A stretch of 62,705 nucleotides of DNA from Candidatus Woesearchaeota archaeon (lineage in GTDB: Archaea > Nanobdellota > Nanobdellia > Woesearchaeales > JACQSR01): positions 1 to 62,705 of the forward strand of contig JACQSR010000026.1 in assembly GCA_016211215.1 (NCBI GenBank), given 5' to 3'. The position numbers and the translations under genes were made by a program. Positions within the stretch are counted from its first letter, which is position 1; every line of letters starts with the position of its first letter. Below, piece by piece: positions 1-62,705 of this stretch. Below the pieces are notes generated by a model that worked only from the letters and a program-made list of their open reading frames with translations, did no database searches and had not been told where the DNA came from.

Positions 1-20
1 AAATAGTTTTGCCTACTTTT

Positions 21-180
21 AGCTTTGTGTAAAAACTCGCTGCGCTCGGGGTTAGCAGCTTCGAGATTATTCTGTCTTCTGCATTAACCGACATTCCCCA
101 TAGGGATTCCCCCTTGTCGATGTTTATGTAATTGCAAAGAATCTCGACTTTGGCTGCTAACCTACTTTTTACACAAAGCT
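21..180. repeat. Long imperfect inverted repeat (160-nt hairpin); candidate structured ncRNA or MITE/REP-like element
   Basis: Nested complementary arms: AGCTTTGTGTAAAAA 21-35 with TTTTTACACAAAGCT 166-180; GGTTAGCAGC 50-59 with 153-162; TCGAGATT 61-68 with 140-147; CGACA 89-93 with 115-119. Confidence 0.8.
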
Positions 181-216
181 TATGATAATGGGAAGTTTTT
201 TATTGCAGTATGCAAT

Positions 217-1143
217 TTGGCAGTCAGCATGAAAATAAAAAAAAGAACAGTTAAAATTGCCCTGGTTGGACTTGCCATTATTGCAGCGCTATGGCTGGCA
301 TACTTTTACCAGAACAGAAACCCTTACAGCTTTGAAGGAGCATCATTTTCCTATTCCCAAGACCGGGGCAAGGCCGATTATCAAATCTCCCTGAAATCAG
401 AGAACAGCACATTCGACGTTTATGGCATAAACTTCAAAAGCAGGAATTTTCTCAGCTATGAAACAAGAATATACGGAATCCTTCTTATGCCGAAGGGCAG
501 TAAAAATGTCCCGGGCCTGGTGCTTCTTCCTGGCGGCGGTGTAAAAAAGGAATCGGAGATGAAGGTTGCGTCAAAGATTGCGGAGTTGGGGTATGCAGTT
601 CTCACTATTGACCAGCGTGGCATTGGCGAAACTGGGGGCTATTATCTAAACCTCGAGCAGGATTATGGGGTGTTTGCGCAGGGCAATGAGCCGATACAGC
701 ACCTGAGCGTGTATGATGCGTTAAGGGCATTTGACGTCCTCAGGTCAATGAACAATGTTGATAAAGGCAATATTGCAATTGCAGGCGAAAGCATGGGCGG
801 CAGGTACGCCATAATTGCGGCAGCAGTTGACAAAAGGCTTAAGGGAGTCATTGCAATCAGCACTTCGGGATTTAATGTGAAGGAGGAGGATACACCCTAC
901 AATTCCTATCTTCTGTCCATAGACCCTGACAGGTATATCGGAAAAATCTCGCCCAGAAGTGTTTTTATGCTGCACGGCACAAATGACTCAACAGTACCAT
1001 TGGATGCTGCCAGGGCAACTTTCAATCTTGCAAATGAGCCAAAGAAGTTCTACACAGCGGATGGGTGCGGGCACGGCTACTGTGATAAGATGCATGAAAC
1101 CCTTAATGAATCCCTTTCAGCCTTATTTGGGAGAAAGGTTTAA
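217..1143 (+). CDS. Membrane-anchored alpha/beta hydrolase (esterase/peptidase-like)
   Basis: N-terminal TM helix, LLPGGG oxyanion region, IDQRGIGET, GESMGG nucleophile elbow, HGTND and C-terminal GH; ATG at 229 is an alternative start. Confidence 0.8.
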   Translation: MAVSMKIKKRTVKIALVGLAIIAALWLAYFYQNRNPYSFEGASFSYSQDRGKADYQISLKSENSTFDVYGINFKSRNFLSYETRIYGILLMPKGSKNVPGLVLLPGGGVKKESEMKVASKIAELGYAVLTIDQRGIGETGGYYLNLEQDYGVFAQGNEPIQHLSVYDALRAFDVLRSMNNVDKGNIAIAGESMGGRYAIIAAAVDKRLKGVIAISTSGFNVKEEDTPYNSYLLSIDPDRYIGKISPRSVFMLHGTNDSTVPLDAARATFNLANEPKKFYTADGCGHGYCDKMHETLNESLSALFGRKV

Positions 1144-1169
1144 AAATCACTTCTGTGGTAAGTTGCTGA

Positions 1170-2657
1170 ATGGAGCTGAAAGTAAAGGATATGGACATCG
1201 CGACTGGAGGCCCTCTGGTTGTAATTCTCAATAAAGTTGACGCGCATCGTTATGACCTGCACAATCTTGACCGTATCATAGCCTCAAATGGCAGGAAAAA
1301 GGCGACCGTGATTCTGGACATAGCCGAAAGCGAAAAAGCAGTTCCCTCTGGCCGCATAGGCCTTTTCGAGGAAGTTCTTGCCGTTCTCGGCGCGAAGTCC
1401 AATGACACTGTGCGCATAAAGGTGTCAAGGAAGCCCGATTCAGTTTCCTTCATAAGGTCAAAGCTCGACGGCAAAACACTTAATCCTGAAGAGATAGACC
1501 AAATTGTTAAGGGAATTGTAAATTCTGAGCTTAGCGATGTTGAGCTGACATACTTTATTTCAGGTTGCTACACAAACGGACTTTCGAACAGGGAAACCAT
1601 AGCGTTGACAAGGGCTATTGTAAAGTACAGCGACAGGATAAATGTAAAGGACGGCCCGGTTTTGGACAAGCATTGCACCGGTGGCGTTCCGAACAACCGC
1701 ACAACCATGATTATTGTTCCCATACTGACGTCCCTTGGCTTTTACGTTCCAAAGACCTCTTCGAGGAGCATCACAAGCCCAGCAGGAACCGCAGACACCA
1801 TGGAGGTCCTTGCCCCTGTTTCTTTCCCAATCCCAAAGATTAAGGAAATCCTCAAAAAAGTCAACGGCTGCATAGTCTGGGGCGGCGGCTTAAACCTTGC
1901 CAGTGCGGATGACAAGCTGATAAAGCTCAGAAATCCATTGTATCTCGACCCCGAAGGCATGCTGCTTGCCTCCATTCTCGCAAAGAAGCTTGCCGTAAGC
2001 GCCACTCATGTACTGATAGACATTCCGGTTGGTGAAGAGACAAAAATAAAGTCAATGGCGCGTGCGTTCAGGCTGAAAAAGAGATTCGAGCACATAGGCA
2101 AAAAGCTTGGGATGAAAATATCCGTTTTCATTTCCGACGGCTCAGAGCCGATAGGGAATGGCATGGGCCCTGCCCTTGAGGCAAGAGATGTCCTTTACAT
2201 TTTGCGCAATGACAGGCGCGCTCCGTCTGATTTGAGGGAGAAATCAATAACAATGTGCGTTAAGATGCTGGAAATGCTCGGCAACCCCAATTCAAGGGAA
2301 GTGATTGAGCAGATTCTCAAGTCAGGAAACGCCTACAAGAAAATGATGCAAATCATAAAGGCCCAGGGCGGCAATCCGGATATACTTCCAGGTGATATAA
2401 AGCTTGGAAAATTCACTTATGACTGCAGGTCGAAAAAATCCGGAAAGCTTGTCAACATAGACAACAGGGTAGTTGCCAAGGTGGCAAGGATTGCAGGCGC
2501 TCCTTTGGACAAGGGTGCCGGGATTTACTTCTACAGGCATCGTGGTGATAAGATAAAAAAAAGGGATATTCTTTACACGGTCTATTCCGACAACAGCCAA
2601 CGCCTTGCATATGCAAAAGAAACCCTTAACTCCGCTCAGATGGTATACGTAGAATGA
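1170..2657 (+). CDS. deoA: AMP phosphorylase (thymidine phosphorylase family, archaeal nucleoside salvage)
   Basis: DKHCTGGVPNNRTT, KTSSRSITSPAGTADTME, QPIG-like EPIGNGMGPALEA, GAPLDKGAG, plus the N-terminal double-psi barrel extension typical of AMPpase. Confidence 0.92.
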   Translation: MELKVKDMDIATGGPLVVILNKVDAHRYDLHNLDRIIASNGRKKATVILDIAESEKAVPSGRIGLFEEVLAVLGAKSNDTVRIKVSRKPDSVSFIRSKLDGKTLNPEEIDQIVKGIVNSELSDVELTYFISGCYTNGLSNRETIALTRAIVKYSDRINVKDGPVLDKHCTGGVPNNRTTMIIVPILTSLGFYVPKTSSRSITSPAGTADTMEVLAPVSFPIPKIKEILKKVNGCIVWGGGLNLASADDKLIKLRNPLYLDPEGMLLASILAKKLAVSATHVLIDIPVGEETKIKSMARAFRLKKRFEHIGKKLGMKISVFISDGSEPIGNGMGPALEARDVLYILRNDRRAPSDLREKSITMCVKMLEMLGNPNSREVIEQILKSGNAYKKMMQIIKAQGGNPDILPGDIKLGKFTYDCRSKKSGKLVNIDNRVVAKVARIAGAPLDKGAGIYFYRHRGDKIKKRDILYTVYSDNSQRLAYAKETLNSAQMVYVE

Positions 2658-2932
2658 CAGACTGCAGGAAATGCGCGAAATGCTGTAAAAACGTCATTGT
2701 CATCCCGAACAAGCGGGATATAACGCCCATAGTCAATCTGGGCTTTAGTGGAAAAGACTTCCTCGCTAAGTTTGGGCCCCGCAGATGCAGCATCCTGGCA
2801 AGAAAGCAAAATGGCGACTGCATATTTCTCGAGAAAGACAAAATTTACTCCTGCAGAATTTATCCCTCAAGGCCCGAGGCGTGCAGAAAATATCCGTTCG
2901 GTGGAATTAAGGATTGCAGGGAATTATCCTGA
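2654..2932 (+). CDS. YkgJ-family cysteine-cluster (Zn/Fe-chelating) protein
   Basis: CRKCAKCC...CIFL...CRIYPSRPEACRKYPF; 4-nt overlap with the AMP phosphorylase stop. Confidence 0.8.
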   Translation: MTDCRKCAKCCKNVIVIPNKRDITPIVNLGFSGKDFLAKFGPRRCSILARKQNGDCIFLEKDKIYSCRIYPSRPEACRKYPFGGIKDCRELS

Positions 2933-3862
2933 CCATCTTGCCCATGCCTTCTTTTCAACCCCATTTCTTCCCTTAAGGCCCATAGTGTCAAAAGGGGCTA
3001 TTGTCTTTTGGTCATACAAAAAGCTCCAAATCTTAATCTCGGGGCTGCCGGCAAGCTCGCCGAATTTGTCTACAAACAACGCCTGTTCCTCCTCGCTGGA
3101 ATCTCTGCCCGGCATGCTTTCGCTTGGCCAACCCATCTCCGTAAATCCTATTGGAAGGCTTGTGTGCTGCTTGATGCTGCTGTAGTAATCTGAAGGGATG
3201 TCTACGGGATTGTCGTATACTAAGTATGGATAGGTGGTAAACACCGCAATGTCGAGCTTGAAGTCATCAAGCATGCTCCACTGTTCTGATGGAGATTCCC
3301 ACAGTCCTTTCATTGCCTCAAGCTGGAATGCTGTAAAGACCTTTGTGTTTGGGGATGCAGCCTTTACCGCATCATACGCCTTGTTGTACAAAGAAACAAA
3401 CTCTTTATAGCCGTTTGGGGATTTTAACCCGTAATAATTAGTTTCAATTCCTATGCCAATGTACTTTGGCTTGTAGGTTTCAGCAAATTTTGCTATGCTG
3501 CTGACATACTGCACCTCATTCTCGCTTATGCTTCTCAGCACCTTGCCCTTGCTTTGCGTGAATGGGGTAACCTCTATTATTGCGTTAGCACCATACATGG
3601 AAGCAACCACGTACGGAGCGCTCCTGGGATTATTCAATTCGTTCCAGTCGCCTGCCCAAAGCATTGCGTTGCCTGCCTTCTGCGCATCCGAAAGGAATTC
3701 CTTAAAATCTGAAGATGAGAAGCTCCTCGGGGATAAGGAAACTCCAACAAGCCTCTCGCCCTGCTGGGGTATAGGAATGATAGTATTTTTCGGCTGCTCT
3801 GTCTTGCAGCCAGCCATAACCATAAGCACAACCACCATTAACGCAAGTATTGCCTTTTTCAT
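2924..3862 (-). CDS. Lipoprotein, putative clan GH-A glycoside hydrolase (TIM barrel)
   Basis: Lipobox VMAGC; GIGIETN (putative acid/base) and GFTEMGWPS (putative nucleophile) motifs. Confidence 0.65.
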   Translation of the reverse strand: MKKAILALMVVVLMVMAGCKTEQPKNTIIPIPQQGERLVGVSLSPRSFSSSDFKEFLSDAQKAGNAMLWAGDWNELNNPRSAPYVVASMYGANAIIEVTPFTQSKGKVLRSISENEVQYVSSIAKFAETYKPKYIGIGIETNYYGLKSPNGYKEFVSLYNKAYDAVKAASPNTKVFTAFQLEAMKGLWESPSEQWSMLDDFKLDIAVFTTYPYLVYDNPVDIPSDYYSSIKQHTSLPIGFTEMGWPSESMPGRDSSEEEQALFVDKFGELAGSPEIKIWSFLYDQKTIAPFDTMGLKGRNGVEKKAWARWSG

Positions 3863-4007
3863 GCAGTTGCCTTAATCTGTATTATTTAAATAGCTTGCCT
3901 TGCCTTATTAGTATATCAGTATACAAAAGAGTAAAGTTTATATACTAGTATTATCTTATCACCCAAGATTGGCAATTATGCTCTTCACAAGCTAAGAAGG
4001 TGGAAGA

Positions 4008-4733
4008 ATGGAAAACGACCGCACAATCAAAAAAATGGTTATGGACATAGTGGAAGACAATCAGAAAATATTTGTCGGAGATGCCAACAAGTTCAACAGG
4101 CTGGTTCCCTCTCTTTTGAGGAAAGGCATCAACAATCTTGACCTGACAATGTTTACACCTGAGCTGCGCTCCGAGATTCTTACTGCCCTTGGGGAAGAGT
4201 ACAGAAGAAAAGGCAACCTCGATGATGCAGTAAAATCTTTTGTTATGGCTGCAAACAGGGAGAAGCTGAACGAGCTAGGCGCGGATTATGAAAGATTATC
4301 GCAGTTTGACAACTGCATTGAAGTTTACAGGCTTTCCGGAAACAAGGAAAAGCTTCTTGAGCTCGGCAAGAAATTCCTGAACGACGGCAGGCTGGAGCAC
4401 GCCATAAAGGCCTTCAGCTCCATAGGGGATAATTCCTCCCTGCTTGAAGTCGGAGACCAGTGCGTTCACAAGTACAAATGGGAATACGCCCTTGAGATAT
4501 TCTCAACCATAAAGGATGCAAACAAGCTGGTTGAGCTCGGAGACAAGTGCGTTCAGGAGAAGCAGTTTGACATCGCAATAAAGGCATTCGAGATTGCCGG
4601 CGACAAGGAAAAGCTTAGCATGGTTGGCGATATCTGCCTGAAGGAAGAGATGGTATCCAAAGCGTTGGAGGCATACGGTCTTGCGCAGAATACCATCATG
4701 GTAGAATTCATACAGCAGAATTTCCACGATTAA
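4008..4733 (+). CDS. Alpha-solenoid protein with six 29-aa helical repeats
   Basis: Repeats of the form xxxLxxLGxxxxxxxxxxxAxxxFxxxxD/N with exact 29-aa period. Confidence 0.75.
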   Translation: MENDRTIKKMVMDIVEDNQKIFVGDANKFNRLVPSLLRKGINNLDLTMFTPELRSEILTALGEEYRRKGNLDDAVKSFVMAANREKLNELGADYERLSQFDNCIEVYRLSGNKEKLLELGKKFLNDGRLEHAIKAFSSIGDNSSLLEVGDQCVHKYKWEYALEIFSTIKDANKLVELGDKCVQEKQFDIAIKAFEIAGDKEKLSMVGDICLKEEMVSKALEAYGLAQNTIMVEFIQQNFHD

Positions 4734-4734
4734 A

Positions 4735-5094
4735 ATGGACCTCATTTTGAAAAACAACATTGTAGAGCCGATGTTATCCCAGGATTACCTTCTTGAGAAA
4801 AAATTCCAGCTCATGGTGGAGCAGATCACCAAGAAGATGAGAAGCGAGATTGAAAGCCTCAACGTCAAGGTCGGCAAGCTCCAGGAAGAGGTTTTTGACC
4901 TGAAAGGCAAGTTGCAGAGAATCGAAGCTGTACAAATTGTGCAGCCAGTCCAAGCTGCGCCGGTCACAGCACCTCAGCAGCCATCACAGGAGCCTCCCAA
5001 GCGCGCGGAAATGCCGGGGCGCCCTGACCCAAAAGACTACAACGAAGGGGAAATCACAATAGAAAAGTATTTCAGCTTCGGGAAGAAGAGGTAA
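4735..5094 (+). CDS. Hypothetical coiled-coil protein with Pro/Gln-rich linker
   Basis: Heptad pattern in aa 25-65, PQ-rich linker; starts 1 nt after the solenoid gene stop. Confidence 0.65.
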   Translation: MDLILKNNIVEPMLSQDYLLEKKFQLMVEQITKKMRSEIESLNVKVGKLQEEVFDLKGKLQRIEAVQIVQPVQAAPVTAPQQPSQEPPKRAEMPGRPDPKDYNEGEITIEKYFSFGKKR

Positions 5095-5107
5095 ATTCAG
5101 CAAAGTT

Positions 5108-5495
5108 TTAATAGTGGGTTTCGTTTCGTTCTATTATGTCCGACATTACGCCCGGCCGTGAGCACCCATTTGTGGAAAAGTATCTAAACTATAAGACTCT
5201 TGATAAGGTGGTTTTTGGTGCATCTGCAGTAGGCTTTGGATATGTGCTTGGAATGGCGCAAAAGACTGGATTTGAGCTCCCTGAAGATACGAAGGCCATA
5301 CTTGCGGTAGCGCCAACAACTGTTTATGCTTGCCTGGATTCTCAGAGAAAAACAGATTTGCCTTTTAGATATCAGCTAACAAACTCATGCAAGAATCTCT
5401 TTAAGGGTGGGCTTCTAACCGCAATAGGATATGGATTGGGATATTTGCTAAATTAGGCTTTTTTCGTGGTGATTAAACGAAACGAGTTAATAGTG
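5108..5495. mobile_element. Possible mini-cassette: 9-bp direct repeats and 10-bp subterminal inverted repeats around one ORF
   Basis: TTAATAGTG at 5108-5116 and 5487-5495; TCGTTTCGTT 5121-5130 with AACGAAACGA 5476-5485. Confidence 0.4.
5136..5456 (+). CDS. Small hypothetical membrane protein with Gly-rich hydrophobic segments
   Basis: 106-aa ORF with VVFGASAVGFGYVLG and GGLLTAIGYGLGYLL segments. Confidence 0.55.
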   Translation: MSDITPGREHPFVEKYLNYKTLDKVVFGASAVGFGYVLGMAQKTGFELPEDTKAILAVAPTTVYACLDSQRKTDLPFRYQLTNSCKNLFKGGLLTAIGYGLGYLLN

Positions 5496-5591
5496 AAATC
5501 TAAAATAAAAAGTACGCCATCTTCAGTATTCTGACCCCCCAATAACCGTATCGCGATGGCCATAATCAATAAGCCTAACTAAATTATCGTA

Positions 5592-5673
5592 TTGCGGATT
5601 TACGCATAATATCTCTCATTTTACATATTTAGCTATGCGGATTTACGCATAGAAACAATGCGTAATTACGCAT
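5592..5673. promoter_or_regulatory. Three 16-bp palindromic operator-like sites upstream of the HEPN-MNT pair
   Basis: TTGCGGATTTACGCAT 5592-5607, ATGCGGATTTACGCAT 5635-5650, perfect palindrome ATGCGTAATTACGCAT 5658-5673. Confidence 0.7.
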
Positions 5674-5684
5674 TAAACCATAAC

Positions 5685-5695
5685 TTTTAAATATA
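5685..5695 (+). promoter_or_regulatory. TATA-box-like element for the HEPN-MNT operon
   Basis: TTTTAAATATA ending 22 nt before ATG 5717, consistent with a leaderless archaeal transcript. Confidence 0.5.
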
Positions 5696-5716
5696 GGTGG
5701 AGATTACGCCCCTATT

Positions 5717-6280
5717 ATGGCATCAATGGATGAAGTCAAAGCTTACTGCAAGGAATTATCGCCTCCTGATGTAGAGAGGGCAGTAAAATTCAACGAGGTT
5801 GCCAGAGATGAATCAATAATCTCTTATGGGATGTTTCTCGAGCAGAATAAGCTTCCAAGGCAGGTTTTTATCCAGGGTTACAATGCAATGTACGCAGCAG
5901 CAGCTTTGTTTTTAGCTAAAAAATACAAGGTAAAAGTTGATGAGCACATGGGTTCAACACATAAAAGAATGCGGGAAGTGCTCGATTTTTATACCAGTGA
6001 TTCTGAGCATCACCAAAAATTAATAGCGCTTTATGAGAAAGCAATCGAAAAATTCCAGATACTAAATCAACAGTACAATAGTGAAAAACACTTTGCCAGC
6101 AAGGTGGTAAGTGATTTAATGAGTGAGGGATTTTATCAAGGTAAAAAAGTTACATATTATGCTGAAATACCTCCTGGTAGAAAAGATCCCCTCACATTAG
6201 ACATACCTGATGCAAAAAAGTTTATCCGGGATATAGTAGAACCTTTTCTATTTATTATTGGTGAGCTTACAAATGCTTGA
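5717..6280 (+). CDS. HEPN domain protein (putative toxin)
   Basis: QGYNAMYAAAALFL helix and STH motif of archaeal HEPN domains; overlaps the MNT gene. Confidence 0.7.
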   Translation: MASMDEVKAYCKELSPPDVERAVKFNEVARDESIISYGMFLEQNKLPRQVFIQGYNAMYAAAALFLAKKYKVKVDEHMGSTHKRMREVLDFYTSDSEHHQKLIALYEKAIEKFQILNQQYNSEKHFASKVVSDLMSEGFYQGKKVTYYAEIPPGRKDPLTLDIPDAKKFIRDIVEPFLFIIGELTNA

Positions 6281-6875
6281 TAACCTGCTGGGAAACAAAA
6301 CAAATATTCTTGTATTAAGATTCTTAACGAAATTCCAGAATCAGTTTTTCCCTATAGAAGAGATTGCCAATGAAGTTGGTGCAGGATTGAGAAATGTTTA
6401 TGATTCTTTAAGCATACTTACCAACGAGAATTTTTTAAAGACTAAAGTAAGCAAAGGTAGAGTTTACTACAAATTTGATGTCGATTCAAACGTTAAAAGA
6501 TTAATCCTTGATTTGTTTGAAGAAGAAAGAAAAAGGCTGCTTTTTAAGACCAACACCCTCTATAAAACCCTATCAGAAATTGAATTGAGAACAATCAAAT
6601 TGTTAGGGTCAAATTTAGTGGATATATTCTTATTTGGCAGCATTGCAAAAGGCAGGGACACAATCAATTCGGACATAGACTTATGCATTCTTGTTAAAGA
6701 AAAAGATCCCAAATTATTAGACAAAATACGAACAATACAATTCGATGATAAGTTCAAACAGGATATACAAATTCATGTTTTTACATCAACAGAGTTTATA
6801 GATGGGGATAAAAATGAAAATCCACTAATAAAGAGCATCATAAGGGATGGTTTATCACTCAAGATAGGCAGGTAG
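6273..6875 (+). CDS. Winged-HTH plus minimal nucleotidyltransferase (MNT antitoxin)
   Basis: LFGSIAKG...SDIDL pol-beta motif; N-terminal HTH (IEEIANEVGAGLRNVYDSL); start moved to ATG 6273 overlapping the HEPN stop. Confidence 0.85.
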   Translation: MLDNLLGNKTNILVLRFLTKFQNQFFPIEEIANEVGAGLRNVYDSLSILTNENFLKTKVSKGRVYYKFDVDSNVKRLILDLFEEERKRLLFKTNTLYKTLSEIELRTIKLLGSNLVDIFLFGSIAKGRDTINSDIDLCILVKEKDPKLLDKIRTIQFDDKFKQDIQIHVFTSTEFIDGDKNENPLIKSIIRDGLSLKIGR

Positions 6876-6928
6876 GGGCGGCAAGATTTATAGGGTGGGA
6901 GTTTAATGTGCCCATAATGGAAAAAGTA

Positions 6929-7012
6929 CGCCAGCGCCAGGATTTGAACCTGGAAGTCCTTGCGGACACCTGCTTTCGAGGCAAGCGCAATGCCGGATTA
7001 TGCGACGCTGGC
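6929..7012 (-). tRNA. tRNA-Ser(CGA), intronless, no encoded CCA
   Basis: Acceptor GCCAGCG/CGCTGGC, anticodon loop CT-CGA-AA, long variable arm, GGTTCAAATCC T-loop, G discriminator; 84 nt. Confidence 0.95.
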
Positions 7013-7019
7013 ATAATAC

Positions 7020-7853
7020 TCAATTGCTTTTTTTCTTGTTTTCCAGCCTCTTCCTGCTTTCCGGCATATTAAGGTAATTGTCTTCGGAAGGTAATTTTTC
7101 TCCGCTTCTATCTTCGAGTTCCTTTCTTGCGATGCCAGCAACACCGCCGCCTTCTTTTGCAGCATCTTCGTTTTCTTTAAACCCCTGGGCGTTTTTGTTA
7201 CGGGCTATTCTTGTTGTCGAAGCTTCGCCAAGCATGGTAAATATCAGCTCAAGGTCATTCATATGGTCTCGCAGATTCTCTCTTTTAAGCCCTTTGAACT
7301 CCTTGTATTCTTCCACCGTTTTTCCGAATGTGGCTTTGCTTATCTCATTTGTCAATATAGCAAACTCCCTCTCTTCCTCAACCTTTCTCTTCTTCCATTC
7401 ATCTGTAAGCTCCTGCCTTACCGCTATGCCCCTGACCCTCTTTTCAATCCATTCATCCGAATATCCTTTTGCCCTGTAGATTTCCTTCATTCTTGCCTGA
7501 GCAAGCTCTGGGTCGTGTATCTCTTCAACACGCTCGTAACCTACTTGGGCAAGCCACTGCTTAAACGGCTCCGCTTTAGGTGAAGGGATTGACTGAATTA
7601 TCCTGAATATGTTTTTGGTGTTGGCACAATCAGTTTCATAATATTTACCATCCGCAGAGGGCAATTTCAGTTGTAAACAAAATGTTAACAACTGGATTTC
7701 CCTGCCTTTCAAAACACCCCAATACTGCCTGGGACTCGGGCTGTCAGTTAATGTTGCAACCACATCAACAACCGAGAAATACCACTCATTATTATGCCAT
7801 ATCCTTCGGATATTCTTGCCCTGAAAAACCACTATCGCTTTGCCCGCATCCAT
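7020..7853 (-). CDS. Bro-N domain protein (phage antirepressor-like)
   Basis: IRRIW...WYFSVVDVV, IIQSIPSPKAEPFKQWLA, NLRDHMNDLELIF motifs. Confidence 0.85.
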   Translation of the reverse strand: MDAGKAIVVFQGKNIRRIWHNNEWYFSVVDVVATLTDSPSPRQYWGVLKGREIQLLTFCLQLKLPSADGKYYETDCANTKNIFRIIQSIPSPKAEPFKQWLAQVGYERVEEIHDPELAQARMKEIYRAKGYSDEWIEKRVRGIAVRQELTDEWKKRKVEEEREFAILTNEISKATFGKTVEEYKEFKGLKRENLRDHMNDLELIFTMLGEASTTRIARNKNAQGFKENEDAAKEGGGVAGIARKELEDRSGEKLPSEDNYLNMPESRKRLENKKKSN

Positions 7854-7914
7854 CCCTCTTGCGATGATTTATAGCTTTATAACCCTTTCCCCTTAAAAAC
7901 CGGAAGAATTATGG

Positions 7915-8634
7915 TCAGGAATAACCCATTACAATGAACTTTCCTTCCAGTGCGGAGTCAACCAGCTTCTGCGCGGCCTTATAGGTGCCATCCGCATCAT
8001 AACCCACAATCAGCATCTGCACAAATCCGTTGTTCTCGTAAAGCTTAATCATTGCCTTTTTGTTCTCCAAATCCGCATTGCAATCCGATATTTTCATCAG
8101 CTCCTTTGCCTTGGGGTTGTCGCACGGATTCCCTATGACAATGGCATTCCTGTCGAGAACGCTGCTTACCTCATCATCAAGCACGGTCATTGCCCTGTTG
8201 TCCTCTTTTTCAACAAGCTCGTTTAAAGTGCCCGCAATTATGGTTGCAGATATCACATCCTTTGCAGGCGCCTTTCTTCCAACAACAATTATGGTATTGG
8301 CAACAGTCTTTCCGCCAAGCTCACCCAAAAACAATTCCGGAAAGCTGCTGAGGTCAACATCAGCATCTATCTTTTCTATGCCCCCGTCAAGGCTCACATC
8401 ATCGCCATTATCAGGACTTTCATCTTCTTCAGGAGCCGGATTGCTTGAAGCGGCTGGCTGGATTTGCGCACCTGGCTGTATCTGCTCTTCGACTGGTGTT
8501 TGTTTCTGTGCAGGCTGAATTTCCGAATTAGAAGCAATATTTTCCACAATTGGAACGGTTGAATCAGGTAGCATTGGCTCGTCGCATCCTGCCAGAATAA
8601 ACAGCATAAAGATGACGGCAATGGATTTTTTCAT
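7915..8634 (-). CDS. Lipoprotein with S-layer-protein-like C-terminal domain
   Basis: Lipobox ILAGC, low-complexity linker, IIVVGRKAPAKDV and IVIGNPCDN motifs reminiscent of archaeal S-layer C-terminal domains. Confidence 0.65.
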   Translation of the reverse strand: MKKSIAVIFMLFILAGCDEPMLPDSTVPIVENIASNSEIQPAQKQTPVEEQIQPGAQIQPAASSNPAPEEDESPDNGDDVSLDGGIEKIDADVDLSSFPELFLGELGGKTVANTIIVVGRKAPAKDVISATIIAGTLNELVEKEDNRAMTVLDDEVSSVLDRNAIVIGNPCDNPKAKELMKISDCNADLENKKAMIKLYENNGFVQMLIVGYDADGTYKAAQKLVDSALEGKFIVMGYS

Positions 8635-8681
8635 GGTAATTCCTCTGCATATGGGGATTGCGCTATCCTATAAATACTTTG

Positions 8682-10415
8682 TCATGCATTCAAATATTTT
8701 CTTATCCTGATAAACAAGCCTGCAGGATTAAGTATTGTTGCCTGTTCCACCATCTTATAGGCGGTTGATTGGCCATCCTTGTCAAAAGAAGGAGGCAATT
8801 GATGTGTTTTGGAAAATCTCAATTGCCCAACATCGCCCCTTGCGTAAGTTTCCCTCTCATGTTCCCTAAGCTCGGGAAAGCCTGCAACATTTTGGTATAG
8901 GTTTGTTCCCTCAATCTTATGCTGGGAAGCAAGAAGGCATAATGACAATAAATCACCTTCTCTAAGTCCGAGGTCAAATCCTACTGTAGCTGCCCCGTAC
9001 GTGGAATCCCCGGCGCCCAATGTAAAATACACAGTTTGTACCTTGTGGTTGCCCCATATGAGATAATCGACCTCGAGATTTTCTGTATTGGGGGTATCTC
9101 CTTTGCTTCGCTTGCACACCCAAATTCCGGAATCTCCGAAGGTTGCAATCGCCTTCTTGCCCCTGGTCTTGTTTGAGAGGTACCTCACAAGCTTTTGCGG
9201 GCTGCTTTCATCCGCACCAAGACTCTTTCTTTCCTTATCCGTCCATAGGTGATTGCCAAGCATTTCTGCTTCGTCCTTGTTGAAAATAAGAACATCGACA
9301 AGTCCAAGAAGTGATGTATAATATGACTCCGTGCTGAAACTGGAATCTTCACCTGCAATTGAGCTTACAGTTGACTGAAAAGTGCCGCTTGGTAGCATAA
9401 AAGCCTGGAAATTCTCCCCCCTCTCGGCCCTTAGTCTTCTCAACAGCGGCGGCAAATTAGTAACCATCGAGCAGTTCGCCATGGAGCTTAATGCAATCCT
9501 GTCAATTCCGTGCTTTGCGACATATTCGATTATCCTTTCCCTGTATGCAGCTGCAAGCTCTGGCGAAAGATCGGCCTTCCTTTTCTCGTTTAGCACAAAC
9601 CTGTCAAGGTACCTTTCAATATTCCCTTTTTCATCGTAAATAATCGGCCTTATTATCGTGCTTTTTCTTGGGGGATATCCCTGCACTGGAAAAATCTCGG
9701 TCGTATAGCCATAAGTTTTCTCCTGCTCGGAGAATATTTTAGTGAATTCGTCAACAAGGCTGGGCTCTATGCCGACCATGAGGTGGGTGTGGTCTTCTAT
9801 TCCCAAAGACTTAATTAATGCCCCCCTCGCCCTTGCAGCATTTGTTGTATTGCCCCCAAGATACGGTGTCTTGTGTTTTTCCAGGGGAAATACTTTCTTT
9901 TCCCTTTCATCCAGATGCCTTGAGGTGTAATCCTGTTTTCTAAACCTATCCTTGCTGGACTCAACAACCCTAAGCTTGTCTCCATCAGAATCTGAGCCGG
10001 AATACTTGTACTTTTTCCCGAGCTCTATAACTACCCCCTCCACACGCCTGTTGTCTCCAGGATTGGTGAAAAGCTTAATCCCGCCATCCGGAAAGGGGTT
10101 AAAAAACAAATGGTCAAATCTCAGCAACGCACCAATAGGCATAACCAAATATTCCCCTTTTCCTTCTGCGCCGTCGTTGCAAATAAACACCTCGTGCCTG
10201 TTGCCGTTGTCATCCCTTACATAAAGTCGCTTAGTCTCTGTGCTTCTGATAATCGCTAAATCATAATTTTCATCCAGCGTGGCATAAGGCCCAAGAAACA
10301 GTGTCTTTTTTGCAATCCCCTCCGATTGCCTTCTCCTGTACAATTCGGCAATCTGCCCTATCTGCCCATCCACTACATCGTCAATGGTTTCTTCAGTTTT
10401 TGCCACTATGCCCAC
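8682..10415 (-). CDS. Divergent PfkB/ribokinase-family kinase with long N-terminal extension
   Basis: LGGNTTNAA, FNKDEA, TFGDSG and TLGAGD motifs; GTG start. Confidence 0.7.
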   Translation of the reverse strand: MGIVAKTEETIDDVVDGQIGQIAELYRRRQSEGIAKKTLFLGPYATLDENYDLAIIRSTETKRLYVRDDNGNRHEVFICNDGAEGKGEYLVMPIGALLRFDHLFFNPFPDGGIKLFTNPGDNRRVEGVVIELGKKYKYSGSDSDGDKLRVVESSKDRFRKQDYTSRHLDEREKKVFPLEKHKTPYLGGNTTNAARARGALIKSLGIEDHTHLMVGIEPSLVDEFTKIFSEQEKTYGYTTEIFPVQGYPPRKSTIIRPIIYDEKGNIERYLDRFVLNEKRKADLSPELAAAYRERIIEYVAKHGIDRIALSSMANCSMVTNLPPLLRRLRAERGENFQAFMLPSGTFQSTVSSIAGEDSSFSTESYYTSLLGLVDVLIFNKDEAEMLGNHLWTDKERKSLGADESSPQKLVRYLSNKTRGKKAIATFGDSGIWVCKRSKGDTPNTENLEVDYLIWGNHKVQTVYFTLGAGDSTYGAATVGFDLGLREGDLLSLCLLASQHKIEGTNLYQNVAGFPELREHERETYARGDVGQLRFSKTHQLPPSFDKDGQSTAYKMVEQATILNPAGLFIRIRKYLNA

Positions 10416-10462
10416 CTGCTGCAGGGACTAGCCATCAGTATAAAAACGTTGTTAAGAAAAAA

Positions 10463-10614
10463 TGCCCCGAACGAGATTTGAACTCGTGTCTTTGCCTATC
10501 TCCAATCGGGGGCTTGAGCGAAGCGAAACCCCCATGCATATTTTGGTCAAGCTTTTTGCATCGCAAAAAGATTGCGAGAGGGCAAAATGATTGGCCGGGC
10601 TACACTATCGGGGC
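10463..10614 (-). tRNA. tRNA-Glu(CTC) with a 77-nt intron at 37/38
   Basis: Acceptor GCCCCGA/TCGGGGC, anticodon stem TTGCC/GGCAA, T-loop TTCAAAT; 75 nt after splicing. Confidence 0.92.
10498..10574 (-). other. tRNA-Glu intron with bulge-helix-bulge and two internal hairpins
   Basis: Central helix CTCT/GGAG, bulges CG|C and AT|A, lower helix AATC/GATT; hairpins at 10552-10570 and 10508-10533. Confidence 0.85.
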
Positions 10615-10650
10615 ATTTTATACGGCAGAACTTACGAAGGGTATTTAAAA

Positions 10651-10809
10651 TTACTCATCATACTGTCCTTTGACCTTGTATTTCTTAGAATTCACAATCC
10701 CATCATACCACTTGTCGTAATCAGTCGAGGCGCCCTTTCGCATCATAAGCCTGTATGCCAGGTAAAACACGAACGCCACGGCGGATGCCCCCACAATTAG
10801 AGATTCCAT
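10651..10809 (-). CDS. Small single-TM protein (52 aa), not in ORF track
   Basis: Manual translation MESLIVGASAVAFVFYLAYRLMMRKGASTDYDKWYDGIVNSKKYKVKGQYDE; fills the intergenic gap. Confidence 0.65.
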   Translation of the reverse strand: MESLIVGASAVAFVFYLAYRLMMRKGASTDYDKWYDGIVNSKKYKVKGQYDE

Positions 10810-10894
10810 GCCTGGAATTAAGGCGTATTCTTATTTAAAACTTTCTGTGCCTTATTTAAGAAGTTTTAAATATAACCCCATTACACCTATTTTT

Positions 10895-11068
10895 ATGGAT
10901 GAAGAAGACGAAGGCAAGGACAAGGAAGACGAGAGTGTCTACGATGACGAAGGCAGGGAGGAGATGGTTGCGGATGACGAGCTTTCCCCCGAAGAGGCAG
11001 CCTTCATGAAGGGCTATGACGACGCAGAGGAGGAAAAAAAGTCAGAAGCCAAAGAGGAAGAAGAGTAA
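10895..11068 (+). CDS. Small highly acidic protein (57 aa)
   Basis: MDEEDE...ELSPEEAAFMKGYDD; start moved to ATG 10895 downstream of a TTTTAAATATA box. Confidence 0.65.
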   Translation: MDEEDEGKDKEDESVYDDEGREEMVADDELSPEEAAFMKGYDDAEEEKKSEAKEEEE

Positions 11069-11076
11069 TATGTTCT

Positions 11077-11658
11077 ATGGTTAAAATTTTAAGGTCTGCC
11101 GAAGCGTTTCTTCCCACACCTTATGGAGACTTTAAGGTTATCGTATATGAATGCGATGACAGGCACGAGCACTTGGCGCTCATAAAGGGAGGGGTTAAGG
11201 GCAAGGCTAATGTTTTGGTGCGCGTCCATTCGGAATGCCTCACGGGAGACGTTTTATCCTCCAAGAGATGCGACTGCCACCGCCAGCTTGTAGCTTCGCT
11301 TGGCATTATAGGAAAGCAGGATGGCGTTCTTCTGTACCTGCGCCAGGAAGGCCGTGGCATAGGTCTTCTCAACAAGATAAAGGCGTATGCACTGCAGGAT
11401 AAGGGCATGGACACCGTTGATGCAAATATCCACCTTGGATTTAAGGCGGACGAGCGCGACTACAGGATAGGTGCAGCCATCCTGAAGGATTTGGGCATAA
11501 CATCAATAAGCCTGCTTACCAACAACCCGGGAAAGGTTTCAGAGCTGGAGAGCAACGGAATAAATATAGGCGAGAGGGTTCCATTGCCTGTAAAGCCAAC
11601 AGAGTACACCAAAAAATATCTTGACACAAAAAAGAAAAAGCTAGGGCATATCTTCTAG
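11077..11658 (+). CDS. ribA: GTP cyclohydrolase II
   Basis: RVHSECLTGD, RCDC, QEGRGIGL, LLTNNP. Confidence 0.95.
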   Translation: MVKILRSAEAFLPTPYGDFKVIVYECDDRHEHLALIKGGVKGKANVLVRVHSECLTGDVLSSKRCDCHRQLVASLGIIGKQDGVLLYLRQEGRGIGLLNKIKAYALQDKGMDTVDANIHLGFKADERDYRIGAAILKDLGITSISLLTNNPGKVSELESNGINIGERVPLPVKPTEYTKKYLDTKKKKLGHIF

Positions 11659-12561
11659 GATTTTTTTTAATCTTGCTTTGTTTTCGGTTATGGACTTCTT
11701 GTTCTTCATCTGGAATCCCAGGCTTAGGTTGCCAATCACATTCACAAATCGGTATATCCTGTCGCGCTTTTCAAATTCTCTTGAGATATTCCCGCAGCTT
11801 AGGTATCCTTTTATGAACTCCCTACCCGGTTTTTTGTCTTTCTCAAACATGAACAGCATTGATTTTGAGATGTCAAGCTCGTTATGGCCGCCGAGAGCCC
11901 ATTCAAAATCAATCACCCCGGAAACCTTTCCGTTCTTGATGAAAATATTCTGAAGGTGGTAATCCTTGTGGAGCAGGCATGGAATACCCTCGACTTCAAA
12001 CACATCTGAATTCTTGGCATACGCTTGCTGTATTGCTGCAATCTCGCCTTTTTTCAGATCCCCATATTTCTTTGCCACAGACATCTTCTTCTTGAAGTCA
12101 TAATCCATGAAATCCTTCCACCTGCCGAAGCTTGGCTTTATGGCATTCCCAATTATCCACCCGTAACTTCCCATCTTTATGGAGTGTATCTTGGCAAGGC
12201 ACCTGCCCATTTCCCTTATCGTTCCTTTTCTCAGCTCAGTTGCCTTCATGTGCACCTTTCCCTCCGAGAAAGACATGAGCAGGTAGGGTTTCGGAATAAT
12301 GCTGCAGGAGCTATCGGAACAATAAACTTCAGGAACAGGTACGTCTGTGTTCCCCTTTATGAGGCCGTAAATGTATTCCTCCTTCTTGGCCTTCCATCCG
12401 TCTTTCGGGTAAATCCTCACCACTATTTTCCTGTCAGGATTCTTAATCTCGGCAATCCAGTTCTCATTGAAAAGTCCGCGCGCAGGGGGGAATATCTTTT
12501 TTATACTGCATCCGGGAAATCTCTTCTTCAGTACTCCCTCAATCTGTGCATGCGTGGTCAT
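11641..12561 (-). CDS. Aminoglycoside phosphotransferase/choline kinase-like protein
   Basis: Brenner motif HKDYHLQN and GVIDFE. Confidence 0.85.
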   Translation of the reverse strand: MTTHAQIEGVLKKRFPGCSIKKIFPPARGLFNENWIAEIKNPDRKIVVRIYPKDGWKAKKEEYIYGLIKGNTDVPVPEVYCSDSSCSIIPKPYLLMSFSEGKVHMKATELRKGTIREMGRCLAKIHSIKMGSYGWIIGNAIKPSFGRWKDFMDYDFKKKMSVAKKYGDLKKGEIAAIQQAYAKNSDVFEVEGIPCLLHKDYHLQNIFIKNGKVSGVIDFEWALGGHNELDISKSMLFMFEKDKKPGREFIKGYLSCGNISREFEKRDRIYRFVNVIGNLSLGFQMKNKKSITENKARLKKILEDMP

Positions 12562-12616
12562 GCAGTAAGCGCCCTTTGCAGTGTATATAAATCTTTATGC
12601 GCATCAATTGGGAAAA

Positions 12617-12817
12617 TTATCGGCCTGTGAGGTAATCAAACATCTCAGAAATATCATGCATGGTTTCCTTTGCCCCTTTCAGCCAACCGCCAACTATGCG
12701 CTCGTAAAGCCTTCTGCAGGGTGACAATGGTCTGGCACCAACCAATTCACTCTCCAGCGAATCTGCAATGCGATGTTTGCTATAATCATCCTCAACTCTT
12801 GAAGTAATCTCTTCCAT
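12617..12817 (-). CDS. Small hypothetical protein
   Basis: 66-aa ORF in the gap, downstream of a TTTATTAA promoter-like region. Confidence 0.4.
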   Translation of the reverse strand: MEEITSRVEDDYSKHRIADSLESELVGARPLSPCRRLYERIVGGWLKGAKETMHDISEMFDYLTGR

Positions 12818-12899
12818 AAAGCCAGCTAATCCTGATGAATTAATAAACCTTATCCTGCGATGCGTTAACCTTTTAAATCAGAGCCTTATTTTCAGCATC

Positions 12900-13970
12900 A
12901 TGATTCCGCACCGAAAATACATCGAGATGGCGCTCAGTCTTGCAGAAAAGGGCCTGGGAACAGTATCCCCCAATCCCATGGTTGGCTCGCTGGTCGTTAA
13001 GCGTGGCAAGATTATAGGCCGCGGCTTTCATAAGCGGGCCGGCGAAGACCATGCAGAGGTAATTGCATTGAAGCAGGCGGGCAAAAGGGCAAGGCACGCA
13101 ACGCTTTATGTGACATTAGAGCCATGCTCCCATTGGGGGCGTACTCCTCCGTGCACTGAAGCAATCATAAAGTCAGGCGTTTCCGAAGTGGTCATAGGCA
13201 TGAAAGACCCAAATCCTTTGGTTGATGGATTCAGGATATTAAAATCCCGCGGCATTAAGACGAGAATTGGCGTGCTTGAAGAGGAGGCAAGAAGGATGAA
13301 CGAGGTTTATGTAAAATATGCCAGGACAAAAAAGCCTTTTGTAATCCTCAAGGTTGCTGCCAGCCTGGACGGAAAGATTGCCACTTCCACAGGAAAATCC
13401 AAATACATCACAGGCGAGGATTCCAGGAAATATGTCCATAAGCTTAGAAGCGAAGTAGATGCAGTGATGATAGGCATAAACACCCTTATAGCAGACGACC
13501 CATTGCTTGATTCAAGGCTTGTTAAGGGAAAAGACCCCATAAAAATAATCGTTGACTCCAAGCTAAGGATGCCGTTAAAGGCCAGGATAATGAAGGCGCC
13601 TGAAAAGATTATTGTTGCAACAACTGTCAAGGCCCCAAAAAGCAAGGTTAAGCAATTGCAGCAGAAAGGTGTAAAGATAATAGCCACGCCCCCAAAGGCA
13701 GGCTCGGTAGACCTTGAAGCCCTTATGAAGGAGCTGGGCAATCATGAAATAACCTCTGTTCTCATAGAGGGCGGCAACAGGATAAACTCCTCGGCATTGA
13801 AGGAAAAGGTAGTTGACAAGATACTTATATTCACTGCCCCCCGGCTCATTGGAAAAGGCCTTGATGCATTTGGAGACCTCGGGATAAAGAACCTTGACAG
13901 GACCATTAACCTGAAAAATATCTCCACAAAGAAGATAGGCAAGGACATCCTTGTGGAAGGGTATATATGA
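12900..13970 (+). CDS. ribD: Bifunctional riboflavin deaminase/reductase
   Basis: PNPMVG, HAE, TLEPCSHWGRTPPC, SLDGKIA, IEGG. Confidence 0.95.
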   Translation: MIPHRKYIEMALSLAEKGLGTVSPNPMVGSLVVKRGKIIGRGFHKRAGEDHAEVIALKQAGKRARHATLYVTLEPCSHWGRTPPCTEAIIKSGVSEVVIGMKDPNPLVDGFRILKSRGIKTRIGVLEEEARRMNEVYVKYARTKKPFVILKVAASLDGKIATSTGKSKYITGEDSRKYVHKLRSEVDAVMIGINTLIADDPLLDSRLVKGKDPIKIIVDSKLRMPLKARIMKAPEKIIVATTVKAPKSKVKQLQQKGVKIIATPPKAGSVDLEALMKELGNHEITSVLIEGGNRINSSALKEKVVDKILIFTAPRLIGKGLDAFGDLGIKNLDRTINLKNISTKKIGKDILVEGYI

Positions 13971-14566
13971 GCGTTGATGATGCCATCCGTTCTTTGAGGA
14001 ATGGCAGGTTTGTGATTATTCTGGATGATGAACAGCGTGAAAATGAAGGCGATTTGGTCCTGGCAGCGGAAAAGGTCACTGAAGAAAAGCTGAACCAGAT
14101 GCTAAAGATTGCCCGGGGGATATTATGCGTTCCCGTTGATGCAAAGCGCCTCGACGAGCTCAAAATACCCCTGATGGTTGCCAACCCAACGGACAAGTTT
14201 GCAACGCCATTTACTGTATCCATAGACCACCATTCCACATCTACCGGAGTATCTGTCAAAGACAGGGTTAAATCGATAAGGGCCCTGTTGAACCCAAACT
14301 CCAAAGCAGGGGATTTCCTCAGGCCCGGGCATATATTCCCTCTGAGGGCCCACGGGCAAGGCCTTTTTGGGAGAAGGGGCCATACAGAAGCGGCAATAGC
14401 GCTGATGGGCCTTGCGTCGCTTTATCCTGCAGCCCTGATTGCGGAAATCATGGACGACAATGGCAGGATGGCAAAACGCACCCAGCTTAATGCGCTGGCA
14501 AAGTCCAATGGCATCGGGATTGTAACCATAAATGAGATTTATGGCCAGGTAAAAAAGAAAGTTTAA
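13967..14566 (+). CDS. ribB: 3,4-dihydroxy-2-butanone-4-phosphate synthase
   Basis: DDEQRENEGDL, FTVSID, RPGHIFPL, RRGHTEA. Confidence 0.95.
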   Translation: MSVDDAIRSLRNGRFVIILDDEQRENEGDLVLAAEKVTEEKLNQMLKIARGILCVPVDAKRLDELKIPLMVANPTDKFATPFTVSIDHHSTSTGVSVKDRVKSIRALLNPNSKAGDFLRPGHIFPLRAHGQGLFGRRGHTEAAIALMGLASLYPAALIAEIMDDNGRMAKRTQLNALAKSNGIGIVTINEIYGQVKKKV

Positions 14567-14592
14567 TAAATATTCTCTCCGAGATTGGGAAG

Positions 14593-15237
14593 ATGAAAAT
14601 AACAATAGAGCGTAAAGTTTTCAGCAAGTTCGAGGATTTCCACCTGGGGGTTGTTCTGCTCAGGGGAATCAGCAACAGTGGCAGTGACCGGAAGATAGCA
14701 TCTTTAATGGAAGAAGTTGCTGATTTTATCAGGCTTAATTTCTCAGCTAAAAATAAATCCGGGTCTGCAACCATATCCCCTATGCAGGCAGCATTGCGGG
14801 ATTTTGGCGAGACACCCATAAAATTCCATTCTTCGGTTGAAGGCATGATGAAAGCAATACTTGCGGGCAGGAAGCTGGAAAGGGCAAGCAAGCTTGAGGA
14901 TTGCATAAGTTATGTGTCGCTGAAGAACATTGCACCAATAAGCGGCTATGACTTAAAATCAATTGGCAGCATTGCTCTCGGGGTTTCCGGGAAATCCGAA
15001 GTCGTGATTAGCGACGGAAAGAAGGTTATAGCAAGGGGCAAGAAAATATCTGAAAGGGCAAGGTTAAGCGCGTCCACAAAGGATGCAGTTGTGTTATTCA
15101 GCGCATTGCCGCCGATTACAAAGCCCGCTCTGTTAAGGATAATGGCAGAGTTCAGGGATGTTGCTGAGATGTTCTGCGGGGGCAGTTATGCCTCTTATGT
15201 ACTGGGTGAGAAACAGCCAGAGATTATGGTAAAATGA
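14593..15237 (+). CDS. Stand-alone B3/B4 (PheRS-beta-like editing) domain protein
   Basis: Resembles COG3382-type proteins (SSVEGMMKAIL, ISLK..PISGYDL); 4-nt overlap with argS. Confidence 0.6.
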   Translation: MKITIERKVFSKFEDFHLGVVLLRGISNSGSDRKIASLMEEVADFIRLNFSAKNKSGSATISPMQAALRDFGETPIKFHSSVEGMMKAILAGRKLERASKLEDCISYVSLKNIAPISGYDLKSIGSIALGVSGKSEVVISDGKKVIARGKKISERARLSASTKDAVVLFSALPPITKPALLRIMAEFRDVAEMFCGGSYASYVLGEKQPEIMVK

Positions 15238-16895
15238 AAGAAATAGTTGAAGCTTTGAAGAATGTAGTGGAAGCTGAAATTCAGCTTGAAGTGCCACCGG
15301 ATACAAAGCTTGGTGATTACGCATTTCCGTGCTTCAGCCTTGCGCGCATCTACAAAAAAAGCCCGCAGGAGATAGCAGTCGAATTGGCAAAAAAGATAGT
15401 AAAGCCTGATTCTGTTGAGAAGATAGAGGCAAATGGGCCTTACATTAACTTTTTCCTGAAAAAGTCTTCCATTGCGCATGATGCGCTGAAGCAGGCCATA
15501 ATGGAAGATTATGGAAGAAAGCAGCAGGGCAAAACCATAATGGTTGAGTTTCTTTCCCCCAACACAAACAAGCCGCTGCACCTTGGCCACCTGAGAAACA
15601 TCTTTCTTGGAACTGCAGTTTCAAACTGCCTCGAGTTTCTTGGCAACAATGTAATCAAGGCAAACCTGATTAACGACCGGGGTGTTCATATTTGCAAGTC
15701 CATGCTTGCATACCACAAGTGGGGCAGCAATGCAGAGCCAAACAAGAAGCCTGACCACTTTGTTGGCGACTTTTATGTCATGTACAGCTCCAGGGAGGAT
15801 GACGCATTAAAGGCTGAAATCCAGGACATGCTGGTTAAATGGGAGCAGAAAAACCCCGAAGTTAGAAATCTCTGGAAAAAGATGAACAGGTGGGCATTGC
15901 AGGGTTTTAAGCAGACATTCGGGAAGATTGGATTAAAGTTTGACAAGGAATATTACGAATCGAAGATATACAACAGGGGAAAAAACCTTGTAATTGGTGG
16001 ATACGAAAAGGGAATTTTCCAAAAAGGCGGTGATGGAGCCATTATAATCGACCTGGAAAAAGACGGGCTTGGCCAGAAAGTGCTGTTGAGGGCAAATGGT
16101 ACATCTGTTTACATTACCCAGGACCTGTATCTTGCAATCGAAAAGTTTGAGGACTTTCCCATCAGCAGGTCAATATATGTCGTGGGGTCTGAGCAGGACT
16201 ACCATTTCAGGGTTCTGAAAATAATCCTGAAAAAGCTGAATTTCAGCCACGCTGATGACGTGTTCCACCTCAGCTATGGCATGGTTTTCCTTCCCGAAGG
16301 CAAGATGAAATCACGCGAGGGAAAGGTTGTTGACGCTGACGACATAATTGATGAAATAATCTCGCTTTCAAATTCCGAAATCGGAAAAAGGTACCCCAAG
16401 CTTTCTGAAAAGGAGAAATCCAGAAGAGCCTCCAGGATAGGCCTTGCAGCCCTGAGGTTTTATCTTCTCAGGATAGACCCTTCAAAATCAATGACATACC
16501 ATCCCGAAGAATCCCTGTCATTTGAAGGAGAAACCGGCCCTTACGTGCAGTACACATACGCAAGAATATCCTCCATACTGAGGAAGTATGGCAAAAAGAT
16601 GCCGGAAAACGTTGATTATGCCCTTCTGGACAAGGACCTCGAGATTGAGATTATCAAACTCATATCAGGCTTCCCGGATGTGGTTGAAGATGCCGGAACA
16701 AGGCTGAAGGTTCACGTCATACCGCACTTCCTGCTGAACCTGAGCCAGGCTTTCAATGAATACTACCACAAATACCCAATTCTGAAGGAAGCATCAAATG
16801 TCAGGGATGCCCGCATAGTGCTTATATCCTGCGTCAGGCAGGTAATACGCACAGGCTTGGAACTTTTGGACATTGACGTTTTGGAAAGGATGTAA
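15234..16895 (+). CDS. argS: Arginine--tRNA ligase
   Basis: SPNTNKPLHLGHLRN (HIGH), GKMKSREG, FEGETGPYVQY. Confidence 0.97.
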   Translation: MKEIVEALKNVVEAEIQLEVPPDTKLGDYAFPCFSLARIYKKSPQEIAVELAKKIVKPDSVEKIEANGPYINFFLKKSSIAHDALKQAIMEDYGRKQQGKTIMVEFLSPNTNKPLHLGHLRNIFLGTAVSNCLEFLGNNVIKANLINDRGVHICKSMLAYHKWGSNAEPNKKPDHFVGDFYVMYSSREDDALKAEIQDMLVKWEQKNPEVRNLWKKMNRWALQGFKQTFGKIGLKFDKEYYESKIYNRGKNLVIGGYEKGIFQKGGDGAIIIDLEKDGLGQKVLLRANGTSVYITQDLYLAIEKFEDFPISRSIYVVGSEQDYHFRVLKIILKKLNFSHADDVFHLSYGMVFLPEGKMKSREGKVVDADDIIDEIISLSNSEIGKRYPKLSEKEKSRRASRIGLAALRFYLLRIDPSKSMTYHPEESLSFEGETGPYVQYTYARISSILRKYGKKMPENVDYALLDKDLEIEIIKLISGFPDVVEDAGTRLKVHVIPHFLLNLSQAFNEYYHKYPILKEASNVRDARIVLISCVRQVIRTGLELLDIDVLERM

Positions 16896-18116
16896 TCACA
16901 CTTGGAGTATCGGGAATGCAGACCTCACTTTGAGCAGTCTGCCGTCGATTAATCCCAGCGCATCCTCCACGGACTTGAATGTGGCAATGTCAGTATGTAT
17001 GATTAAAGGAACATAATTGCCCCTGCCCTTCTGGATAACCTGAAGTATGTTTATTCTTCTGTCCTTAAATATGGATGTAAGGGAGTTTAGCGTTCCCGGC
17101 TTGTTCAGCGCCTCAAAGTTCAGGTAAAATTCCGAGGATATCTCATCCTTTCCAAGCATCTTCACCTTTCTGTCCCCGAAGTATCTTGTTGGAACATAAT
17201 CCCCTCCCATATTCTGCACGATGGTTTTGATGTCGCTAATCACTGCAGAAGCCGTTGGATTTCCGCCTGCCCCTTCTCCGGCTAATGTCACGTGGGTGCT
17301 GCCTCCAAGGAATATTGCGTTCATGTCATAATCAATGTAGGCAAGGGGATGCTTCTTTGACACAAGCATAGGGCTTACCCTTACATCAACCCCATTGTCA
17401 AGCTGCCTTGCCACGGCAATCAGCTTTATTCTATACCCCAGCTCAGAGGCAAATTGTATGTCGTCATATGTTACATTGGCAATCCCCTTTGCTTCAATTT
17501 CCCCTGAATCAATCTTGGTGGAGAAATTTATTGACGCCAGTATTGCAATCTTTTGCGCCGCATCTTTCCCCTCAACATCAAACGACGGGTCTTTTTCGGC
17601 AAATCCGAGCTCCTGGGCCTCCAGAAGAGCCTTTTCATAGGAATAGCCGTCCTTTGTCATCTTTGTAAGTATGAAATTGGTGGTGCCGTTGATTATTCCA
17701 AAAATCTCATTTGTCCTGTTGCCCGATAGCCCAAATCTAAGCGAGTTTATGATGGGGATTCCCCCTCCGACAGCCCCCTCAAACAGCAAGTATACACTAT
17801 TTCTTCCGGCAATCTCCTCCAGTTCCTTCCCGTACCTGTCAATCACTGATTTATTTGCTGTTACTACACTCTTTCCATTCTCAAGGGCATTTTTTATTAT
17901 GCCGTATGCCGGCTCAATGCCGCCTATTAACTCAACAACTATATCAATTTCCTTGTCATCCAGAACAGAGCTTGGCTCCGTGGAGCAGATGTAAGGGCCA
18001 AATTTACCGCCGGATTTTCTGACTATCTTCTTTATGGTAACGCCTTCCTCTTTTTCCAGCTGCCTGAGCACGCAACTTCCAACCGTGCCAACCCCAAATA
18101 AACCTACATTTGCCAT
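16896..18116 (-). CDS. hom: Homoserine dehydrogenase with C-terminal ACT domain
   Basis: GVGTVG, VVTANK, EGAVGGGIPII, GIINGTTNFIL, GAGGNPTASAV. Confidence 0.93.
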   Translation of the reverse strand: MANVGLFGVGTVGSCVLRQLEKEEGVTIKKIVRKSGGKFGPYICSTEPSSVLDDKEIDIVVELIGGIEPAYGIIKNALENGKSVVTANKSVIDRYGKELEEIAGRNSVYLLFEGAVGGGIPIINSLRFGLSGNRTNEIFGIINGTTNFILTKMTKDGYSYEKALLEAQELGFAEKDPSFDVEGKDAAQKIAILASINFSTKIDSGEIEAKGIANVTYDDIQFASELGYRIKLIAVARQLDNGVDVRVSPMLVSKKHPLAYIDYDMNAIFLGGSTHVTLAGEGAGGNPTASAVISDIKTIVQNMGGDYVPTRYFGDRKVKMLGKDEISSEFYLNFEALNKPGTLNSLTSIFKDRRINILQVIQKGRGNYVPLIIHTDIATFKSVEDALGLIDGRLLKVRSAFPILQV

Positions 18117-18220
18117 GCTCCTGCGAACCTTGTTTCTTATTTAAATGTTTATCACTGATAGTGTGTCTCAAAAACATACCCATAGCAATTTTTATAAATA
18201 GGGTGCTGTTGGGCATAAGT

Positions 18221-19462
18221 ATGGCTATTTTAGCAGACATAATCATACTTGCAGCTTTGGTCGTGATGTCCGCGTTTGCATCTGCATCAGAGTCAGCTTT
18301 ATTCTCCCTGAACAGGTACCAGGTTGACATTCTGTACGAAAAGGGCTCCCGGGGTACAAAAAACCTGAAGAAAATATTAAGCGACCCCCATAAGCTCTTA
18401 ATCACGCTGCTTTTGTTCAACAACCTTGTCAACATATCTGCTTCAGCCTATGCAACAATATTCTTTGCAAGGCTATTTGAAAGCAACGTGATAGGCATTA
18501 CAACAGGCATCATGACATTTTTCATCCTTGTGTTTGGCGAGATTACCCCTAAAACCATTGCGCTGAAATACAACAAGTCTTTGTCCCTCTCGTTTGCAGG
18601 TATAATACGCGTGATGCAGATTATTTTTTATCCATTAATCTCAGTTTTGGGTTTGTTTGTGGACGTTGTGCACAAGGTTCTAGGGCTCAGGAAATCCAGC
18701 TCTGCACTGTCGGAGGAGGAGCTGAAAAGCATAGTTGCAATTAGCGAGCGCGAGGGCTCCATAAACCCAAGCGAGATGAAGCTGATAAACAGCGTATTCA
18801 GGTTTGACAACATGGTCATCTCTGATGTTATGACTCCGAGGACAAAGATTGTGTATGGCAATAGCAAAATGGCCCTCATGGACATAGTAAGGCTGTCCAA
18901 GGAAACAGGCCATTCAAGGTTCCCCATATATGAAAGGGACCGCGACAATGTTATTGGCATAGCATACCTGAAAGACATGCTAAGCTACATTGAAAAGGGA
19001 AAACTGTCATTGCCGGTTGCGAAGGTGATGAAGAAGGCAACCATTGTTCCGGAAACAAAAAAGCTCAGCACTACGCTTAAACTGTTCCAGAAGCGCCGCG
19101 TTCACATGGCAATTGTTGTCGATGAATACGGCGGCGTTGTTGGGCTTGCCACTATGGAGGACATTTTGGAGGAGATTGTGGGGGAGATTGTTGACGAGGC
19201 TGAAAAAGCCGGCCCAAAGGTGGTGCGCCTCAACGCAGACACCTTCAGGGTATTGGGAGATACCGATATAGCAAAAGTGAACAAGAAGCTGAACCTCAGA
19301 ATAGAGCCAAGCCCTGATTATGACACTCTTGGCGGTTTCATTCTTTCAAATGTGGGCAGGATTCCAAAGAAAGGCGAGGAGCTTAAGATAAAAAACCTCC
19401 TTATCACCATTGAGGAAGTTTCAAGGAACAGGATTGAGTCGGTAAGGGTTGTCAAAAAGTAA
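18221..19462 (+). CDS. Hemolysin-family CNNM-CBS-CorC protein (Mg/Co transport associated)
   Basis: SASESALFSL, GEITPK, GHSRFP, VDEYGG, EDILEEIVGEI; start moved to ATG 18221. Confidence 0.9.
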   Translation: MAILADIIILAALVVMSAFASASESALFSLNRYQVDILYEKGSRGTKNLKKILSDPHKLLITLLLFNNLVNISASAYATIFFARLFESNVIGITTGIMTFFILVFGEITPKTIALKYNKSLSLSFAGIIRVMQIIFYPLISVLGLFVDVVHKVLGLRKSSSALSEEELKSIVAISEREGSINPSEMKLINSVFRFDNMVISDVMTPRTKIVYGNSKMALMDIVRLSKETGHSRFPIYERDRDNVIGIAYLKDMLSYIEKGKLSLPVAKVMKKATIVPETKKLSTTLKLFQKRRVHMAIVVDEYGGVVGLATMEDILEEIVGEIVDEAEKAGPKVVRLNADTFRVLGDTDIAKVNKKLNLRIEPSPDYDTLGGFILSNVGRIPKKGEELKIKNLLITIEEVSRNRIESVRVVKK

Positions 19463-19510
19463 TCACCCGCACCGATACCTTTTTAAATCTAACAGAAACC
19501 ATTTTGGGTT

Positions 19511-19708
19511 ATGGGACGGATAAAAACACAGCTGATCAAGCGCGTAAGCCTGGAACTCTTTGACAAGTACGGTGACACCTTCAAGCCCGATTTCGGTCTG
19601 AACAGCAAGACGGTATCCCAGTTTGCGGTTATCAGGAGCAAGAAAGTGAGAAATGCCATTGCAGGATACATCACAAGGCTGGAGAAGGCAAGGTCAAAGC
19701 ATGTATAG
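19511..19708 (+). CDS. rps17e: 30S ribosomal protein S17e
   Basis: MGRIKT...SKKVRNAIAGYITR. Confidence 0.95.
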   Translation: MGRIKTQLIKRVSLELFDKYGDTFKPDFGLNSKTVSQFAVIRSKKVRNAIAGYITRLEKARSKHV

Positions 19709-19711
19709 AAG

Positions 19712-19993
19712 ATGGCAGAAGACAACAGCATATTCATAGGCGGAAAGCCTTTCATGAATTACGTTACCGGGGTTGTGATGCAGTTCACCACCAAGGACGC
19801 GCCTGAAGTTATAGTAAAGGCGCGGGGAAAGTTCATCTCCCGCGCGGTTGATGTTTCCGAGGTTGCGTCCAAGAGATTTCTTGATGGCGCAGTCGGGGTG
19901 AACTCCATAAAGATAGATTCGGAGGAGTTCCAGAACAGCCTGGGCAAGAACGTAAGGGTATCCACCATCGAGATTACGCTCGGCAGGAAGTAA
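19712..19993 (+). CDS. albA: DNA/RNA-binding protein Alba
   Basis: IFIGGKPFMNYV, KARGKFISRAVDV, VSTIEI. Confidence 0.95.
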   Translation: MAEDNSIFIGGKPFMNYVTGVVMQFTTKDAPEVIVKARGKFISRAVDVSEVASKRFLDGAVGVNSIKIDSEEFQNSLGKNVRVSTIEITLGRK

Positions 19994-20112
19994 CTGTTTC
20001 TTTGCGGCAATCCATCCAAAAAGCTTATATAGTAGATATCTTATTCTATATTATAAAATTAGGAAATAAGTAAGAAAGTTAATGAAAATAATATAAAATA
20101 GGATAAAAGAAG

Positions 20113-20253
20113 ATGGAACAGTTTCTCAGGACGGTGCGCAAGTCGGGGACGAGCTTCGCAGTAAACATACCCCCGGAAATAGTCAAGATGCTTTCCATTA
20201 GGGAGGGGGACATAGCCCGTATAACCATAGAGAAGGTAAAGAATGAAAGATAG
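20113..20253 (+). CDS. AbrB/MazE/SpoVT-family DNA-binding protein (46 aa), not in ORF track
   Basis: Manual translation MEQFLRTVRKSGTSFAVNIPPEIVKMLSIREGDIARITIEKVKNER. Confidence 0.8.
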   Translation: MEQFLRTVRKSGTSFAVNIPPEIVKMLSIREGDIARITIEKVKNER

Positions 20254-20827
20254 CATAGATGATTACCTGGGCAAAATAGTATCCGGCTCAGGAAAGGTGA
20301 AAAATCTGGAGTTTTCCGAGATAAAAAGGGAGGTTGATGAACTGGTGGATACCGAGGATGCTTTCAAGTCTTTTAGGCCTGCATTGTTTGGGGAGCAGGA
20401 GTTGGCACAAAACAGCGATGCCTTGCTCAAGCTCAGGATGCTTGTATCCCAGCTTAAAGAGAGGTCCGAAATAAACGAAAAGCTGGAGTCTTTGGCATAT
20501 TACCTGGGCCAGATGAGGTACTCGCTTTTTTCCCAGGACAAAAAATCCCTGAAAAAGGTGTTAAAAAAATTCCTTGATGATGACACCAACATACGCGATT
20601 TGCTCTCAGACATCCAGAAATTCAAGAAAGAGCTGGAGGATATTGAATCAGCCTATAGGGAGATAATAGCCGAAAGGAAGCTGCCCATTGATGTGTGGAT
20701 AAGCCATGTAACCTACCTTGAGCAGCAGCTAAAGCTTTTTTCAAGGATACAGGAGCGCCAGAGCAACATAGCATTCAACATAGGCAGATTGTTTGTGGGA
20801 ATGGCAAAAAAGGAGCTGAAGAAGTAA
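20243..20827 (+). CDS. Hypothetical all-helical/coiled-coil protein
   Basis: 194-aa ORF overlapping the AbrB gene by 11 nt. Confidence 0.65.
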   Translation: MKDSIDDYLGKIVSGSGKVKNLEFSEIKREVDELVDTEDAFKSFRPALFGEQELAQNSDALLKLRMLVSQLKERSEINEKLESLAYYLGQMRYSLFSQDKKSLKKVLKKFLDDDTNIRDLLSDIQKFKKELEDIESAYREIIAERKLPIDVWISHVTYLEQQLKLFSRIQERQSNIAFNIGRLFVGMAKKELKK

Positions 20828-20960
20828 TTTCTAATTGTAGAATGGTCACAATCACTTTTTAAGGCGATTATTAAGTTTTTCGCCTTTTATGAAAAGCTTT
20901 TTAAACCGAGTCCCTTTCTTCCACCCACAAAGACATAGAATTTTTTGGGGGAGTCTAAGA

Positions 20961-21881
20961 ATGCCTGAGCTGGTAAAGAAGTGTCCTGAATGCGCTGGTA
21001 TAAACTTATTCTGGAATCGCGACAAAGGAGAGATAATATGCAAGGACTGCGGGCTTGTAATTGAAGACAAGATGGTCGACTTCTCCCAGGAATGGCGCGA
21101 GTTTGATTCTGAAGATGGGGCAAGCAAGAGAAGGACAGGCGCCCCTTCAACTTACACCCAGTATGACCAGGGATTGGGCACTGAAGTTGGCCAGAAGGCT
21201 GATTTTATGAAGCTCGCCGGAAAGGATAGGAACAAGTTTTTCAGGCTTAGAAAGTGGCAGTACAGGATATCAACTGCAATCGAGAGGAACCTGAAGCTTG
21301 CGCTTGCAGAGCTTAAAAGAGTGTCTTCATACTTAAAGCTTCCAAAATCCGTTGAGGAGGAGTCTGCAAGGATTTACACTTTGGCAGTCCAAAGGGGGCT
21401 GGTTCGCGGACGTTCAATGGAAAGCGTTGTTGCCGGCGCGTTGTATGCCGCGTGCAGGCGCCATGACGTGCCAAGGACGCTGGACGAGCTTTCAGAGGCA
21501 TCGGGAATAGAAAAAAAGGAAATAGGGCGCACTTACAGGTTTGTGACGCGTGAATTGGGTGTTACAATTCTCCCATCAAACCCCGCTGATTACATTGCAA
21601 GATTTTCATCCTCACTGAAGCTGTCTGCTGAAACCCAGTCAAAGGCAGTTGAAATCCTCGAGCGCTCTCAAAAGGCTGAGCTTACTTCCGGGAGGGGTCC
21701 AACTGGAATTGCCGCTGCGGCTTTATATGTCTCATCATTGATACACGGCGAAAAAAGAACCCAGCGTGAGGTTGCAGACGTTGCAGGCGTTACCGAGGTA
21801 ACCATAAGGAACCGCTACAAGGAGCTTCTCGAGGAGCTTGACCTCGAAAAGGATATAAAGAAGACCAAGAAAAGAAGGTAG
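20961..21881 (+). CDS. tfb: Transcription initiation factor IIB
   Basis: Zn ribbon CPEC...CKDCG, EWREF, two cyclin repeats, TQREVA...VTIRNRYKE; start moved to ATG 20961. Confidence 0.97.
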   Translation: MPELVKKCPECAGINLFWNRDKGEIICKDCGLVIEDKMVDFSQEWREFDSEDGASKRRTGAPSTYTQYDQGLGTEVGQKADFMKLAGKDRNKFFRLRKWQYRISTAIERNLKLALAELKRVSSYLKLPKSVEEESARIYTLAVQRGLVRGRSMESVVAGALYAACRRHDVPRTLDELSEASGIEKKEIGRTYRFVTRELGVTILPSNPADYIARFSSSLKLSAETQSKAVEILERSQKAELTSGRGPTGIAAAALYVSSLIHGEKRTQREVADVAGVTEVTIRNRYKELLEELDLEKDIKKTKKRR

Positions 21882-21889
21882 CTATACTC

Positions 21890-21972
21890 AGCGACATAAA
21901 CAGTTATACAAGGTAGTATGTCGCTTCGTAATAAGCAAGTGACATTATGTATAGAAATTTGTGTCACTTGCT
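21890..21972. repeat. Twin hairpins between convergent tfb and MGMT genes
   Basis: AGCGACATA 21890-21898 with TATGTCGCT 21917-21925; AGCAAGTGACA 21934-21944 with TGTCACTTGCT 21962-21972. Confidence 0.65.
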
Positions 21973-22278
21973 ATATCTGAATCTGTGCAAAAATTTCTCC
22001 AGGTCTACAATCCCGTCCTTTATTGACACGCCTTCTTTTTCCAGAAGCTTAATCTTGGCATTTTTTCCGCCCTTTCCTGAATACCCGCCAACGCTTCCTT
22101 TGCTTTTAACAACGCGGTGGCATGGAACTTCAGGCGCATGGGGGTTTTTGCTTAGAGCAGTTCCAATCGCGCGGTAAGCCCTGCTGTTAATAGCATTTCC
22201 CAGCTCCTTGTATGTCGTAACTTTCCCCTTCGGGATTTCCCTGCATTTTTGCCACACCATCTCATGAAATGAAGCCAT
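21964..22278 (-). CDS. ogt: Methylated-DNA--protein-cysteine methyltransferase (short form)
   Basis: IPKGKVTTY, RAIGTAL, active site PCHRV. Confidence 0.9.
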   Translation of the reverse strand: MASFHEMVWQKCREIPKGKVTTYKELGNAINSRAYRAIGTALSKNPHAPEVPCHRVVKSKGSVGGYSGKGGKNAKIKLLEKEGVSIKDGIVDLEKFLHRFRYSK

Positions 22279-22361
22279 AATCTGTAAATTGGAGTCCCTC
22301 TTAATATTTTTTGCCTACTTTCGAAACAATTAAAAAGGGTTGTTCATTCACATACTCAAAC

Positions 22362-22520
22362 ATGGACGGGGATGAGGAAGATTGGAAAAAGAGGCTGGAC
22401 AAAGTTTCTACAACCAAGCGGTGTCCCAAATGCAACGGCCTCTCGCTTCATTTTCATCGGGAATCAGGGAAAGTTACCTGCGAAGATTGCGGTTTTGAGT
22501 TTGTAATATCAAAAATTTAA
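22362..22520 (+). CDS. Small TFIIB-type Zn-ribbon protein
   Basis: CPKC...CEDCG; start moved to ATG 22362. Confidence 0.65.
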   Translation: MDGDEEDWKKRLDKVSTTKRCPKCNGLSLHFHRESGKVTCEDCGFEFVISKI

Positions 22521-22560
22521 GCAAAATTGCTTGGTTTTTGCAAAGAAAAGAGGGTGTAGG

Positions 22561-23061
22561 GTGCCAAAACACAGGATGCAGCGTGTAGGGGTGTTTGTAG
22601 ACGTTCAAAACCTCTATTATTCTGCCATAAACCTATACGACGCCAAGGTTAATTTCTCGGTTATTCTTAAGGAGGCAGTCAAGGACAGGCAGCTGGTAAG
22701 GGCCATAGCATACGTCATCAAGGCTGATGTGAAGGACGAATCCAATTTCTTTGAGGCCCTTGAAAGGATTGGATTTGATGTCAGGGCAAAGGACATCCAG
22801 ATTTTCTACGGCGGCAAGAAGAAGGGCGATTGGGATGTGGGCATAGCAATGGACATCATGAGGCTTGCCGGAAAGATTGATGTTGTTGTGCTTGTATCCG
22901 GCGATGGTGATTTCAGGGACTTGCTGGAGCACGTGAAGTCGCTTGGGTGCAGGGCCGAGGTGATTGCGTTCGGCAAGTCAAGCTCTTCCCGTTTGATTGA
23001 GGAAGCTGACGATTTCATAGACCTTGATGTAATCAAGGGGAGGATTTTGATAAGAAAATGA
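22561..23061 (+). CDS. NYN domain (LabA/DUF88) protein
   Basis: FVDVQN, KGDWDVGIAMD, LVSGDGDF, ADDFIDL; likely GTG start 22561. Confidence 0.92.
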   Translation: MPKHRMQRVGVFVDVQNLYYSAINLYDAKVNFSVILKEAVKDRQLVRAIAYVIKADVKDESNFFEALERIGFDVRAKDIQIFYGGKKKGDWDVGIAMDIMRLAGKIDVVVLVSGDGDFRDLLEHVKSLGCRAEVIAFGKSSSSRLIEEADDFIDLDVIKGRILIRK

Positions 23062-23828
23062 GCAGGGTCGTGAAGAAGCAGAAGATTGCAGATGGCACCT
23101 ACCTTCTGGAGCTGGAAGCCCCGGAGATAGCGAAAAAGATAGGGCCTGGCCAATTCGTCCTCATACGGCCAAAAGCACGAACAGAAGGGATATGCCTCCC
23201 GGTTGGAATCGTGAAAAGAAACACAATTTCGGTTGTGGTAAAAGGGGAAAACTCAAAGGTGCTTGCATCTTTGAAGAGCAATGACCACGTGAGCGACATC
23301 GCAGGCCCGATTGGCAACCAGACCTCAATAGAGGAGGTTGAAAATGTGGTATTCATATCCGATTCTTATGGTATCCCATCAATTTACAACATCGCCCAGG
23401 CATACAAGGACAGCAAGGTTCAGACATACATAATCATAGGCGATAAATCCAGGAAGTTTCTGTACTGGGAAGACAAGATGAAGGAAATTACCAACAAGAT
23501 AGTTATATGCACTGAAGACGGAAGCAGGGGCCACAGGGGAACTGTGCCTTCCAACCTGAGGAACATTCTTTCGGACTCCCAGTTTGAGCTTGCCATTGTT
23601 GCAGGAACTCCGTCGTTCATGCACGAAGTCTCAAAATTCACAAGGCAGAGGATAAAAACAAAGGCGGTGGTAAATCCCCTCATGATTGACCCAATAGGCC
23701 TCTCCGGAACATGCAGGATAAGGGTGGATGAAAAGATTAAGTTTGCAACCATCGACGGACCGGAATTCAATGCCCACTCGGTGGATTTTGATGAGCTCAG
23801 GGAGAGGATTGGCAGGGGGTTTGAATAG
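23058..23828 (+). CDS. NfnA/SudB-like (PyrK-family) subunit with degenerate cofactor motifs
   Basis: APEIA, PGQF, GP.G, DGPEF; the Fe-S motif reads MIDPIGLSGTC...FATIDG. Confidence 0.8.
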   Translation: MSRVVKKQKIADGTYLLELEAPEIAKKIGPGQFVLIRPKARTEGICLPVGIVKRNTISVVVKGENSKVLASLKSNDHVSDIAGPIGNQTSIEEVENVVFISDSYGIPSIYNIAQAYKDSKVQTYIIIGDKSRKFLYWEDKMKEITNKIVICTEDGSRGHRGTVPSNLRNILSDSQFELAIVAGTPSFMHEVSKFTRQRIKTKAVVNPLMIDPIGLSGTCRIRVDEKIKFATIDGPEFNAHSVDFDELRERIGRGFE

Positions 23829-23830
23829 CC

Positions 23831-25162
23831 ATGGAAGCAAAAAAAAATCCATTTGAGGAGATCGAGGCTGGATTCTCAGCGTCCCAGGCTGTTGCGGAAT
23901 CATCGCTGTGCAAATCCTGCACGGAACCGAAATGCGTCCAGGGATGCCCGGCTGGTGTGGATATCCCCCAATTTATTAAATGCATAGAAGAAGGAAATCC
24001 AAATGCTGCCATCGGCATTATTGCAAAATCAGATAATCTTCCCTTTGCATGTTCGCGCCTTTGCCCCAGGGAAAGTATGTGTGAAGCATCATGCTCTTCT
24101 TCAAATGGCAGCCCCGTGCAAATAGGGAAGCTGGAAAGATACGCATATGAGAATGGGCATGTGGAAATTCCCCGAATAAGGAAAAAATCAAGGAAAATCG
24201 CGGTTGTGGGTTCAGGGCCCGCAGGATTATCGTGTGCTGAGGACCTGGCAAAACTGGGATATGATGTTACAGTTTTTGAGGCCCTCCATTCCCCAGGCGG
24301 CAGCATGAGAAGCGTGGTGCCGAATTTCAGGCTTCCCCACAAGACGGTGGATAGCCACATTGCATACCTTTCCTCCCTGGGCGTAAAAATAATAAACAAT
24401 GCAGTCGTAGGCAGGCTTATAACCATTCCGGAGCTGAAGAAGAGGTATTCTGCGGTGTTCATCGCAACCGGCTCCTCCCTTCCAACATACATGGGCATTG
24501 AGGGTGAACATCTACAGAGTGTGATAACTGCAAATGAATTTCTTTACAGGATTAACGTTATTGAGCAGCACCTTTTTGACCAAAAAAACGGCATATTCAC
24601 GCCCGATAGGGTTATTGTTGTTGGCGGCAATGATGCCGCAATAGACTGCGCCAGGATGGCAGTCCGTCTCGGGGCTCGCGCAACTGTTCTCTACCACAAG
24701 TCATTAAACGAGCTCACAGCAACCCATGACAACATACACTGGGCAAGGGAAGAGGGGATTCAATTCCTTATGCTGTCCCTCCCGAAAAAATACCTTGGCT
24801 CGTCAAAAGTTGAGGGCATAGAGGTAATTCAGATGAAAATGGAAGAAGATGAGATAGGGAACAAGGTTCCTGTCGAGATTGAGGGCTCGGAGTTCACAGA
24901 AACTGCTGATTTGGTGATACTTGCGCTGGGAACTACAGCAAGCCCTATTGTGGTGAACCAGACAAATATCAACCACAATCTTCGCGGCAATGTATTTGTT
25001 GACGATAACCTTATGACAAGCGTGCAGGGCATCTTTTCGGGTGGTGCAGTAACCGGCGCATCAACTGTAGTTGAGTCCATGGTTCTAGGCAAGAGGGCCG
25101 CAAAATCTATAGATTATTATTTGAGCACGCCGCATAGGGAGGTTGAGGTTGAAAATGATTGA
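23831..25162 (+). CDS. NfnB/SudA-like (GltD-family) Fe-S flavoprotein
   Basis: CKSCTEPKCVQGCP, CSRLCPRESMCEASC, IGKLER, VGSGPAGL. Confidence 0.88.
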   Translation: MEAKKNPFEEIEAGFSASQAVAESSLCKSCTEPKCVQGCPAGVDIPQFIKCIEEGNPNAAIGIIAKSDNLPFACSRLCPRESMCEASCSSSNGSPVQIGKLERYAYENGHVEIPRIRKKSRKIAVVGSGPAGLSCAEDLAKLGYDVTVFEALHSPGGSMRSVVPNFRLPHKTVDSHIAYLSSLGVKIINNAVVGRLITIPELKKRYSAVFIATGSSLPTYMGIEGEHLQSVITANEFLYRINVIEQHLFDQKNGIFTPDRVIVVGGNDAAIDCARMAVRLGARATVLYHKSLNELTATHDNIHWAREEGIQFLMLSLPKKYLGSSKVEGIEVIQMKMEEDEIGNKVPVEIEGSEFTETADLVILALGTTASPIVVNQTNINHNLRGNVFVDDNLMTSVQGIFSGGAVTGASTVVESMVLGKRAAKSIDYYLSTPHREVEVEND

Positions 25163-25469
25163 AGTTTCTTCAGAGACCTTTGAAGACGAGGTCCTCAGGT
25201 CTAAAAAGCCCGTTGTGGTTGACTTCTGGGCGGAATGGTGTGGCCCATGCAGGCAGCTTGCCCCCCTATACCACAAGCTTGAAGAGAAGAACAAGGACGT
25301 CAAGTTCTGCAAGCTAAATGTTGACGAGAACCATGCCACTGCATCGGAGTTTGGCATAATGGCAATCCCCTGCATAATCTCCTTCAGGGATGGAAAGGAG
25401 CAGCAGCGTATCGTTGGGAACGTTGGTGAAGGCAAGATTCAGGAAATGATTTCGGGGCTTCAGAAATAG
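25155..25469 (+). CDS. trxA: Thioredoxin
   Basis: VDFWAEWCGPC, cis-Pro AIP; start moved to ATG 25155. Confidence 0.95.
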   Translation: MIEVSSETFEDEVLRSKKPVVVDFWAEWCGPCRQLAPLYHKLEEKNKDVKFCKLNVDENHATASEFGIMAIPCIISFRDGKEQQRIVGNVGEGKIQEMISGLQK

Positions 25470-25565
25470 AACCACTACTAGGTGGTAAATAATCGAAATG
25501 CTTAAATACCCCTATTCTTTAGCATTATGAAAAGCGTTAAATAATCTCAGCATATACCACTTAAA

Positions 25566-25937
25566 ATGGCGTACGAAATAAAAAAACCCTGGGAAAACCC
25601 CTTTTCAGGATACCATCATGCAACACATGATGAGGGGCATGTTTCTCATGACTATGCGTCAGCGGAGAAATACCACGCCACATCTTCGGAGCTTTACAAC
25701 ACCGAAAAGGGCCAGGATGAGAAGGAAGAGGATGAGAAAGAAGGAGATAAGGGTGAATCAATAGAAGATGAGGTAAAAAAGGAGGAAAAAGAGGAGGATG
25801 CAGATGTTAAGGCTTCCTCATCTTCAATGGGCGTTCCAGGCGTGGATACTGATGTAAAGGAAAAGAAAAAATCGACAACCATCGACGAAATGATAGAGAA
25901 GGCAATAAAATCGGAGAAGGAGGTCATCCACAGGTAA
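25566..25937 (+). CDS. Hypothetical protein, His/Tyr-rich N-terminus and acidic linker
   Basis: 123-aa ORF downstream of a TATA-like site. Confidence 0.6.
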   Translation: MAYEIKKPWENPFSGYHHATHDEGHVSHDYASAEKYHATSSELYNTEKGQDEKEEDEKEGDKGESIEDEVKKEEKEEDADVKASSSSMGVPGVDTDVKEKKKSTTIDEMIEKAIKSEKEVIHR

Positions 25938-25938
25938 A

Positions 25939-26391
25939 ATGCCATGCTGCAACCCATATTCGGCAGGCCATGAGGTAATGTTAAAGACCAGCACCTATAG
26001 CATAGACTCCCACGGCGATTACGGCGCAACTCTAAGGTTTCTTGCGAAAGAGGACCTGCCCCGCTATACTGCGATGTTCTATTTTCCCTCGCATCATGAA
26101 TCAGTAACTGAAGTCCGCTATGGCAGGGTTAATGCTGACTACGACGAGGGGTTTAGCGCGTTTATGGATGCATTAAGGGGTCCTCCGCTTGAAGTTTATA
26201 TTCCCAGCAATGTGGTCATGCCGTCTGCTCCTGCAATAAGGCATGAGCAGCCCCCGGAACCCAGGAAATCAGCCCATGATGAGATAGAAAAGGCCCTTCT
26301 GCAGATTAAGGGTGCATTGCTCGTCGAGGAGGTAATTGAGCAGGTATCGATTAAAAGGGTCAGAAGGCGGCGCATTTTGATTTCACGCTAA
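25939..26391 (+). CDS. Hypothetical protein
   Basis: 150-aa ORF starting 1 nt after the preceding stop. Confidence 0.55.
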   Translation: MPCCNPYSAGHEVMLKTSTYSIDSHGDYGATLRFLAKEDLPRYTAMFYFPSHHESVTEVRYGRVNADYDEGFSAFMDALRGPPLEVYIPSNVVMPSAPAIRHEQPPEPRKSAHDEIEKALLQIKGALLVEEVIEQVSIKRVRRRRILISR

Positions 26392-26437
26392 TTATGTGCA
26401 ATTTATACGCAATTTATGTGCAATATTTATATACAAT
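26392..26437. repeat. Four 11-bp direct repeats (TTATRYRCAAT)
   Basis: TTATGTGCAAT 26392, TTATACGCAAT 26403, TTATGTGCAAT 26414, TTATATACAAT 26427. Confidence 0.65.
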
Positions 26438-26457
26438 CTGATTCCTTGCACTGCAGT

Positions 26458-27153
26458 ATGAGGAAGCTTATAGGGTTCTCTTTGATGGTATGCGTGATGC
26501 TTCTTATTCCGGTATTCATAGTCCTGTCAACCTTCCAGTCAATTTTAATTGATGATACCTTCTTCTTCGACAGGTTTGGTTCATATGGCATATACGCCAA
26601 GCTGCCTTCTGTTGATGTAAATGGGTTTCATCAGGAGCTTGTTGAATATTTGATTTCTGCAAAAGGCCAGAGGGAGTTTGATTCCGGCATACTCAACAGT
26701 AAGGAGAAAAGCCACCTTCTTGATGTAAAATTCCTAATTCAAAAAGCCCTTCTAATCTGGAAAGCATCTGCGTTGGGCATAATCCTCGCGATATTCCTGT
26801 TCATCTCCCTCGAGAAAAGCGACATTGGCATTTTGCGCTACCTGGTTGCGGTTTTTTCCATAGGCTCCATCATCACCATACTGCTGATTGCAGTCTTTTC
26901 TGCCCTTATCTTCCTGAAATTCGATTCTGCATTCGTCTCGTTCCATGAGATTTTGTTTTCAAATGACAACTGGATGCTGGACCCCCATCATGACAATTTG
27001 AAAGCAATATATGCAGATGAGATATTCCAGGACTTTGCAGTGAAGATGGCGGCAAAGAGCTTTCTATACTCAATTTTCCTTCTTGCAGTGAGCATAGCAA
27101 TCTTTAAATATTCCGGGAAGCGCGTTAAATCCAATGAAGTTCATCATCGCTAA
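26458..27153 (+). CDS. DUF1461/TIGR01906-family integral membrane protein
   Basis: EKSHLLDVK, FDSAFVSFHEILFSNDNW; start moved to ATG 26458. Confidence 0.8.
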   Translation: MRKLIGFSLMVCVMLLIPVFIVLSTFQSILIDDTFFFDRFGSYGIYAKLPSVDVNGFHQELVEYLISAKGQREFDSGILNSKEKSHLLDVKFLIQKALLIWKASALGIILAIFLFISLEKSDIGILRYLVAVFSIGSIITILLIAVFSALIFLKFDSAFVSFHEILFSNDNWMLDPHHDNLKAIYADEIFQDFAVKMAAKSFLYSIFLLAVSIAIFKYSGKRVKSNEVHHR

Positions 27154-27841
27154 CTGGAAGATGAATAAGACAGTGCATGAATCGCTGGATTTTGTCAAAA
27201 AAGTAAGCAGGGCAAAAACCAGGCATAAGGTGGTTATCTGTCCGCCCTTCACGTCGCTCAATTCCCTTGCTTCTGCTTTAAAGGGCACCAATATGCTTCT
27301 AGGAGCCCAAAATATGTTCCATCAGGATTCAGGCCCTTACACAGGTGAAATTTCCCCCTCAATGCTGAAGTCAATCGGCTGTGATTATGTAATCCTGGGC
27401 CATTCCGAGAGGAGAATCCATTTTCAGGAGAACAATGAGATGATATGCCTGAAAGTAAAGGCAGCTCAGCGCCATGGCCTTGTGCCGATACTGTGCGTTG
27501 GCGAAACCTTGTCCGAAAGAAGGAATGGAAATACGTTTGATGCGGTCGCAAGGCAGCTGTCCCTTTGCCTTAGCTCGGTTAAGGGGCCAAATATACTCGT
27601 TGCATATGAACCTGTATGGGCCATAGGAACCGGAAACAACGCAACACCAGAGCAGGCATCGGAAGTTCATTCTTTCATCAAGCTGCAGCTTAAGAAGAGG
27701 TTCGGGAAAGATATTCCGGTGATATACGGCGGTTCGGTCTCGCCGTCCACAATAAAATCATTTCTGTCAGAAAAAAGCATTGACGGCGTTCTTGTCGGCA
27801 GCGCATCCCTGGAGACGGGAACATTCCTGAAGCTGATTTAG
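27134..27841 (+). CDS. tpiA: Triosephosphate isomerase (bacterial-type)
   Basis: ANWKMN, GHSERR, AYEPVWAIGTG, YGGSV, LVGSASL. Confidence 0.97.
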   Translation: MKFIIANWKMNKTVHESLDFVKKVSRAKTRHKVVICPPFTSLNSLASALKGTNMLLGAQNMFHQDSGPYTGEISPSMLKSIGCDYVILGHSERRIHFQENNEMICLKVKAAQRHGLVPILCVGETLSERRNGNTFDAVARQLSLCLSSVKGPNILVAYEPVWAIGTGNNATPEQASEVHSFIKLQLKKRFGKDIPVIYGGSVSPSTIKSFLSEKSIDGVLVGSASLETGTFLKLI

Positions 27842-28413
27842 GGAACTTTTACTCTCACAAGCCCGGAGCCGTAAGAATCGCATGCCTCTTCAATATCATC
27901 CGTGAATTCACCGTCGGGAATGCTGTTTATGTCGCATGTTACAGACACCTTGAATGAGTAAGTGCCTGGCCTTGCATTTTTAGTTGGTTCAACCGCAATC
28001 CCTAATCTGGAATCTTCGTTGCTGTTTATGCTTTCAGGCTGCTCCTGATACTTAACTGCTATATCCTCATCGGTAAACTCGCCGGATTCTTCGCGGCTTA
28101 TCCATGTGTTTGGAGTAACCTCCATTTTGAAATCCACTGGCCCGCTTAACCCAAGTACATTCGTGACTTTAACCATGAAAATGCCAACATCCCCGCGCTC
28201 AACCTCAATGGTATCAACACCGAAGCATACCCTGTCGTCAAACCTGCACTGAAGCTCTGCAATCTTCTTATTGATTTCATCCAGGGTAATCTGGCTTAGG
28301 TCCTGGGAGCCTGTAAATATGTCATACACCAGTTTTACCCCCATCCCAAAGAGAACAAGGGCTATTATCAGCACGACAAGGAAATTAACCGAAAGCTCGA
28401 TGCCCTTTTTCAT
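27838..28413 (-). CDS. Pilin-like protein with class III-like signal peptide and Ig-like domain
   Basis: MKKG|IELSVNFLVVLIIAL followed by a beta-rich domain. Confidence 0.6.
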   Translation of the reverse strand: MKKGIELSVNFLVVLIIALVLFGMGVKLVYDIFTGSQDLSQITLDEINKKIAELQCRFDDRVCFGVDTIEVERGDVGIFMVKVTNVLGLSGPVDFKMEVTPNTWISREESGEFTDEDIAVKYQEQPESINSNEDSRLGIAVEPTKNARPGTYSFKVSVTCDINSIPDGEFTDDIEEACDSYGSGLVRVKVP

Positions 28414-29225
28414 GAACTGCCCTCGGGGAAGAGGAAGAAAATCTTCTTTGACAGCTTTCCGTCGAAAGTATCCCTAACGGTCTCTGCAACATAATTGTAA
28501 GTCCCGTCCTCATTTTTTGTTGTCTTGACGCTTTTCTTGTACTCATAATCCACCCTTAAGGTGACCGCCCTTTCCTCCTCGATTAATGGCGCCTGGTATG
28601 TGATTGGCAGTGAAACCGAGTATGTGTCCTGCAGCTGCTCAAAAGACCCGCTTAATCCGTCCTTGGCTCCGAAAAGGGTTTGGCCGTCTATGAGCTTTAC
28701 TGCCGTAATCTTTATGGGGTACTCAAGGCCCTCCTTCTCGTCCTTAAGCTTAAACGAAACGTCCACCTTGTCCTTGCCAACGGTAAATGGATTGTTGAAT
28801 TTCACAAGAATCTCAACGGTAAAGAAGGAAAGCTCCTTCTCAAATGTAAGGTCGGTACTCTTTACCCTTTTTTGGTCAACAGCATAAACGCATGAATTTG
28901 ACACGCAACCTTTTTCAAGGTAAGTCGCATCAACCTTCTTCCCCTTTATGAGCATGGCAGCCTTGCCATTGCACTCACCATAGTCTTCAGGGCACGTGCA
29001 TTCGTTGCCCGGCTTTCCATTCTCAGTCTTTTCCTTTATTGCATTCCCGCAGCAGTCCTTTTGCGCAGTATATGTGCACTTACCTTCATCACAGGAGGTT
29101 GATTTGCATGCACTCCCTCCCGCGCAGTCAACGGCATCCTTGCATTCGCTGCATCCTGCTATAACTGCCACAACCACAAGCAAAAATGCAATGAGAACCA
29201 CGCGCTTTAACCTAATCTTGAACAC
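28410..29225 (-). CDS. Cys-rich secreted lipoprotein
   Basis: Lipobox VIAGC followed by about 12 Cys (CCGN, CTCPEDYGEC) and a beta-rich C-terminal domain. Confidence 0.7.
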   Translation of the reverse strand: MFKIRLKRVVLIAFLLVVVAVIAGCSECKDAVDCAGGSACKSTSCDEGKCTYTAQKDCCGNAIKEKTENGKPGNECTCPEDYGECNGKAAMLIKGKKVDATYLEKGCVSNSCVYAVDQKRVKSTDLTFEKELSFFTVEILVKFNNPFTVGKDKVDVSFKLKDEKEGLEYPIKITAVKLIDGQTLFGAKDGLSGSFEQLQDTYSVSLPITYQAPLIEEERAVTLRVDYEYKKSVKTTKNEDGTYNYVAETVRDTFDGKLSKKIFFLFPEGSS

Positions 29226-29260
29226 CTCTCCAAAAAAATTAAAAAAGGACTATATAAGCT

Positions 29261-29494
29261 TTACTTAATTATCTCGTATTCCCTCACGATTATTATCATG
29301 AAGAGTATGAGTACAATCGCTCCAACGACAAGCCACACAAGCCCGTCAGTGAGCGAACTTGTGTAAATGGTGTACATTCCATAGGCCATGACAATGAACC
29401 CCAGCCACAGGAACTTGTCCAGCACAAGCTTCATTATCTCAAACTCCTCTGAAATCGTAAGCCTCTTTTTCATTTTTGCCATTTTAGCCTCCAT
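29261..29494 (-). CDS. Small two-TM membrane protein
   Basis: EEFEIMKLVLDKFLWLG and two hydrophobic helices. Confidence 0.7.
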   Translation of the reverse strand: MEAKMAKMKKRLTISEEFEIMKLVLDKFLWLGFIVMAYGMYTIYTSSLTDGLVWLVVGAIVLILFMIIIVREYEIIK

Positions 29495-30063
29495 TAACCT
29501 ATAACCTTCACAAAAAAGCTTTTTGAAGCGTAGCTATTATCGCCGGCGCATGTTGCATCATCCGTGCATCTAATCACCATCTTGAATATGTCGGATGCAA
29601 GCTGGCCTTCCGTTGGCCCAATTACCTTGATACCGATTACACCAACATCATTTACCCCCAATGTCTGGGGTGACGAATCCCAAAAGAAGCCCACCTTGCT
29701 GTTGTCTTGAAGTGTTGCAGAGTTAGGAACTCCGATGCCCCCCGAATCAAATATCTCCACTGTAAAATCATCCTTTGCGTCTAGGACATTTTTGACTCCA
29801 ATCCCGAAAATCTTCTCCTTGCCCCGCGCAACCGTGATTTCATCAGCGGGAAAGCTCAGTTTCTTGTCCCCTCTTCTCAGGTCGTCAAGTATCTGCTGCC
29901 TAATCTGGTCCTGCACCGTAAGTGTGGTATCGCTTATGCCCTCAAATATCTGCCTTATGAACACGAGCCCTAAAGACAGAAATGTCAGGGCAAGCACAAT
30001 AACAACAATAGCATTAACCGTGATGTTCAAGTCTCCTTTCTTATTCCGCATTTTGCACCTCAT
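29494..30063 (-). CDS. Pilin-like protein (class III-like signal peptide)
   Basis: RNKKG|DLNITVNAIVVIVLAL; paralogue of the upstream gene. Confidence 0.65.
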   Translation of the reverse strand: MRCKMRNKKGDLNITVNAIVVIVLALTFLSLGLVFIRQIFEGISDTTLTVQDQIRQQILDDLRRGDKKLSFPADEITVARGKEKIFGIGVKNVLDAKDDFTVEIFDSGGIGVPNSATLQDNSKVGFFWDSSPQTLGVNDVGVIGIKVIGPTEGQLASDIFKMVIRCTDDATCAGDNSYASKSFFVKVIG

Positions 30064-30617
30064 ACGACCCTCACGAAGAACCCTTTTGATGAGTATTCCT
30101 CATCAGCGTCAATGTCCCAAATCACAATCTTGTACTGTAATGAGCCTGCCTGCGAAGAACTGAAGTACTTAATGTCCTCTGCCTTTGCAGAAGCGTCTCC
30201 AACAACGTCAAGCACCTGGTCTCCGGAATCCCACTGGAATCCTGCGCCGGAAGGCAAATTCAATCCGCCGGCACTTCCCTGGCTTTCGGTAGGCAAAGAC
30301 TCGCCAACCTCATAAATCTCAACCCTGTAGTTGAGTTTGCTGTCCTTCTTGTTCCCAACCGCAAACACAACAAAGCTTTCTGAATTTTTCTCCACCACAA
30401 AATTCGTGCCCTCAAGGGAAAGCTTGCTTCCGGAAGCTGTAAGCTCATCGCGTAATTTTATCTTCAGCATATCCAATGGCTCTGTTGCTATCTCCCCCCC
30501 TTTTTGGAAAAAGCCTTTCATGAACGTAAGAGCAAGCGCAAGAAATGTAAACGCAAGCACAATAACCACTATGGAATTAATGGAAATCTCCAATGAGCCC
30601 CTTTTGTTCATCCTCAT
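30060..30617 (-). CDS. Pilin-like protein (class III-like signal peptide)
   Basis: MNKRG|SLEISINSIVVIVLAF; start moved to ATG 30617. Confidence 0.65.
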   Translation of the reverse strand: MRMNKRGSLEISINSIVVIVLAFTFLALALTFMKGFFQKGGEIATEPLDMLKIKLRDELTASGSKLSLEGTNFVVEKNSESFVVFAVGNKKDSKLNYRVEIYEVGESLPTESQGSAGGLNLPSGAGFQWDSGDQVLDVVGDASAKAEDIKYFSSSQAGSLQYKIVIWDIDADEEYSSKGFFVRVV

Positions 30618-30723
30618 ATAAACCCCTATGTGAGTCGTATCTCCATGGTTACACTTTATAAATATTTCGATAACTTCCACAGAAAAGTAAAGCTTTTTAA
30701 AATTCAGAACGAACTAAAACTTT

Positions 30724-31392
30724 ATGGCAAATAAATGGGCTATCGCAGATAAACTCAACAACCTTTTCTTCCATCCGGCTGCATTCTTCAAGTCTGTTGA
30801 AAAGGAAAAGGATTACTGGCCCATACTCATGTTCTTCTTCGTTTTTTCGGTCATTGCAACCCTAATTCAGCTCGTTGCTCCCTCACCTTACTTATCCCAG
30901 GACAATGTGCCTTCCTTTCTAATCATTTTTGGATTTTTTTTCTCCATATTCTGGTCTTTTGTTTACCCTTTCATCGCATCGGGCATAATCCACCTTGGGG
31001 TTCTTATATTCGGCGGAAGGAATGGTTTTTTCAACACGTTTAAGCCCATAACATATGTTCAGGTCATTGGAATCTTTTACGCTCTGCTGTCCACCCTGAT
31101 ATTGAGTATTCTCAACACATTTTGGCCCATTGCAGTAACTCCCGAAGACCCGCTTTCGGTATTTACCACCCCGGTTTTTTCATCCCGCCTGGCGCTTGCC
31201 CTCCTGATATCTTTCATTTCAATGGTCCACCAGCTCGTTGCAGCAACCCTGGGCATATCCAAATTCCAGGGCTTTTCCCGCGCAAGGGCATTTGTTGCAG
31301 TCGTCCTGATGCCAGCAATTCTTCTGATACTTCTTGGAATGATTATCGGCGCTGCAATTGTGGCTATGCTTGCCGGCCTAGGAAACATTTAA
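30724..31392 (+). CDS. Yip1-family membrane protein
   Basis: HPAAFFKSV start, five hydrophobic helices, IIHLGVLIFGG. Confidence 0.7.
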   Translation: MANKWAIADKLNNLFFHPAAFFKSVEKEKDYWPILMFFFVFSVIATLIQLVAPSPYLSQDNVPSFLIIFGFFFSIFWSFVYPFIASGIIHLGVLIFGGRNGFFNTFKPITYVQVIGIFYALLSTLILSILNTFWPIAVTPEDPLSVFTTPVFSSRLALALLISFISMVHQLVAATLGISKFQGFSRARAFVAVVLMPAILLILLGMIIGAAIVAMLAGLGNI

Positions 31393-31417
31393 AAACTGAA
31401 CATAAATTCTCAGTCTC

Positions 31418-31942
31418 ATGGCAAGATTAAGAAAAGGGATATCATACAGGAGGCTTGAAAGGCCATATACAAGGGTTTCCAAATACAAGAAGCGCGCCTA
31501 TATCAAGGCAAACCCGGCGAAAAAGATTGTGCGCTTCAATATGGGCGACCAAAGGAAAAAGTTCCAGTACACCCTGTCATTGAAGGCAAGGAATGGGCTT
31601 CAGATACGGGACAACGCTTTGGAATCCGCGAGGATGTCTTCCAACAGGATTCTTGAGGCTCTTGGGCCTTCGTCATATTTCATGAGGGTTAGCGTCTATC
31701 CATTCCATATTTTAAGGGAAAACCCGCTTGCAACAGGCGCTGGAGCAGACAGGTTCTCAACGGGAATGCAGAAAGCCTTCGGCAAGCCTATAGGGAATGC
31801 AGCAAGGATTAAGGCAGGCCAGACAATGTTTGAAATACGCGTTGACGGGCAGCATCTCGGCGTGGCAAAGGGCGCTATGAAGAGGATTGCCCACAAGCTT
31901 CCGTGCTCCTGCATCATGGAGATAGCAAAGAACAATGATTGA
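31418..31942 (+). CDS. rpl10e: 50S ribosomal protein uL16 (L10e)
   Basis: QIRDNALESAR, YPFHILRENP, GAGADR..GMQKAFGKP, KLP. Confidence 0.95.
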   Translation: MARLRKGISYRRLERPYTRVSKYKKRAYIKANPAKKIVRFNMGDQRKKFQYTLSLKARNGLQIRDNALESARMSSNRILEALGPSSYFMRVSVYPFHILRENPLATGAGADRFSTGMQKAFGKPIGNAARIKAGQTMFEIRVDGQHLGVAKGAMKRIAHKLPCSCIMEIAKNND

Positions 31943-32993
31943 GGAATTTTTCCAGGGCGTAATATCTTTTCTTGACTCGGGACCTCTGCTAAAGGCTCTC
32001 GCGATTTTCATACTTTTCTTTGCAGTCTCAAAGCTTCTGGTTTATGTCTCGGAAAAAATCATCTTAAGGCTGACGAAGAAAACTACCACGGTAATTGACG
32101 ACCTGATTATCGAGCGCACCAATAGGCCATTATCCATAATCCTCATCCTGATAGGCCTCCGTATAGGCATCATACCTCTTGGCTTGGATGAAAAAATAAC
32201 AAATTACATAGAGCTTGCGCTTCTAGCCCTGATTACTCTGCTTATTGCAAGGATAATAATCATAATCGTGGAAATTTTAATAGACAACTGGGGCAGAAAA
32301 TGGGCCGCAAGGACAAAGTCTTCGATTGACGACAACTTAATGTCCCTCATGCACCGCTTTGCAAAAGTCCTTCTTTACATAATAGCACTTCTCATAATAA
32401 TAGACAGCTTTGGCGTGGAGATTGGCCCTCTGCTGGCTTCCATAGGAATCGCTGGAATCGCAATCGCATTTGCCCTGCAAAATACCCTTGGCAACATATT
32501 CGGGGGCATGTCTCTCATCGTGGACAAGTCCATCAGGGCAGGGGACAAGGTTCAGCTGGACGCCGATACAGTAGGCATAGTTCGTGACATCGGTTTAAGG
32601 TCCACAAAAATCAAGACCTTCAACAATGAAATTGTGACCATACCCAACGGAAAGCTTGCCGACTCAAAGATAATAAACCATTCGCAGCCGGACCCCTCGA
32701 TAAGGATTATTGTTCCTGTATCGGTCGCATACGGGACTGATATAGACAAGCTGGAGAAAGTACTTCTTTCGGAAGTCAAAAAAGTGGGGCATTTCATGAA
32801 GGAGCCGGCACCGTTTGTGCGCTTCAAGGCTATGGGGGATTCAGCGCTCCAGTTCAATGTCTTTTTCTGGATAGAATCCTTTGAGTACGCAGGCGATGCT
32901 CCGCATGAGGCAAACACCTTAATCTACAAGGCACTGTCAAAGAACAGGATAGAGATTCCCTTCCCCCAAAGGGTTGTTCACATGAAAAAGTAG
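31935..32993 (+). CDS. mscS: Small-conductance mechanosensitive channel
   Basis: GIAIAFALQNTLGN, IGLRSTKI, IPNGKL, IEIPFPQ. Confidence 0.92.
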   Translation: MIEEFFQGVISFLDSGPLLKALAIFILFFAVSKLLVYVSEKIILRLTKKTTTVIDDLIIERTNRPLSIILILIGLRIGIIPLGLDEKITNYIELALLALITLLIARIIIIIVEILIDNWGRKWAARTKSSIDDNLMSLMHRFAKVLLYIIALLIIIDSFGVEIGPLLASIGIAGIAIAFALQNTLGNIFGGMSLIVDKSIRAGDKVQLDADTVGIVRDIGLRSTKIKTFNNEIVTIPNGKLADSKIINHSQPDPSIRIIVPVSVAYGTDIDKLEKVLLSEVKKVGHFMKEPAPFVRFKAMGDSALQFNVFFWIESFEYAGDAPHEANTLIYKALSKNRIEIPFPQRVVHMKK

Positions 32994-33018
32994 GCAAAGC
33001 TATTTAATTTATTGCCAA

Positions 33019-34083
33019 TTGAAGGCGGAAATGGAAAAACTAACAAGCCCCTCCATGTTCATAGGCGTCCAGGGAAAAGGAATTATTTCATTCGGTTCCG
33101 GGCAGCCTGATTTGCCCCCCCCAAAAGAAGTATTCAAAATTCTTCCCGCCTACAGGAGCTTCAAATACGGGCTTGTGCAGGGCCAAATAAACCTCAGGAA
33201 GGCGTTGTCAAAAGATTACAAGCGCTCAACTGAAAATGATTTCCTTGTCACAAATGGTGCATCAGAAGCCCTCGACCTTGCATTCAGGGTCGTCGGAAAG
33301 CCGGGAGACAGGGTGCTTATCCATTCCCCCTATTACTACACCTATCCCCATTTGGTAAAATCAGCATACCTTGAGCCGGTCATTACAGAAACCTCTGAAG
33401 GGAAGATTGTGCTGGAGGATTTTGAGAAGAAGGTGCGCGATTGCACCGCAGTCCTGATAAATTCCCCCTCGAACCCAACCGGAAGGATACAGAACGTAAA
33501 AACACTGAAGGAAATCGAGCGTATAACTCAAGACCTCAACATAACACTTATATCCGACGAAGTCTACAAGGACCTTATCTATGAAAGGGAGAATTACCTT
33601 CTTTCCGGGCCGCGTGTAGTGACCATAAATTCATTCTCAAAAACATTCTCCATGTGCGGCTTTAGGGTCGGGTATCTCTATTCATCTGATTCTGCTTTCG
33701 TTGAGCGCGCAACTGCGCTTAAGACTTTCACCTCAATGAACACAAACATACTCGCTCAGGAAATGGCGTATGAGGCCACAAAAGTCCCGAAAAAAAGGAT
33801 TATGAATGAGCTGAAAATCTGGAAGGGGCGCAGGGACCTGATATACAACGGCCTCGCGGAGCTTGGGCTGGATTTGTGGAAGCCGGAAGGCGCATTCTAT
33901 GTGCTGCCAAAAATAAAAAATCCCCGGAAGTTTGTATGGAGGCTGTATAAAAAATACAAAACCATAACCTATCTTGGTGAATGGTTTGGCGCTCCCAGCA
34001 GGGTAAGGTTCAGCTATGCGCTTGATGCATCAAAGATAGAGGAGGGCCTAAAGCGCGTAAAAAAATGCCTCAGGGAGATTTAG
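33019..34083 (+). CDS. PLP-dependent aminotransferase class I/II
   Basis: NSPSNPTG, SDEVY, SFSKTFSMCGFRVG, GAFY; ATG 33031 is an alternative start. Confidence 0.92.
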   Translation: MKAEMEKLTSPSMFIGVQGKGIISFGSGQPDLPPPKEVFKILPAYRSFKYGLVQGQINLRKALSKDYKRSTENDFLVTNGASEALDLAFRVVGKPGDRVLIHSPYYYTYPHLVKSAYLEPVITETSEGKIVLEDFEKKVRDCTAVLINSPSNPTGRIQNVKTLKEIERITQDLNITLISDEVYKDLIYERENYLLSGPRVVTINSFSKTFSMCGFRVGYLYSSDSAFVERATALKTFTSMNTNILAQEMAYEATKVPKKRIMNELKIWKGRRDLIYNGLAELGLDLWKPEGAFYVLPKIKNPRKFVWRLYKKYKTITYLGEWFGAPSRVRFSYALDASKIEEGLKRVKKCLREI

Positions 34084-34382
34084 ACTGCATCAGGTGCGGC
34101 GAATGCTGCAAAAGGCTTACGGTAAAGATAACTTCGTCTGAAATTAAAAGGATTTTGGGAAAAGGGTATAGACCAGAAGAATTTTCAAGGCCGGACCTTG
34201 CCCTTGGCGGGTTTGAGCTGCTAAGAAACCAGTCGGGTTGTGTTTTTCTTGACAGTAAAAAAGGCTCTTATCTCTGCAGGATATACCCTGAAAGGCCAAA
34301 AATCTGCAGGGACTATCCCTCGTTCGGTGATGTTTCCTGCAAACCGGGCGAGTGGACAACAAGATTTAAAAAGGGCCCATAG
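34065..34382 (+). CDS. YkgJ-family cysteine-cluster protein
   Basis: CIRCGECC...CVFL...CRIYPERPKICRDYP. Confidence 0.8.
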   Translation: MPQGDLDCIRCGECCKRLTVKITSSEIKRILGKGYRPEEFSRPDLALGGFELLRNQSGCVFLDSKKGSYLCRIYPERPKICRDYPSFGDVSCKPGEWTTRFKKGP

Positions 34383-34406
34383 TTTTCCTGTTGCTGGAGG
34401 AATCAC

Positions 34407-34811
34407 ATGGCAGATTTCAAGTTGGTAATCTCAGATGCAAAGGGGGGGAAATCCTTCCAGAAGGAAGTCAAGAGCCCGCAGGCTGATGTCTTCATGGGCA
34501 AGAACATAAGCGAAAAGGTTTCAGGGGATGCAATCGGCCTCTCGGGATTCGAGCTTCAGATAACCGGCGGCTCAGACTTTTGCGGCTTTCCCATGAGGTC
34601 TGGCATACTTGGCGTTAGGAAGAAAATTTCACTTCTTGGAGGGGTTGGATTCAAGGGAGGCCTCCCTGGCGAGAGGAGAAGGAAGACTGTGTGCGGCCAC
34701 AAAATCAATGAGTCCATAGTGCAGATAAACCTGAAGGTCGTTAAGCAGGGCGAAAAGAATCTAGCAGATTTCTTCGAGGATAAAAGCAAAGCTGAGCCCC
34801 AGGCTGCCTGA
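34407..34811 (+). CDS. rps6e: 30S ribosomal protein S6e
   Basis: FKLVISD, ITGGSDFCGFPM, GERRRKTVCG, QINLKV. Confidence 0.95.
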   Translation: MADFKLVISDAKGGKSFQKEVKSPQADVFMGKNISEKVSGDAIGLSGFELQITGGSDFCGFPMRSGILGVRKKISLLGGVGFKGGLPGERRRKTVCGHKINESIVQINLKVVKQGEKNLADFFEDKSKAEPQAA

Positions 34812-34836
34812 ACAACTCCATAATACCTCATAATCA

Positions 34837-36078
34837 ATGACATCAAGGAAAAAGTCTGCAGGCAAAGAAGAATACATCCAGCCTGTTATCAATATAGGCA
34901 TGGTTGGCCATGTTGACCACGGGAAAACTACCCTGCTTGAGCGCTTGTCCGGAAAATGGACAGACACGCATTCCGAGGAAATCAAGAGGGGTATCACAAT
35001 ACGGCTGGGTTATGCAGATGTCGTTTTTCGCAAATGCCCCAAATGCGGCGAGTTTACAACTGAAGATGCGCATTGCGAACCGACTGAATTTTTGAGAAAA
35101 GTAAGCTTTGTTGACGCGCCTGGCCATGAATCACTGATGGCAACCATGCTTTCCGGAGCTACGATAATGGACGGCGCATTGCTGCTGATTGCTGCAAATG
35201 AGGAATGCCCCCAGCCGCAAACACGTGAGCATCTAATGGCGCTTGAGGTTATAGGCGTTAAGAACATAATCATTGTCCAAAACAAGGTTGATTTGGTAAG
35301 CGAGGAAAGGGCCACAAAGAATTATGGGCAGATAAGGGATTTCATAAAAGACACATCTTTCAAGGATGCCCCAATAATACCATTATCCGCGCAGTATCGT
35401 CTGGGTGTGGGGCCTTTGATACAGGCCATAGAGGAGTTTATTCCCACCCCCAAGCGCGATTTGGACAAGGACGCAATGTTCTTTGTGGCCAGAAGTTTTG
35501 ACATAAACAAGCCCGGTACAAAAATAACTTCATTGGTTGGCGGGGTTCTTGGAGGGGCAATAAAGCAGGGCAGGCTAAGGAAAGGGGACGACATAGAGAT
35601 AAGGCCCGGGTTTGAGTTCGAGGAGAAAAATCAAAAGGTGCGCAAGTCCATACATACCAAAATTGCATCCATAAGGACCGGGGGCATTGATGTTGAGGAA
35701 GCGGTTGCCGGCGGCTCACTCGGCATTCTGACAACCCTGGACCCTTTTGTTGTGAAAAGCGACAAGCTTACCGGTTCTGTTGTCGGGCATCCCGGAAAAT
35801 TGCCTCCTGTTTGGGATAGCTTCGACTTTGAAGTCCATTTGCTGAAGCGCGTTGTTGGCTTGAAGGAAGACCTGATAGTTGAGCCCATAAAGATGAATGA
35901 GCCATTGATGCTTAATGTCAATTCCGCTGCAACAGTTGGAATGGTGACGGAAGTAAAAAAAGACAGAATATCCTGCAAGCTCAAGATTCCCGTGTGCGCG
36001 GAAAAGGGCTCTCGCGTCACAATCTCCCGAAGAATAACCAACAGGTTCAGGCTGATTGGGTACGGCATAATCAAATGA
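34837..36078 (+). CDS. eif2g: Translation initiation factor 2 gamma subunit
   Basis: GHVDHGKT, RGITIRLGY, DAPGHE, QNKVD, RLIGYG. Confidence 0.97.
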   Translation: MTSRKKSAGKEEYIQPVINIGMVGHVDHGKTTLLERLSGKWTDTHSEEIKRGITIRLGYADVVFRKCPKCGEFTTEDAHCEPTEFLRKVSFVDAPGHESLMATMLSGATIMDGALLLIAANEECPQPQTREHLMALEVIGVKNIIIVQNKVDLVSEERATKNYGQIRDFIKDTSFKDAPIIPLSAQYRLGVGPLIQAIEEFIPTPKRDLDKDAMFFVARSFDINKPGTKITSLVGGVLGGAIKQGRLRKGDDIEIRPGFEFEEKNQKVRKSIHTKIASIRTGGIDVEEAVAGGSLGILTTLDPFVVKSDKLTGSVVGHPGKLPPVWDSFDFEVHLLKRVVGLKEDLIVEPIKMNEPLMLNVNSAATVGMVTEVKKDRISCKLKIPVCAEKGSRVTISRRITNRFRLIGYGIIK

Positions 36079-36120
36079 TTTCCTGCAAAATTTTTTAAGT
36101 CCGCCAATTATTTCATCAGC

Positions 36121-36528
36121 ATGAAGAAGGTAATGGCATTTGGGAGCTTTGATGTAATACATCCTGGCCACGTTTATTTCCTGAAAAAGGCAAAGGAGCT
36201 CGGGGATTTTCTTGCGGTTGTTGTTGCAAGGGACAGCACTATAGAGAAAGTCAAGGGAAAAATGCCCATGTACAATGAAAATCATAGACTGAACCAGATT
36301 AGGGATCTGAAAATTGCGGATATTGTGCTGCTGGGTTCAAAGAAAAATTACTTTGAGGGCATTATGAAAATTAAGCCGGATGTCATTGCGCTTGGATATG
36401 ACCAGAAATTCCTTGCATCCGGGGAAAATCTCCCAAGGCATGCCGAAATTGTGAGAATAAAGCCCTACAGGGAAAAGGTATACAAGTCGTCCTTGCTGAA
36501 GAAAAAGAATAGAAGAAAAGTTTTATAA
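36121..36528 (+). CDS. ribL: Archaeal FAD synthetase (cytidylyltransferase fold)
   Basis: FGSFDVIHPGH, VVVARD, KPDVIALGYDQ, SS tail. Confidence 0.85.
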   Translation: MKKVMAFGSFDVIHPGHVYFLKKAKELGDFLAVVVARDSTIEKVKGKMPMYNENHRLNQIRDLKIADIVLLGSKKNYFEGIMKIKPDVIALGYDQKFLASGENLPRHAEIVRIKPYREKVYKSSLLKKKNRRKVL

Positions 36529-36551
36529 ACAACCTGTTTTTTCAGAGCGCT

Positions 36552-47680: not shown

Positions 47681-48645
47681 AGGTACTTCCCAAGGTTGTT
47701 CCTTATCCTGCCCGGGATGTCGGAGTTGTCCGCAGCAAACTGCTTTCCTGTAATTTTCTCGTATGCAATAATATACCTTTTTGCTGCCTCTATCTTCACA
47801 TCGTTGGGTATCTCAGGTATATCTCCTTCCCCAAGAAAGCCCTTGTCCGCAAGGTACCTTCTGACATACTCTTTGTCAAGCGGCCTTTGCTCCTGGCCCC
47901 TGCCGAAAAGCTCTTCATAGCTTGCCTGCATCCAGAATCTTGATGAATCGGGCGTATGCATTTCGTCTATCACCAGGATTTTTCCGTCGGCATTTCCAAA
48001 CTCGTATTTTGTGTCAACAAGTATCAGCCCGTTCTTTGCAGCCTCTTTTTGCCCGAACTCAAAAAGCTTAAGCGCTTTCTCCTCAATCTCCCCGTATTCG
48101 TGCTTTTCGACCAGCCCCCCGGATATGATCTCCCCCCTCGATATCAGCATGTCATGGCCGCCGTGTTCCGCTTTTGTTGTTGGAGTTATTATTGGGTGCT
48201 CAAGCTTCTGGTCCTTCATCAGCCCGTCCGGAATCTTTATCCCGCAGAACGTTCTGGAGCCCCTGCTGTAATTGTACCACAATGATGTTGTTGTTACACC
48301 GGTAATGTAGCCCCTGACCACCATCTCCACAGGGTAAGGCTTGCATTCATTCACAACCATGACATTTGGGTCCGGAACCTCAATAACGTGGTTTGGCACA
48401 ATCCTTTTTGTCTTTTCAAACCAGAAAGCGGATATCTGGTTAAGCACCTGCCCCTTGAAAGGTATCGTTGTCAGCACCCTGTCAAACGCAGAAATCCTAT
48501 CCGAAGTTACTATTATCCTTTTCCCGTTCAGCAAAAAATTATCCCTGACTTTGCCCTCGTACTTCTTTCCGACGCCTAACTCAATTGACTCAAGCGTGTT
48601 GTCCAGCTGTTTCCTAATGACGCTTTCTTCTATCATTGTTTTCAT
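47677..48645 (-). CDS. purC: SAICAR synthetase (long type)
   Basis: GKVRD, SDRISAFD, VVRGY, DTKYEFG, DEMHTPDSSRFW, LDKE. Confidence 0.95.
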   Translation of the reverse strand: MKTMIEESVIRKQLDNTLESIELGVGKKYEGKVRDNFLLNGKRIIVTSDRISAFDRVLTTIPFKGQVLNQISAFWFEKTKRIVPNHVIEVPDPNVMVVNECKPYPVEMVVRGYITGVTTTSLWYNYSRGSRTFCGIKIPDGLMKDQKLEHPIITPTTKAEHGGHDMLISRGEIISGGLVEKHEYGEIEEKALKLFEFGQKEAAKNGLILVDTKYEFGNADGKILVIDEMHTPDSSRFWMQASYEELFGRGQEQRPLDKEYVRRYLADKGFLGEGDIPEIPNDVKIEAAKRYIIAYEKITGKQFAADNSDIPGRIRNNLGKYL

Positions 48646-49399
48646 TTCTCGCTGTCTCGTCAGCCTTCCTGACCTTATCCGCCTTCTTCCCGCGGTATTC
48701 CATGAGAGAAGAGGTATATTCCCCTTTGATGTTCAGGATATTTATGCTTGCAATAGCCGCATTTTCCGCATTGTTAGCCCCAACCCAAAGTCCATGATGG
48801 GAATGCCTCAGTATGCTTAGGGCAGCTTCCGCAGCATCCCCTTCAACCAGCACAGGGCAATAAATCACGAGCCCCTCATACGGCTTAACATCCTCATCAA
48901 GCGGCACAAAGTGGATGTTGACACAATTTGCGTCTGGAAAATCTGATTTCTTTGCCTTCACCTTGAAGTCCCTCAATACTGAAATTGCCTTTTCCGCGTG
49001 TTTGTCCCCTATAACATTAACACCCTCGTAAACTTTCAGCATCTTTAGGGCATTTTGTGCGGCAATCCTGCCCCGGTTTACTCCAACGCCCAGTACAGGA
49101 ATTCCCGGAGGCATCTGGACTATTGACAGCAAAGCATCCAGCCCTTCGTAGTTTTGCTTGCACGGAACCCCTATTACCGGCTTGATGGTTTTTGATGCAA
49201 CAACTCCCGGAAGATGCGCGGCAAGCCCTGCTCCTGCAATTATGATGCTGTAATCTTCAAACTTGATGCTGTCAAGCTCATCCGGGGTTTTATGCGCGGA
49301 AATAATCCTCAGCTCATAACCCTTTCCAAGTTCCTTGCAGACTTCCCCGTAAACATCCCTGTCCGAATCCGACCCAAAAACAACCAGTATAGTCATCAT
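48614..49399 (-). CDS. purE: PurE with a second, degenerate PurE-like domain
   Basis: GSDSD, SAHKTP, AGLAAHLPG, PVIGVP, QMPPG; the second half ends in a PurE-like VGANNAENAAIAS...YR. Confidence 0.88.
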   Translation of the reverse strand: MMTILVVFGSDSDRDVYGEVCKELGKGYELRIISAHKTPDELDSIKFEDYSIIIAGAGLAAHLPGVVASKTIKPVIGVPCKQNYEGLDALLSIVQMPPGIPVLGVGVNRGRIAAQNALKMLKVYEGVNVIGDKHAEKAISVLRDFKVKAKKSDFPDANCVNIHFVPLDEDVKPYEGLVIYCPVLVEGDAAEAALSILRHSHHGLWVGANNAENAAIASINILNIKGEYTSSLMEYRGKKADKVRKADETARNENNDRRKRH

Positions 49400-49407
49400 T
49401 TGCCTCC

Positions 49408-49839
49408 TCAGAGTATTTTATAGTCCTGATAGTGGCGGTTGCATAAGAGCTGCTCTGCCGCACCTTTTGCCGTTTCCCTGTCACACTCCATCGTCCACAA
49501 AACACCCCTTCTTATCTTTTTAATCTCCCTCATACCAAGCCTTTGCGTAAGCACATGCAAAAGGCCTTCGCATTCATCATCGGAATCCTTCACCAATACA
49601 GAAGTTCCTTTGGGCTTTCCTGAAAGCCCTATCTGGGCTGTGTTCTTGTTGGAGTTTACAATAACATCCACTTTAACAATCTTTCCTGCAAACTCCTTTT
49701 CATTCCCCCCTATGTCAAAAAGGTAGTAATCTGCCCTGTGAACCTTTCCTGCATCAATGCCCATCCTCTCGAGCACCCTCTGCGCAGTAATTGCCGTCGT
49801 GTCTGGCACTTTCAGCATCACCAAAAGCTCGACATTCAT
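49408..49839 (-). CDS. purS: PurS, double length (tandem fusion)
   Basis: 143 aa with two PurS-like units (LKVPD...IVNSN and VKD...LCNRHYQDY); lies directly after purQ. Confidence 0.75.
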   Translation of the reverse strand: MNVELLVMLKVPDTTAITAQRVLERMGIDAGKVHRADYYLFDIGGNEKEFAGKIVKVDVIVNSNKNTAQIGLSGKPKGTSVLVKDSDDECEGLLHVLTQRLGMREIKKIRRGVLWTMECDRETAKGAAEQLLCNRHYQDYKIL

Positions 49840-50579
49840 TTTCTCTCCTCAATGTACTTTTTCATGCTTCTGAAAAAATTAAGCCCAAGAGCCTTAAATC
49901 CATACGCCTTTGTCTGGATGTCAAATGATGCGCGCTCCGGATGGGGCATTATTGCAAGCACGTTTCCCTGCCTGTTTGTCAATCCTGCAATGCCCAGCAT
50001 GGAGCCGTTTGGGTTTGTTGGATAGCTATGCTCAACCTTTCCATTTTCATCGCAGTACTGGAATGCAATCAGGCTTCTGATTTCATCTGCATTCCCTTTT
50101 GTTGTAAACCTTCCTTCGCCATGTGCTATTGGAACATTAATCACATCCCCTTCATTGAACAGCATGTTGAAAGCATTCCTGTTCTTCATGTTCGGCTTAA
50201 TCCTCACCCATGTGCAGTAATACCCCTTGAATTCAGGATTCATGTTTGGCGCCAATGCCATTTGCGGTTCGTTGCTGAATCCCGGAACCAGCCCGGATTC
50301 AATCAGGACCTGCGCCCCGTTGCATATCCCCAGGACGAGCTTTCCGGAATGCGATTCTTCTTTTATCCTGTCCATCATGGGGTCTTTTGCAGATATAACC
50401 CCTGCCCTAATCCTGTCCTCGTATGAAAATCCGCCGGGAATTACAAAGCAGTCATAATCAGCCAAGTTTTTCTTGGTGTTCCATCTCAGCAGCTCTGCCT
50501 TTAATCCGGCTGCATCTAATGCCCTGATGGTTTCGTTCTCGCAATTCATGCCCGGGAAAAGTATTACTGCAGACTTCAT
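49836..50579 (-). CDS. purQ: FGAM synthase glutaminase subunit
   Basis: FPGMNC, PGGFSYED, GICNGAQ, HGEG, MPHPER. Confidence 0.95.
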   Translation of the reverse strand: MKSAVILFPGMNCENETIRALDAAGLKAELLRWNTKKNLADYDCFVIPGGFSYEDRIRAGVISAKDPMMDRIKEESHSGKLVLGICNGAQVLIESGLVPGFSNEPQMALAPNMNPEFKGYYCTWVRIKPNMKNRNAFNMLFNEGDVINVPIAHGEGRFTTKGNADEIRSLIAFQYCDENGKVEHSYPTNPNGSMLGIAGLTNRQGNVLAIMPHPERASFDIQTKAYGFKALGLNFFRSMKKYIEERK

Positions 50580-52894
50580 TCAAGCGCCTCCTTAAGCCCC
50601 GAAGTCCATGCTTTTCTCATCTCGTCAATTGTAATGCTTATGCCGCCATTTACAACAAGCTCATTGCCCCCGGTCTCTCCGAGTTCATTTACCTTTATTC
50701 CGTATTTCTCAAAGGCAGCCTTTACTTTCCCAACATTACTTTTCTCAGCCTCGAACACGAACCCCGAAGATTCCGAAAAAATTGCCTTGTCCGTCCTAAT
50801 GCCCGTGCTTAGCGCAATCCTTGCCCCAATCTTCCCGTCCGCATCACCGCCGAGAATCATCTCGCTTACAGCTGTTATAATGCCTCCATCCGAGATGTCG
50901 TGGCACGATAGCAGAAGCCCTTCAGATATGCAGTCTATTACCCCATAAATCATTCCCTTTTCCTTCTCAAAATCCACCATGGGGACATTTTTTCCCAGCT
51001 CTTTATGGATGTCATAATAGACGCTTCCGCCAAGCTCATCCTTCCTTTCCCCCACATAGCATAAACTGCTTCCGTTCTTTTTTATTTTCATTGTTATTGC
51101 CTTGTTGCAGTCGTCGATTATGCCAACACAGGCTATTATTGCCGATCCATCCACAGCCTTTCCGCTTTTTGATTCGTTGTAGAAGCTCACGTTGCCAGAA
51201 ACAACCGGCACGGCCTCTTTGGTTTTCTTGTGCTTTATGTTCTTTGCCGCATCCGCAACGCCCCTCACACCCTCATAAAAATCCGCAAACGCCTCTTCAT
51301 TCTCGGGATTTCCGTAATTAAGGCAATCAGTGAGGCCGGATGGCACAGCCCCTATGGCAGCAACATTCCTCATGCTTTCCGCAACTGCATTTGCAGCGCC
51401 CCAATAGGGGTCTATTCTCGAGTACTTTGGATTGCAGTCTGTAGCCAATGCTACACCCACATTAACGCCGTCAAGGGGGGCAATCAAACCGGCATCCGCC
51501 AATCCCGGTTTTATTACCGTGCTTCCAATCACCGAAGTGTCATAATGGCTGTAAACTTTCGTTCTCGAGGCAACGTTAGGATGTGAAAGGACATTAAGTA
51601 TCATGCTCCTGTAATCCTCTGTTTCAGGGATGCTTGGCTCTGAAAGACTGCGTTTTCGCGGGGATTTCTTTCTGTCATATCTTATGCCCCCAGTAACCAC
51701 ATTTATGGGGACATTGCATACAACTTCCCCTTTATGTTTTACCAGAAAATTCTTTTCCGATGTTACCTTTCCAATAACGCTTGCCCTGGCACCCTCGGCA
51801 ATCTTTGGCAATTCAAACTCCTCATTGTATATCCTAAGAATTGTGCTTGTGAATGAAGGTGGCGATATCCACGTGAATCTCTCCTGGGTTTCTGAGCATG
51901 CTATTATGAACGGCGGCAGGTTCATGGATGTATGGACTTTGTCCAAGTCCAGCTCAATGCCCATGCCTGCATCACTGCCCATCTCTGACGAAGAGCACAT
52001 AATTCCCCCTGCGCCCATGTCCTTGAAGCCAAGCGTAATTCCCTTTTTCCTTGCCTCCTCAAAAACAGCATATGTCGCCCTTATTATGATGTTTTTTAGG
52101 AACGGGTCCGGAACCTGCACTGCACCCTTGTTGCTCTCCCTGTCTTCCTCATCAAGCACCAGCGAAGCAAATGCAGCACCCCCAAACCCTGAATTGTCTG
52201 TCGCCTTTCCAACAATTACGACATCATACCCTTCAGAATTCTTTGGAGCCCTGCTGTGTATTATGTCGCTTTCCTTTATGATTCCAAGGCATACCACATT
52301 TACAAGGCAATTCTCGTCAAAAGAGTCATTGAAATAAATATCGCCTGCAATTACCGGAATGCCAACTGGGTTCCCATACCCCGCAATCCCGTCAACAACC
52401 GCATTGCCAATGTACCTTACATAATTCCTGTTCTTTCCGTGAGGGTCGCCAAAGCGCAATGCATCTCCGGTTGCAATAATCCTCGCCCCCATGCACAATA
52501 CATCCCTTAGTATGCCTCCAACACCCGTTGCAGCCCCCTCATACGGCACAACCTGCGATGGGTGATTGTGGCTTTCATGGGCAAAAACAATTCCGTATTT
52601 GTCTTTTCCGTCGTCAAAAAAATGAAGTATCCCCGCATCCTCTTCAGGCCCCTGCATTACGTTCGGCGCTGAAGTGGGAAGCATCTTGAGAATGTGCCTG
52701 CTGCTTTTGTAGCTGCAGTGCTCCGACCACTGTATGTTGAATATGTTCAGCTCTGTCAGCGTTGGATTCCTTCCTATAAGCTCAACCACGCGCCTTGCCT
52801 CTTCAACTGCAAGGCTTATTCCGTTTTTCCTTAGAAAATCCTTTAGCTCGCTGTCAGAAAGTCCTCTTATTTCCGCCAATTCATCATCCCCCAT
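50576..52894 (-). CDS. purL: FGAM synthase synthetase subunit
   Basis: WSEHCSYKSS, ESHNHPS, GAATGVGG, DMGAGG, SETQER, LNYGNP, HDISDGG. Confidence 0.96.
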   Translation of the reverse strand: MGDDELAEIRGLSDSELKDFLRKNGISLAVEEARRVVELIGRNPTLTELNIFNIQWSEHCSYKSSRHILKMLPTSAPNVMQGPEEDAGILHFFDDGKDKYGIVFAHESHNHPSQVVPYEGAATGVGGILRDVLCMGARIIATGDALRFGDPHGKNRNYVRYIGNAVVDGIAGYGNPVGIPVIAGDIYFNDSFDENCLVNVVCLGIIKESDIIHSRAPKNSEGYDVVIVGKATDNSGFGGAAFASLVLDEEDRESNKGAVQVPDPFLKNIIIRATYAVFEEARKKGITLGFKDMGAGGIMCSSSEMGSDAGMGIELDLDKVHTSMNLPPFIIACSETQERFTWISPPSFTSTILRIYNEEFELPKIAEGARASVIGKVTSEKNFLVKHKGEVVCNVPINVVTGGIRYDRKKSPRKRSLSEPSIPETEDYRSMILNVLSHPNVASRTKVYSHYDTSVIGSTVIKPGLADAGLIAPLDGVNVGVALATDCNPKYSRIDPYWGAANAVAESMRNVAAIGAVPSGLTDCLNYGNPENEEAFADFYEGVRGVADAAKNIKHKKTKEAVPVVSGNVSFYNESKSGKAVDGSAIIACVGIIDDCNKAITMKIKKNGSSLCYVGERKDELGGSVYYDIHKELGKNVPMVDFEKEKGMIYGVIDCISEGLLLSCHDISDGGIITAVSEMILGGDADGKIGARIALSTGIRTDKAIFSESSGFVFEAEKSNVGKVKAAFEKYGIKVNELGETGGNELVVNGGISITIDEMRKAWTSGLKEALE

Positions 52895-52945
52895 CTTGCT
52901 ACGGAAAAGCGCCTGCCAGTCTTTAAAAACTTTTTGATGCCCCGC

Positions 52946-53581
52946 TCAATATTTCCTTCTCAGATTGCTGTAGCTCCCCATCCATCTTGAGTTGTCTTGG
53001 GAGTTAAAATCCTGGCCAAAATCCTCCAAACTTTTTTCAGCAGATTTTTCATGCTCGAATATGCTCGGGTCCGGTATTAATCGGTCAACCAGCTCGACAG
53101 AATAGTAGAAAAGCGGGAAGAATATTATTATTGCCAGGAAGAACTGCCAGGACACGCTTATAACGCCATAGAAGAGCGGCGATAGCACAAGAATAAAATA
53201 TGTCACAACCCTTATTCTTCCCAGCACCTTGGTTATGCCTTTCGCCCTTGCTCCTGCTACAATTATGTAAACCCCGTAAAAAACAAAAAGTGCCGACATT
53301 GCAAGCTTGGACACCACCAGGGCATAGCTGATTTTGCCGGATATGGAGTTTACAGTTATCCTGCCCCAGTCGACGCCAACCCACAGCAGCATCACCCCGT
53401 TGCTAATAGCATTGCCAAGCGATGTGCCCTTTTTTTCCTGGTAGAACTCCACAAAAAACCAGCTGAACATCACCGGCAAAATTACCCAAAGCATCCTGGG
53501 ATTTGTGTAAGGGGCTGCAAAAAGCATCAGCCAGTCCTTGAACAGCACCCATACAAACACCAGTGCTTCATACACAGCCAT
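52946..53581 (-). CDS. Hypothetical multi-pass membrane protein
   Basis: Five to six hydrophobic helices; EFYQEKKGTSLGNAISN. Confidence 0.7.
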   Translation of the reverse strand: MAVYEALVFVWVLFKDWLMLFAAPYTNPRMLWVILPVMFSWFFVEFYQEKKGTSLGNAISNGVMLLWVGVDWGRITVNSISGKISYALVVSKLAMSALFVFYGVYIIVAGARAKGITKVLGRIRVVTYFILVLSPLFYGVISVSWQFFLAIIIFFPLFYYSVELVDRLIPDPSIFEHEKSAEKSLEDFGQDFNSQDNSRWMGSYSNLRRKY

Positions 53582-53635
53582 GCCGGCAAAGCTTATTTCC
53601 CCCTTTATAAGACTTTAATACCACTATGTCGTGAA

Positions 53636-54817
53636 TTAAAGCAGGCTTCCGACAAGGTAGAAAGAGCCTGTGACAAGTATCAGTGAATCTTTGCCGGCAA
53701 TCTTCTTTGCTGCATCAAACGCAGCTAAAGGCTCATTCTCAACCCTATGCCTGATTCTGCTTCCAATGTAATCCGAAACAATCTTCGGTTCAAGCGCCCT
53801 TTGGTTTTGGGGGGTTGTAAGGACAAGATAATCAGCGCATTCCACAAGTTTGTCAGCCATGCTTTTCCAGTCTTTGTCGTTCAGCACACCAAAAACTGCA
53901 ACTATGTGCCTTTTTTCGTTCTTTTTCAGGTAATCAACAAGGCATGAAACTCCGGAAGGATTGTGGGCAACATCAAACAGCACATTTCCCCGATAGTATA
54001 GCCTGCCTTTAAGGATAACATTCATCAATGCATCTTTAATATCCCTTTCCGAAAAAATTAATCCTGTTGCCTTAACAGCCTCAACTGCGATGCCTGCGTT
54101 AATCTCCTGGTAATCCCCAAGCAGATTTGTCCTGTAGTTTTTGTCTGCCACTATGACCTTCGAGCCCCGCAACTCTGCAGTCTTTTTTATTATGTCAAGC
54201 ACAATATTGTTCCTCGCGCCAGTTACTACACCGGTATTGGGTTTTATTATCCCGCATTTCTCTGTTGTAATTTCCTCAAGCGTGGTTCCAAGTATATTGG
54301 TATGCTCGTAATCCACCATGGTTATTACAGAAACTATCGGCATTGAAACGTTTGTAGCATCCAATCGGCCGCCTAATCCGACCTCCATTACCGCATAATC
54401 AACGTTCTTCTCCGAAAAAAGAAGGAAAGCCATGCATGTTATAATCTCGAAAAAAGTCTGGTCTGTAATATGGGGCCTGACCTTGTTGAAAACCTCAAGA
54501 ATTTCATCGTTGCTTGCCTCTTTTTGGTTTATCGCAAATCTCTCATTGAATGAAACTAAATGGGGTGAAGTGAACATCCCTACGCTGTACTTCCTGCCCA
54601 TGATGGAGGAAATCATTGCGCACACGCTTCCCTTCCCGTTGGTCCCTGTGACGTGAATTACCTTCAGCTTCAAATGGGGGTTTCCGATTTTTTCAAGAAG
54701 CTTCTCAGTCCTTTCCAGTCCAAAATTCCACTTCTTTTCCGCATCAATGTTGTACAGGTAGCCGAGCATCCCTTCGTAATCCATGCCCTCATGGGTTGCA
54801 TCAGAATTAATAAACAT
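53636..54817 (-). CDS. folC: Folylpolyglutamate synthase/dihydrofolate synthase
   Basis: HVTGTNGKGS, FTSPHL, EVGLGGRLDATN, DVAHNP; ATG 54784 is an alternative start. Confidence 0.95.
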   Translation of the reverse strand: MFINSDATHEGMDYEGMLGYLYNIDAEKKWNFGLERTEKLLEKIGNPHLKLKVIHVTGTNGKGSVCAMISSIMGRKYSVGMFTSPHLVSFNERFAINQKEASNDEILEVFNKVRPHITDQTFFEIITCMAFLLFSEKNVDYAVMEVGLGGRLDATNVSMPIVSVITMVDYEHTNILGTTLEEITTEKCGIIKPNTGVVTGARNNIVLDIIKKTAELRGSKVIVADKNYRTNLLGDYQEINAGIAVEAVKATGLIFSERDIKDALMNVILKGRLYYRGNVLFDVAHNPSGVSCLVDYLKKNEKRHIVAVFGVLNDKDWKSMADKLVECADYLVLTTPQNQRALEPKIVSDYIGSRIRHRVENEPLAAFDAAKKIAGKDSLILVTGSFYLVGSLL

Positions 54818-55499
54818 TCAGTATTTTATCCACTTCACCTTGCTCCAAGTCCCTGAACTGCCCAGGCTTTACCCCGCTTAGGGTTACTGGCCCTATTGCA
54901 ACCCTTACCAGGGAATTAACCGTGTACCTGAGGGAGTTCAATATGGCTTTCATGGTTTCCTTGCTTTCATGCGTAGTTATCTCCACATTCTTGCCAGAAA
55001 CCCGGACATTTGCAGGGTAGCTCTTTTTCCCATTCACAAATACACCGTTGCGTATCCTCTCGGCGTGCGTATTTGACAGCCTCTTGTCGAGCTTAAGCCG
55101 GTATGTTTTCTTAATCTCGTACCTTGGGTGCATTATCCTGTTGGCAAAATCACCATCGTTTGTCAGAAGTATCATGCCCTCTTCCCTTTGCTCGAGTTTT
55201 CCAACCGGAATAAGCCTCTCCCTAACCCCCTTTTGCCTGAGCACATCAATCACGGTGCCCCTTCCTTGCGTATCCCTAATCTCGGAAAGGAGGCCCTGCT
55301 GCTTGTTGAAAAGTATGTACCTTTTCCGTTCAAGGGCAATTCTGTCCCTGCCAACTTCTATCCTGTCCGTAATCTCCGCCTTATCTCCCAGCTTTATGAC
55401 AATTCCATTTACCTTTACCTTTTTGGCCCTGATCAATTCTTCAGCGTCGCGCCTTGAACAGAACCCCGAATTTGCAATTATCTTCTGCACCCGTTCCAT
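54807..55499 (-). CDS. RsuA/RluB-family pseudouridine synthase homologue with S4 domain; catalytic Asp replaced
   Basis: S4 domain (SRRDAEELI), FNK..G, LLTNDG, HPRYEIKKTY; GRLD motif reads GKLE. Confidence 0.85.
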   Translation of the reverse strand: MERVQKIIANSGFCSRRDAEELIRAKKVKVNGIVIKLGDKAEITDRIEVGRDRIALERKRYILFNKQQGLLSEIRDTQGRGTVIDVLRQKGVRERLIPVGKLEQREEGMILLTNDGDFANRIMHPRYEIKKTYRLKLDKRLSNTHAERIRNGVFVNGKKSYPANVRVSGKNVEITTHESKETMKAILNSLRYTVNSLVRVAIGPVTLSGVKPGQFRDLEQGEVDKILNVY

Positions 55500-55588
55500 A
55501 AGATTAAAACACCCTCATCAAAGTTTATATAGATTGCCCATCCACATCCATGAAAAGCTTATTATAGTTATTTCCAGTACGGGTCCTT

Positions 55589-55804
55589 ATGAAACAGACC
55601 TGCCCAAAGTGCGGCTCCAGCAACATAACCTTTTCGGTTTACGACGGCGCACAGATTGTTACCTGCAACGAATGCAGCTATGATGAGTCACAGGACCTTG
55701 AGGTTTACCCTGAAGAAAGGGGCACACAGAGGGAAAAGGCGAGGCAATCTCCATACAAAAGGGGAGGCCACTCGAGGTCAGCCGGAAAAAGAAAAACCCC
55801 CTAA
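55589..55804 (+). CDS. Small Zn-ribbon protein
   Basis: CPKCGS...CNECSY with a basic tail. Confidence 0.65.
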   Translation: MKQTCPKCGSSNITFSVYDGAQIVTCNECSYDESQDLEVYPEERGTQREKARQSPYKRGGHSRSAGKRKTP

Positions 55805-55884
55805 CGAAAAAACCTTAACTGCCTTACTGCAGAACTCATTATTAAACTTTGCCTTTTTTAGGGTGTGAATGTGTATACTGTTGC

Positions 55885-56247
55885 CTATTTGTGTACCTTG
55901 CCGTGCTTCCCGGGTATTTTCTTTCCTATGGCCGAAAAGAGATGCGCAAAAAGGAAAATCATCACTGCCGTAAATGTTACCCTCAGCAACAGGAGCTCCC
56001 TGAAGAACTGGAACATGGCAGAAATGAATGACGTCTTTGAAAGCACGAGCACAAAGGTTGCAAAAATCATCGAAAGGATATAATAAGGATACAATCCTCT
56101 TTTCTTTATGTCTCCCGGAATCCTGAATGCAAGAATGGCCAGTATTGCAAAATTAATCACAAAAACAAGCAAAGAAGAAGTGATAAACGGGAAAAGCACT
56201 ATGATGGCGAAGGCAATCAACGCCGCAATCATGATAAACTCAATCAT
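55885..56247 (-). CDS. Small hypothetical membrane protein
   Basis: Four hydrophobic segments. Confidence 0.6.
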   Translation of the reverse strand: MIEFIMIAALIAFAIIVLFPFITSSLLVFVINFAILAILAFRIPGDIKKRGLYPYYILSMIFATFVLVLSKTSFISAMFQFFRELLLLRVTFTAVMIFLFAHLFSAIGKKIPGKHGKVHK

Positions 56248-56293
56248 GACCGTCCTTTTTTCGGATTCTATTTAAAATTTTCTGAAAAAAATC

Positions 56294-56407
56294 TGCGGAG
56301 TGCAGGATTCGAACCTGCGTAGGCACTAAGCCAACAGGTGTCTTCTTATCATCGCTTTCGCTCAACACACCTAAGCCTGTCCCGTTTGGCCACTCCGGCA
56401 ACTCCGC
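56294..56407 (-). tRNA. tRNA-Leu(TAG) with a 30-nt intron at 37/38
   Basis: Acceptor GCGGAGT/ACTCCGC, anticodon stem ACAGG/CCTGT, variable arm, GGTTCGAATCC; 84 nt after splicing. Confidence 0.92.
56340..56369 (-). other. tRNA-Leu intron containing TTGAGCGAAAGCGA
   Basis: TGTGTTGAGCGAAAGCGATGATAAGAAGAC; relaxed BHB. Confidence 0.8.
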
Positions 56408-56432
56408 ACAGTAATTATCCCACAAGAAGATT

Positions 56433-56594
56433 CTATTTCTTCGCCCAGGAATATGACCTAAGCCTTGCGGACTTCCCATAGCCGCAGGAACTGCACTTCT
56501 TCTTGCTTATGTGGTACGTCCTTTTGCCGCACCTTCGGCAGTGTATCATGTTCTTCTTTCCAGACTTCCTGCCGTGTGAAGGGGTCCCTTTCAT
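56433..56594 (-). CDS. rpl37e: 50S ribosomal protein L37e, not in ORF track
   Basis: Manual translation MKGTPSHGRK...HCRRCG...CSSCGYG..RLRSYSW. Confidence 0.93.
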   Translation of the reverse strand: MKGTPSHGRKSGKKNMIHCRRCGKRTYHISKKKCSSCGYGKSARLRSYSWAKK

Positions 56595-56598
56595 ATTC

Positions 56599-56829
56599 CT
56601 ATTTCTCAGGCGATATGAGTATTATCGTGTCGCCCCTCACGAAAACAACGCCAAGCTTTCTCTTGGTTTCCCCGTTGACAATCTCTTCGGCATTCTCAAG
56701 AACGATGTTTATGTGGATGTCAAACGCTTTAAGCGTGCCTGTTAGCTGCTTCTGGCTTTTCAAATCAACAATAACTCTTTTGTCCCTGGCGCGGTTAAGG
56801 GCGTCCAAAGGCCTAGATGCTTCCGTCAT
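56599..56829 (-). CDS. Sm/Lsm protein (SmAP1)
   Basis: GTLKAFDIHINIVL, FVRGD; conserved position upstream of rpl37e. Confidence 0.93.
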   Translation of the reverse strand: MTEASRPLDALNRARDKRVIVDLKSQKQLTGTLKAFDIHINIVLENAEEIVNGETKRKLGVVFVRGDTIILISPEK

Positions 56830-56924
56830 AATCCCCCTCCAAAATACCAGTTCTTGGTTTTAAGCGTAGTATTTAAATGTTTTTATTCGAAACCTATTTA
56901 AATAAACGGCAAACTCATTATTGC

Positions 56925-57305
56925 ATGGCAAAGTCACAAAGAAGGGCATACGCCAAGGAAACTGGCAAGAAGTACAGGCCCTACAGGAAGAAGAGGCTGA
57001 ATGAGCTGGGCAGCGACCCGACATTCACAAAGATTGGAGAGAAGAGGCTGGGGGTTGTTCGTGTAAAGGGTGGAAGCTCCAAGAGGAAGCTGTTTTCATC
57101 GAACGTTGCAAACGTTTTCAACCAAAAGACAAAGAAATATGAGAAGGCAGTGATAAAGACTGTTTTGGACAACCCTGCCGACAGGAACCTTGTCAGGCGA
57201 AACATCATGACGAAAGGCGCGATAATCGATACTGACAAGGGCAAGGCAAGAATCACTTCAAGGCCAGGACAGGATGGCGCTGTTAATGCAGTACTTGTTT
57301 CTTGA
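56925..57305 (+). CDS. rps8e: 30S ribosomal protein S8e
   Basis: KKRLNELG, NIMTKGAII, ITSRPGQDGAVNAV; start moved to ATG 56925. Confidence 0.95.
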   Translation: MAKSQRRAYAKETGKKYRPYRKKRLNELGSDPTFTKIGEKRLGVVRVKGGSSKRKLFSSNVANVFNQKTKKYEKAVIKTVLDNPADRNLVRRNIMTKGAIIDTDKGKARITSRPGQDGAVNAVLVS

Positions 57306-57310
57306 TTTTC

Positions 57311-57985
57311 ATGGGCAATGAAAATAAAACTATTTTGATTTACAATCTTTTGCTGAGCCGCTTTGGGCGCCAGGGCTGGTGGCCGGTTCAGTCAGAACGC
57401 CATTCTTACCATCCAGGAAACTATTCTTTCCCTAAAAACAGCGGCGGGTGTTTCGAAATCTGCGTTGGGGCCATACTAACCCAAAACACAAGCTGGAAGA
57501 ACGTCGAATCAGCGCTCTTGTCTTTGCGCAGGCATAATTCGCTTTCGCCCGAAGCCATAAAAGATATGCCGCAGAAAAAGCTTGCAGCCATCATACGCTC
57601 TTCAGGATACCACAACCAAAAGGCGAAAAAATTAAAGGCTTTTGTTGATTTTTACCTGAAAAAGGAACACCCGGCAAGGGAATCGCTTCTTGCAATCTGG
57701 GGCATCGGTCCGGAAACAGCAGATTCAATGCTCCTTTATGCGTACAAGGCACCCATATTCGTTGTCGATGCCTACACGAGAAGGATTATGGGCAGAATAG
57801 GCTACAAGCAATCCTCATACGAAGAGCTTCAGAAGCTTTTCATGGACAATCTTCCCGGCGATTACAGGCTCTTCAACGAATATCATGCACTGCTTGTCGA
57901 GCTCGGCAAGACAACATGCAGGAAGAAGCCCAACTGCGGTATTTGTCCGTTGAAACGGATTTGTGACTTTCCAAAGTCAAATTAA
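57311..57985 (+). CDS. Endonuclease III-related HhH-GPD protein with [4Fe-4S] motif
   Basis: GAILTQNTSW, GIGPETAD, VVDAY, C-X6-C-X2-C-X5-C. Confidence 0.9.
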   Translation: MGNENKTILIYNLLLSRFGRQGWWPVQSERHSYHPGNYSFPKNSGGCFEICVGAILTQNTSWKNVESALLSLRRHNSLSPEAIKDMPQKKLAAIIRSSGYHNQKAKKLKAFVDFYLKKEHPARESLLAIWGIGPETADSMLLYAYKAPIFVVDAYTRRIMGRIGYKQSSYEELQKLFMDNLPGDYRLFNEYHALLVELGKTTCRKKPNCGICPLKRICDFPKSN

Positions 57986-58406
57986 ACGCCCCCATTTACA
58001 AAAAGTTTTTATACTTGGTGGTTTACTTTTCCGTAAGAGGTGGTGTCTTATCGGATACATTAATGAAGAGCTCGACGAAGGAAGCCTGAAAGAAAAGTTT
58101 TCTACGTTGCAGAAGCTATTCCTTGATCTGCAAACTCGTGTGGTGTCAGGGCAAATTGATGAAAGGCTTGGAAAGAATGTCTCTGATTTTTTAAACACTC
58201 TCGGAAAAATTTCGAAGGAAGCCAGAGAAATCTCTGAAACTAACACTAGAGCAATACGCCATTATGTAGACCTTACTACCCCCTCCAAAAAGGACCTTGA
58301 TAGGCTAGCAATGCTCCAAAGAAACGGCGCTAACCTCAATTCATTTACCTTTCGCCTTGTTGATCTAAAAATAAAAGCTAATATACTTGCTAGCAGATTC
58401 CACTGA
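57963..58406 (+). CDS. Hypothetical helical protein (AT-rich; true start uncertain, probably near 58040)
   Basis: Open frame with helical composition; no recognised motif. Confidence 0.4.
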   Translation: MTFQSQIKRPHLQKVFILGGLLFRKRWCLIGYINEELDEGSLKEKFSTLQKLFLDLQTRVVSGQIDERLGKNVSDFLNTLGKISKEAREISETNTRAIRHYVDLTTPSKKDLDRLAMLQRNGANLNSFTFRLVDLKIKANILASRFH

Positions 58407-58824
58407 GGATAGAAACCCCACATTCTTCATAGCTTATTATTCCGGCGCTTAAAAGTGCTTCTAACGCTTTTTCCCTCTTTTCAAAGAATGGATACACTTC
58501 CTTATTTAATTTCAGAAGAGTATTAAGCCAGTAGCTCCTTTGAGAACTGCTCATTCTACTTATTGCCTCACCTCTGAAAGTTTCTCCTAAAACAAGCCAA
58601 GCTGCCTGAATCTCAACATTCTCAAACGAATCGGCGATGTCAAACCTTAGTTGTGGTTTCTTATCTGCTGGTGTTTGCCGATATGTTTCAGCTGCAGTGC
58701 AAAAGCGTGGATAATACTTCTCAAGATCATAAGGTGTAACATTAAATGGGCTCTCTTTTACGCCTAGAGTTTCCCCTGCTTCACGCAACGCTGCCCTGAC
58801 ATCTTCTGCAATATCAGACACCAT
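58390..58824 (-). CDS. Hypothetical protein (AT-rich accessory region)
   Basis: 144-aa ORF with ATG preceded by GGGGG. Confidence 0.55.
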   Translation of the reverse strand: MVSDIAEDVRAALREAGETLGVKESPFNVTPYDLEKYYPRFCTAAETYRQTPADKKPQLRFDIADSFENVEIQAAWLVLGETFRGEAISRMSSSQRSYWLNTLLKLNKEVYPFFEKREKALEALLSAGIISYEECGVSILSGIC

Positions 58825-58970
58825 AACCCCCCAAAATATGTTAAAGGGGTGTAGTGGAATCTCTTTTATAAAGCTTTGTTAGCTTGTCACTCTCAAGTAG
58901 TCTCCCAATATCCGGTAGCCAACCATATAAAATAAATACCTTTAAATAACTCCCAATCAAGATTTCCACC

Positions 58971-59627
58971 ATGTACCTTCCATTGCTTGTGTGGATAATA
59001 CTGATTGTCCTTGGAGTTATTCTAATCTTTTCTTTCATTCACAGCATCTTCAGGGCCTTTCTAACCCTTTTCACTTTTGTGCTGCTTGCAACCGTTGTTG
59101 TTGCTCTTGTAACAGGAATCCGTGTTTACGGCGATTTCCAGGATTTGAGCAGGGACGTTGAAAACTCAAGCACACTTTACGTCCTTTCCATCGACGACAA
59201 AATAGTGGCTGGTTTTGAAAAAGATAAGGATAAGATAAGCCCATTGGATGAAAAAGCATTAGGCACATATAATGTTCCAAATCCTGCTTTAAACAGCAGG
59301 CAGTTTGTCATAACCGAGCAGGCATTGGACAATCTGGCACCGGAAAGCGTGAGCTTTGGCGGAAAAACTCTGGGCTACGCTGAAGCAAAGGAATTGCTGA
59401 AGTCCGATTCGCCCTATAAGAGCCAGCTGTTCGTGCTTTTGCTTGGCAGCTCAGAAAATGGCCTCTCTTTTTTCATGGAAATAAATTCCGGAAACATACT
59501 TGCATACCCCAAATCCCCTTCAATTGATTTCATCGAAAAGATGCCTGCCTCATTCGCCAGAAAGCAGTTGGCCAATCTAAGGGAAAAAATCACCGAAAAG
59601 GCAGTCAGCTACGGGAAGGGAGTGTAA
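58971..59627 (+). CDS. Membrane-anchored hypothetical protein
   Basis: Two N-terminal TM helices and a soluble domain. Confidence 0.65.
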   Translation: MYLPLLVWIILIVLGVILIFSFIHSIFRAFLTLFTFVLLATVVVALVTGIRVYGDFQDLSRDVENSSTLYVLSIDDKIVAGFEKDKDKISPLDEKALGTYNVPNPALNSRQFVITEQALDNLAPESVSFGGKTLGYAEAKELLKSDSPYKSQLFVLLLGSSENGLSFFMEINSGNILAYPKSPSIDFIEKMPASFARKQLANLREKITEKAVSYGKGV

Positions 59628-59628
59628 C

Positions 59629-59988
59629 ATGTCTCTTTTGGACAAGCTGAAGTTCTGGAAGAAAGAGCCGGTCTTGGACCTTGGTCCGGAGCCTGAACTA
59701 GGTCTGGAGTTTGGAAGGGGCTATGAAAACAAGGATGCATTTGAGCAGGGTTTTCCTCAGGATAACCAGCCTTCCTGGCAAAATCCCATGCAGCACCCCC
59801 AGGGATTCCAGCAGCAATTCAGCCAGCCGCAGCAGACCTATACCCAATCAGACATACTCTCAAAAAACATTGAGGTTTTGTCAAGCAAGCTTGATGCGCT
59901 TAAGGCAACCCTTGACGCCATCAGCCAAAGGCTGGAAAATCTCGAGCAGATTGCGCGCTACGAGCAGAACAAGAGAAAAGGTTGGTAA
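59629..59988 (+). CDS. Hypothetical protein with Gln-rich linker and C-terminal coiled coil
   Basis: LLDKLKFWKK amphipathic start, QP-rich middle, IEVLSSKLDALKATLDAISQRL. Confidence 0.65.
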   Translation: MSLLDKLKFWKKEPVLDLGPEPELGLEFGRGYENKDAFEQGFPQDNQPSWQNPMQHPQGFQQQFSQPQQTYTQSDILSKNIEVLSSKLDALKATLDAISQRLENLEQIARYEQNKRKGW

Positions 59989-60417
59989 ATGAAACTCAGG
60001 CATGTGTTTGCAATTGCTGCGTCCGTTCTTCTTCTTGACCAGATATCCAAAATAATAGTTCTGAAGTTCATAGGTATTGGAAACGAAGTCAATATCTTCT
60101 CGTGGATGTCCTTGAATGTCTCCCTCAACAATGGCATTATTCTTGGTTTATTCAGGGGCGCAAATCTTCTGTTCGCCTTCATCACTCTTATAGTCCTGGG
60201 TATTGCGCTTTTCTATATAGACCGGCTTGAGCCTTACTATCTAATTCCTGCCGGGCTTATACTCGGAGGGGGTATTGGAAATCTCATTGACAGGATTTTT
60301 CATTCAGCTGTCGTGGATTTCATTGACCTCAGGGTATGGCCGGTATTCAACATTGCAGACAGCGCCATCTCAATTGGGGTGATAGCATCATTATACCTCT
60401 TGTGGAAATACGATTAG
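59989..60417 (+). CDS. lspA: Signal peptidase II (lipoprotein signal peptidase)
   Basis: LDQISK, NNG, GGGIGNLIDR, VVDFI and FNIAD catalytic aspartates. Confidence 0.92.
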   Translation: MKLRHVFAIAASVLLLDQISKIIVLKFIGIGNEVNIFSWMSLNVSLNNGIILGLFRGANLLFAFITLIVLGIALFYIDRLEPYYLIPAGLILGGGIGNLIDRIFHSAVVDFIDLRVWPVFNIADSAISIGVIASLYLLWKYD

Positions 60418-60424
60418 AACTCCA

Positions 60425-60844
60425 TCAATTCTTCTTTGCCGGCCTTTTCTTCGGAGGCACTTCAATCTCCTCAATGCCCTCTTCTTCGGCCTCGGTAAGG
60501 TAATCTTCCCTTTTTCCGATGCTTATGGCGCTAAGCAGAAATCCAAGTGCAGAGGCTATTGCAGCAACTGAAACTGAAGCATCAATCCCCCTGAAAAGGT
60601 AAATTACCGCCATATTCAGGAAAGTAAGGGCAAATGAAATTGACAGCAGTATAAATCCCCACCTCATCGCATTGAAGGCAGCAATCAGAGATACAAACGC
60701 AACTGCAATTAGGAACAAAACAACAATAAATTCAGCATAAAAGACTGCCCTCTTTAACTCAAACGCCTTGGATATCAGGCCTATAAACACCGCAAGCAAA
60801 ACCACATCCAGAAACATCAGCGTAATCCTTTTTGCCTTTTCCAT
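60425..60844 (-). CDS. Four-TM membrane protein with acidic/basic tail
   Basis: Four hydrophobic helices. Confidence 0.65.
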   Translation of the reverse strand: MEKAKRITLMFLDVVLLAVFIGLISKAFELKRAVFYAEFIVVLFLIAVAFVSLIAAFNAMRWGFILLSISFALTFLNMAVIYLFRGIDASVSVAAIASALGFLLSAISIGKREDYLTEAEEEGIEEIEVPPKKRPAKKN

Positions 60845-60925
60845 TCATCTGGAAATAAACCCGGATTATATTTAAGTATTTCTATGCTGAAGTAATGACA
60901 ACTGTAGTCTCTTTTCGATGGCTAT

Positions 60926-61270
60926 CTAGAACTCCTCAAAATCTTCCAATTTGGAAAGGTAGCCTTTGGACTTCAGGAAGGAAAGCTGGGCTTTGCTGTA
61001 CTTAAACACAATATCTCCCTTTTCATCCCCAAGGAACTCCCACGGCTCCACAATCACCAAATCACCCTCTTTAACCCACAAAGTGCGCTTAAGCCTGCCG
61101 GGAATCCTGCATATCCTGAGTTTTCCATCGAGGCATCTTACGCGCATCCTCGAGCCCCCCAATCTTTGCTCCAAAATTCCGAAGCATTGCTTGTCCCGTG
61201 GAGTCTTTATCCTGCTTATCTGCTGCTCGTATTCTTCCTTGCGCTCCTGCTCTTCCTTCTTTTTGCTCAT
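60926..61270 (-). CDS. eif1a: Translation initiation factor 1A
   Basis: [33 protein letters not shown]. Confidence 0.95.
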
Positions 61271-61367
61271 AGCCAGAAAAAAGTTATTTCCATTTATAAG
61301 GCTTTAGCTTAACAGAAATGCTGCATTAAAGCATAAATTATTTAAACCAATCAGGGAAAACAACAAA

Positions 61368-62303
61368 ATGGAAAAAAAGAGCCAGGAGTATCCAAAGACA
61401 AGATGGGTGCTTCTCCTCATTGTGCTTGCAGTTATTGTTGCAGTAGGAATATTGTTCATAGGAATCTTTGCGTACATATTCAATTCACCCGGCAAATCCC
61501 TAACCGGAAATGGAAATGTTGCCCTTATCAGGGTGGAAGGCGTGATACTTTCCGAAGGCCAGTCACTTTTTGGCTCAGGCATAGCCTCTTCATCTGATAT
61601 TTCATCCTTTATAGAAGAAGCTTCCGAAGACTCAGGCATCGATGCAATAATACTCGAAATAAACAGCCCAGGCGGCTCCGCAGTGGCATCCGACGAGATT
61701 GTTTCTGCCCTGAAGAAAGTCAAGAAGCCAAAAGTTTCCTTCATCAGGGAAGTTGGGGCGTCTGGCGCGTACTGGGTTGCATCCTCAACTGACCACATTG
61801 TCGCAAACAGGATGTCCATAACCGGCTCCGTTGGCGTAATAAGTTCCTACCTTGAGTTCGCCGGATTATTGAATGATTACAACATAACCTACCGCCGCCT
61901 GGTTGCGGGAAAATACAAGGACATAGGAAGCCCCTTTCGTGAGCTTAGCAATGACGAGCAGTCCATACTTCAGGAGCAGCTTGACGAGGTACATTCAATA
62001 TTCCTTTCTGAAGTATCCGAGAACAGGCACCTGACAAGACCTCAAATCAATGAAATATCTACTGGCATTTTCTTCATCGGGCAGCGTGCAAAGGAGCTTG
62101 GTCTCGTTGATGAGCTGGGCGGCAAAGACGAGGCAATAGCCTACCTGGAAAACAGGCTGAACGCCACGGTAAACATCGTGGAATACAAGAAGCAGCCGAC
62201 ATTTTCGGACTTGCTCACCGGCCTTGTTGCAAAAAATTCTTTCCTGATAGGGAAGGGAATAGGCTCGGCACTGCAGGAAAGCAGGCTTGTTTTATACACC
62301 TAA
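61368..62303 (+). CDS. sppA: Signal peptide peptidase SppA (S49)
   Basis: INSPGGS, ASGAYW, GSVGV, GKYKD, GLVDELG. Confidence 0.93.
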   Translation: MEKKSQEYPKTRWVLLLIVLAVIVAVGILFIGIFAYIFNSPGKSLTGNGNVALIRVEGVILSEGQSLFGSGIASSSDISSFIEEASEDSGIDAIILEINSPGGSAVASDEIVSALKKVKKPKVSFIREVGASGAYWVASSTDHIVANRMSITGSVGVISSYLEFAGLLNDYNITYRRLVAGKYKDIGSPFRELSNDEQSILQEQLDEVHSIFLSEVSENRHLTRPQINEISTGIFFIGQRAKELGLVDELGGKDEAIAYLENRLNATVNIVEYKKQPTFSDLLTGLVAKNSFLIGKGIGSALQESRLVLYT

Positions 62304-62705
62304 GTCCATGCTTCTTATCTCTTTGAAGTCGATTACCTTCTTGTGGTCTTCCTGAATGCGCGGGCATGCAGTTGCAACAAAGAAATCTATGAAGGGGAAA
62401 TCCTCAAGGTATCCCGGCTGCAGTGTGTCAAAGAGAAATGTGTAGAAAATCTTTTCAGGATATTTTCTTTTAAGCTCGTCAACCCACACGGTGTTGAACT
62501 GCCCCGGCTTTGTTGAGATTAATATTCCTATGTTTTTTGCGTGCAGGAATCTTATAATTTTTACCCTGTTCTGCTTCTTTATCCTGTCTGCATCCTTCCT
62601 GACATCCCATGAGAACTCGCCGTTTTCCGGATTAAGGCAGAAGACAGGCTTGTCGGTCTCCAATGCAACTGCAATAGGATGGAATTTTCCGCTTCCGATG
62701 TAAAG
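62292..62705 (-). CDS. dph2: Diphthamide synthesis protein Dph2, partial (5' end beyond the window)
   Basis: The frame stays open to the window edge: LYIGSGKFHPIAVAL...ISTKPGQ...ATACPRI. Confidence 0.88.
   Translation of the reverse strand, partial: LYIGSGKFHPIAVALETDKPVFCLNPENGEFSWDVRKDADRIKKQNRVKIIRFLHAKNIGILISTKPGQFNTVWVDELKRKYPEKIFYTFLFDTLQPGYLEDFPFIDFFVATACPRIQEDHKKVIDFKEIRSMDLGV

Follow-up and report, generated by a model that had tools for sequence, protein, structure and literature searches.

A DNA mini-hairpin module appears to cap, or to form a side branch of, hairpin-shaped mobile DNA in Woesearchaeota, a reading to which we give about an even chance (probability roughly 0.5). The window analysed is the whole of contig JACQSR010000026.1 (62,705 nt) from a Candidatus Woesearchaeota archaeon (GCA_016211215.1), the genome of which is 1.06 Mb in size and ~9% non-coding (9.2% by crude ORF calls). 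The module, 5′-GA-GC-GN(N)A-GC-GA-3′, would comprise a two-base-pair GC clamp, a loop closed by a sheared G.A pair, and tandem G.A mismatches acting as a brace. One carrier is an order-wide family of ~26-nt hairpins (apex CTTGAGCGNAGCGAAA) that appears to have been copied into tRNA introns, leaders and trailers and into intergenic DNA; another is a 160-bp MITE. The mini-hairpin may act in single-stranded or extruded DNA, either as a nuclease-resistant cap that nucleates folding or as a recognition point for transposition or recombination.

The tRNA-Glu(CTC) gene lies on the minus strand (10462-10615; ARAGORN with intron search) and is interrupted at the canonical 37/38 position by an intron of 77 nt (10498-10574, boundaries from ARAGORN); orthologues occur in G002 and G003. 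The intron is laid out as CAAUC, hairpin 1 (CUUUUUGC-GAU-GCAAAAAG, 10552-10570, minus strand), GCUUGACCAAAAU, hairpin 2 and GAUUGGAGAU. In G016 and G002 hairpin 1 together with CTTGACCAAAAT is also combined with different apexes of hairpin 2. On the purine (plus) strand hairpin 2 reads GGGGG-CTTGAGCGAAGCGAAA-CCCCC (10508-10533), with a conserved 16-nt apex at 10513-10528. Read directly from the sequence, the apex contains the core GCGAAGC (10518-10524, plus strand), a GC clamp with a GNA triloop that matches the d(GCGNAGC) described in PMC13037366 and is flanked by GA at 10516-10517 and 10525-10526. G000 and G002 differ by a compensated change that leaves the stem intact, and the apex is identical except for N. 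The intron may be a short ancestral one that is now made up of the hairpin module; the tRNA would be unharmed because splicing removes it.

The sequence d(GCGNAGC)/d(GCGNNAGC) is an extraordinarily stable DNA mini-hairpin studied by Hirao and co-workers (review Kimoto & Hirao 2026, PMC13037366). According to that review the structure forms only with GNA triloops and with GNNA loops that include GTTA, and the DNA form melts at 76.5°C compared with only 39°C for r(GCGAAAGC). The review also reports examples from sites that function in single-stranded form (the phage G4 origin, ssiA and the N4 promoters), and states that standard folding models miss the structure. Nearest-neighbour folding of the archaeal hairpin finds no special stability in either strand.

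The hairpin of the Glu intron belongs to a family. The sequence TTTCGCTNCGCTCAAG, with at most one mismatch, is present in 93 of the 301 genomes from the order (Woesearchaeota), where it has ~176 matches and the reversed control has 21. In a search of 185,579 species the matches fall mainly in Candidatus Woesearchaeota and Nanoarchaeota MAGs. Members have a 5-bp stem of variable sequence and the almost invariant 16-nt apex. Both sides of the stem are changed in 53 cells, compared with 22 ± 5 for shuffled data (none of 500 shuffles as high), and because the stem covaries the family is one of hairpins. Positions of the apex are conserved in 43-47 of 47 copies, including G8, A10 and the GC pairs, with the exception of N, which is free (A 32, T 8, C 4, G 3). 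This conservation follows the mini-hairpin rule, with G, A and the GC pairs fixed and N any base. The further conserved bases (CTT...AAA) are unexplained by the stability of the mini-hairpin alone. Members occupy introns that differ in tRNA and in position, and they also occur in the leaders and trailers of tRNAs, in intergenic DNA and as tandem arrays. Only one or two copies with an intact apex occur in most genomes, a pattern that resembles purifying selection on some host function more than it does the decaying relics of a transposon.

An earlier note on this DNA had grouped five sites as one family on the basis of a recurring word, and proposed a count of that word over the genome against a Markov background, with coding and non-coding DNA compared. 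As plain words the two 14-mers in the tRNA introns are barely above chance. GAGCGWAGCGA (at most one mismatch) has three matches in the window with 1.16 expected, a number reached in 12 of 100 shuffles. Over the genome a 13-mer (at most one edit) has six sites with 2.3 expected, and an 11-mer (at most one edit) has 32 with 20-23 expected. A repeat search of the window detected no repeat family. It is the structural motif 5′-GA-(GC)-GN(N)A-(GC)-GA-3′ that is strongly in excess of chance. The pattern GA-[GC or AC]-G-N(1-2)-A-[GC or GT]-GA has 22 sites in the genome, ~7- to 10-fold more than the 2.3-3.2 found in Markov simulations, with six for the reversed control. At least 20 of the 22 fall outside the crude ORF calls, in a non-coding fraction of 9.2% (binomial P ~4e-19, calculated on sites of which ~12 are copies of one MITE and hence non-independent).

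These counts bear on the view that there is no common function at all, with GC-rich, GA-flanked mini-hairpins recurring in hairpin loops by chance or mutational bias and the resemblance of the Glu, Leu and MITE sites a coincidence. The lack of significance of the two 14-mers as plain words agrees with it, as do carriers that are mechanistically unrelated and a Leu motif that demonstrably belongs to another family (see below). It is difficult to reconcile with the excess and the almost wholly non-coding placement of the structural pattern, with a G...A closure kept in three MITE subfamilies, and with a 16-nt apex that is near-invariant in ~176 copies spanning many families in >90 genomes, plus bacterial repeats. 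For the Glu-type family it is largely refuted, and taken as a whole we regard it as very unlikely.

The second carrier lies at the start of the window, where positions 21-180 (no strand assigned) are one old copy of a foldback MITE of 160-165 bp with terminal inverted repeats AGCTTTGTGTAA / TTACACAAAGCT. At least 12 copies occur in this genome and three in G003. The inverted repeats are of 12 nt, and four copies have perfect 9-bp target duplications; the 21-180 copy has none that is recognisable. The element has a folding z-score of -7 and contains no ORF, and several copies end ~10-20 nt upstream of a TATA-like box. The mini-hairpin forms a side arm, GA-GC-GCA-GC-GA (37-47, minus strand), and the word CTCGCTGCGCTCG at 36-48 is a true member that every copy of the MITE retains, a change of GC to AT being compensated. 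The arm takes the form GC-GNA-GC, its compensated version AC-GNA-GT, or GC-GNNA-GC, and its loops include GTTA, GTCA and GTAA.

The remaining sites have other origins. The tRNA-Leu(TAG) gene (56293-56408, minus strand; ARAGORN with intron search) has a 30-nt intron (~56340-56369), and intron-bearing orthologues occur in six other genomes. In the sense of the tRNA the intron contains UGA-GC-GAAA-GC-GAUGA (56349-56364, minus strand), identified by comparison of orthologues as a C/D-box-like tandem G.A hairpin. Across the orthologues xUGAGC...GCGAUGAU is invariant and the loop is variable (GAAA, AGAAUUCU, UAUAC, CAAAUAAG and UAAU). The anticodon intron of tRNA-Met(CAT) in this genome contains a motif of the same class. 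The Leu word is a look-alike, an RNA-level UGA...GAUGA hairpin with a GAAA loop by chance. The words TTGAGCGAAGCGAA (10514-10527) and TCGCTTTCGCTCAA (56352-56365) do lie in the Glu and Leu introns, and are opposite in sense relative to their tRNAs, both genes being on the minus strand. The other two words are at chance level: TCGCTTCG (21921-21928) is a bare 8-mer lacking the GC-GNA-GC core, with ~2 expected in the window, and the core is also absent from the inverted repeats TCGTTTCGTT at 5121/5476. The recurring word is real and the observation partly confirmed; the five sites are not one family, and comprise the order-wide hairpin (Glu), the MITE, a distinct RNA motif (Leu intron) and two words due to chance.

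The earlier idea of a small mobile hairpin-loop element colonising tRNA introns and intergenic gaps is supported, in that an element with a conserved apex is found in those places and behaves as mobile DNA. A survey of introns in relatives had been suggested, and the same module is present there in different tRNAs at different positions. In this genome and in G002 the same module, ~60 nt long, constitutes the intron at 37/38 of tRNA-Glu; G001 and G004 have it inside the D-loop of a different tRNA, and in alignment it is missing from the tRNA-Glu of G003. It is present in a T-arm intron in G014, in G273 it is scattered between and beside housekeeping genes, and it occurs as tandem arrays next to duplicated 3′ ends of tRNAs. 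These placements indicate that the hairpin module has moved.

The earlier note had also taken the element to be independent of orientation and on that ground recognised as DNA. The independence is contradicted: relative to the tRNA, hairpins are pyrimidine-sense in introns and leaders and purine-sense in trailers (Fisher p = 0.0025). Folding at the DNA level is the reading that fits best, the core being that of the d(GCGNAGC)/d(GCGNNAGC) mini-hairpin. Since the RNA sense of the intron is the pyrimidine strand, the purine mini-hairpin cannot act in that RNA. Beside IS200-type tnpA genes (G087, with two copies, G273:C110 and G118:C75) the purine strand is in the sense of the transposase, and by our reading it would be the bottom strand of attC-like sites in G268. 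Strands of these kinds are known to function as single-stranded DNA.

With orientation tied to the tRNA context, a role at the RNA level in pre-tRNA processing is conceivable. The motif would then be an L7Ae or K-turn-like protein-binding or processing hairpin in the introns, leaders and trailers of pre-tRNA, kept by selection for tRNA maturation, and its resemblance to the DNA mini-hairpin incidental. At least 36% of the hairpins are within 220 nt of a T-arm, the Leu intron retains UGA-GC...GC-GAUGA in six families, in the sense of the tRNA and around a variable loop, the Met intron has its like, and the compensated change in the Glu stem leaves the apex unchanged except for N. However, one RNA-binding specificity cannot serve both the pyrimidine strand of introns and leaders and the purine strand of trailers, and many copies are intergenic or within the MITE, IS ends or attC-like sites. 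Two of the MITE loops, GTTA and GTCA, fall outside the GNRA class, the RNA mini-hairpin is weak (Tm 39°C in PMC13037366), and no match was found in Rfam. The Glu-type hairpin, as read from its sequence, is not a K-turn because it lacks a 3-nt bulge. This explanation is on balance improbable.

A more specific version of the preferred DNA mini-hairpin reading is that the hairpins are single-strand substrates of an HUH (Y1) transposase, as ends or non-autonomous derivatives of IS200/IS605 and an archaeal counterpart of REP/RAYT, with peel-and-paste movement at replication forks. In both G087 copies a hairpin with the same apex lies ~90 nt 3′ of the tnpA and 8 nt short of where the repeated unit ends; in G273:C110 it is ~170 nt 5′ of a decayed tnpA in a unit of four copies, and in G118:C75 ~30 nt 3′ of tnpA. 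The purine strand is the tnpA sense in all of these, and we estimate that ~0.1 such adjacencies are expected by chance. Bacterial look-alikes carry the REP-typical GTAG/CTAC tag and are found as inverted doublets. Against this, the HUH/RAYT transposase that the earlier note expected to co-occur was not found: over 301 genomes Y1_Tnp is unrelated to the presence of the motif (odds ratio 0.82, p = 0.51), with both in 29 genomes compared with 31.8 expected, and 64 of the 93 motif-bearing genomes lack it. Y1_Tnp, TnpB and DDE_Tnp_1 are all absent from this assembly. The GTAG tag is missing from the archaeal copies, scoring places the neighbouring Y1 proteins with IS200/IS605 TnpA and not RAYT, and no such hairpin occurs at the other Y1 loci examined. 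Moreover the MITE carries the core, and its inverted repeats and 9-bp target duplications indicate a DDE-type transposase. We consider HUH transposition unlikely. Given how far the carriers differ in mechanism, from a MITE that has target duplications to ends like those of IS200, attC-like sites and introns, the shared core may be convergent and not one system. The interpretation of the earlier note is partly supported.

Among the closest known systems is the mini-hairpin itself. The core is identical (GCGAAGC in Glu, GCGAAAGC in Leu, and GCGNAGC or GCGNNAGC in MITE copies), and in the archaeal sequences N is free and the GC clamp is fixed, as are G and A, as a sheared pair would need. It differs in being embedded in a longer conserved apex (CTTGA...GAAA) on a variable stem, and in its setting of archaeal mobile hairpins and tRNA introns, which does not feature in the parts of PMC13037366 consulted; the AC/GT clamp of some MITE copies is absent from the variants in Table 1 of that review. 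Bacterial REP/REPIN sequences with RAYT are likewise short imperfect palindromes scattered in non-coding DNA, and GTAG-tagged bacterial repeats share the same 16-nt apex, whereas the archaeal copies, without tag or RAYT, usually number one or two per genome and are often inside or beside tRNA genes. The hairpins of G087, G273 and G118 resemble IS200/IS605 subterminal hairpins in their subterminal position next to a tnpA of IS200 type, the purine strand having the sense of the transposase, but they are few of ~176 copies, with no genome-level link and no tnpA in this genome. The 21-180 element is similar to IS5/IS903-type MITEs in its length, 12-nt inverted repeats, 9-bp duplications, copy number (at least 12) and lack of an ORF; unlike them it folds as a whole into a single long hairpin from which a conserved mini-hairpin branches as a side arm, and has no matching transposase in the assembly. 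Box C/D (K-turn) modules are known in archaeal tRNA introns, for example as the guide RNA of the tRNA-Trp intron. The Leu and Met introns share a D-like UGA and a C-like GAUGA, which could flank a short capped stem with sheared G.A pairs in tandem, but have one half-motif in a 30-nt intron, with no evident guide and no 3-nt bulge beside the stem. Finally, the transposed tRNA introns of Thermoproteales, reportedly described by Fujishima and colleagues in 2010, are also near-identical introns at different positions of different tRNA genes, and such placement implies gain by movement. The host here belongs to another phylum (DPANN, Woesearchaeota), and the unit is a small hairpin module with a defined conserved apex that is also found in intergenic DNA, tandem arrays and tRNA trailers, and nests inside other hairpins.

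Both of the long words that the earlier note had assigned to tRNA introns are present in the window, at 10514-10527 and 56352-56365. The first lies within tRNA-Glu(CTC) (c[10462-10615], 77-nt intron) and the second within tRNA-Leu(TAG) (c[56293-56408], 30-nt intron), both found by ARAGORN with intron search; the intron boundaries are those of ARAGORN only, and default ARAGORN and Rfam find only one of the window's tRNAs. Since both tRNAs are encoded on the minus strand, the transcripts contain UUCGCUUCGCUCAA in the Glu intron and UUGAGCGAAAGCGA in the Leu intron, and the two words do run in opposite orientation relative to their tRNAs. As plain words, the evidence for a motif is weak. Allowing one mismatch, GAGCGWAGCGA matches the window three times where 1.16 matches are expected, and three are also reached in 12 of 100 shuffles. 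Each 14-mer is single copy in the whole assembly (1.06 Mb in 35 contigs, of which the window is C18), the 13-mer with up to one edit has six sites there against 2.3 expected, and a repeat search within the window finds no repeat family. Two further places that had been grouped with these words, 21921-21928 and 5121/5476, are explained by pure coincidence. The interval 21870-21975 is occupied by two adjacent hairpins between convergent ORFs (20889-21881 on the plus strand and 21964-22278 on the minus strand); these do not contain the core described below and may be gene-end structures.

With the tRNA-Glu locus as query, a DNA search of 40 relatives gave matches confined to the intron, at different loci and in other genomes. 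Every matched locus that was read has the same hairpin, with a variable stem of 4-5 bp around TTTCGCTNCGCTCAAG; it corresponds to the second hairpin of the tRNA-Glu intron and is termed Glu-type. With up to one mismatch, the pattern of its apex occurs in 93 of the 301 genomes sampled from the order, giving about 176 matches, many of them exact, against 21 with a reversed control. Most of these genomes have one or two copies, with 14 in G273, 11 in G268, eight in G220 and seven in G181. In a scan of 185,579 species, one genome each, the matches are mainly in Candidatus Woesearchaeota and Nanoarchaeota MAGs, and include the complete genome GW2011_AR15, so that the order is very probably Woesearchaeales. 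The stem covaries in a set of 43 sequences with unconstrained flanks, where 53 cells show change on both sides and shuffles give 22 ± 5 (none of 500 as high), and the score falls in slid registers.

The purine strand of the apex reads C-T-T-G-A-G-C-G-N-A-G-C-G-A-A-A. Each position is conserved in 43-47 of 47 sequences, except for the first (39/47) and N (A 32, T 8, C 4, G 3). The clamp at positions 6-7 and 11-12 is G (46/47), C (45/47), G (47/47) and C (43/47), and the loop bases are G8 (43/47) and A10 (46/47). Coincidence, sufficient for the two isolated places in the window, is an unlikely origin for the hairpin family. Rfam, applied to the window at the gathering threshold and to 18 loci including the element at 21-180 in E-value mode, returns tRNAs only and no family for the hairpin, and a literature search for the 14-16-nt strings gave nothing relevant. 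A hammerhead ribozyme on the purine strand was rejected, as CUUGA is not CUGAUGA. A K-turn was likewise rejected for the Glu-type hairpin, which has no 3-nt bulge and is a straight rod owing to its U-A and tandem G.A pairs.

The centre of the purine strand is GC-GNA-GC, with GA on both sides. In the window GCGAAGC is located at 10518-10524, and GCGAAAGC at 56354-56361 on the minus strand, both read from the sequence. The review by Kimoto and Hirao (PMC13037366) describes a DNA mini-hairpin motif, GCGNAGC or GCGNNAGC where N is any base, with a Tm of 76.5 °C and remaining folded in 7 M urea. According to the same review only GNA works among all 64 triloops, the tetraloops accepted are GBAA, GABA and GTTA, and the RNA counterpart r(GCGAAAGC) melts at 39 °C. 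Such sequences are stated there to occur where DNA acts single-stranded, at the phage G4 origin, ssiA and the N4 early promoters. Conservation in the Glu-type family follows exactly the mini-hairpin rule, with G, A and the GC clamp fixed and N free. Nearest-neighbour DNA folding gives -4.8 and -5.8 kcal/mol for the two strands and does not separate them; the lack of special stability agrees with PMC13037366, according to which standard folding models miss the structure. GCGAAGC and GCGAAAGC, the two classic variants, differ by the same extra A that distinguishes the Glu word from the Leu word. The reading that we favour, with a probability of about one half, is that the motif is a DNA mini-hairpin module of elements that depend on folded single-stranded or extruded DNA. 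It alone would cover the Glu-type family, a side arm of the element at 21-180, IS200-like ends, attC-like sites and bacterial repeats.

The tRNA-Leu intron is different. In six other genomes, which represent several families, the orthologous introns of tRNA-Leu(TAG) retain xUGAGC...GCGAUGAU, while the loop between the GC pairs varies (GAAA, AGAAUUCU, UAUAC, CAAAUAAG and UAAU), so that the mini-hairpin rule is broken. The motif fits an RNA hairpin in which a D-like UGA and a C-like GAUGA form the clamp. As it belongs to this separate UGA...GAUGA class, the 13-of-14 match between the Glu and Leu words reflects shared architecture (tandem G.A pairs, GC clamp and G...A loop), not shared descent. 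Outside the window, on contig C25 of the same genome (about 5540-5800, minus strand), a tRNA-Met(CAT) missed by ARAGORN contains both kinds of hairpin. Its 44-nt anticodon intron has a C/D-like hairpin of the Leu class, UGA-GGC-GUAA-GCC-GAUGA, and its T-loop intron of ~150 nt holds a decayed Glu-type hairpin, GTGGGA-TTTCGCTTTGCTCAAT-TCCCAC, the core of which is mutated to GCAAAGC and which is the second copy of that hairpin in the genome. About seven further UGA-stem-loop-stem-GAUGA sites are located outside tRNA introns in this genome (C2:7451, C3:78836, C20:72550, C20:78698, C25:22531, C25:52630 and C34:1390); from their sequences these may be K-turn or C/D-type RNA motifs.

When the count is made with a structural pattern, GA-[GC/AC]-G-N(1-2)-A-[GC/GT]-GA, the window's own genome has 22 sites against 2.3-3.2 (maximum 8) in order-3 and order-5 Markov simulations, and six for the reversed pattern. 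Eighteen of the 22 are within the 9.2% of the genome that is non-coding by crude ORF calls. The four called coding include the Leu intron and one copy of the element at 21-180, and therefore at least 20 of 22 sites are non-coding (binomial P about 4e-19, where about 12 of the sites are copies of one element). Thus the non-coding enrichment that the earlier note had proposed to look for is found with the structural pattern.

That element, at 21-180, is a foldback MITE that recurs in the same genome and in G003, a genome of the same genus. At least 12 copies of 160-165 bp, all without an ORF, are present in the window's genome: besides 21-180 these are at C2:~1020-1185, C3:~28548-28710, C3:~41697-41860, C3:~45650-45815, C9:~37825-37990, C13:~23540-23705, C13:~30680-30845, C13:~35190-35350, C15:~20225-20390, C20:~75220-75385, C20:~98900-99065 and C29:~13990. 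The terminal inverted repeats are 12 nt, GGCTCTGTAGAA or GGCTCTGTCCTG. Target duplications of 9 bp are perfect at C2, C9, C13:30698 and C20:75237 and imperfect at other copies, and that of the window copy has been lost. Several copies end ~10-20 nt upstream of a BRE/TATA-like CTTTATATA box. The mini-hairpin is a side arm in every copy, ~12 nt in from one end and facing a 3-nt bulge. It takes the forms GC-GNA-GC, AC-GNA-GT (a compensated pair) and GC-GNNA-GC, with loops GCA, GTA and GGA, or GTTA, GTCA and GTAA in the GNNA version. Folding of the element is much stronger than that of shuffles (z = -7), Rfam gives no match to it, and for a partner IS with the same ends, DDE_Tnp_1 (PF01609) is absent from the assembly, which is 84% complete. 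The word CTCGCTGCGCTCG, proposed as a variant of the tRNA motif, is real; because the 21-180 element is a MITE with inverted repeats and 9-bp duplications, the word belongs to a DDE-type MITE and not to the Glu-type family.

The Glu intron is a module of ~60 nt, comprising CAAUC, hairpin 1 (CUUUUUGC...GCAAAAAG), GCUUGACCAAAAU, hairpin 2 with the apex, and GAUUGG. It is at position 37/38 of tRNA-Glu in the window and at the same site in G002, of the same genus; in G003 the intron at this site is only ~19 nt and lacks the module. Comparison of G003 with G002 indicates replacement, not simple insertion, and a clean empty site was not recovered. In G001 (same genus) and G004 (another family) the module, with 87% identity to the window intron (E = 6.5e-17), is in the D-loop of a different tRNA, which reads by eye as tRNA-Arg(UCU) with further introns; the identities of all multi-intron genes were read in this way. 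Hairpin 2 is also found in a T-arm intron of tRNA-Glu(UUC) in G014. In G016 and G002, hairpin 1 with CTTGACCAAAAT is joined to other hairpin-2 apexes, once reversed, in T-loop and anticodon introns of other tRNAs (L027 and L030 on G016:C37 and G016:C38, and L028 on G002:C36). The introns are therefore modular and nested.

The module is not confined to introns. Copies in G273, some of them in tandem, separate housekeeping genes (SRP54, CoaBC, thioredoxin reductase and others), and the genes beside the high-copy hairpins of G273 and G268 are ordinary housekeeping or miscellaneous, with no transposases. Directly 3′ of tRNA genes at L022 (219-375, G011:C47) and L057 (1451-1830, G121:C2) there are hairpin units that each end with the last 13-17 nt of the tRNA; those of L022 are flanked by duplicated tRNA 3′ ends, and L057 has at least three in tandem. 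These arrays resemble the product of repeated site-specific integration of an element of ~60-83 bp. Hairpin arrays also occur upstream of a tRNA at L039. A CRISPR-like array was rejected for the tandem units, as the whole unit repeats and there are no variable spacers.

A strict test, which misses split T-arms, finds an intact T-arm within 220 nt of 29 of the 80 non-redundant archaeal hairpins; the expectation, estimated from ordinary tRNA gene density, is ~0.02 per 440-nt interval. Hairpins 5′ of the T-arm, in an intron or leader, are pyrimidine-sense in 11 cases and purine-sense in two, and those in the 3′ trailer are pyrimidine-sense in four and purine-sense in 12 (Fisher p = 0.0025). The sense thus depends on the side of the T-arm, and the orientation independence that the earlier note had taken to indicate recognition at the DNA level is wrong as stated. 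This bias relative to the tRNA suggests a role of the motif in RNA, as does the apex that is intact even in genomes with one or two copies. Yet the intron RNA is the pyrimidine strand, where the mini-hairpin cannot form, and we consider an RNA-level role unlikely.

A more specific version of the DNA mini-hairpin reading would have the hairpins mobilised by an HUH transposase. Three local cases are suggestive. In G087, in two copies, the hairpin follows an IS200-type tnpA at ~90 nt on the 3′ side, with 8 nt left to the end of the repeated unit; on G273:C110, in a unit of four copies, it precedes a decayed tnpA at ~170 nt on the 5′ side; and on G118:C75 (L203), a GC-rich contig, a variant, REP-like hairpin is ~30 nt 3′ of an IS200-type tnpA. 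The purine strand is the transposase sense in all three, and adjacency to tnpA is seen only in these. The version fails at the genome level, however: Y1_Tnp (PF01797) is present in 103 of the same 301 genomes, of which 29 also carry the motif where 31.8 would be expected (odds ratio 0.82, p = 0.51), so that the association with an HUH/RAYT transposase suggested by the earlier note is not borne out. The Y1 proteins examined score as IS200/IS605 TnpA and not as RAYT (REP-associated transposase), and TnpB (PF07282) is absent from the window's genome. On this balance an HUH mover is doubtful. G118 is a Woesearchaeota MAG, and the composition of C75 suggests a mis-binned bacterial contig.

The DNA mini-hairpin would also cover hairpins of two other kinds. 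In G268 the apex is central in same-orientation repeats spaced 1.2-2.5 kb apart between unrelated genes (peptidase C25, PLD-like, deaminase, asparaginase and HAD hydrolase) at L064-L066 and L068, on contigs C38, C39, C21 and C51. By inspection the repeats have attC-like boxes (xxTAAC ... TAAAC ... GTTTA ... GTTA), and the purine strand is the bottom one. Going by these R''/L''/L'/R' boxes alone, the arrays may be an integron-like cassette array in a Woesearchaeota MAG; integrons are known from archaea (PMC9668308). Some 30 bacterial loci (L089, L093, L096, L097, L099, L123, L124, L128, L129, L131, L148 and others) have hairpins with the same 16-nt apex that precede CTAC(G) and are frequently arranged as inverted doublets. 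They belong to Xanthobacteraceae, Bradyrhizobium, other Alpha- and Gammaproteobacteria, Pseudoalteromonas and Acidobacteria, and are REP/REPIN-like. GTAG-tagged hairpins of GC-rich bacterial genomes have an apex identical to the archaeal 16-mer (CTTGAGCGNAGCGAAA). To our knowledge this identity has no published description.

In Woesearchaeota, modules capped by the mini-hairpin would colonise tRNA genes, where splicing would make them harmless. A bolder proposal, which we offer tentatively and regard as rather speculative, is that GA-GC-GN(N)A-GC-GA might be the core for folding and recognition in an undescribed process of single-strand DNA transposition or recombination, common to bacterial REP-like repeats and DPANN archaea, that creates and enlarges Woesearchaeota tRNA introns by inserting hairpin modules removed by the splicing endonuclease. 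Were this the case, it would become possible to test directly where non-canonical archaeal tRNA introns come from. The observations bear on how archaeal tRNA genes gain many introns, often oddly placed. The module is caught in three states, as introns of different tRNAs and positions, in tRNA flanks and free between genes, and close relatives differ in having it. Its conserved apex is a sequence known chemically as an exceptionally stable DNA mini-hairpin and also occurs in bacterial REP-like repeats; it is a concrete, assayable candidate for the structure on which such elements depend, and its pattern is a search tool for tracing intron gain across DPANN genomes.

Compared with known systems, the archaeal hairpins differ from REP sequences in having variable flanks where the palindrome of REPs has GTAG at its foot; CTAC ends are confined to the bacterial look-alikes. 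Nor does the window's genome have a RAYT gene flanked by REPs, as it contains no Y1_Tnp match. Glu-type hairpins do not co-occur with a Y1 HUH transposase at the genome level more than expected, as would IS200/IS605 elements. Those elements insert 3′ of a fixed target of 4-5 nt without duplicating it, and the duplicated tRNA 3′ ends of L022 and L057 can be read as either kind of insertion. The Leu intron conserves UGA and GCGAUGA; set beside a box C/D K-turn, where a C box RUGAUGA and a D box CUGA form tandem G.A pairs next to a 3-nt bulge, it has no bulge by the GC stem and one half-motif only. The 21-180 element has the terminal inverted repeats, target duplication, high copy number and lack of an ORF that characterise MITEs. 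The GC...GC clamp order of d(GCGNAGC)/d(GCGNNAGC) is kept in the Glu-type family and replaced by AC...GT in one MITE subfamily, while GNA or GNNA loops with fixed G and A occur in both. Finally, like mobile archaeal tRNA introns, the module is found as a homologous intron in different tRNAs and positions (the window, G002, G001, G004 and G014), and is present or absent between close relatives, G003 being without it.

Follow-up and report, generated by a model that had tools for sequence, protein, structure and literature searches.

Organization of the locus

The window analysed here is a 62,705-nucleotide stretch of an assembly from a tiny, uncultivated Candidatus Woesearchaeota archaeon (GCA_016211215.1, JACQSR010000026.1:1-62705). 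A gene cluster on its plus strand is preceded by an A/T-rich, TATA-like box found by sequence inspection (TTAATATTTTTT, 22300..22311). The first gene of the cluster (22362..22520) encodes a small Zn-ribbon protein (Znr) of 52 aa (CPKC...CEDC), with weak Pfam matches to Zn_Ribbon_TF and Trm112p and with orthologues 5' of the NYN gene in several relatives (G001-G003, G013, G004, L045, L052, and L055). The start at 22362 given by a first-pass annotation is a real ATG, but it belongs to this ORF, which that annotation did not mention. The next gene encodes an NYN-domain (PIN-like) nuclease of 166 aa (22561..23061; PF01936, E 4e-35), most likely starting at GTG 22561. The acidic active-site residues of the nuclease are present, its identity is 82-88% among species of the genus and 57-76% over the order as a whole, and its omega is about 0.005 in a maximum-likelihood (ML) codon model.

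Downstream lie an NfnA/PyrK-fold small subunit (23058..23828; NF004862, 233 bits), an NfnB/GltD-fold large subunit (23831..25162; match to 4ylf_B at 4.5e-103), and a thioredoxin (Trx) with a WCGPC motif (25155..25469; PF00085, 4.5e-30; TIGR01068, 112 bits), the sole clear thioredoxin in a scan of its own genome. We refer to the two subunits as NfnA-like and NfnB-like. Overlaps of a few nucleotides, reported earlier for all neighbours from NYN to Trx, hold for NYN and the NfnA-like gene (4 nt) and, taking ATG 25155 as the Trx start, for the stop of the NfnB-like gene and Trx (8 nt, also in three sister species, L021-L023), but not for the NfnA-like and NfnB-like genes, which are separated by a 2-nt gap. 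The nfnA-like gene thus lies directly upstream of the nfnB-like gene, the order by which NfnAB is recognized (PMC12221290). Between Trx and the next gene lies another TATA-like box (TTAAATAA, about 25537, also by inspection), and its position suggests that Znr to Trx form one transcription unit.

The small subunit

Motifs were called by alignment against the solved NfnAB structures 4ylf and 5jca. The NfnA-like protein matches 5jca_S at 1e-49, and its AF2 model (pLDDT 89.7) has a TM of 0.92 to the same chain (Foldseek); low model confidence is limited to the former cluster loop, residues 212-215.

None of the cofactor motifs of canonical NfnA has survived in full. The a-FAD strand, defined as ERxPxT (PMC6405883) and canonically ERIPLT, reads EGICLP (residues 43-48, 23184..23201): its Arg is lost, and the Thr directed to flavin N5 is replaced by Pro. 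The strand carries Cys46, which is genus-invariant and the only new invariant Cys of the pair. The GKTT motif is lost as well (VGKTT to KGENS). The former NAD(H) glycine loop (residues 101-105, 23358..23372) has changed from GGGVG to SDSYG, the position reading [SATC]DS[YH]G across the genus. At the former Asp(Cys)3 [2Fe-2S] site (23688..23762), DGTGMCGACR...FACVDGP has become DPIGLSGTCR...FATIDGP (residues 211-220 and 229-235); Asp211 and the middle Cys (Cys219) remain, while the first and third Cys are gone in all four species of the genus. The former cluster loop is nonetheless invariant at 10 of 10 positions among the four. Nine of 36 canonically conserved columns are altered in every species, all nine at or adjoining the FAD, NAD, or cluster sites. 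The subunit is probably a folded partner that carries no cofactor.

The large subunit

The NfnB-like protein scores 407 bits against TIGR01316, under the family cut-off of 472, and its AF2 model (pLDDT 86) has a TM of 0.90 to 5jca_L and 0.91 to 4ylf_B (Foldseek). Both [4Fe-4S] ligand motifs, RCx2Cx4Cx3CP and CPQExQCx3C (PMC6405883), are kept (23906..24094). They read LCKSCTEPKCVQGCP and SRLCPRESMCEASC, and their seven Cys and one Glu (C27, C30, C35, C39; C78, E81, C84, C88) are present in all four species. Also kept is the ADP-binding core of the FAD site (VGSGPAG...FEALHSPGG, 24206..24337), with its GxGxxG and FEALHxPGG motifs and the N5-contacting Arg (PNFRLP; Arg201 in Pf numbering).

The former NADP(H) site (24617..24730) has neither the GxGxxA loop nor the Arg-Arg pair of NfnAB. 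The GxGNxA loop (GGGNTA) is replaced by GGNDAA, with GGND invariant across the genus, and the 2'-phosphate Arg pair, canonically YRR, is YHK here and YHK, FQK, YHK, or FER over the four species. The FAD 'GD' motif (25034..25057) reads FSGG-AVTG in place of GGD, the Asp being deleted; with E199N and K204H also changed in the flavin environment, FAD binding is not assured. Alignment to the solved structures bears out each of the motif losses that the first-pass annotation had listed for the two subunits, as well as the retained [4Fe-4S] Cys and Glu. A further change, absent from that annotation, is the loss of Arg333 (Pf numbering), the second flavin-side Arg conserved in bifurcating NfnB (PMC12221290). 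It is Thr298 here, and Thr, Ser, Ser, or Cys over the four species.

No new conserved Cys or CxxC occurs in the four NfnB-like proteins, whose genus-conserved Cys are the Fe-S ligands and one residue shared with canonical NfnB. Lacking a CxxC, the subunit has no obvious chemistry for disulfide reduction, and no redox-active CxxC lies beside its flavin as in thioredoxin reductases. Among 168 canonical NfnB columns conserved at 95% or more, the genus keeps 91 and changes 41 in all four species, with 36 mixed. The highest density of losses is in the NADPH domain (22 kept, 18 changed, 12 mixed, compared with 25, 9, and 9 in the Fe-S domain and 44, 12, and 15 in the FAD domain). The altered states are absent from the roughly 120 nearest NfnB homologues outside the genus, all of which keep GxGN[VT]A, YRR, Arg333, and GGD. 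As judged from these alignments, the motif changes are far beyond chance. We also considered gene conversion of the GGND loop from thioredoxin reductase (TrxR), one of which reads GGNDAA; TrxR-model scores rule this out, at 43-60 bits for the NfnB-like proteins of the genus vs. 63-74 bits for canonical NfnB.

Selection on the pair

Synonymous sites are saturated over the four species (pS 0.74-0.93 vs. pN 0.18-0.26), which makes pairwise Nei-Gojobori dN/dS unusable, and selection was therefore measured by pN/pS bounds and an ML codon model. The comparison of dN/dS across relatives that the first-pass annotation had proposed gave omega values far from 1: 0.035-0.04 for the NfnA-like and 0.025-0.04 for the NfnB-like subunit, with 0.03-0.04 for triose-phosphate isomerase (TPI). 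Nor is the pN of the pair higher than that of TPI. Both ORFs are intact and conserved in length, and the four species share many derived residues. The earlier view that these are not pseudogenes thus stands, neither a disrupted frame nor an omega near 1 being found. These values indicate that the pair is maintained by strong purifying selection and is not decaying. The tree has a long stem (at least 0.69-0.74 substitutions per site) vs. a short crown (0.23-0.54).

Relatives and gene neighbourhood

The exact eroded state is limited to one Woesearchaeales genus of four species. The idea that erosion is unique to this genus holds for that state only, since a profile search found other DPANN lineages whose Nfn-like pairs are degenerate in different combinations. 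The genus is one branch of a wider and, it appears from these searches, undescribed DPANN set with mosaic cofactor loss. The a-FAD/NAD branch is gone in every degenerate lineage examined, and is retained in the near-canonical L055. One lineage (L045) has no Fe-S ligands and an intact NADPH site, another (L052) has lost most Fe-S ligands, and the NADPH site is gone in g1, L048, and L049. At least one flavin-reducing route, Fe-S or NADPH, is present in every lineage save perhaps one, and no single electron path is common to the whole clade. Many DPANN relatives are without any nfnAB.

The wider DPANN pairs share a gene block of TrxR, Zn-ribbon, NYN, NfnA, NfnB, and Trx, seen in full, after polB, in L050, and as NfnA-like, NfnB-like, and Trx in L049 and L052. 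Placement in one operon with NYN and Trx had been offered as evidence of function. The gene order of relatives does not support this argument: TrxR-(Znr)-NYN-Trx and NYN-Trx clusters also occur in relatives wholly without nfnAB, canonical nfnAB also adjoins NYN, and NYN-NfnAB synteny is found in several families. Of 41 relatives, 19 have an NYN orthologue, most of these without nfnAB, and nfnAB adjoins NYN in 7 of the 19. Trx follows NfnB in 4 of 7 degenerate lineages and in none of 4 canonical ones, a difference that is not significant (Fisher p = 0.11) and comes from non-independent lineages. Synteny is just as strong for unrelated genes, such as those encoding TPI and a secreted cupredoxin-like protein. 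The adjacency of NYN and Trx in nfnAB-free genomes identifies the operon as inherited gene order and not as specific evidence of flow to Trx or the nuclease. The same clusters rule out recruitment of Trx upon motif erosion.

Other redox genes of the genome were surveyed. A TrxR-like gene on another contig (C25; 328 bits, CATC kept), of a kind present in nearly all relatives, has a non-canonical NADPH loop (GGSDSA / YRG); its presence rules out that the pair substitutes for an absent thioredoxin reductase. NAD kinase (PF20143) was not detected in the four genus members, nor in relatives with canonical NfnAB, so this result says nothing about whether NADP was lost from the lineage. A glutamate dehydrogenase was found, and its GFGNVG loop is canonical. 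A complete suf operon and a gene for an 87-aa ferredoxin also lie on contig C25, and a 2-oxoacid:ferredoxin oxidoreductase occurs in three sister genomes. Ferredoxin is a plausible electron source for the pair.

Proposed function

By its predicted cofactor content, the pair is a selectively maintained NfnAB derivative that is no longer able to act as a transhydrogenase. Loss of the a-FAD, NAD(H), [2Fe-2S], and NADP(H) sites, of Arg333, and of the GD Asp makes the bifurcating reaction impossible. This supports the earlier proposal that the pair cannot bifurcate, since nothing is left of the high-potential branch, the NADP(H) site, or Arg333.

The reading we favour, though tentatively and at somewhat less than an even chance, is that the pair is a non-bifurcating, ferredoxin-facing [4Fe-4S]2-FAD enzyme with a cofactor-less partner and a non-nicotinamide acceptor, possibly the thioredoxin system. 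The remaining wire facing ferredoxin would run from [4Fe-4S] to [4Fe-4S] to FAD. Low-potential electrons would enter from ferredoxin, with no pyridine nucleotide and no bifurcation, and would leave at or near the flavin. Precedents exist in the non-bifurcating ferredoxin-linked chemistry of NfnB alone and of Pf NfnII, and in non-bifurcating relatives that lack Arg333 (PMC12221290); a further one is given by TRi-type thioredoxin reductases, which NAD(P)H does not reduce (PMC5627308). Placement of nfnAB inside an ancestral TrxR-Znr-NYN-(NfnAB)-Trx block makes the thioredoxin system the foremost candidate for the acceptor; this step is the least secure of the proposal, and the TrxR-like gene kept in the genome counts against it.

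The main rival, which we regard as doubtful, is a non-catalytic pseudoenzyme for which passing electrons to a substrate has ceased to matter. Its role would be structural, regulatory, or sensory; it might, for instance, detect oxygen or redox state through its Fe-S clusters, or act as a scaffold to its neighbours in the gene cluster. The mosaic loss of cofactors across L045, L052, g1, L048, and L049, with no electron path conserved over the clade, favours a non-redox role. Within the genus, residues vary freely at what were the a-FAD and 2'-phosphate positions but not at all in the former cluster loop or in GGND, the pattern that a structural or interface constraint predicts. Strict conservation of the eight [4Fe-4S] ligands and of the FAD motifs GxGxxG and FEALHxPGG in four species, at an omega of about 0.03, would however be costly without a redox role, and a route for flavin reduction persists in all lineages but perhaps one.

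A more specific form of the ferredoxin-linked reading seems unlikely to us. It holds that there is a new DPANN family of NfnAB-derived complexes wired into a thioredoxin operon, and that the version in this genus is an Nfn-scaffold ferredoxin:thioredoxin reductase system in which the NAD(P)H step is short-circuited. The two [4Fe-4S] clusters and flavin of the NfnB-like subunit would then feed the thioredoxin system (Trx, and TrxR with its non-canonical NADPH loop), and sister lineages with NADPH and without Fe-S would be an NADPH-fed version of the enzyme.

It is improbable that the pair still works as an FNOR-like ferredoxin oxidoreductase that depends on a nicotinamide, perhaps NADH specifically, bound at an unusual dinucleotide site, the NfnA-like subunit being passive as has been suggested for P. 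furiosus NfnII. In favour, the Arg-Arg loss is what a change of specificity from NADPH to NADH would call for, Glu takes the first Arg position in one species (LFER), the beta-alpha-beta unit of the NADP(H) domain is intact in the predicted model, and FNOR activity is known for NfnB alone and NfnII (PMC12221290). However, in all four species the second Gly of GxGxxA is replaced by Asn and the next residue is Asp, placing bulk and negative charge at the pyrophosphate. This loop is seen in none of the approximately 120 homologues with a working site, and the analogous change, loss of GGGxxAxE/HRRD, leaves TRi-type thioredoxin reductases unreduced by NAD(P)H (PMC5627308).

That electrons pass to the NYN nuclease or into RNA processing, as once suggested, is very improbable: nothing points that way beyond adjacency with the 4-nt overlap and the NYN-NfnAB synteny, whereas NYN is a metal-dependent hydrolase fold without a redox cofactor, the largely nfnAB-free distribution of NYN weakly refutes the idea, and the TPI and cupredoxin-like genes are just as syntenic. 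Relaxed selection with slow pseudogenisation toward gene loss is scarcely credible: the complete loss of nfnAB in many DPANN relatives and the very long stem would be consistent with it, but it is refuted for the crown group by intact, length-conserved ORFs despite saturated synonymous sites, by pN and omega (about 0.03-0.04) not above TPI, and by the many derived residues common to all four species.

Implications

Among flavin-based electron-bifurcating enzymes, NfnAB has the simplest structure and serves as the principal model of bifurcation. The DPANN pairs appear to be natural variants from which single branches have been removed, a-FAD/NAD in each degenerate lineage examined and NADP(H) or Fe-S in some, and which are still strongly selected. 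They would offer enzymology ready material for assigning the contribution of each branch. Current labels for such genes are 'sulfide/dihydroorotate dehydrogenase-like FAD/NAD-binding protein', 'FAD-dependent oxidoreductase', and 'NADPH-dependent glutamate synthase'; metabolic reconstructions of DPANN should exclude them as Nfn or as NADPH sources. For physiology, they may indicate that Nfn-type enzymes and the thioredoxin system are connected, in a way so far unrecognised, where redox metabolism is minimal. If the family reading is true, the lineages together would form a naturally occurring series in which a bifurcating enzyme has lost different cofactors. Should the pair prove to have no catalytic activity, it would clearly exemplify the conversion of a redox enzyme with several cofactors into a pseudoenzyme.

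Comparison with known systems

The closest comparison is with NfnAB/NfnSL (NfnI) of Thermotoga maritima and Pyrococcus furiosus (4ylf, 5jca). The pair shares with it the nfnA-then-nfnB order, both folds (TM about 0.9), 32-40% identity, the ligands of both [4Fe-4S] clusters, the FAD GxGxxG, and the N5 Arg; it differs in lacking a-FAD, [2Fe-2S], the NAD(H) and NADP(H) sites, Arg333, and the GD Asp. P. furiosus NfnII/Xfn (5vj7) is likewise an NfnAB paralogue with an altered NAD(H) loop in the small subunit (GAYTG), no Nfn reaction, and a second substrate 'X', but it retains ERIPLT, [2Fe-2S], the NADPH site, and FNOR activity, all lost here to judge by sequence. Stand-alone NfnB-like Fnor proteins (Cac_0764 type, 'cluster 2' of PMC12221290) have the NfnB fold with Fe-S and FAD, are non-bifurcating, and have Thr or Ser for Arg333. 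The present subunit resembles them at Arg333, but falls outside the type: those proteins act on NADP(H) without an NfnA partner, whereas it has an NfnA-like partner and its NADP(H) motifs are gone.

Outside the family, TRi of Desulfovibrio, FFTR of Clostridium, and DDOR are flavoenzymes with a 'pseudo-NADPH domain' that arose by erosion of GGGxxAxE and HRRD. They use another donor (ferredoxin for FFTR) and act within the thioredoxin system. They belong to a separate family and keep a redox-active CxxC, unlike the NfnB-like subunit, which has no such Cys pair. The diplomonad (Giardia) 'Sud' is also Nfn-derived, has lost the small-subunit cluster, and was judged incapable of the Nfn reaction (PMC6405883); it differs in being eukaryotic, laterally acquired, and fused, and loss of the nicotinamide sites, as seen in the present pair, is not reported for it.

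The gene cluster

The NfnA-like and NfnB-like genes sit within five closely packed genes on the + strand (22362-25469) of a DPANN genome of 1.06 Mb (35 contigs, 84% complete). The cluster encodes a 52-aa Zn-ribbon protein (22362-22520), an NYN-domain nuclease (most likely 22561-23061; PF01936, E 4e-35), an NfnA-like small subunit of 256 aa (NfnA*, 23058-23828), an NfnB-like large subunit of 443 aa (NfnB*, 23831-25162) and a WCGPC thioredoxin (Trx, 25155-25469). The first-pass annotation had the last four genes all overlapping; NYN and NfnA do so by 4 nt and NfnB and Trx by 8 nt, but NfnA and NfnB are separated by a 2-nt gap. TATA-like A/T boxes lie 5' of the Zn-ribbon gene and 3' of Trx, and the stretch between them therefore looks like a single predicted transcription unit.

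Two conserved proteins without Pfam matches, an acidic one of 123 aa and one of 150 aa, are encoded 3' of Trx (25566-26391), and in other families (L024, L025) the pair likewise lies in synteny downstream of nfnB. Divergent to the cluster (21964-22278, - strand), and kept at the same place in the genus, is a gene for a 104-aa protein comprising only the DNA-binding/active-site domain of O6-methylguanine methyltransferase, with PCHRV present.

Erosion of the cofactor sites

Alignment to the solved NfnAB structures 4ylf and 5jca bears out every motif change previously listed for NfnA*. EGICLP stands in place of ERIPLT, the a-FAD strand with its Thr to flavin N5; SDSYG in place of GGGVG, the NAD(H) loop; and DPIGLSGTCR...FATIDGP in place of DGTGMCGACR...FACVDGP, the Asp(Cys)3 [2Fe-2S] motif (PMC6405883). 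KGENS likewise replaces VGKTT. The earlier description of NfnB*, with [4Fe-4S] ligands kept and GGGN, YRR and the Asp of GGD altered, is also accurate. Both cluster motifs (seven Cys and a Glu), the FAD motifs GxGxxG and FEALHxPGG and the Arg contacting flavin N5 are retained, while GGNDAA replaces GGGNTA, YHK replaces YRR and the Asp of the GD motif is deleted. NfnB* has Thr at Arg333 (P. furiosus numbering), a position conserved in bifurcating NfnB and at which non-bifurcating relatives carry Thr or Ser (PMC12221290). A collection of 5.8 billion proteins supplied the ~120 nearest homologues, and those outside the genus all retain GxGN[VT]A, YRR, Arg333 and GGD. The motif losses thus agree with the proposal that the pair cannot bifurcate: it is predicted to be unable to run the Nfn reaction, and NfnA*B* is very probably not a transhydrogenase.

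Conservation and selection within the genus

The three other species of the genus have the same five-gene cluster with the same derived motifs. In all four species C[LV]P at ERxPxT and DS[YH]G at GGGVG are found in NfnA*, DPIGLSGTCR is invariant, GGND is invariant in NfnB* and the GD Asp is absent; relatives from other families (G012, G013, G026, G027) have canonical motifs. Synonymous sites are saturated among the four species (pS 0.74-0.93), and pN is no higher in NfnA* (0.18-0.25) and NfnB* (0.21-0.26) than in triose-phosphate isomerase (TPI, 0.20-0.32). Maximum-likelihood codon models gave omega values of 0.035-0.04 for NfnA*, 0.025-0.04 for NfnB*, 0.03-0.04 for TPI, 0.06 for Trx and 0.005 for NYN, all far from 1 though made imprecise by the saturation. 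Relaxed selection is not seen in this comparison of the four species, in line with the earlier argument against simple pseudogenisation.

In trees the genus has a normal crown on a very long stem, of at least 0.69-0.74 substitutions per site. Canonical NfnB has 168 columns with conservation of 95% or more; NfnB* keeps 91 of these and is mixed at 36, and the other 41 differ in every one of the four species, many of them through an identical new residue. The density of these losses is highest in the NADPH domain. Nine canonical NfnA columns are changed in all four species, all of them at or beside the three sites where canonical NfnA binds its ligands; positions at the former FAD site are free to vary, and the former cluster loop is invariant. 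AlphaFold models of both proteins are confident (pLDDT 89.7 for NfnA*, 86 for NfnB*; TM ~0.9 to NfnAB subunits), and inside the NfnA* chain prediction is poor at just one place, the former cluster loop (residues 212-215). At the level of coding sequence, the eroded pair is shown to be maintained by selection across the genus, and decay is extremely improbable.

A wider degenerate clade

A profile built from the NfnA* sequences of the four species, searched against 1.84 billion cluster representatives, recovered the genus as a single representative (514 bits), after which scores drop to 243 bits. The next matches include other NfnA-like proteins with eroded sites, which group with the genus in trees. 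In a concatenated NfnA+NfnB tree, support for a clade of these other lineages is 97%; its placement as sister to the genus reaches only 66% and may reflect long-branch attraction. Their contigs have the same neighbourhood, with NYN 63-68% identical to that of the window.

Cofactor losses differ among the lineages. In L050 (NCBI GCA_053531995.1), where polB is followed by thioredoxin reductase (TrxR)-Zn ribbon-NYN-NfnA*-NfnB*-Trx, the large subunit retains the NADPH site, has lost Arg333 and has altered Fe-S spacing. L052 (Logan; Zn ribbon-NfnA*-NfnB*-Trx) combines a fully eroded NfnA* with an NfnB-like protein that has lost the first Fe-S motif and retains the NADPH site, and L049 (Logan; NfnA*-NfnB*-Trx) has GGDH as its NADPH loop and no Arg333. 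L045 (NCBI GCA_053533495.1; canonical TrxR ... Zn ribbon-NYN-x-NfnA*-NfnB*-TPI) has no Fe-S Cys, with NADPH site, Arg333 and GGD intact. Fe-S motifs are degenerate in L047 (JGI; NYN-NfnA*-NfnB*-UT-TPI), which retains the NADPH site and has lost the GD Asp (GGA), and in L048 (ENA; cupredoxin-like, NfnA*, NfnB*), which has GGSE as NADPH loop, FEH for YRR and His for Arg333. The NfnB-like protein of L055 (ENA; Zn ribbon-x-NYN-NfnA-Zn ribbon-NfnB) is near-canonical. All degenerate lineages have lost the small-subunit a-FAD/NAD(H) site and kept the large-subunit FAD GxGxxG. No paper in the literature collection searched links Nfn with DPANN.

On three unrelated metagenomic contigs (L044:3-683, L045:2866-3213, L048:1-195) a small lipoprotein-like, cupredoxin-like protein (C-terminus ...GT[VI]IVE) is encoded directly upstream of degenerate NfnA-like genes. 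The protein inserted between NfnA and NfnB in L055 (5868-6122) is a double Zn-ribbon of 84-87 aa, and a similar one lies between NYN and TPI in G004 (L032:5457-5720).

Ancestral operon context

NYN has orthologues (57-88% identical) in 19 of the 41 relatives compared, most of them without nfnAB. Among genomes without nfnAB, NYN is followed by Trx in G014 and, with an 8-nt overlap, in G016; G024 has TrxR-NYN-HTH-Trx and G004 TrxR-Zn ribbon-NYN-...-TPI. G013 has TrxR-Zn ribbon-NYN-NfnA-NfnB with canonical Nfn. These arrangements indicate an ancestral block, polB / TrxR-(Zn ribbon)-NYN-(NfnAB)-Trx ... TPI, from which the Trx behind NfnB* is an inherited gene order. TPI and the secreted cupredoxin-like protein gene, both unrelated, are equally syntenic. 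The packed cluster with NYN and Trx on which the first-pass annotation relied is real, but it is weaker as a functional argument, since the synteny is ancestral and extends to genomes without nfnAB. Placement of an NADPH-producing enzyme between TrxR and Trx genes is nevertheless unlikely to be meaningless, and ancestral NfnAB probably provided reducing power for the thioredoxin system.

The TrxR-(Zn-ribbon)-NYN-Trx block recurs across Woesearchaeales families with or without nfnAB (window 22362-23061 and 25155-25469; L026, L032, L033, L040, L041, L043, L050) and often adjoins a divergent family-B DNA polymerase gene. NYN is its most conserved gene (omega ~0.005).

Thioredoxin reductase, ferredoxin and NADP supply

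The TrxR-like gene of the source genome lies on another contig, C25, where it closes a suf operon for Fe-S assembly and is ~5 kb from the gene for an 87-aa ferredoxin. The gene order of this region (C25:15346-22597, - strand; also L057, L058) is GDH, ferredoxin, membrane protein, SufB-SufD-SufS-SufU-SufC, TrxR. The TrxR retains CATC and has a non-canonical, genus-conserved NADPH loop, GGSDSA, with YRG in place of HRR. This TrxR may be pyridine-nucleotide-independent. The motifs GGSDSAAKEA and YRG/YRK, instead of GGGxxAxE and HRRD, are a conserved feature of the genus and widespread in the order; 32 of the 41 genomes surveyed give no hit that exceeds the TIGR01292 cut-off. Only 12 of the same 41 genomes have a detectable NAD kinase (PF20143), and none of these bears nfnAB, canonical or degenerate.

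Proposed function

NfnB* may act as a [4Fe-4S]2-FAD module that faces ferredoxin and is held by an NfnA* without cofactors, and its electrons would pass to a non-nicotinamide acceptor, with the thioredoxin system as leading candidate. Ferredoxin and Fe-S assembly genes are available, as is 2-oxoacid:ferredoxin oxidoreductase in sister genomes. Redox activity with a non-nicotinamide partner is, by a little, the favoured reading. That this partner is the thioredoxin system is tentative and rather unlikely: NfnB* has gained no Cys pair, the genome encodes a TrxR-like protein, the Trx synteny is ancestral, and the association of Trx with degenerate NfnB is not significant (p = 0.11).

A non-catalytic pseudoenzyme pair, itself a doubtful reading, stays a serious rival because cofactor losses are mosaic across the clade; at least one flavin-reducing route (Fe-S or NADPH) is retained in each lineage, with L048 a possible exception. 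Atypical use of NAD(P)H by NfnA*B* is quite improbable.

The proposed ferredoxin-linked redox activity of NfnA*B* with a non-nicotinamide partner has precedents. NfnB alone and P. furiosus NfnII carry out non-bifurcating ferredoxin-linked chemistry (PMC12221290), and NAD(P)H fails to reduce TrxRs in which GGGxxAxE and HRRD have been lost (PMC5627308).
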